Assembly (NCBI RefSeq): GCF_030028105.1
Contig: NC_092384.1
Span: forward strand, 26,233,629-26,297,628
Direction of reading: 5' to 3'
DNA length: 64,000 nucleotides
Origin: Mobula birostris
Lineage: Eukaryota
Part shown: one piece after another, positions 1 to 64,000 of the stretch
Layout: each line of letters begins with the position of its first letter
Position numbering within the stretch: position 1 is the first letter of the stretch
Notes under the pieces: model-generated
Told to the model about the DNA's origin: nothing
Seen by the model: the letters and a program-made list of their open reading frames with translations, nothing else
The model's database searches: none
Translations under genes and position numbers: made by a program

Positions 1-551
1 TGGGCCGAAGAGCCTGTCACTGTGCTGTGGTACACTATGATTCTGTAATCTACAGTCAGTTATAGATCTTTAAGAAAAAAAGTGTTTGATTTCAGAATAT
101 GCTGCCTTTGATAAGTCCAACATCTTGCTTCCACTCCGTGTTGCCCATGCAGTGATTTCCATACGGCTACAGAGATCCAGCACAGGCTCTTCAACTCATC
201 AAGCCTGACTGATCACCCCACATCATGTTTCCATCACCTAACCACCCTAATCCTACCATCACGCATTTTGTCCAAATTTCCATCAACCCACCTACACCTA
301 GATGAGGACAAGCAGATGTACAAGATGTTGGTTAGGCTACACGTGAACAATGAGTGCAGTTCTGATCACTACACTATTGAACCCCGGTGTTTGAATCCAT
401 CTTCATTATCCCTGATAACATCATCTAAATACCTAGTGGCATGGAGTCAATGTAATTATCGATATATCTCTGTCATTCCTTCAATATCAATCCCAGCTAA
501 AGGGAACATCTACCTCCTATAAAAGCTGAGAGACAGATATTCTATTCCCAC

Positions 552-1517
552 TGGTGCAGCTCAGGGGTGTGTGCTTAGCCCACTGCTCTACTCTCTATAT
601 ACACATGACTGTGTGGCTCGGCATAGCTCAAATACAATCCATAAATTTGCTGATGATACAACCATTGTTGGTAGAATCTCAGATGGAGACGAGAGGGTGT
701 ACAGGAGCGAGATATGCCAACCAGTGGAGTGGTGTCGCAGCAACAACCTTGTACTCAATGTCAGTAAAACAAAAGAGCTGATTGTGGACTTCAGGAAGGG
801 TAAGATGAAGGAACGCATACCAATCCTCATTGAGAGATCAGAAATGGAGAGAGTGAACAGTTTCAAGTTCCTGGGTGTCAAGATCTCTGAGGATCGAACC
901 TGATCCCAACATATTGATGCAGCTATAAAGAAGGCAAAACAGAAAATATACTTCATTAGGAATTTGAAGAGATTTGGTATGTCAACAAAAACACTTAAAA
1001 ACCTCTATAAATGTACCATGGAGAGCATTCTGACAGGCTGCATCACTGTCTGCTATGAGGAGGCCACTGCACAGGATTGAAAGAAGCTGCAGAGGGTTGT
1101 AGATTTAGTCAGCTTCATCTTGGGTACTAGCCTGCAAAGTACCCAGGACATCTTCAAGGAGCGGTGTCTCAGAAAGACAGCGTCCATTATTAACCTCCAG
1201 CACCCAGGACATGCCCTTTTCTCACTGTTACCATCAGGTAGGAGGTACAGAAGCCTGAAGGCACACACTCAGTGAGTCAGGAACAGCTTCTTCCCCTCTG
1301 CCATCCAGTTGCCAAATGGACATTGAACCTGTGAACACTACCTCACTTTTTAAAATACATATTATTTCTGTTTTTGCATTATTTTTAACCTATTCAATAT
1401 ATATATAGTAATTGATTGATTGATTCTCTTCTATATTATATATTGCATTGCACTGCTGTTGCTAAGTTAACAAATTTCACGACACATGCCAGTGATAATA
1501 AACTTGATTCTGATTAT
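552..1517 (+). mobile_element. 5'-truncated Rex1/Babar-like LINE (RT fragment plus (ATTCTG)n tail)
   Basis: ORF 571-903 reads LSPLLYSLYTHDC...KFADDTT...KTKELIVDFRK...SFKFLG; ends with AATAAA plus gattctgatt tail. Confidence 0.8.
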
Positions 1518-1679
1518 AAAACTGTTAAAACTATTACTAACTAAAGTATCAACTGTGGGAGCACTGAAATTGATATCATTTGTGACATCAGCACAAGAAC
1601 GTGAATGACCCCCAACCTCATCAACAATAGACACTCATTATTATCAGATATTGCAACAGCTCCAGAAAGGAGGAAGGAG

Positions 1680-2070
1680 ATGTTCATCATGATGTTCCCT
1701 GGAATGAAGGTCTTTAGTTATAAGGAAAGATTGGATAGGCTGGGATTGTCCTCACAGGAGTGCAGGAATCTGAAGGGTTTATAAAAGAATGAGGGGATGA
1801 GGTTGGGTACAGTCACAGCACATTTCCAGAGGTAGGGGACTCTAAAACTACAGGACATGGATTGAAGTGAGGAAGGAAAGGTTTAAAGGAGATCTGAGGA
1901 GAATGTTTTTCACACGGGGTGGTGAATATGTGGACGGGCCTCTGGAGAAGAAGGTAGAGATGGATGCAATCCCAGCATTCTTGAAGCATTTGGACAGGTT
2001 GATGTGTAGGACAGGATGAGGGCCAAAGTGTAGATGAATTTCTTGTCTGGCATGGACAACTTGGGTCAAC
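1680..2070 (+). mobile_element. Old CR1 LINE 3' fragment (mirror copy ~38460-38850)
   Basis: Degenerate CR1 3' motifs: ttataaggaaagattggataggctggg ... tttaaaggagatctgagg ... tttttcacac. Confidence 0.6.
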
Positions 2071-2345
2071 TCAGGAGCCTGGGAAGAGCACATCAGATAA
2101 TACCCTGTGACCTGAAATGGAATTAATGCCTTATGGAAAGAAAACACTTCTAATAGTTCACTGCTCTTCAGCATTGTACTAAAGTGGCATGTTGGATTTT
2201 GTGCTCAGATCTCTGCAGTAGGACACAAATGTACAGCTTTCTGACTGAGAATGCTATTCATTCAGTCAGGACTAACATGAAACTAAATAAGGTGACTTTA
2301 AAGAAACATTGCGAAAGGTGGATCCAAATCCCATTTCAGTGATGG

Positions 2346-2387
2346 CGTCAGAGTGACGTTGAAGTTAATAAATCCAGTCGATATAAA
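2346..2387 (+). promoter_or_regulatory. Putative AgRP copy 1 core promoter: CRE half-sites (CGTCA 2346-2350, TGACG ~2354-2358) and TATAAA 2382-2387
   Basis: TATA lies ~105 nt upstream of a donor cag|GTAAAT (2492/2493). The intron ends at cctgcag (2664), 5 nt before the ATG, consistent with a short non-coding first exon. Confidence 0.55.
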
Positions 2388-2669
2388 CTAGGAACTGTGA
2401 ACACAGGAGTTCAAAAAAGAATAGCAGCTCTCAGCAACCACCGACTGGGGAAGGAAAAAGTTCACTTTCACTTCATGAGCTGTTCCTTGCAGGTAAATGG
2501 AGATTATTAAATCAAAGTGATTTCTGAGATCCAACTTCAGCAGATGCGTTATACGCTGATGATAGAGAGAGTAGGGTTATTGCTCAGTGTATTAATAGAA
2601 ACAGATTATTTTTCTTGTGGTGGGGTGTTGCTGCCCTGCTGAGTGTTGTGCCATTATCCTGCAGGTATC

Positions 2670-2826
2670 ATGGTTAATGCCATGCTGCTCTACTGCTGTG
2701 CTCTACAGCTCATTCTCTGCTTCGGTGCCATCAGAGCTGAACTGGATTCCAACGCCATTAGAGATGTGACCACAAATGCCGACTTTACATCCCTGAGCAG
2801 GGGCAAGACCCTATTTTCTGCTGCAG
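2670..2826 (+). CDS. agrp: Agouti-related protein copy 1, coding exon 1 (signal peptide)
   Basis: MVNAMLLYCCALQLILCFGAIRA... hydrophobic signal; 157 nt; phase-1 donor gcag|GTGGGT. Confidence 0.88.
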
Positions 2827-3550
2827 GTGGGTATTAACCATCTCCATTTAATTCTGCACTCTCTGCATTAATCCTGGTCTGAGGCTCTCAGCGTGACTAA
2901 TTATCTACTGCTTCAGTCGCAGTTGACTGTTGCATTTTATCCAAGAATATTGAATGGATTTATGACTCCAGTGGGAGAGCGTGGTACAGGGTCCACATAG
3001 GAAACCTACAAAAATATATTTCACTGGAAGAAAAATAAGTGACCAGCTCTTGTTTAAAGTGAAGCCAATACTCTCATTCAATGTACATAGGCAGTTTGTT
3101 AGAGTAGTCTCTAATTAGCAATGTAGAACTCATTTTGGATATCCCTGACATTACACCCAGAACATACTTCTGTTGTGCTCTGTCACCTTTAGAAATAATT
3201 TACTCTTAAACCTCACTTTACCATTAAGTGAGTCTCCTGTATGGCTGAGAGTCTGTTGGAGATTGAGTGCCTTTCTATTGTCTCTTATTCTTTGTTCTTA
3301 CAGTTCACTCTGTCAGTTTTGTTTGTCAGTACTCACTTAATTCTTCGGTTCTTCTCCAAACTTCTGGGGAATGTTAATGTGGTAGAACACAAATCCTTTG
3401 AGAAAGAAAGAGAATGGTTTGTGCGGCAGCCTTTATTTTAGGTCAATATTATTGCCATCTACCAAGTCACCATTTCATGCACTGAAATTTAATGTTTGCA
3501 TGAACAACAGGATAGACATTTGACGAATTCTGTTAATGTTGTGAATTCAG

Positions 3551-3618
3551 GTCCACTGACTAAACCCACATTGGAAAAAGAACATCAAATGTCAGAAAAG
3601 ATTATGCTCAAATCTGAG
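3551..3618 (+). CDS. agrp: Agouti-related protein copy 1, coding exon 2
   Basis: ttcAG|gtcca...tctgag|GTAAAT; 68 nt; phases join exons 1 and 3 in frame (GPLTKPTLEKEHQMSEKIMLKSE). Confidence 0.8.
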
Positions 3619-4397
3619 GTAAATCCAGTTTTTATATAGTATCGTTCCAAAGGCAGAGTGACTGATATCCAGCAAACTGATTAAGTTTTAATTACATTTC
3701 AAATTTGACTTTTTATAACAAATATTGTAAAATATAATACGATTTAAAGCTGAAGCATCAGCAGTTCAATTAAATTCTGTTATTCACTGTTCTGGCCCAA
3801 CATTAGTACACAATCATCTGCTATTTAATATTTAGGATTCTTTAATATGAATTGTGCTTATTTAATATAAAATTGTTTCTTAGTTAAAATAAATGAAAAT
3901 TATGAATGAGGAAATATTCTCACACAGTTTTTAATCCCAACGTCACTCTGACATTGGGGTACCTTAGGTGTTTCTGCGATCATGTTCTGTCCTCTCCAGC
4001 ACCAGCAAGACCTGCATTTTTCAGCCTCAACTAATCTGTTATGAGGACATTTCTGTTGCCTTGTGTTTCTTAAAGCAGAGTAAGCTGGAGACATCTGCCT
4101 ATTGACAGGCTTAGCTCTGCTGAATGCCAAGACACCCTCCTTACCCGGGCTAGCCCAGGTTGGTTTAACCACTCCCTGACTTATGTATGGAAGAGGTAAT
4201 GCTGGTTTACATAGTCCCAGGGTTACAGCATTATATCTCCTTAAAGAACGAGGAGACCACTTGGCTCACAGGGTATATAGTTGGTAGTCCATGCTTAAAT
4301 GTTAAATGCGACTAGTTGTTCTTGTTGCAGAATTGGAGAAATTGAAAATGGTATGTGACATTTCATATTCTGTAAACTTTAACATTTTCCCTTACAG

Positions 4398-4586
4398 CTG
4401 ATGTTTGATGTAGTCGAGATGGATAGATCAGAGCATTCGCCCGGGAGATGCGTTCGACACCTAGAGTCCTGCTTTGGCCATGCTCTACCTTGCTGTGATC
4501 CATGCGCCATTTGTTACTGCAGATTCTTTAATGCTATTTGTTACTGCAGGAAAATCGGTAGTGACTGTGACCAGGGCAAGAACTAG
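4398..4586 (+). CDS. agrp: Agouti-related protein copy 1, coding exon 3 (10-Cys inhibitor cystine knot with RFF); total CDS 137 aa
   Basis: RCVRHLESCFGHALPCCDPCAICYCRFFNAICYCRKIGSDC has the AgRP C-x6-C-x6-CC spacing, the RFFN loop and a C-terminal extension; acceptor cttacAG; AATAAA at 4691-4696. Confidence 0.95.
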   Translation: MMFDVVEMDRSEHSPGRCVRHLESCFGHALPCCDPCAICYCRFFNAICYCRKIGSDCDQGKN

Positions 4587-6289
4587 CTTTGTACTTGTTC
4601 TCTCTGTTGACAACTTTTCTGTTTTAGATATAAACAGATTTATATTACGTTATGTTGCTTTCCATGTGCAACTTGTAAGTTTGCAGTTGAAATAAACATT
4701 TTACTTTGATGAGAAGGACAAATTTGCAGTGGAGTGCAGCCCAGCCCAGCTCAGCTCTTAATTTAGTGTGAGAGAGTCATAGAGCACTACAGCCTAGAAA
4801 TAGGCTCTTCAGCCCATCTAGTCCATGCCAAACTGGTCTTCTGCCTAGTCCCTAAACCATAGCCCTCTATACCCCTCTTATCCTTGTACCTGTGCAAACT
4901 TTTCTTAAACTCCTGTTGTGATAGGAAATAATGGATCTACCAGTAATTTGTCACAAATGCCCCAAAATTTCTAATGACAGAGAGAATTTGGTGATTTATT
5001 TGTCTAATTTAAAGCTCAATTTTTACCATACGGTTAAAGGGCGATTACAAAATTCCTTAAATTTGCTACCAGTTATTTGGGGGGAGGTGGAGGACTCTGT
5101 TACATTTTGTAGAATACAAATGTATTACACAGGAGTGTCTTTCTTTGCACTTTGAACAGAAACTTTAACCATGTCTACTTAAATAAACAATGTAATTTCA
5201 ATTCTGCAATATCGCACCAATTAAAAATTTAAATATTGTTCATCTTTAGTTGATAGCGATGACCTAGAGGGCACTCATGTTGCTGAAATATACTTCTGCT
5301 TGCGGAAGCTGCTTCTAGATTCTCAGTCTGGTACAAATTTAGGACCTGAGATTGATTATCTCATGGGTTTGGCATTACCGATTTTCAACCTGTTGAGTTC
5401 CTCCAGCCTGTTGTGAGTGGTGTTTTGACCCCAGCATCTGCAGATTATTTTGTGTTCTGAGGGAGAAAAGCCTGCTTGCATTTAACCTATCTATACCTTT
5501 CATAATTTTGTACACCTCTAGCAAATCCCCCCACATTCTCCTATGCTGCTAACTTATTCACTCTTTCCCTATAACTCATATATTACTTAGATTTATTAAT
5601 AACTTATAATTCCAGACAGGCCTTAAAGAACAACACAGGTTCAGAATTCATGTTGAAGAAGTACATTTATTTTCATTTGCATTTCACATGTTGATTTGCA
5701 CTTAGTTGTCAGCAATGGTGCTATCGATCCAGTCCCTCAGCTCCGTCACGCGGGCATAGACACCAGGAGTGCTGGTGGAGCAATAGCCACTGCCCCAGGA
5801 AACGATGCCAACCAAGTTCCAGACGTTGTCCTTCTGACAGACAAGTGGGTCGTCAGAGTCACCCTGTAAACGAGTCACAGCCTCAGACTTGGTCTCATTG
5901 CCTTTTTGCAACTTGAAAGAGGTTGAAGTACTTTGAAAAGGTTTCATACCATGCAAGACGAGGCACCAGCTGCCCCAGCGCAGATCATGACATCGGTGAC
6001 ACTGCTACCCCAGTAGTTCCTGCAGTTCACGTTGGAGAGGAGCGGAAGAGCAGCTTGCTGAAGTTGGTTAGGTCGCTCAGCAGCTGTGGAAATGTTAGAT
6101 GATACTTCAATCAGTTTTGCTTTATTTTTAAGGGTCATACTCCAATGAAAGTAAAAGGGTATATTTTCAGCCATTAGAAACCTTTTATAAACCTACTGAT
6201 TGACTATACCTCTTTCCGGCCTGTCTCCCTTTTCTCAGTTCTTGTGCTTCCACTGTATCTATTGCCAGGATAAGGCTTTTCTTTCCAGG

Positions 6290-7915
6290 ACAGGGAGGAG
6301 GTGAACGGCGAGGTGTAGCATTTCTGTTGCATGCAGGGATATGTGAGAGAGACTAGTGGGGAGGGCTGAATGGACAAAGGAATCATGGAGGGAGCAATCC
6401 CTATGAAACGCGGATAGTGGGGGAGGGGGGGTAAAGATGTGTTTGGTGCTAGGATCCCACTGAAGATGTGGAGAGTGGAGGGAAGGTAACGATGTGTTGG
6501 TGGTAGGATCTCTTTGCAGACGGCGGAAGTTGTGGAGAATGATGCGTTGGGTGCAGTGGCTCATGAGGTGACAGGTCAGGACAAGAGGAACTCTATCCCT
6601 GTTCAGGTGGCAGGAAGATGGGGTGGACGTGGATGTCCGGGAAATGGAGGAGATGCAGGTGAGGAAGAGAAACCCTGTCCTTTGTCCTTATCCCTGGGAC
6701 AGATGCGACAGAGGTGAAGGAACTGAGCAAAGGGAATGGCGTTTTTACAGGAGATCGGGTGGAAATAGTATCGTCAAAATAGCCGTGGGAATCACCAGGT
6801 TTATAAAAGATGTCAGTAGATAGTTGGTCTCCAGAGATGGAGACAGAGAGATCGAGAAAGGGGAAGGAGGTGTCAGAAATGGACCAAGTGAATTTAAGGG
6901 TAGGGTGGAAGTTGAAGGCAAAGTTTATGATATTGATGAGCTCAGCATGAAGGTGTGAAGCAGCATCTGTGCAGTTGTCAATGTAGTGCAGAAAGAATTG
7001 GGGAGTTTGACCAGAGAAGACTTGGAACATGGACCGCTCTACGCAGCCAGTGAAAAGGTAGGCGTAGCTGGGGCCCATACAGGTACTCACGGCTACCCCT
7101 AGAGTTTGGAAAAAGTGAGAGGGACCAAAGGAGAAATTGTTAAGGGTGGGGACCAGTTCTGCTAGACAAGAAGGTATTGATGGAGGGGAACTGGTTGGGT
7201 CTTTTGGAGGGAAAAATACAGAGAACTTTAAGGCCTTCTTGATGGGGGATAGAAAGTTATAGGGACTGGACATCCATGGTGAAAATGAGGTGGTCACGGC
7301 AGGGAATTGAACATTATTGAGGAGATCGCAAGCATGAAAAGTGTTGCTGTGTTGATCTGGGAAAGGACTGGACCAAGGGGGATATAATGGAGTTGAGGTA
7401 TGTGGACATGAGTTCAGTGGGGCAGGAGATGGCAGAGACAATGGTCTTACTCGTACAGTCACGTTTGTGGATCTTGGGTAGAAGGTAGAAACAAGCATTG
7501 CGGGTTAAGGAAACTATCAGTTTGGTGGCAGTGAATGTGAGATCAATGATGGCGACACTGAGGGTCCAGAATATGGTCCTTTTCAAGGAGGTGTCTTGAG
7601 AGTTTCCGACTGGTATCAGCAAGGTCGAGGTCAGTCTGCCACTCAGCAATAGCACCCCCTTTGTCTGCAGGTTTGCTGGTAAGGTTGTGGTTGGTGTGGA
7701 GAGAGTGGCAGGCAGTGCATTCAGAGGGAGTAAGGCTGGAGGAGGAGGAGAGGAGTGCTGAAATTGTGGCAGTTGATGTTTCATTGGGAATTACAGATGA
7801 AAAGATCTGGAGGTGGCAGAGAACCAGAGCGGGATGTCCAAGAGAAGGTGTAGGATTGGATATGGGAGGAGGGGCCATTGGTGCAGTGGACTGAGGGCCT
7901 GACAATGGAGGGGGC
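6290..7915 (-). mobile_element. Degenerate Penelope-like retroelement fragment in chymotrypsinogen A intron 5
   Basis: KPADKGGA, FYLLPKIHK, MGPSYAYLF, HYIDNC, FHPTLKFTWSIS, PFLDL: Penelope-type RT motifs, frameshifted. Confidence 0.85.
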
Positions 7916-7919
7916 AAAA

Positions 7920-9320
7920 CTCGTCCTACATTTGGGAAGGTGACAGTGAGAGAGCACTTAGGGACCAGTGACTATATTTCTAATAGTTATTAAAGGGTTA
8001 TGGAAAGGAACAGAACTGGTCCACAGGTTCAAGTTCTAAGCTGGGGCAAGGATAATTTTAACAGTATGAGACAGGAGGTTGCAACGATTGTTTGGGGTAG
8101 GTAGTTTGTTGGCACAGAGCCCACAGGTAAGTGGGAGTCTTTTAAAAGTGATCTAGTAAGATCTCAAAGCCTACATGTTCCTGTTGGAGCATAGGGCAAG
8201 GCAGGCAGGAGTACAGAACCTTGGACAATGAGGGATATTGAGGCTCTGACCCTGGAGAAAACGAGGCATAGGTTTGTACAAGCAGCTGAGATCAAGCAAT
8301 TCTCTGGAGGGATATAGGGCAAACAGGGGGCACGAGGGATTTTTGACAGAGAATATGAATAAAATTCTACACAGATTGTATGTATATTAACGTAGAAACG
8401 GAATAAGGCCCCTCAAAGATCACAAGGACATATCTTTGTGTGGAGCCACAGGAGGCAGGCATAGTCCTTAATGAATATCTCTCCTCTGTTATTTTTTAAC
8501 CACAGAGAGTTTTATGAATGGCAGGGCACTGGGGAGTGGTGTAGAGCAGAGTGCAAGTCACAGGTAGGTGAGGAGGTGAAGAAGGCTTTTGACACACTGG
8601 CCTTTGTCTCTCAGGCCACTGAGTAGAGAAGTTGGGAAGTCATGTCATGTTGTGGTTGTATTGGACGCTGGTAAGACTGCTCTTGGAATATTGTATTCAT
8701 TTTTGGTCGCCTTGTTGTAGTAAAGGTGTTGTTAGACTGGAAGAGGTATAAAAAAGATTTATAAGGATGCTGCCAGGATTTGAATAACTGAATTATAGGG
8801 AGAGGTTGAAGAAGCTAGGACTTTATTCCTTAGAGCATTAAGGACTGAAGATGATCTTATAGAGAGGTATAAAATCATGAGTGGCAAAGATAGGGTGAAT
8901 GTATTCCGTCTTTTTCCTCAGAGTTGGGACATCAAGACCAAGAGGGCATAGGTTTAAGGTGAGAGTGGAAAGATTTCAGAGAAACTTCAGGGACAACCTT
9001 TTTTGTTCCACAAAGGGTGGTATCTATGCAGAATCAGCTACTAGAAGAAGTGGTAAGGCAAATATAATGACAAACTTTTTAAAGACAGTTGGACAGGTAC
9101 ATGGATTGGAAAGGATTAGAAAGTTATACACATGGATTAAAGAGGTTTTGAAGGTTATGGGACCATGGACTGGAAAGGTTTAGAAGGTTCTTGGTCCATG
9201 GATCAGAAAGGTTTAGAAAGTTATGGGCCAAACATTGGCAAATGGCACTAAATTGGATGGGGTATCTTAGTCTGCTTGGACCAATTGGGCAGAAGGACCC
9301 ATTTCCAATCTATATGACAC
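7920..9320 (+). mobile_element. Degraded CR1 LINE fragments in intron 5 (longer version 27600-30250 on - in copy B; 45430-46520 in copy C)
   Basis: CR1 ORF2/3' motifs (gagcacttagggaccagtgac; RPRGHRFKVR; ggtaagactgctcttggaatattg). Confidence 0.7.
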
Positions 9321-10191
9321 TGTGAACACCCTATCACTGGATCAGTTGTAGAAGCCCACAATATCCCTCTGATGAACAGAATTATCCTGTTCCTTGACCA
9401 GAGAAACTTGTTGCAGCCATGAAGTATTATTCATAGCATAACCTTCCAGATTGCCAATCATCTTGGGAATCTATCCACTGCTCCCTGTCAGGGTAAGGGT
9501 ACAAAGGCACAGAGCTCGGAACTGCAACACTGTAATTTGTAAAGTTTTGAACTGACGTACGGTAAGCACGAGTCCTTCCCCATCCCGTTGTGACACACAT
9601 CATGCCAGCAGGGTAGTTATCAGATACAGCGGCGAGACAGACTGGCGACACATGACTGTTGAACTGAACGGGGGTTGCAAGCTTCACCACAGAAACATCA
9701 TAATTAATGGTGGATGGGTTCCACTTGGGGTGTGTAATGACCTGTAACAGAGAGAACATGGATGATGGCTGTGCCTAGTACTCATCTTTCACAGTTGGCA
9801 CTTGCTTGAGACCGATAACTTCAGACTGTCCTGGATTTCATGTCAATGCAGCTGCACTCATGAATGGGGAATTGCTTATTCAAAATAGAATTCAGAAGTC
9901 CTTCATTAGAAAACAAAGTCAGCAATTTAAAGAAAAATTGATAGACTTACAAGCTGGAATTGGAAATAAGTGGCTGTATTCTGTGGTTTACCATCACACT
10001 GGTGCTGTTGTCTTGTATAAAACATCTTCAGTTTTTCCTTTCTGAATTTGATTAACCTTTTTGAGATAATTAGTTTTTTTAGTTGCCCAGACACTTCAAT
10101 CAAGCCAGCAGTTCATGTGCTCATTTCTAAACTCTATATGAGCAAAACAGCAATCACCTCAGCACAATAGACAACAATTTCTCATTGCATG

Positions 10192-11478
10192 TACATCTGT
10201 CTCAATTGCTAATGAACTTCTTGCAAACTACTCAACACCAGGACAGAACGGTGGTCAGAAGACAAAAAGGAGATGCAAAAATCATTCAGAAGTGTCAGCA
10301 ATCAATCCCAAATCATTGACTCAAAATGGCTCTGCTTTGCAACGGATTAAGCAATCGTTGGTAATCTGTTGATACACCAACCTTATCTAGGACAAGGAGA
10401 CAAAGGACGAATCATGTAGAGAAAAGGGTGCCAGTCCAGCTACCAGGCCAGGGAGGTTCAAACGTTACCATGTGTGCAGCCATAGAGACACTGGCATTCT
10501 GGCATACAGCCCAAAGACTGGACCTTATACCACCCCACACATTATCAAATTCCCTGATGGGCTTTACAGGCAACCCTTAGTGAACAGGACGCCAGGATCA
10601 ATGGCCACTCTATGTCATCATGTGGGACAATATATCTTTCCACCATTCATCTGCAGTGACTGGCTGGTTTCAGGCTTATCTATTCATGTTCGTTAAACTC
10701 TTTTCACTGCACTCCCCATTCCTCAACTCTCCTGGGTTTTTCCCTTCCTGCAGATGGCAGGCGTTATTACGACCAAAGGCTGCTGATGGACAGTATGATT
10801 GAGGATCACCATGCAGACGTCCAGGGCTGGATTGGGCATCCCGGGGGTGCATTGCTAGGGAGCACATTTGATGTGATGTTGATGAAAACATGATGCCAAA
10901 CCAGGGACAAAATAGATCAGAGATGACCATTATTGTACGGCATTTCTGTTATCAGAGATGAATGATTTTTCTCTTCTAAAGGTGTGGTCAATTTTGTCTT
11001 TGACTTTCATGTAACAACAGTTGAGATTCCAGACTGTGTGTGTAGGTTTGCATTCTTGCCTCTCATCCTGTTGATCCTTCAAAGTTCTTACTCAAGATTG
11101 GAGTTGTAATCATTGTATTTACAATAATAGACAAAGTGTCTTGATCTCTGGCGTTATACAGAGTATGCACCAAGCATCACAATGTATGACTGACTACACT
11201 GATCATGTTATGCCTCTTTGAGAAGGGTGGCCAGTGTCTTGCCAGTGATTACCCAGTGATCACTGATATGTGTTAGTGATGTAATGCTGTGTGCTACTGT
11301 TTTAATTGAATTATTCACTTTTGCTGCAAATATTTATTGTTTTGACTTGCTGAGTGTAATTTGCAGTGAGGATGAGGAGTTTTGCACAATGGATTAGTCC
11401 TTTGCAGCCTGTGTTGACTGTTTAGAGAATGTGGCTACTGTTTTGAACAGTGTGGTTAAGCGACCGAGAAAAACTGTA
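10192..11478 (+). mobile_element. Old Tc1/IS630-superfamily DNA transposon remnant in intron 4
   Basis: Remnant translation SNVTMCAAI..GPY..; HSPFLN..FF..W; QGWI..CIARE.I.CDVDE. Right end gagaaaaactg-TA and left end TA-catctgtctcaattgct resemble terminal inverted repeats. Mirror copy in D at 55847-60281. Confidence 0.6.
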
Positions 11479-12593
11479 ATAGGACTAATAGTATGTTCTC
11501 TTTTAATTTGATCTAACATGGCCATAATACCAAGCATTAATGACTTAAGTTAGTTCTCACTTGATATAAGTGAGATAGGAATAAGACTTTAGTTTATTTT
11601 GTTGGTTCCAAGCTATAAGTATTCAACAGTCTTGAGGCTGACTTCATTTTGTTCTGGCTGAGAGCCTAATGATTTGTCAGCATTGACATTTCCAGAGAGG
11701 TCATGCATTCCAACGTGAAATATCTAATCTGTTTGCTTCATGTTTGTACTTATGACTGAGTTTGTCTTTTCACTTACTACACTGCAAGTAACATTTATTG
11801 CTGGAAGGCCCATGTGTCAGGGTATTGGGGCTAGTGCAGAGGAAAATTAATCTGATTAAAACTGGGGCCCCAACGCCTGAGGGAGGTGACATGTAATAAT
11901 CTTTTATCATCTTTGTCAGCACCTGAAATAATCCTTGCTTTTGCTTGTTATTGATATCTTGTGATTCTATTATTGGTGGTATGAAGTTTATCATGGTGAG
12001 GCATATTCATATTGGAGATTGAAACCACTTCCGGCATTGGACACCCCTTACTAAGATCCTGTGTCCTGTCTGATTGGCATCCATCTCTGCACATCATTTT
12101 GGATCCTAACAGTACTGTAGCCTGAATTTGACCTGAATTTAAACAAATTCCTAGTTTTACAGGGAAATACGTACCTTAGCAATGGACATGGATTTCTGGC
12201 TGGCTTCAGCATTTGAGCTTTTGTCATGGGCACCAACAATAGCAAAGTCGTTCGTACTGTATGTGGCAAAAGAAAAACAAAAGCAGTGACAGAGTTTGCT
12301 TGTTGCAAGATACCAGCAACTCCAAGCTTCATCAGTGGTAGGGTGGGTGGGGGTTGTGGAGGGAAAATTGTACTTTCCAGCCAACGATTTCCCAAACTAT
12401 TCATACCAGGATCTTCCCTCGTTAGGTCAATGTTCATGCCCACAAGTGCAATTTTTCTTTGCCTCATATATCACTTTGAACAAAAATATCAGTTAAAGCT
12501 GCATCATCCCTCAGGAATTAGAGAATGATTCACCAGCACATTTCTTTCTCTCTTTGTAGGTGCTAAGACTTACCTCACGCCACAATGTGCAGC

Positions 12594-12956
12594 AAAAAGA
12601 TTGTTCTGGAAGACCAAATCAGCTGGCCTCAGCCCTAGTAAGTGCTAAACTCTCCGGAGACATACAGTATACAGTCACCTTGCAACACACACAAAATGCT
12701 GGAGCATCTCAGTAGGTCAGGCAGCATCTATGGAGGGGAATAAAGAGTCGATCTTTCAGGCTGAGACCTTTCATCAGGATTGGAAAGGAGAGGGGAAGAA
12801 GCCAAATGAGAAGGTGGGGAAGGAGTACAAGCTAAAAGGTGATAGGCGAAGCCAGGGTGAGGGGGAAGGTGGGTGGCGGAGGGGCGGAATGAAGTGAGGA
12901 GTTTGTAGGTGGATAAGGCAAAGGGCAGTAGGAGAAGATATTTTTGTTTTTTGATT
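12594..12956 (+). other. Templated insertion copied from ~15398-15742 into chymotrypsinogen A exon 3
   Basis: Near-identical direct copy (aaagattgttctggaagacc...ggagaagatat), plus short filler and loss of 12 exon nt (WVVT). Confidence 0.92.
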
Positions 12957-13997
12957 GTTTTCATTGATCAAGGAACCACCGCAGAAATGCCGACCAGAGT
13001 CAGTCTGTTACACGAGGAAAAAGGATGCTCAGTATTACCACAAAAACATCTTAAGTTTTTCTCCACCATACAGAAGTAGTTTTATTGAAAGTTGACAGTG
13101 ACTCCAGATTGCAAATTGGATAAAAGGAAACAAGACTCATAATATAACAAGGAGGTTATCAAACAGCATTGGATCATGAATTCAAAGAAATTCGTTGAAA
13201 AACAAAGTTCTAAAGATGCAATAAATAACTACTGTAAAACTAAACTTAAATTTTAAATGAAACCTATGATTAAAAATAGGGCTAATGTTGTAATACTAAG
13301 AACAGTTAAGTGGGATTTAGAAAATGATGTGGAAATCTGAAAAGTTGGATAAGAATTGCTTAAGAGGAGTTTGAAAAATGAATAAAAGATAATGTAAGGA
13401 AGTTTATGGGGATATAAGCTATTTTCCTGAAGAATATTTAAAGTAAAGAGAGCCTGGAACCAATGTGAGACAAGAGACGGAGATGAATTGTGCAAGATGA
13501 AATGGCAGCAAGATATTAAGCACTGGATTATATGATGCAAGTACTAATGGAATGAGAATCTGGATGCTACACAGAGGGATATGTCACTGCAGGAAGGGAG
13601 CAGTTCTAAAATGGAATCAAGAAGCTCCATGCAGTCGAAATAATTTGTAAAGGAGGATAATGTAATCTTAGTATTCAAATTGCCATTTAGCACTGGAGAA
13701 TTACTAATCAAAAGATAGAGAAAAATAGGCCAAGTAATCATAAACTAACTGGTATGAGGACATTTATGGATCAACTCTGAGAATCTATAATTTCCCACAA
13801 TTAGTAAGAATTCAGACATACATTAATTAAGAATAACCAGTTTGGATTTGTTAAAGATAAATAGTGATTTAGTAGAGGATTGTAGAAAGTATATATTACA
13901 TAAAGGTTTTAAGAAAGTAATTCACATGAAGCTTGTTAAATAAAAACAGACAAACATATATTAGGACAGATAAAAAGTTGATTGACAGAAACAAGAG

Positions 13998-14075
13998 AGA
14001 CAGAGAGAGAGGGTGAGAAAGAGTGAGAGTGTGTGAGAGAGAGAGAGTGAGAGAGAGAGAGAAAGTGAAAGAGAG
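13998..14075. repeat. (GA/CT)n compound microsatellite in intron 2; expanded in the mirror copy at ~24265-24390
   Basis: Directly visible. Confidence 0.85.
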
Positions 14076-14459
14076 TAGACTGGGTGGGACAGAGAGGGAA
14101 ACTGTGCACCCCAAACAATGGTGCTGAGTTCACCTTCTGACAAATTAAAGACACTTCAGGAAAACCTCTGTAATATTCAAAATTAGGAAAATGGATAATT
14201 TTTTTGAGAGTTGTGGTGACTAAAAGCAAAACAGGATTATTTAAAGAAATGCCACTGGAATGCAAACAGATTTACTTTTTAATCTGTCGAACAGGAATGA
14301 GCAGAGAAATCTCTTCATATAACTTCATCTTTTGAGCAAAGAGCTGCAAATATTGCCCATTACTGTGTCTATTAACCAAACAGGATGCAATATAAATACA
14401 GAAGTATCTGGCCTTTTGTAGCAATTTCAACAGTTCTAAGGCTTTCGTATTTTTACGTG

Positions 14460-14580
14460 TCCGAGTTGCTAGCTCGATGTTCAACCCAGCACGGATGGAA
14501 AGTGTGCAAGAGAGCCGGCTGGATTTGAACTCGGGACCCTTCGCGCTGAAGGTGGGCAATGATGCCACTATGCCACCAGC
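14460..14580 (-). mobile_element. tRNA-derived SINE (mirror copy 23743-23870 on +)
   Basis: A-box tggcatagtgg and B-box gttcaaatcc / gttcgaatcc. Confidence 0.7.
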
Positions 14581-15039
14581 CAGCGAGTCTAGTGATTAAG
14601 TTAGGGTCAAATCGGGGGTTGCTAGGCAATGTGGCTCGAAGGGCTGGAAGGGCCTATTCCGTGTTGTCTCTCTAAGTACTGTAAGTAAGAAACAACAAAA
14701 TCAAATAACTTGCTGGATAACATTAACTGACCTGCAGGGAAATCTGCCAGGGCCAGGATCCTGCAACAGCCTCTTGACCATTAACAATTCGACTGAAGCC
14801 TAACACAACCGGGGTGATGGGTGGAGATCCGCAGCCTGCACCTGGGTGGAGAGAAGCAGTTGTTCTATGTAAATGTTGCTAATTGCATTCAACATGGCAC
14901 CCTCCGTTCCAATGGTTAAAAGTAGAATTCTAATTTCAAGTGATATTACCATAGGTGACTCCGATGAAAGCGAAGCAGGAGAGAAGCCAGAGAAACGCCA
15001 TGGTGAGCTTATAACATTCTTTAAGAGACTGATGATTGG

Positions 15040-15046
15040 TTTTATA
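15040..15046 (-). promoter_or_regulatory. TATA box of chymotrypsinogen copy A (copy B equivalent at 21937-21943 on +)
   Basis: ccTATAAAAcc ~40 nt upstream of the ATG, conserved in both arms. Confidence 0.7.
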
Positions 15047-16789
15047 GGGTCTAGTTGCCATGAACTTTATAATTCAAAGTCATGAATAAAAAATGCTCTG
15101 TGTGCAAATGTTAATGACAGCATATGTTGCTTATTCCTTTTCCAAGTAAACAAACATTATACAAAGTTGTGCAGACTCTGGAAAAATGGCAATTATCCTA
15201 AACAAATGCAAATAAGGCACATATGGTCTTTGACGCATAACTTCTCAGCTCTCTGCATTCTAGCACTTGATCACAATGAGTTGCCGGTAAACACTTGCAC
15301 AGGTCAATGCAGTTCAGTGGCTGCTTTCCGAGCATCAGCGTCTTCACATTCAGTTGCTCTGATCCATCCCCATTTGTTGATCCAGTAAGAAAAATACAAA
15401 GATTGTTCTGGAAGACCAAATCAGCTGGCCTCAGCCCTAGTAAGTGCTAAACTCTCCGGAGACATACAGTATACAGTCACCTTGCACACACACAAAATGC
15501 TGGAGCATCTCAGTAGGTCAGGCAGCATCTATGGAGGGGAATAAAGAGTCGATCTTTCAGGCTGAGACCTTTCATCAGGATTGGAAAGGAGAGGGGAAGA
15601 AGCCAAATGAGAAGGTGGGGAAGGAGTACAAGCTAAAAGGTGATAGGCGAAGCCAGGGTGAGGGGGAAGGTGGGTGGCGGAGGGGCGGAATGAAGTGAGG
15701 AGTTTGTAGGTGGATAAGGCAAAGGGCAGTAGGAGAAGATATCGGATTGAAGAGGACATGGGGAAATGCGAAGGAGGAGAGGCACCAAGAGGAGGTGACA
15801 GGCAGATTAAGAGAAGAGGGGAGTCAAAATGGGGAATGCGAAAAAGGGAGAAAGTGGGGGGGGGGGAAATTACTGGAAGTGACTGGGTGCAAACTTAATG
15901 AAGTGCAGGTGTCTTTGAGAATCAGAATTAAATGTACTGTTGCCATACAGGCCTAAGATGATCAGCCTCAACAATCTCACTGAAGTCTCACATTAACTTA
16001 TTGGTGACACTTTCTTCAAAACACTTTCAACGTCTTTTCCCAAACCTTTAATGTACCTCACTCGTGGCCCTCTGAGTTCTCTCTTTCTCCCGGTCAGGGA
16101 ACTGAGCTGGAAGCTTGCTCTACTCTCACATGCAGTGTGAAGCTGGAGAGATCTAGATGACTGCCTTGGATTGAATTACATTTTTTGGAGATTAATTTTG
16201 GGTGCTGTATGTTTCTGATAACATGAACCCCTGGGTTTCACACAGTGGGAGTGTCATAAATAACAAAGAATGATATTTATAAGGAAAGCTAGTTTTCTTG
16301 CATAAAATTCATGCATAATATTTATCATACCTTGTACGTATGAGAAAATGTCCTTACAGTTCTGATTTTCATTTAACTTCCATTTTAATAGGTGTTTAGA
16401 TTCACCTAATATAGTACCAAGAATACTTACACGTAAACAAATCAGGAGCACTAGTAGTCCACTCAGCCCTTTGATATCGTCTACCGTTCCTTATGATTAT
16501 GGCTAATCTGAATGACCCTACCTGCAGTAACCTTTTAGACTTCGGCTTACCAACAATCTATCTAACACTGCCTTAAAAATATTACAAAACTCTGTTTCCA
16601 ACACTGTTTAAGGTAGAAGGTCCTGGAAACTCATGACCTTCTGAAAGAGAAGACAATCTCCCCTCATTTCTTTCTCAATTGAGCAAAGAGTATTTTTAAA
16701 CAGCGATCCCCAGTTATAGGTTCTCCTATGAGGAAGCATCCTCTTCACATTCACTTTATCAAGTCCCCTCAGAGTCAATTGTGTTTCAA

Positions 16790-17260
16790 ACACATCGAAG
16801 CCCCACTATGCTGGTGAGACCTGGTGGAGATTGGGGGGGCCGATTCATCGAACACTACAACAGACAGGATTTCTTGGTGGCCACCCATTTTAATACCAAT
16901 CCCCATTCCCATTCCAACATTTCAGTCCATGGCCTCCTCTCTTACCCTTCTCTTCTCCTCACCTGTCATCACCTCTCTCCCCAGTGCCCCTCCTTCTTCT
17001 CTCTCTCCCATGGTCTACTGTCCTCTCCGATTAGATTCCTTCTTCTTCAATTATTTACATCATGCACCTACCTTCTCCCTACTTCTCATTTCATCCCCTC
17101 TCCCTCACCTGGTTTCACCTATCACTTTCCAGCTTGGACTCCATCCCTTCAACCCACCAAGTGAGACCTGGTGGAGATTGGGGGGGGCCGCTTTGTCGAG
17201 CACTACAACAGACAGGATTTCTCGGTGGCCACCCATTTCAATACCAATCCCCATTCCTGT
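16790..17260 (+). mobile_element. Penelope-like 3' fragments with a ~100-nt direct duplication (16815-16910 / 17161-17258), in the palindrome spacer
   Basis: VATHFN..HSHS..SVHGLL (GIY-YIG C-terminal region); repeated gtgagacctggtggagattggggggg. Confidence 0.65.
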
Positions 17261-19529
17261 ACTTTTTAAAGTTGTATTGGATCCAGATCATTTTGCTCTT
17301 CTTTACACTTGTACCAAAGAATGGCGATAAACAATCTTGAATATTGAAAGAAATAAACTTTGATAAACAAGCCTGCTGGTTTGTCCTGCTCTGGGGAAGC
17401 GAGGCACTGAAAGAGGCACTGGAAAATCCCAAACATTTCTGATCCTGGCTGTAACACCTCTCCTCCCCTCCATTGCTTCATGAGCAATTCCCAAAATAAG
17501 TGCCTACAGTACCCATGCCTGCTTCTATCTCCAACGGATGGAAGCAATATTTCAGTTCAGAGCAACTGAATGATTTGAAGTTTACTTTATTCTACTGCCT
17601 ACAGGGCATGGGATTAGCAACAGAGCTTCCAAATTCCTGCAGTCGAAAACAGCAAAGCTCCCCAATGCAGGGTGTAATGAATGTAGGCCCAACTAAAATC
17701 CTGGGCTAATGTCAATAAAAGCAGACTAGAAATGAAGCCACTGTCTTATTTCATATGCTGCCGTCACACAGCTGAACAGTGGAGTGGGTATCTGAAAAGG
17801 GCTGCAGAATTCCAGAGCAATGGGTGTGTGAATCAGTTTGCCTTCTGCTATTGACAGAGCAGAATTTCTACTTCATGCACTATTTGATTAAAATCATTAA
17901 GTAGCAACCCGACTTATTGGTAGGTTTATCATCAGCACTTAAAGTAAAATTTAAACAGGCATATATTCCAATGTTTGATGAAAATCAAAAGAACTGCAGA
18001 AGATGGAAAGGTGAAATCATAGCGGAAAATGTTGGAAAAACCCATGAAGAGTGAGCTGTTCTCCTTTCCATGGAAGGGGCCTGACTTCCCAAGTTTCCAG
18101 CATGTTCGGTTTTTATTCAAATCCTTCTCCAGTCCAGAGATAACTTCATGACATGAAGTAAGTTCCTGACGAAGGGTCTCAGCCTGAAACGTAGACTGTC
18201 CCTCTTCCTAGAGATGCTGCCTGGCCTGCTATGATCACCAGCAACTTTGATGTGTGTTGCTTGAAGTAAGTTAATGTGGGTCTAAGTCGAAGTTAAGTTT
18301 ATGCCCAAGTGCATGTATAAGGGGCATGTTCCTCTCACTGTCTGTAAGGAGTTCGCATGTTCTTCCCGTCACCGCTTGGCTTTCCTCTGGGTGCTCTGAT
18401 TTCCTCCCACGTTCCAACATTCAGTTCATTAGCTCAACAGGTCACATGGGTGCAGTTGGGCAGCGCAAGAAGGACCTGTTACCGTGCTGTGTCTCTCAAT
18501 AAAAACCAAACACAGGTGCAATGGAAAACTTGGTTGCAACAGTATCAAAGGGACAAGGCGAGACATACACAACATTCACAAGAAAAACGTAAATGATATA
18601 GGAAAGATCACAACTACAACAAAAATGCAATTGCAGGTCAAAGTGGTCATAGCTAGCATTTCTCTGCTGTGGTAGTGATTAGGGTTGTATGGGTTGGTTC
18701 CAGAACTGAATGGTCGAAGGGAAGTTGCTGTTTAAAACTTCTAATAATTAGAGGAAAACCTGAGTTGGGCTCTGCTGAAGCAAATAGAATAGAGTTTCCT
18801 ATTTTCCACTTTGCTAAAGTGTTGTGCAAGAAACCGGTTATTTACATAAGACAAGGTCACGTGTATCCAGTTACCTGTTGGAAGCTTTCTCTCTGCAGTT
18901 ATTTGATAACCTACGATACTGAATCTCTTGTGCTGTTAACGAACAGTGTCGTTCCTTTCCAAACAGAAAGTTGCTAATCTGCTTCTTTTCTTATATATTT
19001 TGATTATTTGAAGACAAATAATGAGACATTATTTTTACACTTCCATAGTGTACATTAGTTGATGCAGTACATATGTGAGTTTTCCTTAGGTCTGCTGTGG
19101 AAAACTGGCAGAATTCCTGGGTTGAAAGCGATATGAAATCAGCCATGATGGACTGGTGGAGCTGACCATTTGGAATGAATTAGCCTAATTCTGCTCCTGT
19201 GTCTTATGGGTTTATGGTCACGCCCCTGAGAAAGTTCTATAGAATTTCTGGTCCACAACAAAACTTGTGAAAGTAAATATGTTTCCTTCAGTTTCTGAAT
19301 CTCACTTGGTACTCCGGTTAAAAGCATGGATAAAAAGAAAGGAACTACAGTTTCTGTTTAGTGCTTTTTAACAGAATGCCTGCAGGCATAAAGGACCGAG
19401 AAAGAGACAGCAAAGGGGACAACACAATAATTCAAACACAAAAATCAACATCTTTGTTTTCTGCCCTTTAACCAATGTCTTACCCATCCTTTGTGCTCCC
19501 TTGTGTACTGTGCATTTCTGTTTTATAAA

Positions 19530-20320
19530 CAAGCCTGGTTCTTAAAGCGATAAATGCGAAAACAGTTCTTAAAGCGGTAAAGTCAAACACAATTCTTAAA
19601 ATGGTAAATTCGAAAGCCCAACAGATTTATACATTCAACGGGAGAGACTTCTCTGGAGAAGGATTTCTTCATATACGCGACTTTCCTGCTGGTTCTGTCC
19701 AAAGGATTCATACTGAAGGAAATAAACAGCTTAAAACAACTGACCTTAATTTCTAGAGAGCAAATTCTGACGAACGATACCATCTTCTCTTAATCCTTCA
19801 ATCCTGTACTTCGATGAAGTCTTCGCTCTCCAATACTACTGAAAAGGTACATTAACAAATCTGGCAAAAAGGGTAAACTGCCAATTCAGCACTATTGTAC
19901 CTTGCAACAGAACGTAACACTCCATTTTAAAAATGAAACTGCATCATAAAAACAAACACACAACAGAACGGAGACATTGACAAACATTCTAGTTGGAAAA
20001 CTAATAACTAACTGCGTCACCAGAGATCTTCCCTTTTATACACGTGGTGCACATGTCATCGCGTGACCTCATATCGGCGGGAAAATTACATCAGGTGACC
20101 TCCAAAAGACCACTACATCATTCTCACAAGATCACCTTGAGGCATGTAACACTTCCCTCCAAAAAAAATTTGGTCTCTTAAGGAGCAAAATTTTAACAAT
20201 TAACAATTTACACAAAAAAATACAAAGGTATAAAATTTACAACGTACACAATATATACAGTCTTATCTTTCAGCACTTTACAAACTAATATATAGCATGA
20301 GTGTTACAAATGTTAAAATA
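19530..20320 (-). mobile_element. Probable LTR-retrotransposon 3' end (PPT plus LTR) abutting the inner end of the right arm
   Basis: On the - strand, tttttttGGAGGGAAG (polypurine tract) is followed directly by TGTTACA at 20151; TATAAAAGGG inside at ~20031-20040. Distal LTR end not defined. Confidence 0.5.
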
Positions 20321-21977
20321 AGATTTTTTTTTCTCTTTCAGAAGGTCATAAGTTTCCAGGACCTCTGTTTCCAACGCCTTAAACAGCGTTGGAAACAGAG
20401 TTTTGTAATATTTTTAAGGCAGTGTTAGATAGATTGTTGGTAAGCCAAAGTCTAAAAGGTTACTGCAGGTAGGGTCATTCAGATTAGCCATAATCATAAG
20501 GAACAGTAGACAATATCAAAAGGCCAAGTGGCTTACAAGTGCTCCTGATTTGTTTACATGTAAGTATTCTTGGTACTATATTAGGTGAATCTAAACACCT
20601 ATTAAAATGGAAGTCAAATGAAAATCAGAACTGTAAGGACATTTTCTCACACGTACAGGGTATGATAAATATTATGCATGAATTTTATGCAAGAAAACTA
20701 GCTTTCCTTATAAATATCATTCTTTGTTATTTATGACACTCCCACTGTGTGAAACCCAGGGGTTCATGTTATCAGAAACATACAGCACCCAAAAATAATC
20801 TCCAAAAAATGTAATTCAATCCAAGGCAGTCATCTAGATCTCTCCAGCTTCACACTGCATGTGAGAGTAGAGCAAGCCTCCAGCTCAGTTCCCTGACCGG
20901 GAGAAAGAGAGAACTCAGAGGGCCACGAGTGAGGTACATTAAAGGTTTGGGAAAAGACGTTGAAAGTGCTTTGAAGAAAGTGTCACCAGTAGGTTAATAT
21001 GAGACTTCAGTGAGATTGTTGAGGCTGATCATCTTAGGCCTGTATGGCAACAGTACGTTTAATTCTGATTCTCAAAGACACCTGCACTTCATTAAGTTTG
21101 CACCCAGTCGCTTCCAGTAATTTTCCCCCCTCCACTTTTTCCCTTTTTCGCATTCCCCATTCTGAATCCCCTCTTCTCTTAATCTGCCTGTCACCTCCTC
21201 CTGGTGCCCCTCCTCCTTCGCATTTCCCCATGTCCTCTTCAATCCGATATCTTCTCCTACTGCCCTTTGCCTTATCCACCTACAAACTCCTCACTTCATT
21301 CCGCCCCTCCGCCACCCACCTTCCCCCTCACCCTGGCTTCACCTTTTAGCTTGTACTCCTTCCCCACCTTCTCATTTGGCTTCTTCCCCCTCCCTTTTCA
21401 ATCCTGATGAAGAGTCTCAGCCTGAAAGATCGACTCTTTATTCCCCTCCATAGATGCTGCCTGACCTACTGAGATGCTCCAGCATTTTGTGTGTGTTGCA
21501 AGGTGACTGTATACTGTATGTCTCCGGAGAGTTTAGCACTTACTAGGGCTGAGGCCAGCTGATTTGGTCTTCCAGAACAATCTTTGTATTTTTCTTACTG
21601 GATCAACAAATGGGGGTGGATCGGAGCAACTGAATGTGAAGACACTGATGCTCGGAAAGCAGCCACTGAATTGCATTGACCTGTGCAAGTGTTTACCGGC
21701 AACTCATTGTGATCAAGTGCTAGAATGCAGAGAGCTGAGAAGTTATGCGTCAAAGACCATATGTGCCTTATTTGCATTTGTTTAGGATAATTGCCATTTT
21801 TCCAGAGTCTGCACAACTTTGTATAATGTTTGTTTACTTGGAAAAGGAATAAGCAACATATGCTGTCATTAACATTTGCACACAGAGCATTTTTTATTCA
21901 TGACTTTGAATTATAAAGTTCATGGCAACTAGACCCTATAAAACCAATCATCAGTCTCTTAAAGAATGTTATAAGCT

Positions 21978-22177
21978 TGCTGGGCACGTGGACTCAAGGT
22001 CACAAATTTGAGCCTCAGCTGTGGCAGCGTGGTTTGTGCCTTTGAGCAAGGCACTTAATCACACATTGCTCTAGTCTGTGCGAGGAGTGGCGCCCCACAC
22101 AGGCTTCCAATCTGCGCCTTGTAAGGCATGAGAATGCCCGACGCAGGCCTCTCAAGGTCTGAGTCGACGTTCCCCCC
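21978..22177 (+). mobile_element. CORE-type SINE inserted in the 5'UTR of chymotrypsinogen copy B
   Basis: Absent from copy A (ataagctcaccATG). Flanked by taagct/taagtt, and contains CORE-like ctttgagcaaggcacttaa. Confidence 0.75.
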
Positions 22178-22414
22178 TAAGTTCACCATGGCGTTTCTCT
22201 GGCTTCTCTCCTGCTCCGCTTTCATTGGGGTCACCTATGGTAATATCACTTGAAATTAGAATTCTAGTTTTAACCATTGGAACAGAGGGTGCCGTGTTGA
22301 ATGCAATTAGCAACATTTACATAGAGCAACTGCTTCTCTCCACCCAGGTGCAGGCTGCGGATCTCCAGCCATCACCCCGGTTCTGTCAGGCTACAGTCGA
22401 ATTGTCAATGGTGA

Positions 22415-23658
22415 ACAATCAGCAGCCATGGGCTCTTCTAAGCAGCTGCCTAGAACTCTGAAAATTAAAATAAATGATGCCCACAAAGCAGGAAAAGGCT
22501 ATAAGAAGATAGCAAAGCGTTTTCAGGTAGCCGTTCCCTCAGTTCGTAATGTAATTAAGAAATGGCATTTAACAGGAACGGTGGAGGTCAAGTTGAGGTC
22601 TGGAAGACCAAGAAAACTTTCCAAGAGAACTGCTTGTAGGATTGCTAGAAAGGCAAATCAAAACCCCTGTTTGACAGCAAAAGATCTTCAGGAAGATTTA
22701 GCAGACTCTGGAGTGGTGGTGCACTGTTCTACTGTGCAGCGACACCTGCACAAATATGACCTTCAAGGAAGAAAAACTTTCCTGCGTCCTCACCACAAAA
22801 TTCAGCATCAGAAGCTTGCAAAGGAACATCTAAACAAGCCTGATGCATTTTGGAAACAAGTCCTGTGGACTGATTAAGTTAAAATAGAACTTTTTGGCCG
22901 CAATGAGCAAAGGTATGTTTGGAGAAAAAAGGGTGCAGAATTTCATGAAAAGAACACCTCTCCAACAGTTAAGCACGGGGGTAGATCGATCATGCTTTGG
23001 GCTTGTGTTGCAGCCAGTGGCACGGGGAACATTTCACTGGTAGAGGAAAGAATGAATTCAATTAAATACCAGCAAATTCTGGAAGTAAACGTCACACCAT
23101 CTGTAAAAAAGCTGAAGATGAAAAGAGGATGGTTTCTATAACAGGATAATGATTCTAAACACACCTCAGAATCCACAATGGACTACCTCAAGAGGCACAA
23201 GCTGAAGGTTTTGCCATGCCCCTCACAGTCCCCCGACCTAAACATCTTCGAAAAACTGTAGGTAGACCTCAAAAGAGCAGTGCATGTAAGACGGCCCAAG
23301 AATCTCACAGAACTAGAAGCCTTTTGCAAGGAAGAATGGGTGAAAATCCCCCAAACAAGAATTGAAAGACTCTTAGCTGGCTACAGAAAGCGTTTACAAG
23401 TTGTGATACTTGCCAAAGGGGGTGTTACTAAGTACTGACCATGCAGGGTGCCCAAACCTTTGCTTCAGGCCCTTTTCCTTTTTTGTTATTTTGAAACTGT
23501 TAAAGATGGAAATAAAAAAGTAATCTTACTTAAAATATTAAAGAAATGTGTCATCTTTAACTTCATGCCTTTTGGAAATCAGGTCATCTTTTACTCGCTT
23601 AGCTATTCACAGTAACAGAAATTTTGACCAGGGGTGCCCAAACTTTTGCATACCACTG
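22415..23658 (+). mobile_element. Tc1 (DD34E-type, IR/DR) DNA transposon; left end deleted, transposase carries internal stops
   Basis: ORF 22428-22877 (HTH domains, GRPRK, WTD) continues past stops as VKHGG, QDND.KH, SPDLN..E to ..TKY* at 23438. Direct repeats gggtgcccaaac at ~23446 and ~23632; terminus cactg-TA. Confidence 0.93.
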
Positions 23659-24263
23659 TATTTAGAATAGGCCCTTCCAGCCCTTCGAACCACATTGCCC
23701 AGCAACACTCGATTTAACCCTAACCTAATCACTAGACTCACCAGCTGGTGGCATAGTGGCATCAGTGCTGGACTTCAGCGCAAAGGCTCCCAAGTTCGAA
23801 TCCAGCCGGCTCCCTTGCACGCTTTCCATCCATGCTGGGTTGAACGTCCAGCTAGCAACTTGGCTTTGTAAAAATACGAAAGCCTTAGAACTGTTGAAAT
23901 TGCTACAAAAGGCCAAATAATTCTGTATTTATATTGCATCCTGTTTGGTTAATAGACACAGTAATGGGCAATACTTGCTGCTCTTTGCCCAAAAGGTGAA
24001 GTTATATGAAGAGCTGTCTCTGCTCATTCCTGTTTGACAGATTAAAAAGTAAATATGTTTGCATTCCAGTTTTAAAACAACAGGATTATTTTCTTTAAAT
24101 AATCCTGTTTTGCCTTCAGTCACCACAACTCTCGAAAAAATTATCTATTTTCCTAATTTTGAATATTACAGAGGTTTTCCTGAAGTGTCTTTCATTTGTC
24201 GGAAAGTGAACTCAATGCCATTGTTTGGGGTGCACAGTTTCCCTCTCTGTCCCACCCAGTCTA

Positions 24264-24306
<43 letters not shown>

Positions 24307-27300
24307 TCTCTCTCTTTCTCACCCTCTCTCTCTCTGTCTCACTCTCACTCTCTCGCACTCTCTTTCTCACCCTCTCTCTCTGTCTCTCTTGTTTCTGTCA
24401 ATTAATTTTTTATCTGTCCTAATATATGTTTGTCTGTTTTTATTTAACAAGCTTCACGTGAATTACTTTCTTAAAACCTTGATGTAATATAGACTTTCTA
24501 CAATATGCTACTAAATCACTATTTATCTTCAACAAATCCAAGCTGGCTATTCTCAATTAATGTATTTCTGAATTCTTACTAATTGTGGGAAATTATAAAT
24601 TCTCAGAGTTGATCCTTAAATGTCCTCATACCAGTTGGTTTATGATTACTTGGCCTATCTTTCTCTATCCTTTGATTAGTAATTCTCCAGTGCTAAATGG
24701 CAATTTGAATACTAAGATTACATCATCCTCCTTTACAAATTATTTCGACTGCATGGAGCTTCCTGATTCCTTCATTTTAGAACTGCTCCCTTCCTGCAGT
24801 GACATATCCCTCTGTGTAGCATCCAGATTCTCATTCCATTAGTACTTGCATCATATAATCCAGTGCTTAATATCTTGCTGCCATTTCATCTTGCACAATT
24901 CATCTCCATCTCTCCTCTCAGATTGGTTCCAGGCTCTCTTTACTTTAAATATTCTTCAGGAAAATAGCTTATATCCCCATAAACTTCCTTACATTATCTT
25001 TTATTCATTTTTCAAACTCCCTTTAAGCAATTCTTATCCAACTTTTCAGATTTCCACATCATTTTCTAAATCCCACTTAACTGTTCTTGGTATTACAGTA
25101 TTAGCCCTATTTCTAATCATATGTTTCATTTAAAATTAAAGTTTAGTTTTACAGTAGTTATTTATTGCAACTTTAGAACTTTGCTCTTCAACGAATTTCT
25201 TTGAATTCATGATCCAATGACGTTCGATAACTTCCTTGTTATATTATGAGTCTTGTTTCCTTTTATCCAATTTGCAATCTGGAGTCACTGTCAACTTTCA
25301 ATAAAACTACTTCTGTATGGTGGAGGAAAACTTAAGATGTTTTTATGGTAATACTGAGCATTCTTTTTCCTCGTGTAACAGAGTGACTCTGGTCGGCATT
25401 TCCGCGGCAGTTCCTTGATCAATGAAAACTGGGTTGTCACCGCTGCACATTGTGGCATGAGGTAAGTCTTAACACCTACAAAGAGAGAAAGAAATGTGCT
25501 GGTGAATCCTTCTCTAATTCCTGAGGGATGATGCAGCTTTAACTGATATTTTTGTTCAAAGTGATATATGAGGCAAAGAAAAATTGCTCTTGTGGGCATG
25601 AACATTGACTTAACGAGGGAAGATCCTTGCATGAATAGTTTGGGAAATCGTTGACTGGAAAGTACAATTTTCACTCCACCCCCACCCCCACCCCTGATGA
25701 AGTTTGGAGTTGCTGGTATCTTGCAACAAGCAAACTCTGTCACTGCTTTTGTTTTTCTTTTGTCACATACAGTACGAACGACTTTGCTATTGTTGGTGCC
25801 CATCACAAAAGCTCAAAAACTGAAGCCAGCCAGAAATCCATGTCCATTGCTAAGGTACGTATCTCCCTGTAAAACTAGGAATTTGTTTGAATTCAGGTCA
25901 AATTTGGGCTACAGTACTGTTAGGATCCAAAATGATGTGCAGAGATGGATGCCATACAGACAGAACACAGGATCTTAGTAAGGGGTGTCCATTACCGAAA
26001 GTGGTTTCAATCTCCAATATGAATATGCCTCGCCATGATAAACTTCATAGCACCAAGAATAGAATCACTAGATATTGATAACAAGCAAAAGCAAGAATTA
26101 TTTCAGGTGCTGCTGAAGATGATAAAAGATTGTTACACATCACCTCCCTCAGGCGTTGGGGCCCCAGTTCTAATCAGATTAATTTTCCTCTGCACTAGCC
26201 CCAATACCCTGACACATGGGCCTTCCAGCAATAAATGTTACTTGCAGTGTAGTAAGTGAAAAGACAAACTCAGTCATAAGGACAGACATGAAGCAAACAG
26301 ATTAGACATTTCATGTTGGAATGCATGGCATAGAGTGGCCATTGATCCTGGCGTCCTGTTCACTAAGGGTTGCCTGTAAAGCCCATCAAGGAATTTGATA
26401 ATGTGTGGGTTGGTATAAGGTCCAGTCTTTGGGATGTATGCCAGAATGCCAGTGTCTGATATGGCCGCACACATGGTAACGTTTGAACCTCTATAGATTG
26501 GTAGCAGGACTGGCACCCTTTTCTCTACATGATTTGTCCTTTGTCTCCTTGTCTTAGATAAGGTTGGGGTATCAACAGATTACCAACGATTGCTTAATTC
26601 ATTGCATTTTGAGTCAATGATTTGGGATTGATTGCTGACACTTCTGAATGATTTTTGCATCTTCTTTTTGTCTTCCGACCACCGTTGTGTCCTGGTGTCG
26701 AGTGGTTTGCAAGAAGTTCATTAGCATTTGAGACAGATGTACATGCAATGAGAAATTGTTGTCTATTGTGCTGAGGTGATTGCTGTTTTGCTCATATAGA
26801 GTTTAGAAATGAGTACATGAACTGCTGGCTTGATTGAAGTGTCTAGGCAACTGAAAAAAAACTAATTATCCCAAAAAAGTTAATCAAATTCAGAAAGGAA
26901 AAACTGAAGAAGTTTTATACAAGATGACAGCACCAGTGTAATGGTAAACCACAGAATACAGCCACTTATTTCCACTTCCAGCTTGTAAGTCTATTTATTT
27001 TTCTTTAAATTGCTGACTTTGTTTTCTAATGAAGGGCTTTTGAATTCTATTTTGAATAAGCAATTCCCCATTCATGAGTGCAGCTGCATTGACATGAAAT
27101 CCAGGAGAGTCTGAAGTTATCGGTCTCAAGCAAGTGCCAACTCTAAAAGATGAGTACTAGGCACAGCCATCATCCATGTTCTCTCTGTTACAGGTCATTA
27201 CACACCCCAAGTGGAACCCCTCCACCATTAATTATGATGTTTCTGTGGTGAAGCTTGCAACCCCCGTTCAGTTCAACAGTCATGTGTCGCCAGTCTGTCT

Positions 27301-27699
27301 CGCCGCTGTATCTGATAACTACCCTGCTGGCATGATGTGTGTCACAACGGGATGGGGAAGGACTCGTGCTTACCGTACGTCAGTTCAAAACTTTACAAAT
27401 TACAGTGTTGCAGTTCCGAGCTCTGTGCCTTTGTACCCTTACCCTGACAGGGAGCAGTGGATAGATTCCCAAGATGATTGGCAATCTGGAAGGTTATGCT
27501 ATGAATAATACTTCATGGCTGCATGGTCAAGGAACAGGATAATTCTGTTCATCAGAGGGATATTGTGGGCTTCTACAACTGATCCAGTGATAGGGTGTTC
27601 ACAGTGTCATATAGATTGGAAATGGGTCCTTCTGCCCAATTGGTCCAAGCAGACTAAGATACCCCATCCAATTTAGTGCCATTTGCCAATGTTTGGCCC

Positions 27700-27920
27700 A
27701 TAACTTTCTAAACCTTTCCAATCCACAGACTCATAGCCTTCCAAATCTTTCAAAACCATAGACCCATAATCTAACTCTTTCCAATCCATGGACCCATAAC
27801 CTTCTAAACCTTTCTGATCCATGGACCCATATCCTTCTAATCCTTTCCAATCCATGGTCCCATAACCTTCAAAACCTCTTTAATGCATGCATCATAACTT
27901 TCTAATCCTTTCCAATCCAG
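27700..27920. repeat. ~33-bp minisatellite derived from the CR1 3' end (~7 units; ~4 units at 9100-9230 and 46310-46435)
   Basis: Repeated ccatggacccataaccttctaaacctttccaat-like unit; ORF 27673-27855 shows periodic MDWKGLEGYGS. Confidence 0.8.
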
Positions 27921-30900
27921 GTACCTGTCCAACTGTCTTTTAAAAGTTGTCATTTTATTTGCCTTACCACTTCTTCTGGTAGCTGATTCTGCATAGATAC
28001 CACCCTTTGTGGAACGAAAAAGGTTGTCTCTCAAGTTTCTTTGAAATCTTTCCACTCTCACCTTAAACCTATGCCCTCTTGGTCTTGATGTCCCAACTCT
28101 GGGGAAAAAGATGGAATACATTCACCCTATCTTTGCCACTCATGATTTTATACCTCTCCATAAGATCATCTTCAGTCCTCTATGCTGTAAGGAATAAAGT
28201 CCTAGCCTCTTCAACCTCTCCCTATAATTCAGTTATTCAAATCCTGGCAACATCCTTATAAATCTTTTTTATACCTCTTCCAGTCTAACAACACCTTTAC
28301 TACAGCAAAGCGACCAAAAATGAATACAAATTCCAAGAGCAGTCTTACCAGCATCCAATACAACCACAACATGACATGACTTCCCAACTTCCCTACTCAT
28401 TGGTCTGAGAGATAAAGGCCAGTGTGTCAAAAGCCTTCTTCACCTCCTCACCTACCTGTGACTTGCACTCTGCTCTACACCACTCCCCAGTGCCCTGCCA
28501 TTCACTGTGAAAATCCTACCTGGATTTGACTTTCCAAAATATAGCACTTCATATTTATCTGAATTCAATCCAATTTTCCACTTTTTGCCCCATTTACCCA
28601 GTTGATCAAGATCTGCCTGTAATTTTTGATAACCCTTTTCCATTGTCCACTATACCACCTGCTTTAATGTTGAATGCAGACTTATTAACCGTGCCTTGCC
28701 CAGATTATTATCCAAATCATTAATAAACAATGGGCTCAGCACAGCCCCTGAGGCACACTATTTGTCATGTGTTTCTAGTCCAATAAGCAACCTTCTACCA
28801 TCACCCTTTGCTTTCTACCATCAAGACAATCATGTATCCAATTAGCCAGCTCTCTCTGCATTCTATGTAATCTCACCTTCCGGAGCAGCCTACCATGTGG
28901 AACTTAATCAAAGGCCTCACTGAAGTCCATAGAAACTAGATCTACCACCCTCCCCTCATAGACTTTCTATGACACATACTCAATCAAGTTCGTAAGACAT
29001 GATCTCCCATGCACAAAACCATACTGATCTAATCAATTCCTGACTTTCCAGATTGACATATATTTTGTCTCTCAGAATCCTTTCCAGTAACTGACAGATG
29101 TTAGGCCTACTGCTTTATAGTTCCCAGGTTTTTCTTTGCCCTCTTCTTAAATAAAGGCACAACATTTGCTACTCTCCTGTCTACTGTCTCCTCAGTTGTG
29201 GCTAACGATGATGCAAATATCTCAGACAAGGCTCCCACAATTTCTTCTCTAGTTTCCCATAGTCTTCTCTGATAAACCTGGTCAAACCTGTTGATTTGTC
29301 TACTTTCCTACCTTTTAAGTCATACAGCACCCTTCTACTGTAATGCAGACTATCCCCAAGACAACTCCATTTAAATTTCTTAGTTGTTAAGTCTTCATGC
29401 AACTCTCTATGGGAAAAAAAAACAGAGGAGAGATATTCATTAAGGACTTTGCCTGCCTCCTGTGGCTCCACACAAAGATATGTCCCTGTGATCTTTGAGG
29501 GGCCTTATTCTGTTTCTATGTTAATATACTTATACAATCACTGTAGAATTTTGTTAATACTCTCTGTCAAAGTTCCCTCATGCCCCCTGTTTGCCCAATA
29601 TCCCTCCAGAGATTTACTTGATCCCAGCTGCTTGTACCTAACCCATGCCTCCTTTTCTCCAGGGTCAGGGCCTCAATATCCCTCATTATCCAATGTTCCG
29701 TACTCCTGCCTGCCTTGCCCTATGCTCCAACAGGAACATGCAGGCTTTGAGCTCTCACTAGATCACATTTAAAAGACTCCCACTTACCTGTGGGCTCTGT
29801 GCCAATAAACTACCTACTCCAAACAATCGCTGTATCCTCCTGTCTCATACTGTTAAAATTATCCTTGCCCCAGCTTAGAACTTGAACCTGTGGACCAGTT
29901 CTGTCCCTTTCCATAACCCTTTAATAACTAATAGAACTATAGTCACTGGTCCCTAATTGCTCCCTCAGTGTCTCCTTCCTAAGTCTAGGTCGAGTTTTGG
30001 CCTCTCCATTGTCGGACCCTCAGTATACTGTCCAAGGTATCTTCCTTGAAATCACCTTAAGCCCTTAACTGTATGTATGTTCCTCAGTATTTTAGGAAAG
30101 TTTAAATCTCCTTCAAGAATACTCCTATTATTCTTGCATCTCTCGACAATCTCCCTGCATGTTTATTCCTCTACTTCCCGTTCACAATTGGGAGGCCTAT
30201 AGTACAATCCCAACATTATTTCTCGGCTCCACCCACAAAGCCTCACTGGACGATCCTTCAATAAACCACAAACCTGATGCAGTCTGTCCATTCCAGAGTC
30301 ATTTGTCGGGTACTCGACTTGAACATCAGCAAAGGTAAATTTTCAAAGAAACAGCAACTTAGAGATATATGGTCATCAATCAATTTGTGCTGACATTGGA
30401 AAACATAGTTTTTAACAGATTGTGGAAAGAATTCCTGAGTTAGCTTCTTGCTTTATTTGTTTTAACATAATATTATTGCATCATAGGATAACTTCACTCA
30501 CCTCAACTCTGAACTGATACCACACTCACTTTCATGGACACTGAAATCATATATTCTGTATTTATTTATTTGTTTATTTATTTTTGCACAGGTTGTTTTC
30601 CTATGCACAGTGGCTATTTGTATTTGTTAATGTAGCTTTTTCATAAATTCTATTGTACTTGTAAGTGCCCGCAAGAAAAATGAATCTCAATTTGGCACAC
30701 GATGACATATACGTACGAACTTTCATGATAAATTTACTGACACGTTGACTTTACTTTTAATCAGACTGAATCAGTTATATGGAGGAGAGAAGCAAATCCT
30801 AGGGGCCTAGATAGAGTGCCGTGGACAGGATGTTTCCTAGAGTGGAGGAGTCTAAGAGCAGTGGGCTCAGGCTCACAATACAAGAATGCTCCTTTAGAAC

Positions 30901-30924
30901 AAGGATGAGGAGGAAATTCTCTCC

Positions 30925-31740
30925 AACCCCAGGCCTCTCAGAATCCCCCGTCACTTTTTGGGACTTCAGAGCCACCATCTTCTTCCCACCCTACCTTCCC
31001 AGAACACCCTAACCCTCCACCAACTCCCCAACTCTTTCTGCACTACATTGACAACTGCATAGATGCTGCCTCACACCTACATGCTGAGCTCATCAATTTC
31101 ATAAACTTTGCCTTCAACTTCCACCCTACCCTTAAATTCACTTGGTCCATTTCTGACACCTCCCTCCCCTTTCTCAATCTTTCTGTCCCCATCTCTGGAG
31201 ACCAACTATCCACTGGCATCTTTTATAAACCTGGTGATTCCCACGGCTATCTTGACGATACTATTTCCACCCGATCTCCTGTAAAAACGCCATTCCCTTT
31301 GCTCAGTTCCTTCACCTCTGTCACATCTGTCCCAGGGATAAGGATAAAGAACGGGGTTTCTCTTCCTCACCTGCATCTCCTCCATTTCCCGGACATCCAC
31401 GTCCACCCCATCTTCCTGCCACCTGAACAGGGATAGAGTTCCTCTTGTCCTGACCTGTCACCTCATGAGCCACTGCACCCAACGCATCATTCTCCACAAA
31501 TTCCGCCGTCTGCAAAGAGATCCTACCACCAACACATCGTTACCTTCCCTCCACTCTCCACATCTTCAGTGGGATCCTAGCACCAAACACATCTTTACCC
31601 CGCCTCCCCCACTATCCGCGTTTCATAGGGATTGCTCCCTCCATGATTCCTTTGTCCATTCAGCCCTCCCCACTAGTCTCTCTCACATATCCCTGCATGC
31701 AACAGAAATGCTACATCTCGCCGTTCACCTCCTCCCTGTC
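30925..31740 (+). mobile_element. Internally deleted Penelope-like fragment, intron 5 of copy B
   Basis: Matches 6290-7010 and 45060-45155 in inverted orientation. Confidence 0.75.
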
Positions 31741-33445
31741 CTGGAAAGAAAAGCCTTATCCTGGCAATAGATACAGTGGAAGCACAAGAACTGAGAAAAG
31801 GGAGACAGGCCGGAAAGAGGTATAGTCAATCAGTAGGTTTATAAATGGTTTCTAATGGTTGAAAATATACCCTTTTACTTTCATTGGAATATGACCCTTA
31901 AAAAAATAAAGCAAAACTGATTGAAGTATCATCTAACGTTTTCACAGCTGCTGAGCGACCTAACAAACTTCAGCAAGCTGCTCTTCCTCTCCTCTCCAGC
32001 GTGAACTGCAGGAACTACTGGGGTAGCAGTGTCACCGATGTCATGATCTGCGCTGGGGCAGCTGGTGCCTCGTCTTGCATGGTATGAAACCTTTTCAAAG
32101 TACTTCAACCTCTTTCAAGTTGCAAAAAGGCAATGAGACCAAGTCTGAGGCTGTGACTCGTTTACAGGGTGACTCTGGCGGCCCACTTGTCTGTCAGAAG
32201 GACAACGTCTGGAACTTGGTTGGCATCGTTTCCTGGGGCAGTGGCTATTGCTCCACCAGCACTCCTGGTGTCTATGCCCGCGTGACGGAGCTCAGGGACT
32301 GGATCGATAGCACCATTGCTGACAACTAAGTGCAAATCAACATGTGAAATGCAAATGAAAATAAATGGACTTCTTCAACATGAATTCTAAACCTGTGTTG
32401 TACTTTAAGGCCTGTCTGGAAATATAAGTTATTAATAAATCTAAGTAATATATGAGTTATAGGGAAAGGGTGAATAAGTTAGCAGCATAGGAGAATGAGC
32501 GGGGATTTGCTTGAGGTGTACAAAATTATGAAAGGTATAGATAGGTTAAATGCAAGCAGGCTTTTCTCCCTCAGAACACAAAATAATCTGCAGATGCTGG
32601 GGTCAAAACACCACTCACAACAGGCTGGAGGAACTCAGCAGGTCGAAAACTGGTAATGCCAAACCCATGAGATAATCAATCTCAGGTTCTAAATTTGTAC
32701 CAGACTGAGATTCTAGAAGCAGCTTCCGCAAGCAGAAGTATATTTCAGCAACATGAGTGCCCTCTAGGTCATCGCTATCAACTAAAGATGAACAATATTT
32801 AAATTTTTAATTGGTAAGATATTGCAGAATTGAAATTACATTTCTTTCTTCTGTTTATTTAAGTAGACATGGTTAAAGTTTCTGTTCAAAGTGCAAAGAA
32901 AGACACTTCTGTGTAATACATTTGTATTCTACAAAATGTAACAGAGTCCTTCACCTCCCCCCAAATAACTGGTAGCAAATTTAAGGAATTTTGTAATTGC
33001 CCTTTAACCGTATGGTAAAAATTGAGCTTTAAGTTAGCCAAATAAATCACCAAATTCTCTCTGTCATTAGAAATTTTGGGGCATTTGTGACAAATTACTG
33101 GTAGATCCATTATTTCCTATCACAACAGGAGTTTAAGAAAAGTTTGCACAGGTACAAGGATAAGAGGGGTATAGAGGGCTATGGTTTAGGGACTAGGCAG
33201 AAGACCAGTTTGGCATGGACTAGATGGGCTGAAGAGCCTATTTCTGGGCTGCAGTGCTCTATGACTCTCTCACACTAAATTACAAGCTGAGCTGGGCTGC
33301 ACTCCACTGCAAGTTTGTCCTTCTCATCAAAGTAAAACGTTTGTTTCAACTGCAAACTTACAAGTTGCACATGGAAAGCAACATAACATAATATAAATCT
33401 GTTTATATCTAAAACAGAAAAGTTGTCAAGAGGACAACTACAAAG

Positions 33446-33634
33446 CTAGTTCTTGCCCTGGTCACAGTCACTACCGATTTTCCTGCAGTAACAAATAGAA
33501 TTAAAGAATCTGCAGTAACAAATGGCGCATGGATCACAGCAAGGCAGAGCATGGCCAAAGCAGGACTCCAGGTGTCGAACGCATCTCCTGGGCGAACGCT
33601 CTGATCTATCCATCTCCACTGCATCAAACATCAC
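33446..33634 (-). CDS. agrp: Agouti-related protein copy 2, coding exon 3
   Basis: VMFDAVEMDRSERSPRRCVRHLESCFGHALPCCDPCAICYCRFFNSICYCRKIGSDCDQGKN*; acceptor cttacAG intact. Confidence 0.93.
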   Translation of the reverse strand: MMFDAVEMDRSERSPRRCVRHLESCFGHALPCCDPCAICYCRFFNSICYCRKIGSDCDQGKN

Positions 33635-33738
33635 CTGTAAGAGAAAATGTTAAAGTTTACAGAATATGAAATGTCACAACACACATCAAAGTTGCTGGTA
33701 AACGCAGCAGGCCAGGCAGCATCTGTAGGAAGAGGCGC

Positions 33739-33774
33739 AGTCGACGTTTCAGGCCGAGACCCTTCGTCAGGACT
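33739..33774 (-). ncRNA. Minimal type I hammerhead ribozyme motif (Penelope terminal repeat), sense to AgRP copy 2 pre-mRNA
   Basis: AGUC-CUGACGA-AGGGUCUCGGCCU-GAAA-CGUC^GACU: conserved core, stem I AGUC/GACU, stem II AGG/CCU, palindromic ACGU stem III. Confidence 0.75.
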
Positions 33775-36002
33775 AACTGAAGGAAGAGTGAGTAAGGGAT
33801 TTGAAAGTTGGAGGGGGAGGGGGAGATCCAAAATGATAGGAGAAGACAGGAGGGGGAGGAATGGAGCCAAGAGCTGGACAGGTGATTGGCAAAAGGGGAT
33901 ACGAGAGGATCATGGGACAGGAGGTCCGGGAAGAAAGACGGGGGGTGGGGGGACCCAGAGGATGGGCAAGAGGTATACTCAGAGGGACAGAGGGAGAAAA
34001 AGGAGAGTGAGAGAAAGAATGTGTGCATAAAAATGAGTAGCAGATGGGGTACGAGGGGGAGGTGGGGCCTTAGCGGAAGTTAGAGAAGTCGATGTTCATG
34101 CCATCAGGTTGGAGGCTACCCAGACGGAATATAAGGTGTTGTTGCTCCAACCTGAGTGTGGCTTCATCTTTACAGTAGAGGAGGCCGTGGATGGACATGT
34201 CAGAATGGGAATGGGATGTGGAATTAAAATGTGTGGCCACTGGGAGATCCTGCTTTCTCTGGCGGACAGAGCGTAGATGTTCAGCAAAGCGGTCTCCCAG
34301 TCTACATCGGGTCTCGCCAATATATAAAAGGCCACATCGGGAGGAAGGGAAGCCCCTTTCTTTAAAAAAGGAAGACATCTCCCTCGTCCTAGAATGAAAA
34401 GCCTCATCCTGAGAGCAGATGCGGCGGAGACGGAGGAATTGCGAGAAGGGGATGGCGTTTTTGCAAGAGACAGGGTGAGAAGAGGAATAGTCCAGATAGC
34501 TATGAGAGTCAGTAGGCTTATAGTAGACATCAGTGGATAAGCTGTCTCCAGAGACAGAGACAGAAAGATCTAGAAAGGGGAGGGAGGTGTCGGAAATGGA
34601 CCAGGTAAACTTGAGGGCAGGGTGAAAGTTGGAGGCAAAGTTAATAAAGTCAACGAGTTCTGCATGCGCGCAGGAAGCAGCGCCAATGCAGTCATCGATG
34701 TAGCGAAGGAAAAGTGGGGGACAGATACCAGAATAGGCACGGAACATAGATTGTTCCACAAAGCCAACAAAAAGACAGGCATAGCTAGGACCCATTCTTC
34801 GGCTCTTCAACTTTTCGACCACACTTTGACTACTGACTCTCACAGCTATCTGGACTATTCCTCTTCTCACCCTGTCTCTTGCAAAAACGCCATCCCCTTC
34901 TCGCAATTCCTCCATCTCCGCCGCATCTGCTCTCAGGATGAGGCTTTTCATTCTAGGACGAGGGAGATGTCTTCCTTTTTTAAAGAAAGGGGCTTCCCTT
35001 CCTCCACTATCAACTCTGCTCTTAAACGCATCTCCCCCATTTCACGTACATCTGCTCTCACTCCATCCTCTCGCCACCCCACTAGGAATAGGGTTCCCCT
35101 GGTCCTCACCTATCACCCCACCAGCCTCCGGGTCCAACATATTATTCTCCGTAATTTCCGCCACCTCCAATGGGATCCCACCACTAAGCACGTCTTTCCC
35201 TCCCCCCCCTCTCTGCATTCCGCAGGGATCGCTCCCTACACAACTCCCTTCTCAATTCGTCCCCCCCATCCCTCCCCACTGATCTCCCTCCTGGCACTTA
35301 TCCGTGTAAGCGGAACAAGTGCTACACATGCCCTTACACTTCCTCCCTTACCACCATTCAGGGCCCCAAACAGTCCTCCCAGGTGAGGCAACACTTCACC
35401 TGTGAGTCGACTGAAGTGATATACTGCATCCGGTGCTCCCGATGTGGCTTTTTATATATTGGCGAGACCCGATGCAGACTGGGAGACCGCTTTGCTGAAC
35501 ATCTACGCTCTGTCCGCCAGAGAAAGCAGGATCTCCCAGTGGCCACACATTTTAATTCCACATCCCATTCCCATTCTGACATGTCCATCCACGGCCTCCT
35601 CTACTGTAAAGATGAAGCCACACTCAGGTTGGAGAAACAAAACCTTATATTCCGTCTGGGTAGCCTCCAACCTGATTGCATGAACATCGACTTCTCTAAC
35701 TTCCGCTAAGGCCCCACCTCCCCCTCATACCCCATCTGCTACTCATTTTTATGCACACATTCTTTCTCTCACTCTCCTTTTTCTCCCTCCGTCCCTCTGA
35801 ATATACCTCTTGCCCATCCTCTGGGTCCCCCCCCCTTGTCTTTCTTCCCGGACCTCCTGTCCCATGATCCTCTCGTATCCCCTTTTGCCAATCAACTGTC
35901 CAGCTCTTGGCTCCATCCCTCCCCCTCCTGTCTTCTCCTATCATTTTGGATCTCCCCCTCCCCCTCCAACTTTCAAATCCCTTACTCACTCTTCCTTCAG
36001 TT

Positions 36003-36038
36003 AGTCCTGACGAAGGGTCTCGGCCTGAAACGTCGACT
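36003..36038 (+). ncRNA. Minimal type I hammerhead ribozyme motif (second arm of the Penelope element)
   Basis: agtc ctgacga agggtctcggcct gaaa cgtc gact. Confidence 0.75.
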
Positions 36039-36909
36039 GTACCTCTTCCTACAGATGCTGCCTGGCCTGCTGCGTTCACCAGCAACTTTGATGTGTGTTG
36101 CTTGAATTTCCAGCATCTGCAGAATTCCTGTTGTTTGCATGAGTCACATACCATTTTCAATTTCTCCAATTTTGCAACAAGAATAACTAATCGCATTTAA
36201 CATTTAAACATGGACTACCGACTATATACCCTGTGGACCAAGTGGTCTCCTCGTTCTTTAAGGAGATATAATGCCGTAAACCTGGGACTATGTAAACCAG
36301 CATTGCCTCTTCCATACATAAGTCAGGGAGTGGTTAAACCAACCTGGGCTAGCCCGGGTAAGGAGGGTGTCTTGGCATTCAGCAGAGCTAAGCCTGCCAA
36401 TAGGCAGATGTGTCCAGGTTATTCAGCTTTAAGAAACACAAGGCAATATTCGGCTTTAGAAACACAAGGCAACAGAAATGACCTCATAACAGATTAGTTG
36501 AGGCTGAAAAATGCAGGTCTTGCTGGTGCTGGAGAGGACAGAACATGATTGCAGAAACACCTAAGGTACCCCAATATCACAGTGCCGTTGGGATTAAAAA
36601 TTGTGTGAGAATATTTCCTCATTCATAATTTTCTTTTATTTTAACTAAGAAACAATTTTATATTAAATAAATACAATTCATATTAAAGAATCCTAAATAT
36701 TAAATAGCAGATGATTGTGTACTAATGTTGGGCCAGAACAGTGAATAACAGAATTTAATTGAACTGCTGATGTTTCAGCTTTGATTTGTATTATATTTTA
36801 CAATATTTGTTATAAAAAGTCAAATTTGAAAAGTAATTAAAATTTAATCAGTTTACCAGATATCAGTCACTCTGCCTTTGGAACGATAATATATAAAAAC
36901 TGGATTTAC

Positions 36910-36977
36910 CTCAGGATTGGGCATCATCTTTTCTGACATTTGATGTTCTTTTTCCAATGTGGGTTTAGTCAGTGGAC
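36910..36977 (-). CDS. agrp: Agouti-related protein copy 2, coding exon 2
   Basis: 68 nt, GPLTKPTLEKEHQMSEKMMPNPE; AG/GT sites intact. Confidence 0.8.
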
Positions 36978-37702
36978 CTGAATTCACAACATTAACAGAA
37001 TTCATCAAATGTCTATCCTGTTGTTCATGCAAACATTAAATTTCAGTGCATGAAATGGTGACCTGGTAGATGGCAATAATATTGACCTAAAATAAAGGCT
37101 GCCACACAAACCATTCTGTACCTTTCTCAATGGATTTGTGTTCTACCACATTAACATTCCCCAGAAGTTAGGAGAAGAACCAAGAGAATTAAGTGAGTAG
37201 TGACAAACAAAACTGACAGAGTGAACTGTAAGAACAAAGAATAAGAGACAATAGAAAGGCACTCAATCTCCAACAGACTCTCAGCCATACAGGAGACTCA
37301 CTCAATGGTAAAGTGAGGTTTAAGATTAATTTATTTCTAAAGGTGACAGAGCACAACAAAAGCATGTTCTGGGTGTAATGTCAGGGATATCCAAAATGAG
37401 TTCTACATTGCTAATTAGAGACTACTCTAACAAACTGCCTATGTACATTGAATGAGAGTATTGGCTTCACGGTAAACAAGAGCTGGTCACTTATTTTTCT
37501 TCCAGTGAAATATATTTTTGTAGGTTTCCTATGCGGAACCTGTACCATGCTCTCCCACTGGAGTCATAAATCCATTCAATATTCTTGGATAAAATGCAAC
37601 AGTCAACTGCGACTGAAGCAGTAGATAATTAGTCACGCTGAGAGCCTCAGACCAGGATTAATGCAGAGAGTGCAGAATTAAATGGAGATGGTTAATACCC
37701 AC

Positions 37703-37859
37703 CTGCAGCAGAAAATAGGGTCTTGCCCCTGCTCAGGGATGTAAAGTCGGCATTTGTGGTCACATCTCTAATGGCGTTGGAATCCAGTTCAGCTCTGATG
37801 GCACCGAAGCAGAGAATGAGCTGTAGAGCACAGCAGTAGAGCAGCATGGCATTAACCAT
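37703..37859 (-). CDS. agrp: Agouti-related protein copy 2, coding exon 1
   Basis: Reverse complement of 2670-2826; no differences seen. Confidence 0.88.
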
Positions 37860-39011
37860 GATACCTGCAGGATAATGGCACAACACTCAGCAGGGCAGCA
37901 ACACCCCACCACAAGAAAAATAATCTGTTTCTATTAATACACTGAGCAATAACCCTACTCTCTCTATCATCAGCGTATAACGCATCTGCTGAAGTTGGAT
38001 CTCAGAAATCGCTTTGATTTAATAATCTCCATTTACCTACAAGGAACAGCTCATGAAGTGAAAGTGAACTTTTTCCTTCCCCAGTCGGTGGTTGCTGAGA
38101 GCTGCTATTCTTTTTTGAACTCCTGTGTTCACAGTTCCTAGTTTGTATCGACTGGATTTATTAACTTCAACGTCACTCTGACGCCATCACTGAAATGGGA
38201 TTTGGATCCACCTTTAGCAATGTTTCTTTAAAGTCACCTAATTTCGTTTCATGTTAGTCCTGACTGAATGAATAGCATTCTCAGTCAGAAAGCTGTACAT
38301 TTGAGTCCTACTGCAGAGATCTGAGCACAAAATCCAACATGCCACTTTAGTACAATGCTGAAGAGCAGTGAACTATTAGAAGTCTTTTTTTTCCATAAGG
38401 CATTAATTCCATTTCAGGTCACAGGGTATTATCTGATGTGTTCTTCCCAGGCTCCTGAGTTGACCCAAGTTGTCCATGCCAGACAAGAAATTCATTTACA
38501 CTTTGGCCCTCATCCTGTCCTACACATCAACCTGTCCAAATGCTTCAAGAATGCTGGGATTGCATCCATCTCTACCTTCTTTTCCAGAGGCCCATCCACA
38601 TATTCACCACCCCGTGTGAAAAACATTCTCCTCAGATCTCCTTTAAACCTTTCCTTCCTCGCTTCAATCCATGTCCTGTAGTTTTAGAGTCCCCTACCTC
38701 TGGAAAAGTGCTGTGACTGTACCCAACCTCATCCCCTCATTCTTTCATAAACCCTTCAGATTGCTGCACTCCTGTGAGGACAATCCCAGCCTATCCAATT
38801 TTTCCTTATAACTAAAGACCTTCATTCCAGGGAACATCATGATGAACACCTCCTTCCTTCTTTCTGGAGCTGTTGCAATATCTGATAATAATGAGTGTCT
38901 ATTGTTGATGAGGTTGGGGGTCATTCACATTCTTGTGCTGATGTAGCAAATGCTATCAATTTCAGTGCTCCCACAGCTGATACATTAGTTAGTAATAGTT
39001 TTAACAGTTTT

Positions 39012-39985
39012 AGAATCAGAATCAGAATCAGGTTTATTATCACTGGCATGAGTCGTGAAATTTGTTCACTTAGCAACAGCAGTTCAATGCAATATATAAT
39101 ATAGAACAGAATCAATCAATCAATTACTATATATATATTGAATAGGTTAAAAATAATGCAAAAACAGAAATAATATGTATTTTAAAAAGTGAGGTAGTGT
39201 TCACAGGTTCAATGTCCATTTGGCAATTGGATGGCAGAGGGGAAGAAGTTGCTCCTGAATCGTTGAGTGTGTGCCCTCAGGCTTCTGTACCTCCTACCTG
39301 ATGGTAACAGTGAGAAAAGGGCATGGCCTGGGTGCTGGAGGTTAATAATGGACACTGTCTTTCTGAGACACCGCTCCTTGAAGATGTCCTGGGTACCTTG
39401 CAGGCTAGTACCCAAGATGAAGCCAACGAAATCTACAACCCTCTGCAGCTTCTTTCAATCCTGTGCAGTAGCCTCCCCATACCAGACAGTGATGCAGCCT
39501 GTCAGAATGCTCTCCATGGTACATTTATAGAGGCTTTTAAGTGTTTTTGTTGACATACCAAATCCCTTCAAATTCCTAATGAAGTATATTTTCTGTTTTG
39601 CCTTCTTTATAGCTGCATCAATATGTTAGGACCATGTGGGGTTCTCAGAGATCTTGACACCCAGGAACTTGAAACTGCTCACTCTCTCCATTTCTGATCT
39701 CTCAATGAGGATTGGTATGTGTTCCTTCATCTTACCCTTCCTGAAGTCCACAATTAGCTCTTTCATCTTACCGACATTGAGTACAAGGTTGTTGCTGCGA
39801 CACCACTCCACTGGTTGGCATATCTCGCTCCTGTACATCCTCTCGTCTCCATCTGAGATTCTACCAACAATGGTTGTATCATCAGCAAATTCATGGATGG
39901 TATTTGAGCTATGCCGAGCCACATAGTCATGTGTATATAGAGAGTAGAGCAGTGGGCTAAGCACACACCCCTGAGCTGCACCAGT
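39012..39985 (-). mobile_element. Rex1/Babar-like LINE fragment (mirror of 552-1517)
   Basis: ORF 39626-39964 with RT motifs; (ATTCTG)n tail. Confidence 0.8.
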
Positions 39986-40784
39986 GGCGATAGAATATCT
40001 ATCTCTCAGCTTTTATAGGAGGTAGATGTTCCCTTTAGCTGGGATTGATATTGAAGAAATGACAGAGATATATCGATAATTACATTGACTCCATGCCACT
40101 AGGTATTTAGATGATGTTATCAGGGATAATGAAGATGGATTCAAACACCGGGGTTCAATAGTGTAGTGATCAGAACTGCACTCATTGTTCACGTGTAGCC
40201 TAACCAACATCTTGTACATCTGCTTGTCCTCATCTAGGTGTAGGTGGGTTGATGGATGGAAATTTGGACAAAATGCGTGATGGTAGGATTAGGGTGGTTA
40301 GGTGATGGAAACATGATGTGGGGTGATCAGCCAGGCTTGATGAGTTGAAGAGCCTGTGCTGGATCTCTGTAGCCGTATGGAAATCACTGCCTGGGCAACA
40401 CGGAGTGGAAGCAAGATGTTGGACTTATCAAAGGCAGCACATTCTGAAATCAAACACTTTTTTTCTTAAAGATCTATAACTGACTGTAGATTACAGAATC
40501 ATAGTGTACCACAGCACAGAGACAGGCTCTTCGGCCCATCTAGACCATGCCGAGCTAGTAATTTACCTCGTTCCATTGACCTGCACCTGAGCCAAAGCCA
40601 TTCGTATCTCCACTATTCATGTACTTATCCAAATTTCTCTTGAATGCTGTTTGTTCCACACTCAGTCCCCTCTCTGATTGAAGAAATTCCCCCTCATTTC
40701 CCCACCACTTCCTCTGGCAGCTCATTACGCACTCTCACCACTCTGTGTGAAAAAGTGTCCCCTTAAATATTTCACCTTTCATCC

Positions 40785-40994
40785 CAGGAGCCACCCACTT
40801 CAACTCTGCCTCCCACTCCCATTCAGATATGTCCATACATGGCCTCCTCTACTGCCATGATGAGGCTAAACTCAGTTTGGAGGAACAACACCTCAAATAC
40901 CGTCTAGGTAGTCTCCAGCCCCTTGGTACGAACATAGAAGTTTCCAACTCGCGGTAATTCCCTCCCCCTCCATTCCCCATCCCTACGTCACTCT
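40785..40994 (+). mobile_element. Penelope-like 3' fragment replacing exon 7 of copy C
   Basis: ATHFNS..HSHSDMSIHGLLYCHDEAKL.LEEQHL..RLGSLQP; joins CR1 flank directly to intron 6. Confidence 0.8.
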
Positions 40995-41369
40995 GCAACT
41001 TCAAAGAGGTTGAAGTACTTTGAAAAGGTTTCATACCATGCAAGACGAGGCACCAGCTGCCCCAGCGCAGATCATGATATCAGGAACACTGCTACCCCAG
41101 TAGTTCCTGCAGTTCACGTTGGAGAGGAGAGGAAGAGCAGCTTGCTGAAGTTTGTTAGGTCGCTCAGCAACGTTAGATGATACTTCAATCAGTTATTCTT
41201 TTTTTTAAGGGTCATATTCCAATGAAAGTAAAAGGGTATATTTTCAGCCATTAGAAACCTTTTATAAACCTACTGATTGACTATACCTCTTTCCGGCCTG
41301 TCTCCCTTTTCTCAGTTCTTGTGCTTCCACTGTATCTATTGCCAGGATAAGGCTTTTCTTTCCAGGACA

Positions 41370-44300
41370 GGGAGGAGGTGAATGGCGAGGTGTAGCATTT
41401 CTGTTGCATGCAGGGATATGTGAGAGAGACTAGTGGGGAGGGCTGAATGGACAAAGGAATCATGGAGGGAGCAATCCCTATGAAACGCGGATAGTGGGGG
41501 AGGCGGGGTAAAGATGTGTTTGGTGCTAGGATCCCACTGAAGATGTGGAGAGTGGAGGGAAGGTAACGATGTGTTGGTGGTAGGATCCCTTTGCAGACGG
41601 CGGAAGTTGTGGAGAATGATGCGTTGGGTGCAGTGGCTCATGAGGTGACAGGTCAGGACAAGAGGAACTCTATCCCTGTTCAGGTGGCAGGAAGATGGGG
41701 TGGACGTGGATGTCTGGGAAATGGAGGAGATGCAGGTGAGGAAGAGAAACCCCGTTCTTTATCCTTATCCCTGGGACAGATGCGACAGAGGTGAAGGAAC
41801 TGAGCAAAGGGAATGGCGTTTTTACAGGAGATCGGGTGGAAATAGTATCGTCAAGATGGCCGTGGGAATCAGCAGGTTTATAAAAGATGTCAGTGGATAG
41901 TTGGTCTCCAGAAATGGAGACAGAGAGATCGAGACAGGGGAGGGAGGTGTCAGAAATGGACCAAGTGAATTTAAGGGTAGGGTGGAAGTTGAAGGCAAAG
42001 TTTATGAAATTGATGAGCTCAACATGAAGGTGTGAAGCAGCATCTATGCAGTTGTCAATGTAGTGCAGAAAGAGTTGGGGAGTTTGACCAGAGAAGGCTT
42101 GGAACATGGACTGCTCTACGCAGCCAATGAAAAGGTAGGCGTAGCTGGGGCCCATATAGGTACCCACGGCTACCCCTAGAGATTGGAAAAAGTGAGAGGG
42201 ACCAAAGGAGAAATTGTTAAGGGTGGGGACCAGTTCTGCCAGACAGGAGGGTATTGGTGGAGGGGAACTGGTTGGGTCTTTTGGAGGGAAACATACAGAG
42301 AACTTTAGGGCCTTCTTGATGGGGGATAGAAATTTATAGGGACTGGACATCCATGGTGAAAATGAGGTGGTCAGGGCAGGGAATTGAACATTATTGAGGA
42401 GATCAAGAGCATGAGAAGTGTTGCTGTGTTGATCTAGGAAGGGACTGAACCAAGGGGGATATAATGGAGTTGAGGCATGTGGACATGAGTTCAGTCGGGC
42501 AGGAGTTGGCAGAGGCAATGGTCTTATTAACATAGAAATATAGAAACATAGAAAATAGGTGCAGGAGTAGGCCATTCGGCCCTTCGAGCCTGCACCGCCA
42601 TTTATTATGATCATGGCTGATCATCCAACTCAGAACCCCGCCCCAGCCTTCCCTCCATACCCCCTTATCCCTGTAGCCACAAGGGCCATATCTAACTCCC
42701 TCTTAAATATAGCCACAGAACTGGCCTCAACTGTTTCCTGTGGCAGAGAATTCCACAGATTCACCACTCTCTGTGTGAAGAAGTTTTTCCTAATCTCGGT
42801 CCTAAAAGGCTTCCCCTTTATCCTCAAACTGTGACCCCTTGTTCTGGACTTCCCCAACATCGGGAACAATCTTCCTGCATCTAGCCTGTCCAATCCCTTT
42901 AGGATTTTATACATTTCAATCAGATCCCCCCTCAATCTTCTAAATTCCAACGAGTACAAGCCCAGTTCATCTAGTCTTTCTTCATATGAAAGTCCTGCCA
43001 TCCCAGGAATCAATCTGGTGAACCTTCTTTGTACTCCCTCTATGGCAAGGATGTCTTTCCTCAGATTAGGGGACCAAAACTGCACACAATACTCCAGGTG
43101 TGGTCTCACCAAGGCCTTGTACAACTGCAGTAGTACCTCCCTGCTCCTGTACTTGAATCCTCTCGCTATAAATGCCAGCATACCATTCGCCTTTTTCACC
43201 GCCTGCTGTACCTGCATGCCCACTTTCAATGACTGGTGTATAATGACACCCAGGTCTCGTTGCACCTCCCCTTTTCCTAATCGGCCACCATTCAGATAAT
43301 AATCTGTTTTCCTATTTTTGCCACCAAAGTGGATAACTTCACATTTATCCACATTAAATTGCATCTGCCATGAGTTTGCCCACTCACCCAACCTATCCAA
43401 TTCACTCTGCATCCTCTTAGCATCCTCCTCACAGCTAACACTGCCACCCAGCTTCGTGTCATCCGCAAACTTGGAGATGCTGCATTTAATTCCCTCATCC
43501 AAGTCATTAATATATATTGTGAACAACTGGGGTCCCAGAACTGAGCCTTGCGGTACCCCACTAGTCACCGCCTGCCATTCTGAAAAGGTCCCGTTTATTC
43601 CCACTCTTTGCTTCCTGTCTGCTAACCAATTCTCCATCCACATCAATATCTTACCCCCAATACCGTGTGCTTTAAGTTTGCACACTAATCTCCTGTGTGG
43701 GACCTTGTCAAAAGCCTTTTGAAAATCCAAATATACCACATCCACTGGTTCTCCCCTATCCACTCTACTAGTTACATCCTCAAAAAATTCTATGAGATTC
43801 GTCAGACATGATTTTCCTTTCACAAATCCATGCTGAGTTTGTCCAATGATTTCACCACTTTCCAAATGTGCTGTTATCACATCTTTGATAACTGACTCCA
43901 GCAGTTTCCCCACCACCGACGTTAGGCTAACCGGTCTATAATTCCCCGGTTTCTCTCTCCCTCCTTTTTCAAAAAGTGGGGTTACATTAGCCACCCTCCA
44001 ATCCTCAGGAACTAGTCCAGAATCTAATGAGTTTTGAAAAATTATCACTAATGCATCCACTATTTCTTGGGCTACTTCCTTAAGCACTCCAGGATGCAGA
44101 CCATCTGGCCCTGGGGATTTATCTGCCTTCAATCCCTTCAATTTACCTAACACCACTTCCCTACTAACATGTATTTCGCTCAGTTCCTCCATCTCACTGG
44201 ACCCTCTGTCCCCCACTATTTCTGGAAGATTATTTATGTCCTCCTTAGTGAAGACAGAACCAAAGTAATTATTCAATTGGTCTGCCATGTCCTTGCTCCC

Positions 44301-45155
44301 CATAGTCAATTCACTTGTTTCTGTCTGTAGGGGACCTACATTTGTCTTTACCAGTCTTTTCCTTTTTACATATCTATAAAAGCTTTTACAGTCAGTCACG
44401 TTTGTGGATCTTGGGTAGAAGGTAGAAACAAGCAGTGTGGGATAAGAGAACTATGAGTTTGGTGGCAGTGAATGTGAGGTCACAAAGTTGATGAGATCAG
44501 TGATGGCAACACTGAGGGTCCAGAATATGATCCTTTTCAAGGAGGTGTCTTGAGAGTTTCCGACTGGCATCAGCAAGGTCAAGGTCAGTCCGCCACACAG
44601 CAATAGCACCCTCTTTGACTGCAGGTTTGCTGGTAAGGTTGTGATTGGTGTGGAGAGAGTGGAGGGCAGTACATTCAGAGGGAGTAAGGCTAGAGCAGGA
44701 GGAGAGGAGTGCTGAAATTGTGGCGGTTGATGTTTCATTGGGAATTAGAGGTGAAAGATCTGGAGCTGGCAGAGAACTAAAGCGGGATGTCCAAGAGAAG
44801 GTGTAGGATTGGATATGGGAGAAGGGTCATTGGTGCAGGGTGGGGGAATCTTGCCAAAGAACTGGGCTTGGAGACGGAGGCGACAAAAGAGGACTTCAGC
44901 AACCTGCCAGGCACAGAACTCACTCTGATGCAGGCGAAGGAGGGCAACGTGAGACCTTTGCTGAGGACAGGACATTCCACCTCAGAGAGGGAAAGGTTGG
45001 AGGAAATAGGGAAGACATGGCAAGGATTCGAGCTGGGATTGGAAGGGGAGGAGAGCAGGGTGGAGTGTTAGGGTGTTCTGGGAAGGTTAGGTGGGAAGAA
45101 GATGGTGGCTCTGAGGACCCAAAAAGTGACGGGGGATCTTGAGAGACCTGGGGTT
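41370..45155 (-). mobile_element. Penelope-like element in intron 5 of copy C (longest version), interrupted by a young CR1
   Basis: VLSKGLT.. N-terminal region (44777-44980) and RT motifs in ORF 41670-42614. Confidence 0.8.
42527..44393 (-). mobile_element. Young 5'-truncated CR1 LINE with an uninterrupted 589-codon ORF2 (RT) remnant
   Basis: KSPGPDG, NYRPVSLTS, YLDFQKAFDKV, GVPQGSVLGP, KFADDTKL, RPHLEYCVQFWSP; (TTTCTATG)n tail. Confidence 0.95.
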
Positions 45156-48100
45156 GGAGAGAATTTCCTCCTCATCCCTGTTCTAAAGGAGCATTCTTCT
45201 ATTGTAAGCCTGAGCCCTCTGCTCTTAGACTCCTCCACTCTAGGAAACATCCTGTCCACGGCACTCTATCTAGGCTCCTAGGATTTGCCCCTCTCCTCCA
45301 TATAACCGATTCAGTCTGATTAAAAATAAAGTCAAAATGCCAGTAAATTTATCATGAAAGTGCGTACATATATGTTATCGTCTGCCGAATTGAGATTCAT
45401 TTTGATTGCAGGCATTTACAAGTACAATAGAAGTACGGAACATTGGATAATGAAGGATATTGAGGCCCTGTCCCTGGAGAAAAGGAGGCATGGGTTAGGT
45501 ACAAGCAGCTGGGTTCAAGCAAATCTCTGGAGGGATATAGAGCAAACAGGGGGCATGAGGGAACTTTGACAGAGAATATTAACAAAATTCTACAGAGATT
45601 GTATAAGTATATTAACGTAGAAACAGAATAAGGCCCCTCAAAAATCACAGAGACATATCTTTTTGTGGAGCCACAGGAGGCAGGCAAAGTTCTTAATGAA
45701 TATCTCTCCTCTGTTTTTTTTACCATTGAGAGTTGCATGAAACCTTAACAACTAAGAAATTTAAATGGAGTTGTCTTGGGGATAGTCTGCATTACAGTAG
45801 AAGGGTGCTGTATGACTTAAAAGGTAGGAAAGTAGACAAATCAACAGGTTTGACCAGGTTTATCAGAGAAGACTATGGGAAACTAGAGAAGAAATTGTGG
45901 GAGCCTTGTCTGAGATATTTGCATCATCGTTAGCCACAACTGAGGAGACAGTAGACAGGACAGTAGCAAATGTTGTGCCTTTATTTAAGAAGGGGGCAAA
46001 GAAAAACCTGAGAACTATAAAGCAGTAGGTCTAACATCTGTCAGTTACTGGAAAGGATTCTGAGAGACAAAATATATGTCAATCTGGAAAGTCAGGGATT
46101 GATTAGGTCAGTATGGTTTTGTGCATGGGAGATCATGTCTTACGAACTTGATTGAGTATGTGTCATAGAAAGTCTATGAGGGGAGGGTGGTAGATCTAGT
46201 TTCTATGGACTTCAGTGAGGCCTTTGATAAGGTTCCACATGGTAGGCTGCTCCGGAAGGTGAGATTACATAGAATGCAGAGAGATCTGGTTATGAAGTTA
46301 TTGTTCTATGAATTAGAAAGGTTTAGAAGGTTATGGGTCCATGGATTGGAAAGAGTTAGATTATGGGTCTATGGTTTTGAAAGATTTGGAAGGCTATGAG
46401 TCTGTGGATTGGAAAGGTTTAGAACGTTATGGGCCAAACATTGGCAAATGGCACTAAATTGGATGGAGTACCGTAGTCTGCTTGGACCAATTGGGCAGAA
46501 GGACCCACTTCCAATCTATATGACACTGTGAACACCCTATCGCTGGATCAGTTGTAGAAGCCCACAATATCCCTCTGATGAACAGAATTATCCTGTTCCT
46601 TGACCAGAGAAACTTGTTGCAGCCATGAAGTATTATTCATAGCATAACCTTCCAGATTGCCAATCATCTTGGGAATCTATCCACTGCTCCCTGTCAGGGT
46701 AAGGGTACAAAGGCACAGAGCTCGGAACTGCAACACTGTAATTTGTACAGTTTTGAACTGACGTACGGTAAGCACGAGTCCTTCCCCATCCCGTTGTGAC
46801 ACACATCATGCCAGCAGGGTAGTTATCAGATACAGCGGCGAGACAGACTGGCGACACATGACTGTTGAACTGAACGGGGTTTGCAAGCTTCACCACAGAA
46901 ACATCATAATTAATGGTGGATGGGTTCCACTTGGGGTGTGTAATGACCTGTAACAGAGAGAACATGGATGATGGCTGTGCCTAGTACTCATCTTTTAGAG
47001 TTGGCACTTGCTTGAAACCGATAACTTCAGACTCTCCTGGATCTCATGTCAATGCAGCTGCACTCATGAATGGGGAATTGCTTATTCAAAATAGAATTAA
47101 GAAGTCCTTCATTAGAAAACAAAGTCAGCAATTTAAAGAAAAATAGATAGACCTACAAGCTGGAAGTGGAAATAAGTGGCTGCATTCTGTGGTTTACCAT
47201 CACACTGGTGCTGTCGTCTTGCATAAAACATCTTCAGTTTTTCCTTTCTGAATTTGATTAACTTTTTTGGGATAATTAGTTTTTTTCAGTTGCCTAGACA
47301 CTTCAATCAAGCCAGCAGTTCATGTGCTCATTTCTAAACTCTATATGAGCAAAACAGCAATCACCTCAGCACAATAGACAACAATTTCTCATTGCATCTA
47401 CATCTGTCTCAGATGCTAATGAACTTCTTGCAAACCACTCAACACCAGGACACAACGATGGTCGGAAGACAAAAAGAAGATGCAAACATCATTCAGAAGT
47501 GTCAGCAATCAATCCCAAATCATTGATTCAAAATGGTTCTGCTTTGCAACGAATTAAGCAATCGTTGGTAATCTGTTGATACACCAACCTTATCTAGGAC
47601 AAGGAGACAAAGGGCAAATCATGTAGCGAAAAGGGTGCCAGTCCAGCTATCAGGCCAGAGAGGTTCAAACATTACCGTGTGTGCAGTCATATAGAAACTG
47701 GCATTCTGGCATACATCCCAAAGACTGGACCTTATACCAACCCACACATTATCAAATTCCCTGATGGGCTTTACAGGCAACCCTTAGTGAAAAGGACGCC
47801 AGGATCAATGGCCCACTCTATGCCATGCATTCCAACATGAAATGTCTAATCCGTTTGCTTCATGTTTGTACTTATGACTGAGTTTGTCTTTTCACTTACT
47901 ACACTGCAAGTAACATTTATTGCTGGAAGGCCCATGTGTCAGGGTATTGGGGCTAGTGCAGAGGAAAATTAATCTGATTAAAACTGGAGCCCCAATGCCT
48001 GAGGGAAGTGACGTGTAATAATTTTTTATCACCTTCGTCAGTACCTGAAATAATCTTGCTTTTGCTTATTATTGATATCTAGTGATTCTACTCTTGGTGC

Positions 48101-49300
48101 TATGAAGTTTATCATGGTGAGGCATATTCATATTGGAGATTGAAACCACTTTTGGTGTTGGACACCCCTTACTAAGATCCTGTGTCCTGTCTGTATGGTA
48201 TCCATCTCTGCACATCAACTTGGATCCTAACAGTATTGCCGCCCAAATTTGACCTGAATTTAAACAAATTCCTAGTTTTACAGGGAGATACGTACCTTAG
48301 CAATGGACATGGATTTCTGGCTGGCTTCAGCTTTTGAGCTTTTGTCATGGGCACCAACAATAGCAAAGTCGTTCGTACTGTATGTGGCAAAAGAAAAACA
48401 AAAGCAGTGACAGAGTTTGCTTGTTGCAAGATACCAGCAACTCCAAGCTTCATCAGTGGTGGGGTGGGGGGTGGTGTGGAGAGAAAATTGTACTTTCCAG
48501 TCAACGATTTCCCAAACTATTCATGCAAGGATCTTCCCTCGTTAGGTCAATGTTCATGCCCACAAGAGCAATTTTTCTTTGCCTCATACATCACTTTGAA
48601 CAAAAATATCAGTTAAAGCTGCATCATCCCTCAGGAATTAGAGAAGGATTCACCAGTACATTTCTTTCTCTCGTTGTAGGTGTTAAGACTTACCTCACTT
48701 CACAATGTGCAGCGGTGACAACCCAGTTTTCATTGATCAAGGAACTGCCGCGGAAATGCCGACCAGAGTCACTCTGTTACACGAGGAAAAAGGATGCTCA
48801 GTATTACCATAAAAACATCTTAAGTTTTTCTCCACCATACAGAAGTAGTTTTATTGAAAGTTGACAGTGACTCCAGATTGCAAATTGGGTAAAAGGAAAC
48901 AAGACTCATAATATAACAAGGAAGTTATCAAACGTCATTGGATCATGAATTCAAAGAAATTTGTTGAAGAAAAAAGTTCTAAAGATGCAATAAATAACTA
49001 CTGCAAAACTAAACTTTAATTTTAAATGAAACATATGATTAGAAATAGGGCTAATACTGTAATACCAAGAACAGTTAACTGGGATTTAGAAAATGATGTG
49101 GAAATCTGAAAAGTTGGATAAGAATTGCTTAAAAGGAGTTTGAAAAATGAATAAAAGATAATGTAAGGCAGTTTATGGGGATATAAGATATTTTCCTGAA
49201 GAATACTTAAAGTAAGGAGAGCCTGGAACCAATCTGAGATGAGAGACGGAGATGAATTGTGCGGGATGAAATGGCAGCAAGATATGAAGCACTGGATGGA

Positions 49301-52300
49301 GTTCTGCCTACTGCTCAACGGAGTAACGTCTAAAGTCTGTGGCTGCCTTTAATTCCTCCTTTTCCCCAGTTTAATTCTTGAATTATTCAACTTTTATTTT
49401 CTGTATCTTGGAGGGAAATAGTGGTCATTATGTCGTATCCTTTAAGAAGTGGAAAACAGCCTTCTGAACCCAGCAATGGAAAGGGAAAAACTTCAAAAGA
49501 AAAATCAGAAGACATGCCTGTCTGAGCTGAGCGTTCGAAACGTGCGTTGATGGATCTCGATAACAAAGTGGATAATAACACTTCTGAATTGAAGTCGTTC
49601 CGACAGAGTGTACAGACTATTGAGGAAAATATTCTTTCCCTGAATACTGAGCTTAAATAATCGAAATGTCAGATTGCGGATATTTAGAAACATAGAAACA
49701 TAGAAAATAGGTGCAGGAGTAGGCCATTCGGCCCTTCGAGCTTGCACCGCCATTTATTATGATCATGGCTGATCATCCAACTCAGAACCCTGCACCAGCC
49801 CTCCCTCCATACCCCCTGATCCCCGTAGCCACAAGGGCCATATCTAACTCCCTCTTAAATATAGCCACTGAACTGGCCTCAACTGTTTCCTGTGGCAGAG
49901 AATTCCACAGATTCACCACTCTCTGTGTGAAGAAGTTTTTCCTAATCTCCGTCCTAAAAGGCTTCCCCTAAATTTCAACCCGATTGGAACAGACTCAACG
50001 CAAAATTGTCGATTTAGAGGCAAAGTCTTGAAGAAACAACATTCGTATTTTAGGTCTTTCGGAAGGCTCAGAATTTGAGGATCTATTGGAATATTTTGCC
50101 AATCTGTTTCACTCTCTGCTCCCAGATATTCTATCTCAGCCTCCCGATATTGAAAGAGCTCACAGATTTTTCACTGCGTCAGGTAAAGCTCGACCAATTT
50201 TAGTCAACTTTCTTCGCTTTAAAGTTAAAGACCAAATTATAAAATGTGCAAGAAAACAGAAAGTTTTTAAATTTAACAGTTCCGAGATCCGTTTTTATGA
50301 AGATTATCCACGGGAAGTTATGCAACAACGGATTAAATTCATACCGGTCATGAAGATTGCTTACGAAAAAATTCTGTTTCCATCCCTGAGATGTCCAGTG
50401 AGACTTAAGCTATTCCCTAAAGACTCTACTCCTCGTGTCTCCTTGGATCCCCAAGCGGCATTGGATTTTGTCAATTCTATTGTGGAATGGTCTGATGTAT
50501 GAAAGATATTAGAGTCGCTGAATAATTCTCCGAAAGAAAACAGGTTTTGAAGATCTCGGTATGCTGAAGATATTTTTTGATCGCTGGATTACTTAAAGAA
50601 GAGGTGGCCTTCTTGGTTTGATTAAAGAATGACTTTTTTTTGAAGACTTTAGTATACGGAGTGAATTAATACAGCGGATAGATTGTGAACTGGTTTGACT
50701 ATCCGTTTCTATTTGTCTTTTTCTTTATTAATTAAGTGATAGGTTGCTTGCAGTTTATATAGATTTTTTCTTGTTTTTTGGAGTGTTTAGTAATAGATAA
50801 TTAGCTTTAATTCTTTTGTTAAATAAGGTAGTAAGTTAAAGAATAATGGCGCTGCTTTTCTCTCTAAACTGTTTGGGTTAATAGTATTGTTTTGGCGTCT
50901 TTGGAGACTGTTTGCATTCCTTTAGCTTATATTTATTAAGTAGAAACATTTTTTCTTTGCTGGGCTTTTTTTATCTTAAGGTTACGTATTTTCTTTGTAA
51001 GGGGAAGGGGGGAATTAGGAGAAAAAATTTTTAATCATTATTTAAACTGAGCGGCACGCGGAACCCTGTTCTTATGTCTTTTTCTTGGGGATGCGCTCCG
51101 GCTTTTTCTTTCTTTCGCCGGATTTTCTTCCTTGGGGATGGTGGGATGTTTGGGGGTACTTTTGTATTTTGGGGTTTATTGTGGGATTTTTTATTCACAC
51201 ACACTCTTTGTATTTTTCTCCATTATGGAGTTCCGGAGCATGCGCATTTTCTATTTGGTTATGTTCATCACCGCCATCTTTGATTAGCCCGCGATGGTAT
51301 GCGTGTATTGTCGGGTTCAGAATATTTAAACAGATAAACGTTATTAGTTGGAATCACCCTATTAAACGAAGGAAGACATTTAAAGTTATTAATCGATTCC
51401 AGTCCGATATAATTTTTGCACAAGAAACGCATTTCAGAACGGGCGATCAAAATAGATTTTTTAAAACATGGAAGGGCCTTCAATATCATGCTACTTGTCA
51501 TAATAAAACAAAGGGAGTATCTATTTTTATTAAATCTAATATTTTATTTATTCAAGAAGACATTGTTTCAGATAGGAACTATTTGTAATAGAAAAATTGT
51601 CCTGGTTAATCTATATGGACCTAATGTAGATGATCCTTTTTTTAAAAATGTAATTGGTTTATTACCAGACTAAAATGAATATATGCTGCTGATGGGAGGT
51701 GACTTCAACTGTTGCTTAAATCCTTTGATTGACAAAAGTTCAACCAATCAGCAGCCTCTGAGTCGTTCGGCAACACTTCGTAGTTCCTTTTTAACTGATT
51801 ATGGTTTGATAGAAATCTGGAGAAATTTACATCCTAATGACAGAGATTATTCTTTTTATTCACATGTTCATAATAAATATTCGAGAATTGATTATTTTAT
51901 AGCTGATTTCCGATTTTTGTCCAAAGTTCAGAAATGTGAATATGATGCTATTGCAGTCTCATGCGCCTTTAAGTTTAACTTTTGAGTTAAATGATGTTAG
52001 TAATGTAAACTTGCCTTGGCGCTTTCCAGAAAATTTATTACAAAGTTTGGACTTTGTTAAATTTATAGAGATTCAGATAAAAGATTTCTTTCTTTTTAAT
52101 AATACGGGAGATGTTTCGAAATTGATTATATGGAATACACTCAAAGCATATTTGCGAGGTCAGATAATATCTTATTTGGCTAAACTTAAGAAACAGACAA
52201 AAATAGAATTAGATAGAATTTCCAAACTAATTAAAGATCTAGGTAATACTTATGCAGTTTCTCCTAATGTTGATTTATTTAAACAAAGGTTTGAACTTCA

Positions 52301-54520
52301 ATCTCTATATAATTTACTATGAAATTATCCAATTAAAAGAAATTGGCTTAAATTAAAAAGTCAATTTTATATGTCTGGAGATAAAAGTAACAAGCTATTA
52401 GCATCTCAACTTAAAGCAGTTAGAGCTAAAAGACAAATTTTAAAAATTCGTAAGAGAGATGGTAGTTTAGCTTGTAATTATGAAGATATTAATAAATTTT
52501 TTCTAGACTATTACAGTGAACCTTATAAATCTGTTTCCAGCTGACCCTTCTAATACGTATGCCTTTTTACAAAAGATTGATTTTCCTATAATATCTGTTG
52601 AAGATCAGCAAATTCTTGATGCTCCTTTTACTGAAAGAGAAATTCAGAAAGCTATTCTTTCAATGCAATCTGGTAAAGCTCCTGGATTAGATGGTTTTAC
52701 TGCAGGATTTTATAAAAAATTTGAATATTTGCTTACTCCTTATATGTTGGAAATGCTTAAAGATTCTTTTATGTCAGGAGAGTTACCTTCTACATTTTAT
52801 GAAGCTTCTATTTCCTTAATCCTTAAGAAAAATAAAGATCCTACTGATTGTGCTTCATATAGACCTATTTCATTATTAAATGCGGATGCCAAACTTCTTT
52901 CAAAAATAATGGCTAATCGGATGGAAACTAAACTAGCTAAAATTATTCCTCAGGATCAAACGGGTTTTATAAAAGGCCGTTATTCTTTTTCTAATACTCG
53001 GAGATTGTTAAATATTATATACTCTTCCATCTCTAAGACTCCCCAATGTGTTGTTTCTCTAGATGCTGAAGAGGCATTTGATAGAGTTGAATGGAAAGAT
53101 CTATTTAAAGTTTTAGAGAAATTTGGCTTTGGTACTAATTTTAATAAATGGATTAGATTGATATATAAAAGCCCTATTGCCACTGTTATCACTAATAATT
53201 GTAGATCCCCCTTTTTCCAACTTTCTCGGGGTACGAGACAAGGATGTCCGTTAAGTTCTCTGTTATTTAACTTGTGTTGGAACCCTTGGCTATTGCACTT
53301 CGTGAAGCTAAAAATATTCAAGGTATTTCTATAAATGGGACTATTCGTAAGATCTCCCTTTATGCAGATGATCTTTTGGTTTATATTTCGACTCTGGAAG
53401 AATCTATTCCTAGCTTATTGAAATTATTAAATGAATTTGGATTGTTTTCAGGATATAATTTAAACCTGCATAAAAGTTAATTATTTCCTTTAAATGATTC
53501 TGCTTCTATATATGATAATATTACTTGAAAAGTTACGGATTCTTGAGAAATATTTAGGTATTACCATTGCTAAAAATTATGGAGACCTTTATAGAGCTAA
53601 TTTAGCTCCCTTAGTGGATTTTATGAAGCAATTTCTTTTTAGGTGGAATCCACTTACACTTTCCTTAGTAGGTCAAATTCATGACGTTAAAATGATGATT
53701 TTTCCAAAATTTTTATATGTATTTCAAAACATTCCTATTTTTCTAACTAAGAAGTTTTTTGATCAAGTTGACTCTATTATTTCATCTTTTGTTTGGAATA
53801 ATAAAAGACCAAGAATTGGAAAATGTCATTTACAAAAATTAAAAAAGAATGGAGGTCTTAATTTGCCTAATTTAAGAATGTATTATTGGGCGGTTAATAT
53901 ACGTTATGCGTGTTCTTTGTTGTATTGGACCGATAAAGAGGAATGACCATCTTGGGTTGACTTGGAATTGAAAACTGTGAAACAGTTTCATTTAGCTTCG
54001 TTATTAGGAGCTCCTTTACCTGTACAATTAGCCAAAATTTCTATTCTAAATATAAATCCTATGATTAATCAATCATTACGAATTTGGTATCAGTTTCGTA
54101 AGTTTTTTAATCTTAAAAAAATTAACCTTCTTAGTTTAATTTATCGAAACTATTTATTTAAACCTTCACTTAATGATCCTACCTTTTCTCTTTGGAGGAA
54201 TAAAGGAATTTTTTCCTTTATGGACTTGTTTCAAAAAGGTCGATTGACGGCCTTTGAGAAATTAGTAACTAAATACTCTCTCTCATATTCACATTTTTTG
54301 CAATAACATCAGGTCAGACATTTTGTACAAAAATATTTAAATAATTTTCCATATATACAAGTTTCTGACTTATTAGATATTATTTTAAAAATGAACCCTT
54401 TAGTGAAAGGCTTTATTGAGAAAATTTATAATTTACTATTACAACAGGACAATTATCCTTCACTTAAGATCAAGCAAGATTGGGAAAGAGAGCTTAATAT
54501 GACCTTGATAACAGAGGAGA
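49301..54520 (+). mobile_element. L1-clade LINE with 5' end, ORF1 and degenerate ORF2, 3'-truncated; forms the centre of palindrome 2
   Basis: ORF1-like IERAHR..RPILVNFLRF (50086-50502); endonuclease QETH, GGDFN, YSRIDY; RT KAPGLDG, YRPISLLN, RGTRQGCPLS, LYADD. Confidence 0.93.
49685..49969 (-). mobile_element. Short CR1 3' fragment nested in L1 ORF1; same family as 42527-44393
   Basis: Near-identical to 42541-42817. Confidence 0.9.
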
Positions 54521-56102
54521 GGACTCATGATCCATTGACGTTTGATAACTTCCTTGTTTCCTTTTACCCAATTTGCAATATGGAGTCACTGTCAACTTTC
54601 AATAAAACTACTTCCATATGGTGGAGAAAAACTTAAGCTGTTTTTATGAGCATCCTTTTTCCTCGTGTAACAGACTGACTCTGGTCGGCATTTCTGCGGC
54701 GGTTCCTTGATCAATGAAAACTGGGTTGTCGCCGCTGCACACTGTGAAGTGAGGTAAGTCTTAACACCTACAAAGAGAGAAAGAAATGTGCGGTGAATCA
54801 TTCTCTAATTCCTGAGGGATGATGTAGCTTTAACTGATATTTTTGTTCAAAGTGATATATGAGGCAAAGAAAAATTGCTCTTGTGGGCATGAACATTGAC
54901 CTAACGAGGGAAGATCCTTGCATGAATAGTTTGGGAAATCGTTGACTGGAAAGTACAATTTTCCCTCCACAACCCCCACTCACCCCGACCACTGATGAAG
55001 CTTGGAGTTGCTGGTATCTTGCAACAAGCAAACTCTGTCACTGCTTTTGTTTTTCTTTTGTCACATACAGTACGAACGACTTTGCTATTGTTGGTGGCCA
55101 TGACAAAAGCTCAAAAGCTGAAGCCAGCCAGAAATCCATGTCCATTGCTAAGGTACATTGCTCCCTGTAAAACTAGGAATTTGTTTAAATTCAGGTCAAA
55201 TTTGGGCTACAGTACTGTTAGGATCCAAAATGATGTGCAGAGATGGATGCCATACAGACAGGACACAGGATCTTAGTAAGGGGTGTCCAACACCAAAAGT
55301 GGTTTCAATCTCCAATATGAATATGCCTCGCCATGATAAACTTCATAGCACCAATAATAGAATCACTAGATATTGATAACAAGCAAGGCAAGAATTATTT
55401 CAGGTGCTGACAAAGATGATAAAAGATTATTACACGTCACTTCCCTCAGGCATTGGGGCCCCAGTTTTAATCAGATTAATTTTCCTCTGCACTAGCCCCA
55501 ATACCCTGACACATGGGCCTTCCAGCAATAAATGTTACTTGCAGTGTAGTAAGTGAAAAGACAAACTCAGTCATAAGTACAAACATGAAGCAAACAGATT
55601 AGACATTTCACGTTGGAATGCATGACTCTCTGGAAATGTCAATGCTGACAAATCATTAGGCTCACAGCCAGAACAAAATGAGGTCAGTCTCAAGACTGTT
55701 GAATACTTATAGCTTGGAACCAACAAAATAAACTAAAGTCTTATTCCTATCTCACTTATATCAAGTGAGAGCTAACTTAAGTCATTAATGCTTGGTATTA
55801 TGGCCATTTTAGATCAAATTAAAAGAGAACATACTATTAGCCCTATTACAGTTTTTCTCAGCCGCTTAACGACACAGTTCAAAACAGTAGCCACATTCTC
55901 TAAACAGTTGACACAGGCTGCAAAAGACTAATCCATTGTGCGAAACTCCTCATCCTCACTGCAAATTACACTCAGCAAGTCAAAACAATAAATATTTGCA
56001 GCAAAAGTGAATAATTCAATTAAAACAGTAGCACACAGCATTACATCACTAACATATATCAGTGATCACTGGGTAATCACTGGCAACACACTGGCCATCC
56101 TT

Positions 56103-59100
56103 ATCTTTCTTTTCTTTTTAAATCTTTTTATTAATTTTTCAAAATTATAAACTCAATAACAAAGTTGGTACAAAGAGATTGGAATAATATTCATCAGCAT
56201 ATATAAAATGAATTTTAAGTAACATAGATATAAAAGACTTCCAAACTCATAATGAAATTAATCATTAAAAAAAAGAAATAAAAAGAAAAAATATATATAA
56301 ACAAAAAAAACCCAAAAGAAAAAGAGAAAAAAAAACCCCAAAAAAAACAAAACAGGGCTAGACCAACAGCTTGTATCAGACACGTTCAATAATGTTGTTA
56401 ACTCTGCTCTTCTCATCATATAATTTAAGTTTAGAAAAAAAATTCGGAATGGTCAGATTGCATCATATGAAAACGTTGCATAAGAGGTTTCCAAGTTTCT
56501 TCAAATTTAACCAAAGGGTCAAAAATATCACTAATTTTTTCTAAATTTAAACTTAATATGGTTTGAGAAAACCATTGGAATGTAATTGGAGGATTAGTTT
56601 CCTTCCAGTTCAACAAAATAGATCTTCTCACCATTAAAGTAACAAAAGCTATCATTCGACAGGCTGAAAAAGACAAAGATCTATGTTCTACCATTGGCAA
56701 TCCAAAGATTGCCGTAATAGGATGAGGTTTTAAATCGAAGCATAGAACTGTTGAAATAATATCAAAAATGTCTTTCCAATATTTTTTCCAAAAGAGGACA
56801 GGACCAAAACATAGGAGTTAAAGAAGCCACTTCAGAGTGACATCTATCACAAGTAGGGTTTATATGGGAATAAAAACGAGCTAGTTTATCTTTGGACATA
56901 TGAGCTCTGTGTACTACTTTAAATTGTATTAATGTATGTTTAGCAGATATAGAAGAAGTACTAACTAATTGAAAATTGTTTTCCCATTTCTCTATAGGTA
57001 GGGAAAGTTGAAGTTCCCTTTCCCATTCATTTTTGATTTTATCAGATATATCTGGCTGTAATTTCATAATTATATCATAAATTACTGCTATTAATCCCTT
57101 CTGCAAAGGATTAAAACCTAAAATTTTATCAAAAATGCCAGAAGGATTTGAAGTCCGAAAGGTCGGCAACCTAGTATTTAAAAAATTTCTTATTTGTAGG
57201 TATCTTAAAAAAATGGGATCTAGGCAAATCAAATTTCTCAGATAATTGCTCAAAAGCAGTTATCCAGAAATAGATCACGAAAACATATTATACCTTTCGT
57301 TTTCCATATCAGAAAGGCTTGGCCCATTACTGAGGGTTGGAAAAAGAAATTAAATATAATAGGGCTTGATAACATAAATTCATTCAGGCCAAAAAATTTA
57401 TGAAATTGAAACCATATTCACAATGTATGTTTAACTATAGGGTTAAAAATTTGTTTATTCAATTTAGATAGTGCAAAAGGCAGTGAAGTTCCTAAAATGG
57501 AAGCTAAAGAAAACCCTTGTACAGAATGGCCTTCAAGGTTTACCCAATATGGGCTTGGAGTTGTATTCCAATCTTGTGTCCAAAATATTAAATATCCGAT
57601 ACTAATTGCCCAGTAGTAAAATCTTAGAATAGGCAATGCCAAACCACCTTAGGTTTCTGTAAGTATTTAGGTTTCTGTAAGTATTTTTTACTTAATCTGG
57701 GATTTCAATTTTGCCATATATAAGAGGAAATTTTAGAGTCAATAGTATCAAAAAAAGATTTAGGAATAAAAATCGGTATCACTTGAAATAAATAGAAAAA
57801 TTTGGGTAAAATAATCATTTTAATAGCATTAATACGGCCAATCAGTGATAGAGACAAAGGGGACCATTTAGTAATCAGTTGTTTAACCTGATTAATTAAT
57901 GGTAAAAGGTTGAAATTGAATAGATCCTTATGTCTCTTAGTAATTTTAACTCCCAAATAAGTAAAATAGTCAGTAATCACTCTAAATGGAGAGTTTCTAT
58001 AAATGGGAACCTGCATATTTAATGCAAAGAGTTCACTCTTACCTTGGTTCAATTTATAACCAGAAAAACTACTAAACTGAGCAAGCAAAGTTAATACTGC
58101 CGGAATAGATTTTCCTTGGTTAGAAATATATAATAGTTAATCAGCTGCATCTCGTGATAAGTTATGAGTCTCATTTCCACGGGTAATGCCAAATATATTA
58201 GGGGAGTCACAAATGCCAAAAGCTAGCGGTTCCAAGGCAATATCAAATAGTAGTGGACTAAGAGGGCAACCCTGCCTAGTACCACAGAATAAATGAAAAA
58301 AAGGGGATCTTTGATTGTTAGTAAATACCGAGGCCAAAGGAGTAAAATATATCAGTTTAATCCAGGAAATGAATATCGGACTAAAATTAAATTTCTCAAG
58401 GGTATTGAATAAATATATCCATTCAACTCTATCAAAAGCTTTCTCAGCATCCAATAAAATAACACATTCTGGAATTTTGGGTGAAAGTGTATAAACAATA
58501 TTCATTAATCTCCTAATATTAAAAAAAGAGTAACGGTTTTTAATAAATCCAGTCTGATCAGCAGAAATAATTTGGGGTAATACATTCTTCAATCTCGTTG
58601 CCAATATTTTAGAAAGAATCTTAGAATCAACATTCAACAGAGATATATGCCTATAAGATGCACATTCAGTAGGATCCTTATCTTTTTAAAGAATTAGGGA
58701 AATAGAAGCTCGATAAAAAGATTGTGGTAATTTACCTATTGACAATGCATCCCTAAAAACACTACATAGCCAAGGAGTCAGTGTAGTTGAGGAAAATTTT
58801 TAAAATTCTACAGTAAATCCATCTGAGCCAGATGCTTTACCTGAGTTCATTGAAAAAATAGCATTCTTTATTTCCTCTACTGTAATAGGTACATCTAGTT
58901 TTGAACGTTCATTAGATGATAATTTTGGAATATTCAGTTTCTTAAAAAATTCATGCATTATAGTGGAGTCATCAGGAAATTCTGATTGATATAGGGAGGT
59001 ATAAAATTCTTGAAAGGATTTATTAATCTCATCATGGTCAACTGTCAAAGTGCCATCTTGTTCACGAATCTTAAGAATCTGTCGTTTAACCAATGCCAAT

Positions 59101-59245
59101 TTCAATTGATTAGCTAAAAGTTTCCCAGTTTTATCACCATGTATATAAAACTGACTCTTAGTTTTGATTGATTGACTTTCAATCGAAGATGATAATAAGA
59201 GATTATGTTCCATTTGAAGTTCAGCTCTTTGTTTATAAAGTTCTA
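56103..59245 (-). mobile_element. 5'-truncated L1-clade LINE with 10-bp target-site duplication, nested in the intron-4 DNA transposon of copy D
   Basis: GGCCATCCTT at 56093-56102 and 59246-59255; RT motifs DAEKAFDRVEW and GTRQGCPLSP; A-rich tail. Confidence 0.93.
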
Positions 59246-60620
59246 GGCCATCCTTCTCAAAGCGGCATAAGATGATCAGTGTAGTCAGTCGTACAGTGTG
59301 ATGCTTGGTGCATACTATGTATAACGCCAGAGATCAGGACACTTTGTCTATCATCGTAAATACAATGATTACAACTCCAATCTTCAGTAAGAACTTTGAA
59401 GGATCAACAGGATGAGATGCAAGAATGCAAACCTACACACACAGTCTGGAATCTCAACTGTCATTACATGAAAGTCAAAGACAAAGTTGCCCACACCTTC
59501 AGGAGAACAAAGTCATTCATCTCTGATAACAGAAATGCCGTACAATAATGGTCATCTCTGATCTATTTTGTCCCCGGTTTGGCCTCATGTTTTCATCAAT
59601 ATCACATCGATTGTGCTCCCTAGCAATGCACCCCCGGGATGCCAAATCCAGCCCTGGACGTCTGCATGGTGATCCGCAATCATACTGTCCATCAGCGGCC
59701 TTTGGTCGGAATAACGCCTGCAGGAAGGTAAAAACCCAGTAGGGTTGAGGAATGGGGAGTGCAGTGAAAAGAGTTTCACAGACATGGATAGATAAGCCTG
59801 AAACCAGCCAGTCACTGCAGATGAATGGTGGAAAGATATATTGTCCCACGTGATGACATAGAGTGGCCATTGATCCTGGTGTCCTGCTCACTAAGGGTTG
59901 CCTGTAAAGCCCATCGAGGAATTTGATAATGTGTGGGTCGGTATAAGGTCCAGTCTTTCAGATGTATGCCTGAATGTCAGTGTCTGATATGGCTGCACAC
60001 TTGGTAACATTTAAACCTCTCTGGCCTGGTAGCTGGACTGGCACCCTTTTCTCTACATGATTCATCCTTTGTCTCCTTGTCCTAGATAAGGTTAGTGTAT
60101 CAACAGATTACCAACGATTGCTTAATCCGTTGCAAAGTAGAGCAATTTTGAGTCAATGATTTGGGATTGATTGCTGACACTTCTGAATGATTTTTGCATC
60201 TTCTTTTTGTCTTCCGACCATCGTTGGGTCCTGGTGTCGAGTGGTTTGCAAGAAGTTCATTAGCAATTGAGACAGATGTACATGCAATGAGAAGTGGTTG
60301 TCTATTGTGCTGAGGTGATTGCTGTTTTGCTCATATAGAGTTTAGAAATGAGCACATGAACTGCTGGCTTGATCGAACTGTCTGGGCAACTAAAAAAAAC
60401 CAATTATCTCAAAAAAGTTAGTAGATTCAGAAAGGAAAAACTGAAGATGTTTTATACAAGACGACAGCAGCAGTGTAATGGTAAACCACAGGATGCAGCC
60501 ACTTATTTCCACTTCCAGCTTGTAAGTCTATCTGTTTTTCTTCAAATTGCTGACTTTATTTTTTCTAATGAAGGGCTTTTGAATTCTATTTTTAATAAGC
60601 AATTAAATTAAATTAAGCAA

Positions 60621-62165
60621 CTGCCAGCTCCAGATCTTTCATCTCCAATTCCCAACGAAACATCAACCGCCACAATTTCAGCACTCCTCTCCTCCTCCTC
60701 CAGCCTTACTCCCTCTGAATGCACTGCCCGCCACTCTCTCCACACCAATCACAACCTTACCAGCAAACCTGCAGACAAAGGGGGTGCTATTGCTGAGTGG
60801 CGGACTGACTTTGACCTTGCTGACGCCAGTCGGAAACTCTCAAGACACCTCCTTGAAAAGGACCATATTCTGGACCCTCAGTGTCGCCATCATTGATCTC
60901 ATCAACTTTGTGACCTCACATTCACTGCCACCAAACTCATAGTTTCCTTAACCCGCAATGCTTGTTTCTACCTTCTACCCAAGATCCACAAACATGACTG
61001 TACGAGCAAGACCATTGTCTCTGCCATCTCCTGCCCCACTGAACTCATGTCCACATACCTCAACTCCATTATATCCCCCTTGGTTCAGTCCTTTCCCAGA
61101 TCAACACAGCAACACTTCTCATGCTTGCGATCTCCTCAATAATGTTCAATTCCCTGCCCTGACCGCCTCATTTTCACCATAGATGTCCAGTCCCTATAAA
61201 TTTCTATCCCCATCAAGAAGGCCTTAAAGTTCTCTGTATTTTTTCCCTCCAAAAGACCCAACCAGTTCCCCTCCACCAATACCCTCTTGTCTGGCAGAAC
61301 TGGTCCTCACCCTTAACAATTCCTCCTTTGGTCTCTCTCACTTTTTCCAAACCCTCAGAGTAGCCGTGGTTACCTGTATGGGCCCCAGCTACGCCTACCT
61401 TTTCAGTGGCTGCGTAGAGCAGTCCACGTTCCAAGCCTGCTCTGGTAAAACTCCCCAACTCTTTCTGCACTACATTGACAACTGCATAGATGCTGCTTCA
61501 CACCTTCATGCTGAGCTCATCAATATCATAAACTTTGCCTTTAACTTCCACCCTACCCTTAAATTCACTTGGTCCATTTCTGACACCTCCCTCCCCTTTC
61601 TCGATCTCTCTGTCTCCATCTCTGGAGATCAACTATCTACTGACATCTTTTATGAACCTGGTGATTCCCACGGCTATCTTGACGATACTATTTCCACCCG
61701 ATCTCCTGTAAAAACGCCATTCCCTTTGCTCAGTTCCTTCACCTCTGTCGCATCTGTCCCAGGGATAAGGATAAAGAACGGTTTCTCTTCCTCACCTGCA
61801 TCTCCTCCATTTCCCGGACATCCACGTCCACCCCATCTTCCTGTCACCTGAACAGGGATAGAGTTCCTCTTGTCCTGACCTGTCACCTCATGAGCCACTG
61901 CACCCAACGCATCATTCTCCACAAATTCCGCCGTCTGCAAAGAGATCCTACCACCAACACATCGTTACCTTCCCTCCACTCTCCACACCTTCAGTGGGAT
62001 CCTAGCACCAAACACATCTTTACCCCGCCTCCCCCACTATCCGCGTTTCATAGGGATTGCTCCCTCCATGATTCCTTTGTCCATTCAGCCCTCCCCACTA
62101 GTCTCTCTCACATATCCCTGCATGCAACAGAAATGCTACACCTCGCCGTTCACCTCCTCCCTGTC
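60621..62165 (+). mobile_element. Penelope-like fragment, intron 5 of copy D
   Basis: Inverted match to 6290-7820. Confidence 0.8.
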
Positions 62166-63283
62166 CTGGAAAGAAAAGCCTTATCCTGGCAATAGATACA
62201 GTGGAAGCACAAGAACTGAGAAAAGGGAGACAGGCCGGAAAGAGGTATAGTCAATCAGTAGGTTTATAAAAGTTTTCTAATAGCTGAAAATATACCCTTT
62301 AACTTTCATTGGAATATGACCCTTAAAAAAAAAATAAAGCAAAACTGATTGAAGTATCATCTAACGTTTCCACAGCTGCTGAGCGACCTAACAAACTTCA
62401 GCAAGCTGCTCTTCCTCTCCTCTCCAACGTGAACTGCAGGAACTACTGGGGTAGCAGTGTCACCGATGTCATGATCTGCGCTGGGGCAGCTGGTGCCTCG
62501 TCTTGCATGGTATGAAACCTTTTCAAAGTACTTCAACCTCTTTCAAGTTGCAAAAAGGCAATGAGACCAAGTCTGAGGCTGTGACTCGTTTACAGGGTGA
62601 CTCTGGCGGCCCACTTGTCTGTCAGAAGGACAACGTCTGGAACTTGGTTGGCATCGTTTCCTGGGGCAGTGGCTATTGCTCCACCAGCACTCCTGGTGTC
62701 TATGCCCGCGTGACGGAGCTGAGGGACTGGATCGATAGCACCATTGCTGACAACTAAGTGCAAAACAACATGTGAAATACAAATGAAAATAAATGGACTT
62801 CTTCAACATGAATTCTGAACCTGTGTTGTACTTTAAGGCCTGTCTGGAAATATAAGTTATTAATAAATCTAAGTAATATATGAGTTATAGGGAAAGGGTG
62901 AATAAGTTAGCAGCATAGGAGAATGTGGGGGGATTTGCTAGAGATGTACAAAATTATGAAAGATATAGATAGGTTAAATGCAAGCAGGCTTTTCTCCCTC
63001 AGGTTGGGTGAGACAAGAACTGGAGGTGATAGGCTGAGGGTGAAAGGTGAAATATTTAAGGGGGCAGTTTTTCACACACAGTGGTGAGAGTGTGTAATGA
63101 GCTGCCAGAGGAAGTGGTGGGGAAATGAGGGGGAATTTCTTCAATCAGAGAGGGGACTGAGTGTGGAACAAACAGAATTCAAGAGAAATTTGGATAAGTA
63201 CATGAATAGTGGAGATACGAATTGCGTTGGTTCAGGTGCAGGTCAATGGGACTAGGTAAATTACTAGCTCGTCATGGTCTAGA

Positions 63284-64000
63284 TGGGCCGAAGAGCCTGT
63301 CTCTAAGCTGTGGTACACTATGACTCTGTAATCTACAGTCAATTATAGATCCTTAAGAAAAAAAGTGTTTGATTTCAGAATATGCTGCCTTTGATAAGTC
63401 CAACATCTTGCTTCCACTCCGTGTTGCCCAGGCAGTGATTTCCATACGGCTACAGAGATCCAGCACAGGCTCTTCAACTCATCAAGCCTGGCTGATCACC
63501 CCACATCATGTTTCCATCACCTATCCACACCAATCCTACCATCACCCATTTTGTCCAAATTTCCATCAACCCACCTATACCTAGATGAGGACAAGCAGAT
63601 GTACAAGATGTTGGTTAGGCTACACGTGAATAATGAGTGCAGTTCTGATCACTACGCTATTGAACCCCGGTGTTTGAATCCATCTTCATTATCCCTGATA
63701 ACATCATCTGAATACCTAGTGGCATGGAGTCAATGTAATTATCGATATATCTCTGTCATTCCTTCAATATCAATCCCAGCTAAAGGGAACATCTACCTCC
63801 TATAAAAGCTGGGAGACAGATATTCTATCCCCAGTGGTGCAGCTCAGGGGTGTGTGCTTAGCCCACTGCTCTCTCTCTATATACACATGACTGTGTGGCT
63901 AGGCATAGCTCAAATACAATCCATGAATTTGCTGATGATACAACCATTGTTGGTAGAATCTCAGATGGAGACGAGAGGGTGTACAGGAGCGAGATATGCC
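63284..64000 (+). repeat. Direct copy of window positions 1-718 (AgRP upstream region); also inverted copy of ~39820-40538
   Basis: ORF 63551-63805 is nearly identical to 268-522; the same Rex1-like insertion starts at ~63835. Confidence 0.95.

Follow-up and report, generated by a model that had tools for sequence, protein, structure and literature searches.

The window, a 64,000-nucleotide stretch of the manta genome, contains two AgRP genes, four copies of a chymotrypsinogen gene (A to D) and the flank of a third AgRP unit, in the order AgRP1(+), A(-), B(+), AgRP2(-), C(-), D(+), third AgRP flank(+), and each adjacent protease pair is an inverted repeat. Duplicated segments (≥200 bp, ≥88% identity) take up 46,503 of the 64,000 bases, and the self-similarity of the window is far above chance, with many HSPs at E=0. 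We obtained the strands and spans of the four proteases by tblastn with ray chymotrypsinogens as queries. The third AgRP unit is represented by its 5' flank (63038–64000, + strand), which is 95.9–96.9% identical to the other two AgRP flanks; its ATG would be expected near 65,950, beyond the window. An earlier note on this DNA had claimed the same orientation series, a 3.7-kb spacer between A and B, AgRP2 between B and C, and an L1 between C and D, and all four were borne out: the spacer (16660–20320, 3.66 kb) is single-copy in the window and forms the centre of the A/B palindrome, and the element between C and D (49298–54524) is the centre of theirs. The local amplification with interlocked inverted arms is genuine. 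An Rfam search of the window returned no matches.

Gene copies and mobile elements

AgRP1 (2670–4586, + strand; coding exons 2670–2826, 3551–3618 and 4398–4586) and AgRP2 (33446–37859, - strand; exons 37859–37703, 36977–36910 and 33634–33446) are both open frames of 137 amino acids with intact splice sites. Both have the C-x6-C-x6-CC knot, ten cysteines and RFF loop of A1-type agouti family members, and in PDB comparisons they are nearer to AgRP (E=9e-16) than to ASIP (E=3e-9), with chondrichthyan AgRP as their best protein matches. Within vertebrate A1-type AgRP they are nearest to the ray and shark proteins; in contrast to the teleost A2 genes, as these and the agouti-family knot are defined in excerpts of PMC3397983, the manta copies are local and near-identical, are not ancient paralogues and are not of A2 type. 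The Mobula copies share a 6-residue loss that is absent from sawfish and skate AgRP, and the Mobula AgRP cluster (P0001) has six members. A 20-nt mini-exon candidate found by eye at 4331–4350 was rejected because the flanking AgRP exons already join in frame without it.

Arginines R88 and R91 are kept in 16 of 17 aligned sequences. AgRP1 lacks both (R88H and R91G), and with them the basic residues of a predicted convertase site that is intact in AgRP2. The cleavage point is presumably R85-x-x-R88, by comparison with the human AgRP sequence. AgRP2 carries A121S within the active loop. Processing of AgRP by PC1/3 takes place at a basic site before the knot (excerpt of PMC6928319).

The proteases share the seven-exon layout of chymotrypsinogen B (peptidase S1A), and their best matches are chymotrypsin in the PDB and ray chymotrypsinogens. 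Unlike that gene, however, none is intact in the window, and a complete seven-exon frame with the His/Asp/Ser triad and GDSGGP is found in none of the four. Copy A (5702–15001, - strand) has all seven exons, with GDSGG changed to GDSDD and exon 3 interrupted by a templated insertion (12594–12956), in which 346 bp plus a short filler replace ~12 nt; the 346 bp are 99.7% identical to A's own upstream sequence (15398–15742) and 96.2% to B's counterpart. In copy B (22188–32329, + strand) the 3' end of exon 2 is replaced by a Tc1/Sleeping Beauty-type remnant (22416–23664, + strand; PF01498, E=1.8e-11, and PF25787), and HFCGGSL in exon 3 has become HFRGSSL, a change common to B and C that removes a Cys. 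Copy C (41037–48773, - strand) retains exons 3–6 only; exons 1 and 2 are absent, and exon 7, with the catalytic Ser, was lost to a deletion of ~490 bp at which a 200-bp Penelope-like fragment (40782–40993) now lies. Copy D (54674–62757, + strand) retains exons 3, 4, 6 and 7, exons 1 and 2 being absent and exon 5, with the catalytic Asp, deleted. The earlier picture of two open AgRP frames beside four damaged proteases thus stands, with the qualification that the protease lesions are structural and not stop codons: the 17 translated copies of exons 3–7 contain zero stops and zero frameshifts. Because NCBI models copy A, letter for letter, as an open 286-aa protein (P0109), we only infer that it is non-functional. 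Copy D corresponds to NCBI model P0101.

There are further mobile elements. The last intron of AgRP2 holds a private Penelope-like retroelement (33679–36142), whose 667-bp ends are inverted repeats of each other (97.5%); its GIY-YIG frame matches PF01541 at 22.7 bits against a cut-off of 22.6, and its RT-like frame had no Pfam match. A young LINE private to C (42527–44392, - strand) has an open 606-aa RT frame (PF00078, E=1.9e-33). The element at 49298–54524 (+ strand), which from its motifs is probably of L1/Tx1 type, has its 5' end at 49298 and its 3' end cut at the D junction, and D contains a second L1-type insert at ~56106–59246.

The earlier note had set the locus against single-copy tetrapod AgRP and teleost agrp2. 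That frame of reference is off for a cartilaginous fish, a group in which the AgRP and chymotrypsinogen genes already lie on one chromosome: compared by eye, the matches to the two genes have a longest contig of equal size in all five chondrichthyans with a size in both lists, and in five of eight teleosts, although the same contig does not mean adjacency. A thorny skate model (P0116) starts with a second, diverged AgRP first coding exon fused to chymotrypsinogen. When homologues were sought with the first coding exon of AgRP as query, only two proteins among five candidates came back, and even this known chimera was missed.

Junctions and divergence of the arms

At junction R, a derived inversion junction at 5456/5457 (region 5380–5460), a CR1-type LINE relic is cut at RT residue 531 and abuts ~70 nt resembling the end of a Penelope-like element. 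The alignment of this piece scored 51, against 38 for the best of 500 shuffles, with one of three targets tried; the other two gave no alignment above shuffles. The junction recurs in reverse orientation at 32574/32575 (region 32570–32650). In A and in B the relic breaks off at one and the same base, reaching residue 531 only, whereas at 62916–63250 (+ strand) it runs unbroken across 63002/63003 from D into the third AgRP flank, with RT residues 502–560 in one HSP over 62911–63081. Because the relic is whole there and cut at 5456/5457, protease(+) followed by AgRP(+) is probably the ancestral order. The D–A match extends to the last LINE base, which a LINE–LINE crossover would rarely give, and 5456/5457 is probably a founding junction. 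We had considered 63002/63038 for this role and rejected it, as the LINE is continuous there. On the spacer side a derived junction, L, lies at ~20321, because another LINE relic is unbroken at the spacer's A edge and cut at its B edge. R and L bound the inverted middle copy A; no homology across either is visible within the window, the ancestral continuations lying outside it. This probable founding junction (5456/5457, equal to 32575/32574) had been overlooked earlier. Among the junctions named then, 16659/20321 and ~54524 (given as 54520) are real rearrangement junctions, whereas 40785 is the edge of the later deletion of C's last exon and 49301 falls at an ordinary L1 5' insertion point (49298).

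The four protease arms are 3.8–4.3% apart and star-like over 2,874 four-way columns. Distances were taken from a BLAST projection, and the four-way MAFFT alignment, which mis-aligned B at ~30031–31021 and so raised B's distances to 12%, was used for indel positions only. Arm ancestry is conflicting: non-CpG sites that divide the arms two against two number 25, where homoplasy would give 1.5, and each of the three topologies is favoured by some of them (10, 9 and 6). The two arms that flank AgRP2, B and C, have in common a 1.08-kb deletion in intron 4 (junction at 26320–26332 in B and ~47823 in C), absent from A and D, and three exon-3 substitutions. AgRP1 and AgRP2 are identical over 462 bp (2519–2980), a run with p ~5e-7 at the 3.08% background, uncorrected for choosing the longest run. 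Because this tract takes in introns on both sides of the first coding exon, we read it as a product of gene conversion between the two genes. Their 5' flanks (1–520) are also homogenised, differing at 5 of 520 positions, versus 16 of 500 in comparison with the third copy.

The distance between AgRP1 and AgRP2 is about that of either to M. hypostoma AgRP (split ~20 My), a comparison with one protein that may itself be a paralogue, and this suggests an amplification age of the order of 10–25 million years. Dates from the epaulette shark rate, 14–28 million generations, are implausibly old for the genus, so we used relative dating only. The earlier description of the amplification as recent does not fit an AgRP pair this distant or arms 3.8–4.3% apart.

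Origin of the array

We think it rather probable that an ancient neighbourhood, chymotrypsinogen B with AgRP next on the same strand, underwent segmental amplification in the germline ~10–25 My ago by a two-switch inverted triplication, and that the array, now fixed, was elaborated from there and has mostly decayed neutrally. Two template switches would have produced the inverted triplication: at R, copying would have left the 3' flank of AgRP and returned through the protease in reverse, and at L it would have passed from the spacer into a further forward copy of the protease. The duplication of AgRP would follow from its place in the loop that the arms enclose. Unequal exchange between direct repeats could then have given several [protease+, AgRP, protease-, spacer] units, recombination between the inverted arms B and C would have flipped AgRP2, and a single ~10-kb deletion, beginning within an L1 in the second intron of C and ending in that of D, would have removed the C/D palindrome centre together with exons 1–2 of both copies. 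Patchy gene conversion would have mixed the arms while each protease gained its own lesion, and the array now appears to be decaying largely neutrally. Palindromes are documented to undergo inversion of the spacer, deletion of the centre and conversion between arms (excerpts of PMC8327919). One observation counts against this history: the informative sites do not follow the AC|BD-then-AB|CD pattern that one clean flip predicts. The earlier proposal that inverted protease repeats drove the amplification is not supported for the first event, since the four arms are equally old and protease–protease homology is not where the founding junctions lie, so that the inverted arms look like its product; the later flip and conversion were probably driven by them.

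The window can equally be read as X+, spacer, X-, L1, X+, where X is [protease+, AgRP+, protease-] and successive breakage-fusion-bridge-like fold-back doublings would have produced its mirror image first at the 3.7-kb spacer and then at the L1; both centres are indeed single-copy loops (3.7 and 5.2 kb). Because neither end of the array is within the window, the first two steps of the triplication history are inseparable from such fold-backs. However, doubling predicts A/B and C/D as sisters, and of the possible splits AB|CD has the least support (9 of 35 sites), the sole shared deletion unites B with C, and two independent fold-backs would have to be fixed inside a chromosome arm; we regard this origin as distinctly unlikely. 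A far older batoid array under concerted evolution, in which the 4% dates the last conversion and not the origin, would accord with the conversion demonstrated among the copies and with the skate model P0116. Yet divergence is an even 3–5% throughout introns, the remains of old transposons and flanks, where homology stops at sharp junctions, the 6-residue loss is confined to Mobula in the comparison with sawfish and skate, and the skate case could be independent, and we hold great age to be very unlikely. Palindromic regions are prone to mis-assembly, and joined haplotypes or fold-back reads could in principle mimic such an array. Here the ~4% between arms far exceeds a nucleotide diversity of 0.002 reported for a shark (excerpt of PMC10587355), every copy carries insertions and deletions of its own, two haplotypes could not account for four copies and the letter N is absent from the window. 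Given the arm divergence and private insertions, a haplotype mis-join is extremely improbable.

As a probable inverted triplication, this is a known kind of rearrangement with an unusual cargo and not a new kind of system. With DUP-TRP/INV-DUP (excerpts of PMC11293582) and ODIRA (PMC10766183) it shares a pair of inversion junctions, one segment whose middle copy is inverted, probably a directly duplicated flanking loop, and a templated insertion nearby; the manta array differs in being fixed, old and of more than three copies, with loops of 3.7 and 5.7 kb, and its founding junctions show no pre-existing inverted repeat pair in the window, their ancestral continuations lying outside. The human CTRB1–CTRB2 pair, with its 16.6-kb inversion (PMC6145291), belongs to the same family and likewise has opposite transcription, copies ~97% alike and an inverted segment between the arms. 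In contrast, it is functional and no AgRP is described between its arms in excerpts of that paper, whereas the manta array has at least four protease copies, all damaged; the two are probably independent in origin. Primate X/Y palindromes also show arm conversion, spacer inversion and deletions taking the spacer and inner arms, but their arms are <0.2% apart and preserved by selection (excerpts of PMC8327919). With arms ~96% identical, interlocked and bearing broken genes, the manta array is not a selection-preserved palindrome of that type (>99%, intact genes).

Selection or drift on AgRP

The earlier note had seen AgRP as the retained cargo of the array, which the substitution pattern does not support. 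Coding divergence between AgRP1 and AgRP2 (2.9%) matches that of the flanks (3.1%), with 12 differences observed and 12.7 expected; 9 are nonsynonymous and 3 synonymous (dN/dS, as pN/pS, 0.87, a ratio of low power with 12 changes). A neutral AgRP copy would keep an open frame with p=0.55, against ~0.21 for the larger protease coding sequence with its bigger intron target left out, and would retain all ten cysteines and RFF with p 0.39 per copy. With two outgroups, 6 of the 9 amino-acid changes fall on the AgRP1 branch, concentrated in residues 70–91 and including the lost R88 and R91, while AgRP2 has 2–3 changes where 4.7 are expected (p 0.15–0.31). Thus the extra AgRP copy seems to be carried along by drift and not kept by selection: AgRP1 appears to be drifting, and AgRP2 would be the better candidate for a working gene in this window.

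Selection for the extra AgRP, through higher dose or an uncleaved, divergent AgRP1, with the proteases dispensable, would fit two open frames in which splice sites and cysteine knots are intact, damage in 4 of 4 proteases, the existence of a third AgRP flank, a promoter and first coding exon almost the same in both copies (4 of 527 positions differ) and the clustering of AgRP1 changes at residues 70–91. We nevertheless consider it unlikely: the pN/pS ratio and neutral survival probabilities account for the open frames, conversion accounts for the identical tract, introns included, and AgRP1 lacks residues conserved in 16 of 17 aligned sequences. An adaptive story for the amplification has no support yet.

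We found no report of local AgRP multiplication in the literature searched and no paper on AgRP–chymotrypsinogen synteny, and the main text of the Mobula genome preprint contains neither 'agouti' nor 'chymotryps'. Because such a multiplication was not found there, the locus can serve as a natural experiment in how AgRP dose and processing act, with AgRP1 lacking its predicted cleavage site. The array is also a readable record of a germline inverted triplication as it ages, by flip, centre deletion, conversion and templated insertion, and the public gene models P0109 and P0101 are built on its damaged protease copies. The skate model hints at repeated duplication of the AgRP–chymotrypsinogen neighbourhood in batoids. 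It is decidedly unlikely that mobulids carry at least three AgRP genes, at least one extra copy being expressed and selected (for dose, or in AgRP1 as a convertase-resistant pro-AgRP of altered potency or range), with the flanking chymotrypsinogen B genes all lost; if true, this would connect giant filter-feeding rays with both an amplified appetite peptide and a lost digestive protease.

Layout of the array and its junctions

Self-BLAST of the window revealed large repeats of 88-98% identity, with adjacent blocks in inverted orientation and duplicated segments covering 46,503 of the 64,000 bases. Motif scans and tblastn agree with the gene order that the earlier note had read, placing AgRP1 at 2670-4586 (+), chymotrypsinogen A at 15001-5702 (-), B at 22188-32329 (+), AgRP2 at 37859-33446 (-), C at 48773-41037 (-) and D at 54674-62757 (+), after which a third AgRP 5' flank occupies 63038-64000. 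The last AgRP exon has a stronger PDB match to AgRP than to ASIP, with Mobula hypostoma the closest AgRP match (92% across this exon), and the last protease exon matches chymotrypsin. Among species present in both match lists with a size given, compared by eye, AgRP and chymotrypsinogen matches shared a same-size longest contig in 5/5 chondrichthyans (Pristis, Heterodontus, Narcine, Amblyraja and Heptranchias) and in 5/8 teleosts (the misses being Boreogadus, Oreochromis and Scleropages), which shows that linkage on one chromosome, as distinct from adjacency, is old.

A CR1-type LINE relic (RT residues 502-560) runs unbroken across 63002/63003 from the 3' flank of D into the third AgRP flank. 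The same relic reaches only RT residue 531 at 5459 in A and at 32572 in B, where it adjoins ~70 nt that resemble a Penelope-like end (match in one of three targets). Because the relic is whole at the D/AgRP flank and cut in A and B, protease(+) followed by AgRP(+) is probably the ancestral order, and 5456/5457, found again at 32575/32574, probably a derived inversion junction (R). The seamless relic could also be the product of a crossover of two LINE copies, but a break is favored by the match of D to A, which extends to the final base of the truncated relic. A second relic extends into the spacer on the side of A and is interrupted toward B, and this places junction L at ~20321. By eye, the adjoining spacer end (19290-20320) looks like an LTR relic, with a purine tract and then TGTTACA on the minus strand.

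The C/D center holds an L1-type element with its 5' end at 49298 and truncated at 54524; a single deletion of ~10 kb (3.1+3.7+3.4 kb) from an A/B-like center would be enough to take out exons 1-2 in C as well as in D. The junction at 40785 is a later deletion of C exon 7, filled by a 200-bp Penelope-like piece. Such pieces lie at two rearrangement junctions (5380-5456 and 40782-40993) and in the AgRP2 intron (33679-36142), and are common in the window; as a cause of the breaks they are a candidate only. A young LINE family is represented in C (42527-44392, an open 606-aa RT frame) and by a 285-bp 3' piece (96.8%) at 49685-49969, inside ORF1 of the central element. At a LINE end in intron 5 there is a 33-bp minisatellite, with 3.9 copies in A (9100-9227), 6.9 in B (27697-27919) and 4.2 in C (46297-46433).

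Protease decay and exchange between arms

The earlier note held that all four proteases had decayed, and this holds, with lesions in each. Copy A has all seven exons, and its inactivity is judged from loss of a conserved motif, GDSGG having become GDSDD at glycines that are presumably important for activity. In its exon 3, ~12 nt were exchanged for ~360 nt (12594-12956), of which 346 nt match a stretch upstream in A itself, 2.8 kb away in the same gene copy, at 99.7% identity (a single mismatch), and the B counterpart at 96.2%. This is a young templated insertion, a repair signature far younger than the array. Exon 2 of B is interrupted by a Tc1 remnant and its exon 3 has lost one cysteine; B also carries a 200-bp insertion absent from A (21979-22178), in the 5' leader immediately upstream of the start codon. 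C is without exons 1, 2 and 7, and D without exons 1, 2 and 5. No stops or frameshifts were found among the 17 translated exon 3-7 copies of A-D. Divergence of these exons across all copies (1.6-3.1%) is below the overall figure, and exon 5 is nearly identical among A, B and C; an intact copy may have served as donor in conversion, or there may have been a past spell of constraint. Two NCBI coding models labelled Mobula birostris rest on damaged copies: P0109 is copy A letter for letter, lesions included, and P0101 stitches D exons together with intron pieces, its exons including intron and retroelement sequence. By these models and the M. hypostoma match, the window belongs to a manta or devil ray, outside both tetrapods and teleosts.

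Non-CpG sites that split the arms two against two number 25, with 1.5 expected by homoplasy, and are spread over all three topologies (10, 9 and 6). A deletion of 1.08 kb is common to B and C, as are three substitutions in exon 3. AgRP1 and AgRP2 share an identical 462-bp tract spanning exon and introns, and their 5' flanks, but not that of the third copy, are homogenized.

Coding change in the AgRP genes

Both AgRP frames are indeed open, at 137 codons each with intact splice sites. Twelve differences separate their 411 coding bases (9 nonsynonymous, 3 synonymous), a number that gives the comparison low statistical power; 12.7 differences are predicted by the flanks, and pN/pS is 0.87. In 20,000 neutral simulations of one copy with the substitution and indel rates of the flanks, frame and splice sites survived in 55% of runs, and all ten cysteines as well in 39%; the protease coding sequence would survive neutrally in roughly 21% of cases. 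The adaptive role that the earlier note proposed for AgRP as retained cargo is thus unsupported by pN/pS, difference count and neutral survival, and we consider selection on AgRP a doubtful account of the array.

When M. hypostoma and Pristis serve as outgroups, AgRP1 accounts for six of the nonsynonymous changes and AgRP2 for two, with one ambiguous; the AgRP2 deficit leans toward constraint and is not significant (p 0.15-0.31). When the two window exons are aligned with 15 references hand-chosen among 85 matches, R88 and R91 are present in 16 of 17 rows, the exception being AgRP1, and A121 in all rows except AgRP2. We take R85-x-x-R88, mapped from the human sequence, to be the AgRP cleavage site. 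PC1/3 processes AgRP into its mature form (PMC6928319), likewise the subject of a reference title in PMC8050006. The RFF loop (PMC9599618) is intact in both genes, a point that, together with the AgRP2 deficit, weighs against reading the copies as neutral. The middle exon (3551-3618; 36910-36977) is six residues shorter in AgRP1, AgRP2 and M. hypostoma than in sawfish, skate and sharks. The M. hypostoma protein (P0001) has changes of its own in the conserved knot (A112T and N120K) and stands at the head of a six-member cluster, where further Mobula paralogues may be hidden.

Origin of the array and its relatives

We hypothesize that two template switches would have produced an inverted triplication (protease+, AgRP+, R, protease-, spacer, L, protease+, AgRP+), that unequal exchange expanded the triplicated units, and that AgRP2 then flipped between B and C and the C/D center was lost, a combined history that we regard as reasonably likely to have yielded the window. 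Junctions R and L are the product expected of two template switches, as in described inverted triplications (PMC11293582, PMC10766183). Center deletion, spacer inversion and arm conversion are on record for primate palindromes (PMC8327919), as is an inversion of 16.6 kb at the CTRB1-CTRB2 pair in humans (PMC6145291). The earlier proposal that inverted protease repeats drove the amplification would need dividing: the arms look like the product of the first event, and fit as a cause of the later ones. Successive fold-backs would also give inverted neighbors, and seem unlikely.

Divergence among the four arms is star-like at 3.8-4.3% (2,874 four-way columns), twenty times a shark nucleotide diversity of 0.002 (PMC10587355). 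Because of this divergence, the private insertions in every copy and the absence of any N, a haplotype mis-join is very unlikely, and an assembly artifact is barely conceivable. Nine residues distinguish AgRP1 from AgRP2; against M. hypostoma AgRP the counts are 9 and 6, respectively, and AgRP2 has 31 differences from Pristis. With the manta lineage and M. hypostoma split at ~20 Mya (bioRxiv 10.64898/2026.10.27.761883, citing Poortvliet 2015), the amplification would thus be of roughly the same age as the radiation of the genus, provided that M. hypostoma AgRP is a fair yardstick. An older batoid array is quite improbable.

Our literature searches, with most subscription papers out of reach, turned up neither this locus nor tandem AgRP copies in a cartilaginous fish; the abstract, text passages and first part of the Results of the Mobula preprint mention neither agouti nor chymotrypsin. 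Two agouti-type targets, one of them ASIP, are described for little skate in the accessible part of PMC3397983. A thorny skate model (P0116, Amblyraja radiata) opens with ~56 residues that form a diverged second copy of the first AgRP coding exon, with about 7 differences from skate AgRP (P0008), and continues as chymotrypsinogen from exon 2 onward. Either the chimera is real, a signal-peptide swap, or the model bridges a partial AgRP duplicate and the adjacent protease. The Mobula array is real and well resolved, a known class of rearrangement with an unusual cargo, and because P0116 joins a second AgRP exon to chymotrypsinogen, the AgRP-chymotrypsinogen neighborhood may duplicate repeatedly in batoids.

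Follow-up and report, generated by a model that had tools for sequence, protein, structure and literature searches.

Probable relaxed decay of spare AgRP copies in a duplicated AgRP–chymotrypsinogen array of Mobula birostris

Results

A duplicated AgRP–chymotrypsinogen locus

The window analyzed here, a 64,000-nucleotide stretch of the Mobula birostris genome, covers part of a Mobula-type array in which AgRP–chymotrypsinogen units have been duplicated. Its two AgRP genes, copy 1 (+ strand) and copy 2 (− strand), are homologous over 1-4359 versus 40538-36143 and 4354-7007 versus 33678-31022 (~96%), with a divergence of 2.9% (205 substitutions over 6998 aligned positions). A 462-bp tract that includes exon 2 (2519..2980) is identical between them; a run of this length was reached in 1 of 20000 permutations (mean longest run, 191), and gene conversion is its probable cause. 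A third AgRP upstream flank, truncated by the window end (63038..64000, +), differs by 2.9% from copy 1 and 3.2% from copy 2, and a further AgRP unit may follow beyond 64000.

Counting a third type outside the window, the genome holds at least three AgRP paralogues. AgRP-like protein records number two in M. birostris, two in M. hypostoma, one in Hypanus, and one in Hemitrygon (six of six cluster members), and chymotrypsinogen records four, two, one, and one, respectively. Our literature search found no paper on AgRP amplification in Mobula. The array probably began as a single AgRP–chymotrypsinogen pair, arranged tail to tail, that was duplicated within the Mobula lineage, with more units then arising through tandem and inverted duplication.

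None of the four chymotrypsinogen copies in the window is whole; each is either broken or partial. Copy A (5702..15001, −; XP_072135244.1) has an insertion in exon 3 just ahead of the catalytic His, and its GDSGGP motif has become GDSDDP. In copy B (22188..32329, +), exon 2 breaks off after 70 of its 112 bases, with end and donor missing, and a Cys of exon 3 is replaced by Arg. A Tc1/mariner-type transposon (PF01498, PF25787), itself carrying stops, occupies this exon 2 at 22416..23658 (+; right end approximate), and the 116-bp segment missing from copy B is found, within the window, only in copy A. With a frame-breaking lesion in exon 2, copy B has the character of an unprocessed pseudogene. 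Copy C (41037..48776, −) retains exons 3-6 only, with the Cys to Arg change in exon 3, and copy D (54671..62757, +; XP_072135322.1) consists of exons 3, 4, 6, and 7.

Coding sequences of the two AgRP copies

Both copies keep an intact AgRP frame, every coding splice site, and the full set of 10 cysteines, and the Agouti domain (PF05039) scores 58.5 and 58.9 bits against a Pfam cut-off of 27. With the vertebrate AgRP1 type the copies share three coding exons, a signal peptide, and the C-x6-C-x6-CC knot with the RFF motif (knot definition from the excerpt of PMC3397983). They differ from vertebrate AgRP in numbering at least three within a single genome, in the absence of a convertase site from copy 1, and in the loop Ala to Ser, TATA, and poly(A) signal changes of copy 2. 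The teleost A2 genes (AgRP2/ASIP2) are likewise extra members of the agouti family, and the processing arginines now missing from copy 1 are absent from AgRP2 too (excerpt of PMC3519472). However, the A2 genes are ancient, with a C-x6-C-x5-C knot and other synteny (excerpt of PMC3397983), whereas the Mobula copies are young and local and both have the x6 spacing.

Copy 1 encodes its ATG (2670) and signal peptide in exon 2 (2664..2826, +), for which a splice joint (2823-3548) is present in a contig of RNA run X15. Exon 3 (3551..3618, +) carries the derived changes M70I, N73K, and P74S. In the exon 4 coding sequence (4398..4586, +) the cystine knot is intact, and R88H (4435) and R91G (4443) abolish both the R-x-x-R and the dibasic convertase sites; the pro-region part of the exon retains neither kind of site. 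R91 is conserved in 138 of 138 and R88 in 133 of 138 knot-pattern homologues (139 examined). A contig from DNA run X1 that covers 4333-4555 mismatches copy 1 only at 4487. Copy 1 exon 4 had no protein record among the best 120 of 204 hits, nor did the cluster members or a short-protein search yield one; the short-record search gave two hits from three candidates, none from a ray. Uncleaved AgRP is less potent, and our literature search found no data on AgRP cleavage-site mutants.

The copy 2 protein equals residues 12–148 of XP_072135589.1. Exon 2 (37703..37865, −; ATG at 37859) is the same as in copy 1, exon 3 (36910..36977, −) carries the derived L72P, and the exon 4 coding sequence (33446..33634, −) carries L76V and A121S (33499), the latter turning the loop RFFNA into RFFNS. 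The R-x-x-R convertase site is kept, and the 137-residue frame with its GT/AG splice sites is free of frame-breaking lesions of the kind that mark a pseudogene. Intron 3 holds a repeat-derived insertion of 2464 bp (33679..36142), which the first-pass annotation of this DNA had overlooked; its inverted arms measure 665 bp (97.4%), and 6 bp of target sequence are duplicated. XP_072135589.1 begins with an 11-residue extension beyond the copy 2 protein; exact 5- to 9-mer, fuzzy 9-mer, and donor-anchored searches found no coding match in the window for its first nine residues, and the best candidate exon, identical at 5 of 9, was rejected. The extension may be a prediction artefact.

Nine amino-acid and three silent changes separate the two coding sequences (pN/pS 0.89, with low power at 12 changes), and just one of the nine lies in the knot domain. 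Divergence is 5.9% in exon 3, 4.2% in exon 4, and 4.5% in intron 3; because the local intron divergence is equally high, we do not claim positive selection on the copy 1 pro-region. As for the copy 2 loop, AgRP Ala115 is the counterpart of ASIP Ser121 in receptor structures and makes a main-chain contact with the receptor (both from excerpted sources); a change to Ser is therefore expected to be tolerated, and Ser is found here in a marsupial AgRP as well. One M. hypostoma duplicate carries N120K in the loop, unique among 138 homologues.

Promoter region and transcript evidence

Upstream of copy 1 is a probable TATA box, TATAAA (2382..2387, +), whose first T would lie at −31 if transcription starts at CA 2412-2413, a putative start placed by the usual TATA-to-start spacing. 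Copy 2 reads TACAAA (38142..38147, −) in a homologous context, and the difference that the first-pass annotation had pointed out is real. The hexamer lies inside a tblastn match (E=0.007) to sequence upstream of the electric-ray AgRP, in an alignment that is gap-free over its first 36 codons and whose 'YK' spans the hexamer. Further upstream, two half sites (CGTCA and TGACG; 2346..2358, +), which we take to be CRE-like, are the same in copy 2 (38183 and 38175), and their region aligns with the N-terminal extension of the Narcine protein P0010. A putative non-coding exon 1 of copy 1 (2413..2492, +) is delimited by its donor motif (GCAG / GTAAAT) and by Narcine homology ending at 2489; the putative copy 2 donor has C to T at its −3 base (38037..38039, −).

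From this conservation, the TATA box of the AgRP copies probably lies in a conserved promoter, and TACAAA may weaken the proximal promoter of copy 2, with lower output predicted. UCP1 of horse, bats, and panda and rabbit uteroglobin also have this T>C at the third base of the TATA box, and such TACA boxes retain reduced, nonzero activity (76-85% or 7-fold lower; excerpt of PMC5611445). Those, however, are single-copy genes that are still expressed, whereas the copy 2 change sits in a spare duplicate.

The run data are assembled contigs from 4 of the 24 runs listed, among which no carrier of the sequence is recorded as RNA, and speak to presence only, not to levels, starts, ends, or strands. 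The X15 contig is the sole fully spliced one: both coding introns are removed, N-P-K is encoded at the exon 3/4 joint, and exons 2 and 3 have one mismatch each. It fits a third intact paralogue outside the window (P0124), not copy 1 or 2. Since it skips all of intron 3, apparent small exons within that intron were rejected. A contig from run X20, labeled 'RNA? probably DNA', has 0 differences to exon 2 of copy 1/2 from acceptor to donor and joins to it 164 bases from outside 2150-5400; given this exact match, transcription of a gene of copy 1/2 type seems to occur, and the contig fits copy 1 and copy 2 alike. To set an attenuated copy 2 against an intact copy 1 is therefore wrong, with copy 1 lacking a convertase site and the only fully spliced contig coming from the third paralogue.

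Poly(A) signals and 3' ends

The reported proximal poly(A) difference was also confirmed: copy 1 has AATAAA (4691..4696, +) and copy 2 AACAAA (33340..33345, −). A contig of DNA run X1, possibly from the same sample as the assembly, has the copy 2 form too. At the changed base, DNA run X5 (labeled as a different organism) and RNA run X15 both have T, and the C of copy 2 is therefore derived. Copy 2 has a second change, A>G, 2 bp past AACAAA, which had been overlooked.

That these differences are assembly errors, or that the copies are two haplotypes placed side by side, is very improbable. The region is repetitive, TACAAA was not found among the contig variant rows listed, and the single X1 contig at that position has TATAAA; contigs, though, drop minor variants, and AACAAA is present in X1. 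The haplotype version conflicts with the 2.9% divergence, the copy-specific insertions, the differing orientation, and the two AgRP records of a second Mobula species.

Both copies also have distal signals, which for copy 2 had been overlooked. In copy 1, AATAAA (5182) and ATTAAA (5220; together 5182..5225, +) have UGUA upstream and a more U-rich downstream region than the proximal site. The copy 2 counterparts, AATAAA (32859-32854) and ATTAAA (32811-32806; together 32806..32859, −), are intact and lie ~490 and ~530 bp downstream of AACAAA, and 489 and 441 bp ahead of the chymotrypsinogen poly(A) signal. The X15 RNA contig, in which the proximal AATAAA is intact, continues ~400 nt beyond it and ends at 5093, and there is no RNA cover in 5202-5400. 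The proposed loss of 3' cleavage in copy 2 is thus weakened by the intact distal AATAAA and ATTAAA and by this paralogue contig, whose passage across an intact proximal signal may point to a poly(A) site elsewhere, an outcome that the first-pass annotation had itself named as refuting; contigs show neither ends nor shares. AACAAA probably only moves the 3' ends of copy 2 to the distal signal, which, judging from this one contig, seems to be in use anyway.

The HBB thalassaemia allele has the identical base change. There, AACAAA reduced reporter output, an effect visible only once the vector's strong downstream signal was removed, and the read-through transcript possibly ends at a cryptic downstream signal (excerpt of PMC8092010). 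Copy 2 differs from this allele in having intact signals within ~530 bp, and its proximal site is only a candidate for the main one.

It had further been proposed that copy 2 read-through runs antisense into chymotrypsinogen copy B. The genes are convergent, the gap of about 1 kb was correctly given (1011 bp from the chymotrypsinogen stop codon to AACAAA), and AACAAA does cause read-through in HBB (excerpt of PMC8092010). The antisense idea is nevertheless unsupported because two intact poly(A) signals intervene and copy B is broken in exon 2, which speaks against the overlap and the functional target that a cis-antisense pair needs. A weakened promoter would also yield little RNA. A further point against such pairing is that the hypothalamus is the main site of AgRP expression and the pancreas that of chymotrypsinogen. 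We consider an antisense regulatory role for copy 2 hardly credible.

Joint occurrence of the two changes

Between copies 1 and 2, 15.3% of 6-mers have at least one substitution, so the chance that both hexamers changed is 2.3%, or 1.2% for both on one copy. Of the TATAAA hexamers in copy 1, 4 of 16 (two overlapping) are altered in copy 2, and 3 of 11 AATAAA hexamers in copy 2 are altered in copy 1. The double change on copy 2 is nominally unusual, yet it was chosen post hoc.

Discussion

We favor, with somewhat better than even confidence, relaxed decay of spare AgRP copies. The coding divergence is near neutral, the neighbors are broken, a third paralogue exists, and the sequence changes themselves are real. 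The expression levels, start and end sites, and absence of selection that complete this reading are what we infer. The XP_072135242.1-type paralogue outside the window would keep all functional motifs and give the main spliced transcript seen, while copies 1 and 2 would be younger spares that, under relaxed selection, gather lesions at an approximately neutral rate. Copy 1 would thereby have lost its pro-peptide cleavage site, and copy 2 would have gained TATA>TACA, AATAAA>AACAAA, the loop Ala>Ser, and the 2.5-kb intron insertion, with no meaningful antisense effect expected. Counting against decay are the intact AgRP frames, splice sites, and cysteines, the single knot change among nine, the 1.2% chance, and the X20 contig.

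The 1.2% figure could instead reflect selected dosage attenuation, in which surplus AgRP is harmful and is damped at the transcript level in copy 2 and at the processing level in copy 1. The two altered cis signals and the loss of two near-invariant arginines fit this idea, as do the 76-85% or 7-fold weaker TACA boxes (excerpt of PMC5611445) and the lowered HBB reporter output with AACAAA (excerpt of PMC8092010). But the lesions were singled out post hoc, the coding sequences have diverged to the same extent as the intron, the chymotrypsinogen neighbors decay alike, the distal signals buffer the poly(A) change, and neutral decay predicts the same lower output. We regard attenuation by selection as unlikely.

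Rather unlikely, too, is a division of labor in which copy 1 acts as an uncleaved, ASIP-like full-length AgRP under a canonical promoter, and copy 2 as a cleavable form with an ASIP-like loop Ser and an alternative upstream first exon, on account of which its TATA box would be dispensable. The reciprocal lesions of the copies suggest such a split; so do the XP_072135589.1 extension, whose first nine residues are not encoded in the window, the 164 outside bases joined to exon 2 in X20, and the N120K loop change of the M. hypostoma duplicate. The Ala115–Ser121 correspondence (excerpted source) and the reading of two missing arginines as non-processing in ASIP-like peptides (excerpt of PMC3519472) agree with it. 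However, pN/pS is near 1 over 12 changes, the main-chain contact (excerpted source) should tolerate Ser, the marsupial AgRP has Ser as well, X20 fits both copies, and the extension may be artefactual. Carried further, and quite improbably, AgRP in manta-type rays would be split into three ligands, with copy 1 supplying an uncleavable full-length form and copy 2 a loop variant on an alternative upstream promoter, next to a canonical ligand; the TATA box and proximal poly(A) signal that copy 2 formerly used would be decaying.

Under relaxed decay, the locus resembles the birth-and-death turnover known from segmental duplications with gene conversion, sharing inverted and tandem units, partial copies, transposon insertions, and a homogenized tract. 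It differs in that one gene of the Mobula unit encodes a neuropeptide for which the other ray records examined show a single copy. The locus would offer a clean case of decay among the spare copies of an appetite gene that normally has only one. It also illustrates that annotation, in which copy 2 is recorded and copy 1 was not found, and motif inspection can mislead as to which copy is the 'main' one. Natural variants are available in these rays: an AgRP without a convertase site, and AgRPs whose RFF loop carries Ser or Lys. If roles were divided, agouti-family diversification would be in progress in Mobula; and if the three-ligand split were true, it would be a young repeat of the AgRP-to-ASIP-like shift, possibly with peripheral or pigment roles, alongside a second Mobula species in which a duplicate is changed in that receptor-binding loop as well.

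Copy number and divergence

Copies 1 (plus strand) and 2 (minus strand) lie in duplicate units of opposite orientation, with a divergence of 2.9% (205 substitutions over 6998 aligned bases). Both copies code for an AgRP of 137 residues, and their coding splice sites are intact. The copy 2 protein is identical to residues 12-148 of the Mobula birostris record XP_072135589.1. The other M. birostris record, XP_072135242.1 (P0124), matches neither copy 1 nor copy 2 (9 and 6 differences, respectively), so the species has at least three AgRP copies, two of which RefSeq already lists. The six AgRP cluster records, all of which were read, come from M. birostris (two), M. hypostoma (two), Hypanus (one), and Hemitrygon (one). 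The M. hypostoma pair differs at two residues and carries A112T in both members, a pattern that suggests conversion or a separate duplication; its duplicate XP_062923496.1 has RFFKA in place of RFFNA. The AgRP upstream flank is repeated in the final kilobase of the window. At 63002-63038, inside a repeat fragment, the 3' flank of chymotrypsinogen copy D (54671..62757, plus strand) gives way to this AgRP flank, making the junction a candidate breakpoint of a rearrangement.

A 462-base tract over exon 2 (2519-2980 in copy 1, 37549-38010 in copy 2) is without differences, a length reached in one of 20000 permutations and probably the product of gene conversion. The exon 2 SNPs proposed in the first-pass annotation for telling the paralogs apart therefore do not exist. 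Intron 3 of copy 2 holds a 2464-bp insertion (33679-36142) with 665-bp inverted arms, an inner 176-bp inverted pair, and a single gene-strand ATTAAA at 35556; the arms could form a long pre-mRNA hairpin affecting exon 4 splicing.

Hexamers and promoter

The letters of all four hexamers reported by the first-pass annotation were confirmed: TATAAA (2382-2387) and AATAAA (4691-4696) in copy 1, TACAAA (38142-38147) and AACAAA (33340-33345) in copy 2. At 2.9% divergence, 15.3% of hexamers are changed, and the chance of both named changes falling on the same copy is 1.2%. Altered hexamers are frequent: four of the 16 copy 1 TATAAA are changed in copy 2, and three of the 11 copy 2 AATAAA in copy 1. 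Selected damping of the AgRP copies would be one reading of the paired changes; we consider it unlikely. DNA run X1, possibly the assembly's own sample, has a contig with AACAAA as well, and we judge an assembly artefact very improbable. The proximal signal is AATAAA in DNA run X5 (another organism label) and in RNA run X15, so the C of AACAAA is derived. TACAAA was absent among the variant rows listed for run contigs; only the consensus and the X1 main contig suggest that it is the derived state.

The TATA-box consensus is TATAWAWR, to which TATAAACT of copy 1 already has two mismatches. We call the placement of this hexamer probably right, since in the electric ray Narcine a gene model runs through the corresponding upstream region (E=0.007, ungapped over the first 36 codons, with 'YK' over the hexamer). 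Two CRE-like half sites lie upstream of it in both copies, and a CA dinucleotide follows 31 bases downstream. An excerpt of PMC5611445 reports that a TACAAAAG box lowered activity by 76-85%, and 7-fold for rabbit uteroglobin, and that other proteins can compensate. Given the placement and these drops, reduced output from the predicted TACAAA promoter of copy 2 is likely.

A 340-base contig from run X20 covers all of exon 2, acceptor to donor, with no differences; the run is flagged as probably DNA, but the match nevertheless ends at splice sites. Joined at the acceptor (contig on 2664-2828) are 164 bases without a match anywhere in 2150-5400, a possible alternative first exon. The copy 2 record XP_072135589.1 has an N-terminal extension without coding sequence in the window, and AgRP may have a second transcription start.

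Polyadenylation and expression

Copy 2 retains AATAAA at 32859 and ATTAAA at 32811, 489 and 441 bases ahead of the neighboring chymotrypsinogen's signal. These distal sites have UGUA upstream and downstream T fractions of 0.38 and 0.37, versus 0.23 at the proximal site. The X15 contig, with both coding introns spliced out and the proximal AATAAA intact, extends to 5093, showing that RNA goes past an intact proximal signal, in one contig of one run, where contigs reveal neither ends nor shares. No RNA cover was found over 5202-5400 in the runs examined. A high-copy repeat tail (4766-4890) lies within the long AgRP 3' UTR, and the contig runs across it. Parts of PMC8092010 describe reduced HBB reporter output with AACAAA after a strong downstream signal had been taken out, and a patient transcript possibly ending at a cryptic downstream site.

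The X15 contig fits a P0124 transcript: its exon 3/4 joint encodes N-P-K, exons 2 and 3 each hold a single difference, and 4396-5093 shows 38 differences and 12 gap bases, where copies 1 and 2 differ from each other at 23. A 7-base deletion at 5030, common to this contig and one of the two X5 contigs, hints that the first duplication is older than the split of the two organisms. Because minor paralogs drop out of contigs, silence of copies 1 and 2 does not follow.

Chymotrypsinogen neighbors

All four chymotrypsinogen copies in the window are damaged, two of them corresponding to XP_072135244.1 and XP_072135322.1; an intact record of 264 residues exists that is distinct from all four. Copy A (5702..15001, minus strand) has an exon 3 insertion and GDSDDP as its active-site motif. 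In copy B (22188..32329, plus strand), a Tc1-type transposon interrupts exon 2, leaving the first 70 of its 112 bases, with the remainder and donor gone, and exon 3 carries Cys>Arg. Copy C (41037..48776, minus strand) lacks exons 1, 2, and 7, and copy D exons 1, 2, and 5. The proposal that copy 2 read-through runs antisense into copy B has little support, as its target is broken and two poly(A) signals intervene; antisense control of chymotrypsinogen is the least credible reading, and we give it almost no weight. A 346-bp repeat (12596-12941, 15398-15742, and 21247-21585), one unit of which lies within copy A exon 3, indicates recent mobile activity by its identities of 99.7% and 96%. A 200-bp insertion (21978-22178) lies directly 5' of the copy B start codon and is missing from copy A.

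Protein changes and evolutionary reading

Copy 1 is no intact counterpart to copy 2: relative to other rays it has six derived changes (M70I, N73K, P74S, A80V, R88H, and R91G), against three in copy 2 (L72P, L76V, and A121S). R88H and R91G (window 4435 and 4443) remove both convertase-site arginines, and H88 and G91 are present in an X1 contig. Among 138 homologs with the knot pattern, which are best hits and their cluster members rather than a random sample, R91 is kept in all 138, copy 1 alone differing, and R88 in 133, the remaining five having Arg one place earlier. According to PMC3519472, human AgRP is cleaved after Arg79-Glu-Pro-Arg82, and both arginines are conserved in AgRP and not in ASIP or AgRP2; PC1/3 processing is also covered in PMC6928319. 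The copy 2 Ser aligns with ASIP Ser121, where an excerpt of bioRxiv 10.64898/2026.09.03.748715 places a main-chain receptor contact, so little effect is expected. Loop changes can shift receptor pharmacology, as noted in a section of a review (PMC9369360). Division of labor among the copies appears quite unlikely.

We regard as moderately probable that AgRP was duplicated in Mobula and further amplified, and that the spare copies then came under relaxed selection while a third carries the function. This reading draws on a pN/pS of 0.89 (12 changes) and on exons diverging at the same pace as the adjoining intron. Against relaxed selection, both frames and all cysteines survive, the knot holds only one amino-acid change, and exon 2 of the copy 1/2 type is seemingly transcribed. 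No report of AgRP amplification in Mobula was found in the titles and abstract openings listed, most subscription journals lying outside that coverage; duplicate decay as a kind of event is already well known. The hexamer changes are real and their cause is most likely ordinary, which leaves the first-pass interpretation half right. Of greater interest are an AgRP copy without its cleavage site and a possible promoter switch.

Follow-up and report, generated by a model that had tools for sequence, protein, structure and literature searches.

The window, that is, the whole 64,000-nucleotide stretch of Mobula birostris DNA analysed here, contains two complete genes for the agouti-related protein (AgRP) on opposite strands, each encoding 137 residues with canonical GT-AG coding junctions (Table 1). 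The two products score 58.5 and 58.9 bits against the Pfam Agouti family PF05039 (cut-off 27), and in the alignment all cysteines and the RFF motif are present in both. Matches to the PDB favor AgRP (1HYK, E=2.9e-15) over ASIP (1.4e-9), and the top matches among those listed are shark and ray AgRPs. In a protein tree built without ASIP rows, both copies join the AgRP of M. hypostoma with a support of 100/100; the three proteins form a three-way fork, in which the duplication and the birostris/hypostoma split are not ordered. L72 is common to copy 1 and M. hypostoma, at a site that is variable. Inspection of frames and junctions revealed neither stops, frameshifts nor coding-exon splice lesions in the two AgRP genes. 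Exon 2 (3551-3618 in copy 1) is six codons shorter than that of Pristis, a feature shared by both copies and M. hypostoma.

Table 1. Coordinates of the AgRP genes, their putative signals and the neighboring elements in the window
Feature	Position	Strand	Remarks
AgRP copy 1 coding exon 1	2670..2826	+	signal peptide, pro-region begins; no difference from copy 2
AgRP copy 1 coding exon 2	3551..3618	+	four non-synonymous differences vs copy 2 (70, 72, 73, 74)
AgRP copy 1 coding exon 3	4398..4586	+	last part of pro-region; ten-cysteine domain intact, with RFFNA loop
Altered processing region R85-S-E-H88-S-P-G91-R92, copy 1	4425..4448	+	codon comparison of the copies
AgRP copy 2 coding exon 1	37703..37859	-	
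AgRP copy 2 coding exon 2	36910..36977	-	
AgRP copy 2 coding exon 3	33446..33634	-	ancestral RSER-SPRR; derived A121S (RFFNS) at 33499-33497
Putative TATA box, copy 1 (TATAAA)	2382..2387	+	TACAAA in copy 2 at 38147-38142; assigned from position
Proximal poly(A) signal, copy 1 (AATAAA)	4691..4696	+	AACAAA in copy 2 at 33345-33340
Repeat-derived insertion, copy 2 intron 2	33679..36142	-	2464 bp, flanked by TGTGAC
Chymotrypsinogen copy A	5702..15001	-	convergent with AgRP copy 1; 346-bp insert splitting exon 3; GDSGGP changed to GDSDDP
Chymotrypsinogen copy A'	22188..32329	+	convergent with AgRP copy 2; insertion in exon 2 at 22412; FCGGS changed to FRGSS
Chymotrypsinogen copy B	41037..48776	-	exons 3-6 only (without 1, 2, 7); FRGSS
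Chymotrypsinogen copy B'	54671..62757	+	exons 3, 4, 6, 7 only (without 1, 2, 5)
Third AgRP-upstream segment	63034..64000	+	717 nt with 21 differences vs copy 1 and 23 vs copy 2

Self-comparison of the window revealed a pair of inverted arms, approximately at 1-16,650 and 20,330-40,790, in addition to two further partial arms. The AgRP copies are inverted, lie ~30 kb apart and carry different insertions; over the AgRP-bearing 7 kb, 206 mismatches in 7000 aligned bases separate them (2.9%). The longest perfect identity between them is a tract of 462 nt (2519-2980, corresponding to about 38010-37549) that covers coding exon 1 and both flanks, which by its sequence is probably a product of gene conversion.

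Each arm also bears a chymotrypsinogen gene, and all four copies of this gene in the window are damaged. The element that interrupts exon 2 of copy A' is a transposase-like insertion, which we take to be Tc1-like, and FRGSS in this copy represents a Cys>Arg change. In all six pairwise comparisons of the chymotrypsinogens, pN is close to pS, on small counts. AgRP and the same chymotrypsinogen are found on one chromosome in Pristis, Narcine and Heptranchias, which does not imply adjacency; the usual neighbor gene of AgRP is ATP6V0D1.

A nest of inverted repeats such as this one is prone to poor assembly, and the two AgRP copies might be uncollapsed haplotypes or the outcome of a misassembly. We consider this extremely unlikely in view of the 2.9% divergence, the inverted placement with different insertions, the four mutually diverged chymotrypsinogen copies and the three upstream segments.

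The array has several further features. The NCBI protein-coding record "chymotrypsinogen 2-like [Mobula birostris]" corresponds residue for residue to the exons of copy A, including ENNQKT and GDSDDP. Exon 3 of chymotrypsinogen A has received a copy of a 346-bp segment from upstream of the gene, with an identity of 99.7% that points to a very recent event; the segment occurs at 12596-12941, 15398-15742 and 21247-21585. Two AT-rich, frameshifted retroelement-like insertions, presumably L1-like, lie at about 49300-54530 (+) and 56100-59250 (-) and are 75% alike over 335 nt, the first occupying the expected place of exons 1-2 of chymotrypsinogen B/B'. The third AgRP-upstream segment meets the 3' flank of chymotrypsinogen B' in inverted orientation, the junction falling within a shared repeat. 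Because it runs off the window in the + orientation, a third AgRP gene may lie beyond the window, with a start near 65,950 if the segment continues.

Processing region of copy 1 and its polarity

Codons 85-93 of copy 1 (4425-4451, +) read AGA TCA GAG CAT TCG CCC GGG AGA TGC (RSEHSPGRC), compared to AGA TCA GAG CGT TCG CCC AGG AGA TGC (RSERSPRRC) in copy 2 (33607-33581, -). The difference at base 4435 (CGT>CAT) is a CpG transition that results in R88H, and that at base 4443 (AGG>GGG) results in R91G; they account for two of the nine amino-acid differences between the AgRP copies. The R-x-x-R motif that ends four residues before the first knot cysteine is present in copy 2 (RSER) and absent from copy 1 (RSEH). 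A previous sequence-only reading had claimed that two substitutions stripped copy 1 of both R-X-X-R and RR while copy 2 kept them (RSEH-SPGR versus RSER-SPRR), and the codons bear this out at both bases. The comparison it drew with the processed mammalian protein also holds, as the altered position aligns with the Arg79-Glu-Pro-Arg82 processing site of mammals.

To place these changes among homologues, the best 120 of 204 matches were combined with all three matches of a second search, which after removal of eight unnamed entries yielded 115 named homologues, a bird-heavy set gathered mostly with the copy 2 sequence as query. Among those listed, R-x-x-R is found in 114 of 115 and RR in all 115. 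The sole exception for R-x-x-R is a duck gene model, in which the P4 arginine is absent and the P1 arginine is kept, and the P1 arginine is accordingly present in 115/115. All 11 chondrichthyans among the matches listed retain both motifs, which answers the question of polarity raised by the sequence-only reading: the state of copy 1 is clearly derived, as judged from the aligned sequences. RSEH/SPGR as the ancestral state was rejected, with an occurrence of 0/115 in the named homologues listed. As both the P1 arginine and RR occur in 115/115 listed AgRPs, from sharks to mammals, an AgRP gene that is intact yet lacks them is a rarity. The copy 1 exon used as query against short proteins gave three matches, none of which has the variant, leaving the allele without an independent record in that search.

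With M. hypostoma and Pristis as reference, six changes are derived in copy 1 (70, 73, 74, 80, 88 and 91) and two in copy 2 (76 and 121), position 72 being ambiguous. RFFNA is shared by 113 of the 115 named homologues listed, compared to RFFNS in copy 2 and RFFKA in M. hypostoma. The A121S change of copy 2 (33497-33499, -) introduces the residue that ASIP has at this position and recurs in one of the 115 listed homologues (Sarcophilus). The M. hypostoma AgRP-like protein (P0003) has RFFKA, which is found in 1/115 of those listed, in addition to A112T; the Mobula AgRP-like cluster to which it belongs has six members and could include paralogues. Its RFFKA loop fits a loosened constraint on AgRP within the genus, without proving it.

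Copy 1 retains R85 and R92, which constitute a formal R85-X6-R92 motif with Cys93 at P1'; K57-X4-K62 and K62-X6-K69 are found in both AgRP copies. As a general rule, the basic residues of convertase sites are spaced by n = 0, 2, 4 or 6 residues, and lysine at P1 makes a poor substrate. By this rule copy 1 might still be processed at another site and behave near-normally, since R85-X6-R92 fits the spacing and the two lysine pairs are available in both copies. The residual R85-X6-R92, however, has a disulfide-bonded cysteine at P1', the other pairs would put lysine at P1, and, with a P1 arginine in every one of the 115 named homologues listed, no alternative site appears to substitute readily. 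Despite the report that the knot alone suffices for antagonism (PMC6928319), we regard near-normal behavior through such processing as very unlikely.

Predicted products and regulatory signals

Human AgRP is cleaved after Arg79-Glu80-Pro81-Arg82, which frees AgRP(83-132) (PMC3519472, PMC6928319). Both arginines of the site are described as fully conserved in agrp and missing from asip1, asip2 and agrp2, which are taken there to be unprocessed (PMC3519472). Mature AgRP(83-132) retains RR; its N-terminal basic residues bind heparan sulfate and govern strength and duration in vivo with receptor potency unchanged, and the cystine knot by itself is enough for antagonism (PMC6928319).

By alignment, R88H takes away the P1 arginine of a known PC1/3-type site. 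The cleaved form of AgRP is more potent than the pro-form. For R91G we depart from the sequence-only reading, which had counted RR as a further processing site: RR stays in the mature mammalian peptide, as part of a basic patch that binds heparan sulfate (PMC6928319). Because RR is inside the mature peptide, R91G is better read as a loss of charge than as the loss of a second known cut site; it would also delete a dibasic site that might have served as a fallback. In sequence, copy 1 has a fully ancestral knot. By analogy with the mammalian protein, copy 1 would likely yield a secreted pro-form, which would still block MC3R/MC4R but probably with less strength.

The analogy between copy 1 and the unprocessed ASIP, also suggested by the earlier reading, turned out to be weak. 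The selectivity for MC1R is reported to stem from ASIP's C-terminal loop, not from missing processing (bioRxiv 10.64898/2026.09.03.748715), and the single ASIP-type residue, the Ser after RFFN, sits in copy 2 rather than copy 1. This Ser, at the position equivalent to Ala115 of AgRP, is probably tolerated in copy 2, because Ala115 touches MC4R via its main-chain carbonyl (same preprint) and this residue also occurs in a marsupial record.

The claim that copy 2 has altered signals was confirmed as well, with TATAAA>TACAAA at the TATA-like element and AATAAA>AACAAA at the proximal poly(A) signal. The TATAAA of copy 1 is ~110 nt upstream of a GT donor at 2494, and a putative TATA box is described as conserved upstream of mammalian Agrp (PMC1931611). 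A gene model of Narcine translates through the homologous sequence (E=0.048), in which the residue is Tyr either way and TAT and TAC are indistinguishable. A distal AATAAA is found in both copies (5182 and 32859), that of copy 2 being 587 nt after the stop. In HBB, the AATAAA>AACAAA change lowers the output without abolishing it, with read-through to a downstream signal (PMC8092010). A reduced output of copy 2 through the promoter and poly(A) substitutions is plausible from these sequences. The earlier reading's description of copy 1 as unprocessed and of copy 2 as attenuated goes further than this, as copy 1 still has R85-X6-R92 and copy 2 its distal AATAAA.

The 2464-bp insertion in intron 2 of copy 2 lies ~40 nt upstream of the acceptor of exon 3, the polypyrimidine tract and AG of which are intact. 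It consists of ~670-bp inverted ends (97% alike) around retroelement-like sequence and holds a nested 176-bp inverted repeat (99%). The CRE-like and STAT-like motifs scanned within 1 kb upstream are common to the two copies, so this 1 kb gives no hint of a new expression domain.

Divergence of the copies and its explanation

The AgRP copies have 9 non-synonymous differences in 322 sites and 3 synonymous differences in 89, giving a pN of 0.028, a pS of 0.034 and an overall pN/pS of about 0.8, on small counts. Neutrality predicts 9.5-11.8 non-synonymous differences compared to the 9 observed. In contrast, an omega of 0.2 over exons 2-3 predicts 1.5 changes (P(>=9) = 3e-5), and its rejection indicates that constraint was relaxed on at least one copy, or that positive selection acted on part of it. 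The changes are clustered, with 8 in 96 non-synonymous sites of residues 53-92 as against a single one in 109 for the knot (Fisher p=0.014). The excess in the pro-region over neutrality has p=0.008-0.027, whereas the deficit in the knot is not significant (p=0.09-0.17), nor is the 6:2 ratio of changes derived in copy 1 and copy 2 (p=0.29).

In a post hoc chance test, 6-7 random amino-acid changes were placed on exons 2-3. Both motifs were destroyed in 0.8-3.0% of the trials, or in 3.4-11% if the changes were confined to the pro-region. R-x-x-R alone was destroyed in 11-37% of the trials over exons 2-3, a frequent loss that is partly due to the CpG codon of R88. Sites in CpG context differ at 19%, compared to 2.4% elsewhere, a figure inflated by ascertainment.

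We propose, as the explanation that is somewhat better than even, that selection was relaxed in a decaying duplication, which left copy 1 as a poorly processed and probably weaker ligand. AgRP would have been duplicated as a passenger of an inverted segmental duplication that also bore a chymotrypsinogen gene; redundancy would then have relaxed purifying selection, and the copies would have been damaged differently. Within residues 70-91, copy 1 acquired six or more derived amino-acid changes, including R88H and R91G. If expressed, it would be secreted mostly as a signal-cleaved pro-form of about 114 residues with a normal cystine knot, which by extrapolation from mammals would still be an inverse agonist of MC3R/MC4R, probably weaker and with less binding to heparan sulfate. 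Copy 2 retains the cut site, with its output probably lowered by the substitutions in the core promoter and poly(A) signal. Neither copy's change would require selection.

The neutral-level amino-acid divergence of AgRP, the CpG position of R88H and the damage to all four chymotrypsinogens favor this decay, and the rare changes at conserved sites in both copies and in the M. hypostoma protein are consistent with it. Against it stand the uneven distribution between pro-region and knot (p=0.014) and the loss of both motifs, expected by chance in only about 1-11%. Copy 1 also retains TATAAA and AATAAA. The intact frames, ten cysteines and coding splice sites of AgRP, unlike those of the chymotrypsinogens, argue weakly in the same direction, because a rough hand estimate predicts no more than about one disabling hit at such divergence.

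The complementary lesions of the two copies, one impaired at processing and the other at output, could also reflect dosage sharing, in which the lesions arose by drift and both copies were then kept by selection. The intactness of both AgRP frames and knots beside decayed neighbors is consistent with this, as are the merely lowered output of HBB with an AACAAA-type change (PMC8092010) and the downstream AATAAA of copy 2. However, the overall amino-acid divergence proceeds at a neutral rate, and a third copy past the window would remove the need for both. Altogether, dosage sharing is possible, yet on the unlikely side.

The sequence-only reading had gone further and proposed a reciprocal sub-functionalisation. 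Taken as selected divergence, this would make copy 1 an unprocessed, ASIP-like full-length antagonist with a role of its own, differing in tissue, diffusion or potency, and copy 2 the supplier of the processed peptide. The loss of two near-invariant arginines from one copy, the excess of changes in the pro-region next to an unchanged copy 1 knot, and the existence of unprocessed agouti-family members (asip1, asip2 and agrp2, as inferred in PMC3519472) are in line with such selected divergence. It needs selection on both copies, whereas the amino-acid divergence matches neutrality; the surrounding array is decaying, with all four chymotrypsinogen neighbors damaged, and a third AgRP copy may adjoin the window. 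Moreover, the chance probability is borderline and post hoc, copy 1 lacks a basic or proline-rich N-terminal domain of the ASIP type, and the CRE-like/STAT-like upstream motifs scanned occur in both copies. We therefore judge selected divergence improbable.

We favor the decaying duplication, and if copy 1 is such a drifting spare, which is the likelier case, the locus is an instance of ordinary early duplicate decay. If copy 1 is the expressed gene, a pelagic filter feeder would have a naturally processing-deficient AgRP, which would bear on why cleavage is so conserved. It is rather doubtful that the main expressed AgRP of the manta is an uncleavable pro-form kept by selection, with the cleavable form as a low-output minor copy. 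In that event, the hunger signal of a jawed vertebrate would operate largely without convertase maturation, providing a natural test of the roles of AgRP processing and of the basic N-terminal segment.

Comparison with known systems

The feature is genuine as well as unusual: two near-invariant arginines are missing from an otherwise intact AgRP gene, beside a sister with substitutions in its regulatory signals. Literature searches over titles and abstract openings found no report of AgRP being duplicated in a ray. In a mobulid genome preprint (10.64898/2026.10.27.761883), the main text does not contain "agouti", "melanocortin" or "chymotrypsin"; its supplements might list the duplication. Further background is given in PMC3397983, PMC9599618, PMC3734370, PMC2928777, PMC7471746 and PMC5686644.

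Among the matches listed, the closest is the M. hypostoma agouti-related protein-like P0003, which likewise has 137 residues, three coding exons, a ten-cysteine domain and a similar RFF loop. It is identical to copy 1 at 128 of 137 residues and to copy 2 at 131 of 137. It retains R88 and R91, both lost in copy 1, but differs by its own rare RFFKA; the manta AgRPs, moreover, are two copies in an inverted duplication.

Compared to mammalian pro-AgRP, which is cut by PC1/3 at Arg79-Glu-Pro-Arg82 (PMC3519472), RSER of copy 2 aligns with the site, whereas copy 1 has His at P1. Similar to copy 1, ASIP, ASIP2 and teleost AgRP2 are without R-x-x-R before the knot, and human ASIP resembles copy 2 in the Ser two residues after RFF. 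However, ASIP, ASIP2 and AgRP2 are ancient paralogues with basic N-terminal regions, whereas copy 1 is a standard AgRP with an AgRP-type knot.

The nearest precedent found is the tandem duplication of exon 3 in cichlid agrp2, which is likewise recent and structurally unstable, with biased use of one copy (PMC6916709). The cichlid case concerns one exon of agrp2, whereas in the ray whole AgRP genes are inverted and duplicated, with a change at the processing site.

Follow-up and report, generated by a model that had tools for sequence, protein, structure and literature searches.

Copy B of the chymotrypsinogen array of Mobula birostris is a broken gene duplicate that has come to lie in frame with a fragment of a dead Tc1 transposase, and it is likely (a probability of about 0.86) a non-functional pseudogene carrying a chimeric open reading frame (ORF) produced by chance. 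The pseudogene reading is favoured because one intact gene, copy A, adjoins four copies that are each broken in a different way. The locus lies within a stretch of 64,000 nt from contig NC_092384.1 of assembly GCF_030028105.1 (positions 26,233,629 to 26,297,628, forward strand), hereafter the window, whose numbering is used throughout (Table 1).

Table 1. Positions of the features of copy B and of the broken chymotrypsinogen copies within the window.
Feature	Position	Strand	Remarks
Copy B promoter and start of 5′ UTR	21345–21977	+	TATA at 21937; 633 nt, 97.8% identical to intact copy A
SINE, sense orientation, between TATA box and exon 1	21978–22177	+	200 nt
Exon 1 CDS, signal peptide	22188–22239	+	Donor GTAATA; F10S relative to copy A
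Intron 1	22240–22353	+	GT-AG intact
Exon 2 remnant	22354–22415	+	62 of 104 nt; activation peptide, R/IVNGE; PDB chymotrypsinogen match
Deletion junction	22414–22415	+	AA common to exon 2 and Tc1 5′ UTR
Tc1 (Sleeping Beauty-like) without left end	22414–23658	+	Right arm with two 18-nt direct repeats
Transposase codons 1–153, then premature TAA	22428–22877	+	12-nt in-frame deletion near 22768
Donor-like AAG/GTATGT	22910–22918	+	8 of 9 consensus positions; 35 nt past stop
Distal DDE-domain remnant	22878–23438	+	Stops at 23139 and 23259
AATAAA in Tc1 right arm	23511–23516	+	From sequence
Copy B exon 3	25382–25461	+	Splice sites intact; HFRGS in place of HFCGG
Copy B exon 4	25773–25854	+	Splice sites intact
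Copy B exon 5	27194–27374	+	Splice sites intact
Copy B exon 6	31948–32081	+	Splice sites intact
Copy B exon 7	32168–32329	+	Splice sites intact
Copy B (focal copy)	22188–32329	+	Exon 2 truncated, Tc1 in intron 2
Copy C	15001 to 5692	−	Exon 3 interrupted; GDSDDP instead of GDSGGP
Copy D	48788 to 41027	−	Without exons 1, 2 and 7
Copy E	54659–62767	+	Without exons 1, 2 and 5

Architecture and origin of the fused frame

The original prediction, a chymotrypsinogen prepro-peptide in frame with the paired-like DNA-binding region of a Tc1 transposase, is borne out by the sequence and by Pfam and PDB matches. Splicing of exon 1 (CDS 22188–22239) to the AG acceptor at 22354 yields the 191-aa frame that had been proposed, ending in WTD and a stop, while counting from the ATG at 22128 in a SINE gives 211 aa; the TATA box at 21937 (TATAAAA) and the AATAAA at 23511 are likewise present as claimed. 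The stop (22875–22877) does indeed replace E154 of the transposase, directly after the WTD motif, whose Asp we take to be the first of the DDE triad. In the fused part, the Pfam profiles HTH_SB and HTH_Tnp_Tc3_2 both exceed their cut-offs. A PDB search matched residues 1–23 after the exon 2 acceptor to chymotrypsinogen and the remainder to the N-terminal domains of Sleeping Beauty (2m8e, 5unk and 6urs), in keeping with the PAI and RED subdomains of Sleeping Beauty-type Tc1 elements. The predicted protein contains 35 K+R, 11 D+E and five cysteines. The promoters of copies B and A share 97.7% identity over 477 nt, with 11 differences in 21501–21977, and the hydropathy of the signal peptide encoded by exon 1 peaks at 2.12, as compared with 2.29–2.81 in three paralogs. 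Not mentioned in the prediction were the donor-like site at 22913 and the continuation of copy B downstream of the fusion, where exons 3–7 are found (25382–32329).

The SINE is unique to copy B, being absent from copies A and C, and is flanked by a 6-nt target duplication (21972–21977 and 22178–22183) with one mismatch. It supplies in-frame ATGs at 22128 and 22134 together with three donor-like GTs (21999, 22121 and 22157), each of which scores 6/9, equal to the exon 1 donor, where donor strength is a count of consensus matches only. Its family numbers 1,533 candidates, 40 of which were scored, and the 39 other than copy B's own are 93–95% identical. From the heads of five copies compared, the head of the SINE was judged by eye to be tRNA-like and partly deleted; a search of 21900–23900 against Rfam returned no matches at E ≤ 0.1.

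The right end of the Tc1, at 23658, is followed by a TA (23659–23660), beyond which intron 2 resumes and runs collinear with copies A and C, and in copy A the insertion-site TA lies 53 nt into intron 2. On the left, agreement of the window with each of the 29 other Tc1 copies begins at 22414, and its agreement with the two paralogues extends through 22415; the overlap is a 2-nt microhomology, AA. About 465 nt are missing from the locus, namely 42 nt of exon 2, 53 nt of intron 2, the TA, and about 366–368 nt of the Tc1 left end. The Tc1 would have inserted first, at the TA of intron 2, and an end-joining deletion would later have produced the fusion, with its reading frame and 149 open codons probably owed to chance.

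Two other descriptions of the junction were ruled out. A microhomology longer than 2 nt is incompatible with the Tc1 copies, which diverge from the window left of 22414. Amplification of the junction along with the array is incompatible with its being single-copy in the assembly; the junction 23-mer has a single occurrence in 4.0 Gb with one mismatch allowed.

The captured transposase and its family

The element is Sleeping Beauty-like in its double HTH, DDE domain, TA target and terminal repeats, as well as in its right-arm direct repeats and the 340-codon frame of its family. Unlike Sleeping Beauty-type Tc1 elements, the copy B element has a deleted left arm, three stops (codons 154, 242 and 282) and a 12-nt deletion; it does not encode an active transposase and cannot transpose.

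The family is large, with at least 1,548 exact matches to a 20-nt pattern around the transposase ATG, and it was sampled through the first 90 listed matches in positional order, all on a single contig (C1). Among these, 11/90 are open for at least 149 codons from the ATG (10/78 of the copies covering the region) and 0/90 have a fully open transposase. A codon-level set of 66 copies was compiled after 24 of the 90, whose right part was not spanned in one piece, had been dropped, and in six of the 66 there is no stop or frameshift in codons 1–153. With a mean of 1.86 lesions per copy, the Poisson probability of having none is 0.16, or 0.23 when scaled to the lower divergence of the copy B Tc1 (3.2% versus a family median of 4.1%). 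The earlier estimate that the frame could be chance, at 1 in 3, counted the frame factor only and omitted the openness of the captured codons; the combined figure is about 3–8% per such deletion. A single event of this kind is thus uncommon, but in a family numbering at least 1,548 copies it is nothing remarkable.

A left arm reaching at least 340 nt upstream of the pattern is present in 76 of the 90 sampled copies, and that of copy B is deleted. Left-arm loss is seen elsewhere in the family, with 14/90 copies having an upstream match of <340 nt and 2/90 of <100 nt, and the break in one copy (L014) lies within about 10 nt of that in copy B. In M. hypostoma, the annotated 242-aa model LOC134351933 (P0001) is built from two N-terminal segments of this Tc1 family in tandem and is another of the family's pseudo-ORFs called as a gene. 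The ray family is 72–79% identical to transposases labelled as coming from eel, clingfish and swamp eel, and it has a relative of 340 aa, intact, at 90% (P0003, P0085, P0086 and P0089 for these proteins together); horizontal transfer may have occurred.

The captured part of the transposase looks neutral. Relative to the column majority, its codons 1–153 carry 11 nonsynonymous (N) and 3 synonymous (S) changes over 344.7 and 99.3 sites, respectively (pN/pS 1.06), and the distal part carries 18 N and 2 S; the fused part is indistinguishable from the pooled 980:324 of the 66 family copies (Fisher p = 1.0). The probability of observing at least 11 N among 14 changes is 0.005 at an omega of 0.2, 0.034 at 0.3 and 0.19 at 0.5, so that omega ≤0.3 is rejected and 0.5 is compatible in a test made without CpG or transition-bias correction. 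The functional fusion gene that had been envisaged is unsupported by these values. Moreover, of the 93 columns that are conserved across 11 homologous transposases, the fused part departs from 7, and the 12-nt deletion removes RVIR, whose first two residues, R and V, are invariant in 11/11 homologues. The clean front and stop-laden back of the transposase, whose comparison had been put forward as a check, do not differ enough to indicate selection (p = 0.10 for all three stops lying in the distal part and 0.19 for all lesions). Counting against the pseudogene reading, the sole indel in the fused part is in frame, in a family where just 33 of 182 indels have a length divisible by 3; the copy has also diverged less than most, and an omega of 0.5 is compatible with the data. 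Had the deletion occurred long after the insertion, the substitutions would predate the fusion and would not test selection on it, and a very recent fusion would escape selection tests.

A decaying array and its counterparts in other rays

In the 264 kb examined around the window, copy A is an intact seven-exon gene occupying the interval from about 9.5 to 1.1 kb upstream of the window, the 264-aa protein it encodes being identical to RefSeq P0099, and a diverged paralogue lies about 36 kb past the window end, with the four broken copies, each disabled in its own fashion, in between. By its sequence, the array between these two chymotrypsinogen genes is a birth-and-death array. Copy B has the seven-exon layout, the signal peptide and the CG...R/IVNG activation site of a chymotrypsinogen (peptidase S1A; Mobula "chymotrypsinogen 2-like"), but its exon 2 is truncated, its protease exons are beyond the reach of the reading frame, and its exon 3 carries C60R and G62S (precursor numbering). 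No ORF runs through the His-Asp-Ser triad, the exon 2 donor being deleted and the ORF ending inside the Tc1. Retaining introns, paralogous to an intact gene and carrying disabling lesions, copy B has the hallmarks of a duplicated (unprocessed) pseudogene. In exon 5, the neighbouring gene shows 100% identity to the M. birostris chymotrypsinogen 2-like and 92% to a Hypanus protein, and RefSeq-type models map to copies A, C and D.

The other copies have histories of their own. In copy C, at 12594–12956, exon 3 has lost 12 nt and gained a 363-nt insert, 346 nt of which are 99.7% identical to the copy's own upstream region (15398–15742), and the insert looks like a recent templated insertion; RefSeq model P0045 reads through it and also carries GDSDDP. 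In exon 5, copies C and A have remained 100% identical. The promoters of B (21500–21977) and C (15483–15006) are 99.2% identical and their exon 1–2 regions 94.1%, a contrast that points to gene conversion or to recombination in the recent past. The HFRGS lesion in exon 3 is common to copies B (25382–25461) and D (48773–48694) and, because both carry it, is older than the B/D duplication. The window as a whole is a mosaic of 90–97% identical direct and inverted duplications, for example, 1–4359 versus 40538–36143. A further match resembling exon 2 (L044), located just past the diverged paralogue at about 110206 when the window numbering is extended, is possibly another chymotrypsin-like gene.

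Two models are found in the cluster of M. hypostoma. P0102 of this species shares S10, which otherwise occurs in copy B only; its exon 2 is intact, its frame is uninterrupted where copy B has the SINE, and it has changes of its own, C210G and G212D, beside the catalytic serine. It is likely the counterpart of copy B, unfused and itself decaying, with orthology resting on one exclusive residue. ORF conservation in sister species, by which the fusion was to be judged, is not seen in this likely counterpart, where the fused ORF is absent. Protein models likewise gave no syntenic orthologue of the fusion, exon 2 being intact in M. hypostoma P0102, Hypanus P0046 and Hemitrygon P0103. No fused protein was found in homologue searches over 95–2000 aa (among the best 44 of 76 and 14 of 328 candidates) or by a motif check among 103 retrieved proteins; neither homologue search returned an identical protein, and the exact 149-aa ORF is absent from the protein collection. 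Annotation pipelines mask transposons, and for that reason a missing model of the fused protein is weak evidence.

Predicted transcripts, rival explanations and known fusions

The promoter, TATA box, exon 1 and intron 1 splice sites of copy B are intact, which makes transcription plausible and argues against the pseudogene reading. Escape of the transcript from nonsense-mediated decay (NMD), as originally proposed, is doubtful. The stop would lie in the last exon only if the Tc1 AATAAA were used, so that escape depends on that site; about 600 nt before it is the donor-like site at 22913, which scores 8/9 versus 6/9 for the exon 1 donor, and the splice sites of exons 3–7 are intact. Several exon junctions downstream of a stop are a standard trigger of NMD, and since splicing at 22913 would place several junctions past this stop, NMD is predicted. 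If the promoter fires in the pancreas, the RNA would be spliced from 22913 to exon 3 and degraded by NMD; alternatively, the RNA would end at the Tc1 poly(A) site and a signal-peptide-bearing HTH fragment would enter the ER, to be degraded there or cut by trypsin in the gut. Neither route would bring the product to DNA. The suggested analogy to repressors made of truncated transposases conflicts with the signal peptide, which directs the product to the ER, away from the nucleus; with ATG 22188 in strong context ahead of that signal peptide, ER entry and thus no repression of transposition are predicted. To call the protein "trypsin-cleavable" is unspecific, given that 31 K/R sites follow residue 33. 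Six of the 24 sequencing runs listed are RNA, each containing 0.07–0.09 of the words and none carrying the organism label of the best DNA runs; one of the six, X15, which may be from another species, yielded five contigs, all at 22414–22452 on the Tc1 side and none on exons 1–2, a result that speaks neither for nor against transcription.

The junction is known from the assembly alone, in that 22415 is bridged by none of the contigs listed in DNA runs X1, X3, X5, X9 and X21, where contigs show presence only. This, along with the maze of 90–97% identical inverted duplications in the region, is what one would cite for a junction that is not fixed in the species, whether as an allele that is private or polymorphic or as a misassembly where the repeat array was collapsed. 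A contig of run X5 (organism B) follows 22225–22415, after which 50 letters leave the window. In run X1 (organism A), a 118-nt contig is identical over 22338–22415 and departs from the Tc1 side in its other 40 letters; it may represent an allele of copy A, which has one difference from B there, or a B allele without the fusion. X1 also holds B-type sequence with 0 differences at 22150–22212 and 23944–24176, the first being a 63-nt contig over the SINE/exon 1 join with 28 letters on the SINE side, below the 31-letter threshold. Moreover, contigs drop variants: in X3, from the same sample as X1, intron 1 is covered by an A-type contig alone, and 22371–22403 is left uncovered. The anatomy is also coherent, with its TA target, collinear intron 2 on the right and 2-nt microhomology, and a junction that is unfixed or artefactual is quite unlikely.

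It is very improbable that the fusion has instead been caught at birth, made by genomic deletion and not by splicing, with a Tc1 DNA-binding region placed behind the promoter and signal peptide of a pancreatic zymogen, and too young for a selection signal, whether as a secreted, trypsin-processed basic protein or as a nuclear HTH protein obtained via a SINE donor. A functional gene just born, whose secreted basic product would be processed by gut trypsin, could draw on the in-frame ORF, the retained signal and activation peptides, the intact promoter and the Tc1 AATAAA, and its recent birth would evade a dN/dS test. Its chances are nonetheless slim in view of the lack of purifying selection, its absence from the likely sister-species counterpart, the NMD predicted from the competing donor at 22913, and the 31 tryptic sites and five cysteines, among them the pro-peptide Cys, which presumably pairs normally with a protease-domain partner lost in the fusion. 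Moreover, "signal peptide" does not appear in the main text of a vertebrate fusion survey (bioRxiv 10.1101/2020.05.07.082677). The least probable proposal is a nuclear, HTH-only protein of 149 aa translated from ATG 22428, through a SINE donor skipping exon 1 or leaky scanning, that would bind Tc1 ends as a repressor. This ATG is in frame and in good context, the three SINE GT sites match the exon 1 donor at 6/9, and both HTH profiles are still above cut-off, but ATG 22188 lies upstream in strong context, the HTH is decaying at conserved positions with the basic RVIR deleted, and a pancreas promoter would be the wrong tissue for germline control. There is also little left to repress, because none of the 90 sampled copies has a full open transposase.

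As a pseudogene with a chance chimeric ORF, copy B can be set beside several known systems. A tetrapod survey of host-transposase fusions requires an in-frame fusion, at least two exons and RNA support, and it gives purifying selection in 81/81 fusions tested, a birth mainly via alternative splicing, and KRAB as the commonest partner (bioRxiv 10.1101/2020.05.07.082677). Copy B has a transposase domain in frame with host protein sequence and at least two exons, as predicted from the GT-AG sites of intron 1, and shows no purifying selection on the transposase domain (11 N : 3 S, a comparison blind to a very recent fusion); on its predicted structure, it has the build of a host-transposase fusion but falls short of being counted among them. 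Like KRABINER, SETMAR and PGBD3-CSB, it joins host exons in frame to the DNA-binding region of a Tc1/mariner transposase, comprises two exons and has lost the catalytic domain. The known fusions, as the survey presents them, came about mainly when alternative splicing took in an insertion that was itself intact, often possess nuclear effector domains (KRAB, SET, SCAN), and are RNA-supported and under purifying selection, whereas copy B involves a genomic deletion, has a secretory leader as its host part, and is predicted from sequence with a pN/pS of 1.06 (bioRxiv 10.1101/2020.05.07.082677). Truncated Tc1/mariner ORFs are described as decaying debris in section 10 of PMC13548663, and copy B resembles such pseudo-ORFs, LOC134351933 included, in being truncated, missing an end and occurring sporadically among family copies; unlike them, it has gained a host promoter and exon (PMC13548663). 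Within the open-licence literature, neither a chymotrypsinogen-transposase fusion nor a report of elasmobranch chymotrypsin duplication or pseudogenes was found.

As a pseudogene, copy B matters little in itself, and it is a clean example of how insertion and deletion can make gene-like chimeric ORFs in a decaying array; chimeric ORFs of this kind need a family-level control. Were a transcript and a protein to be shown, copy B would be one of the rare instances in which the DNA-binding region of a transposase has been directed to the secretory pathway, and it would give a view, open to testing, of a gene being born in a cartilaginous fish.
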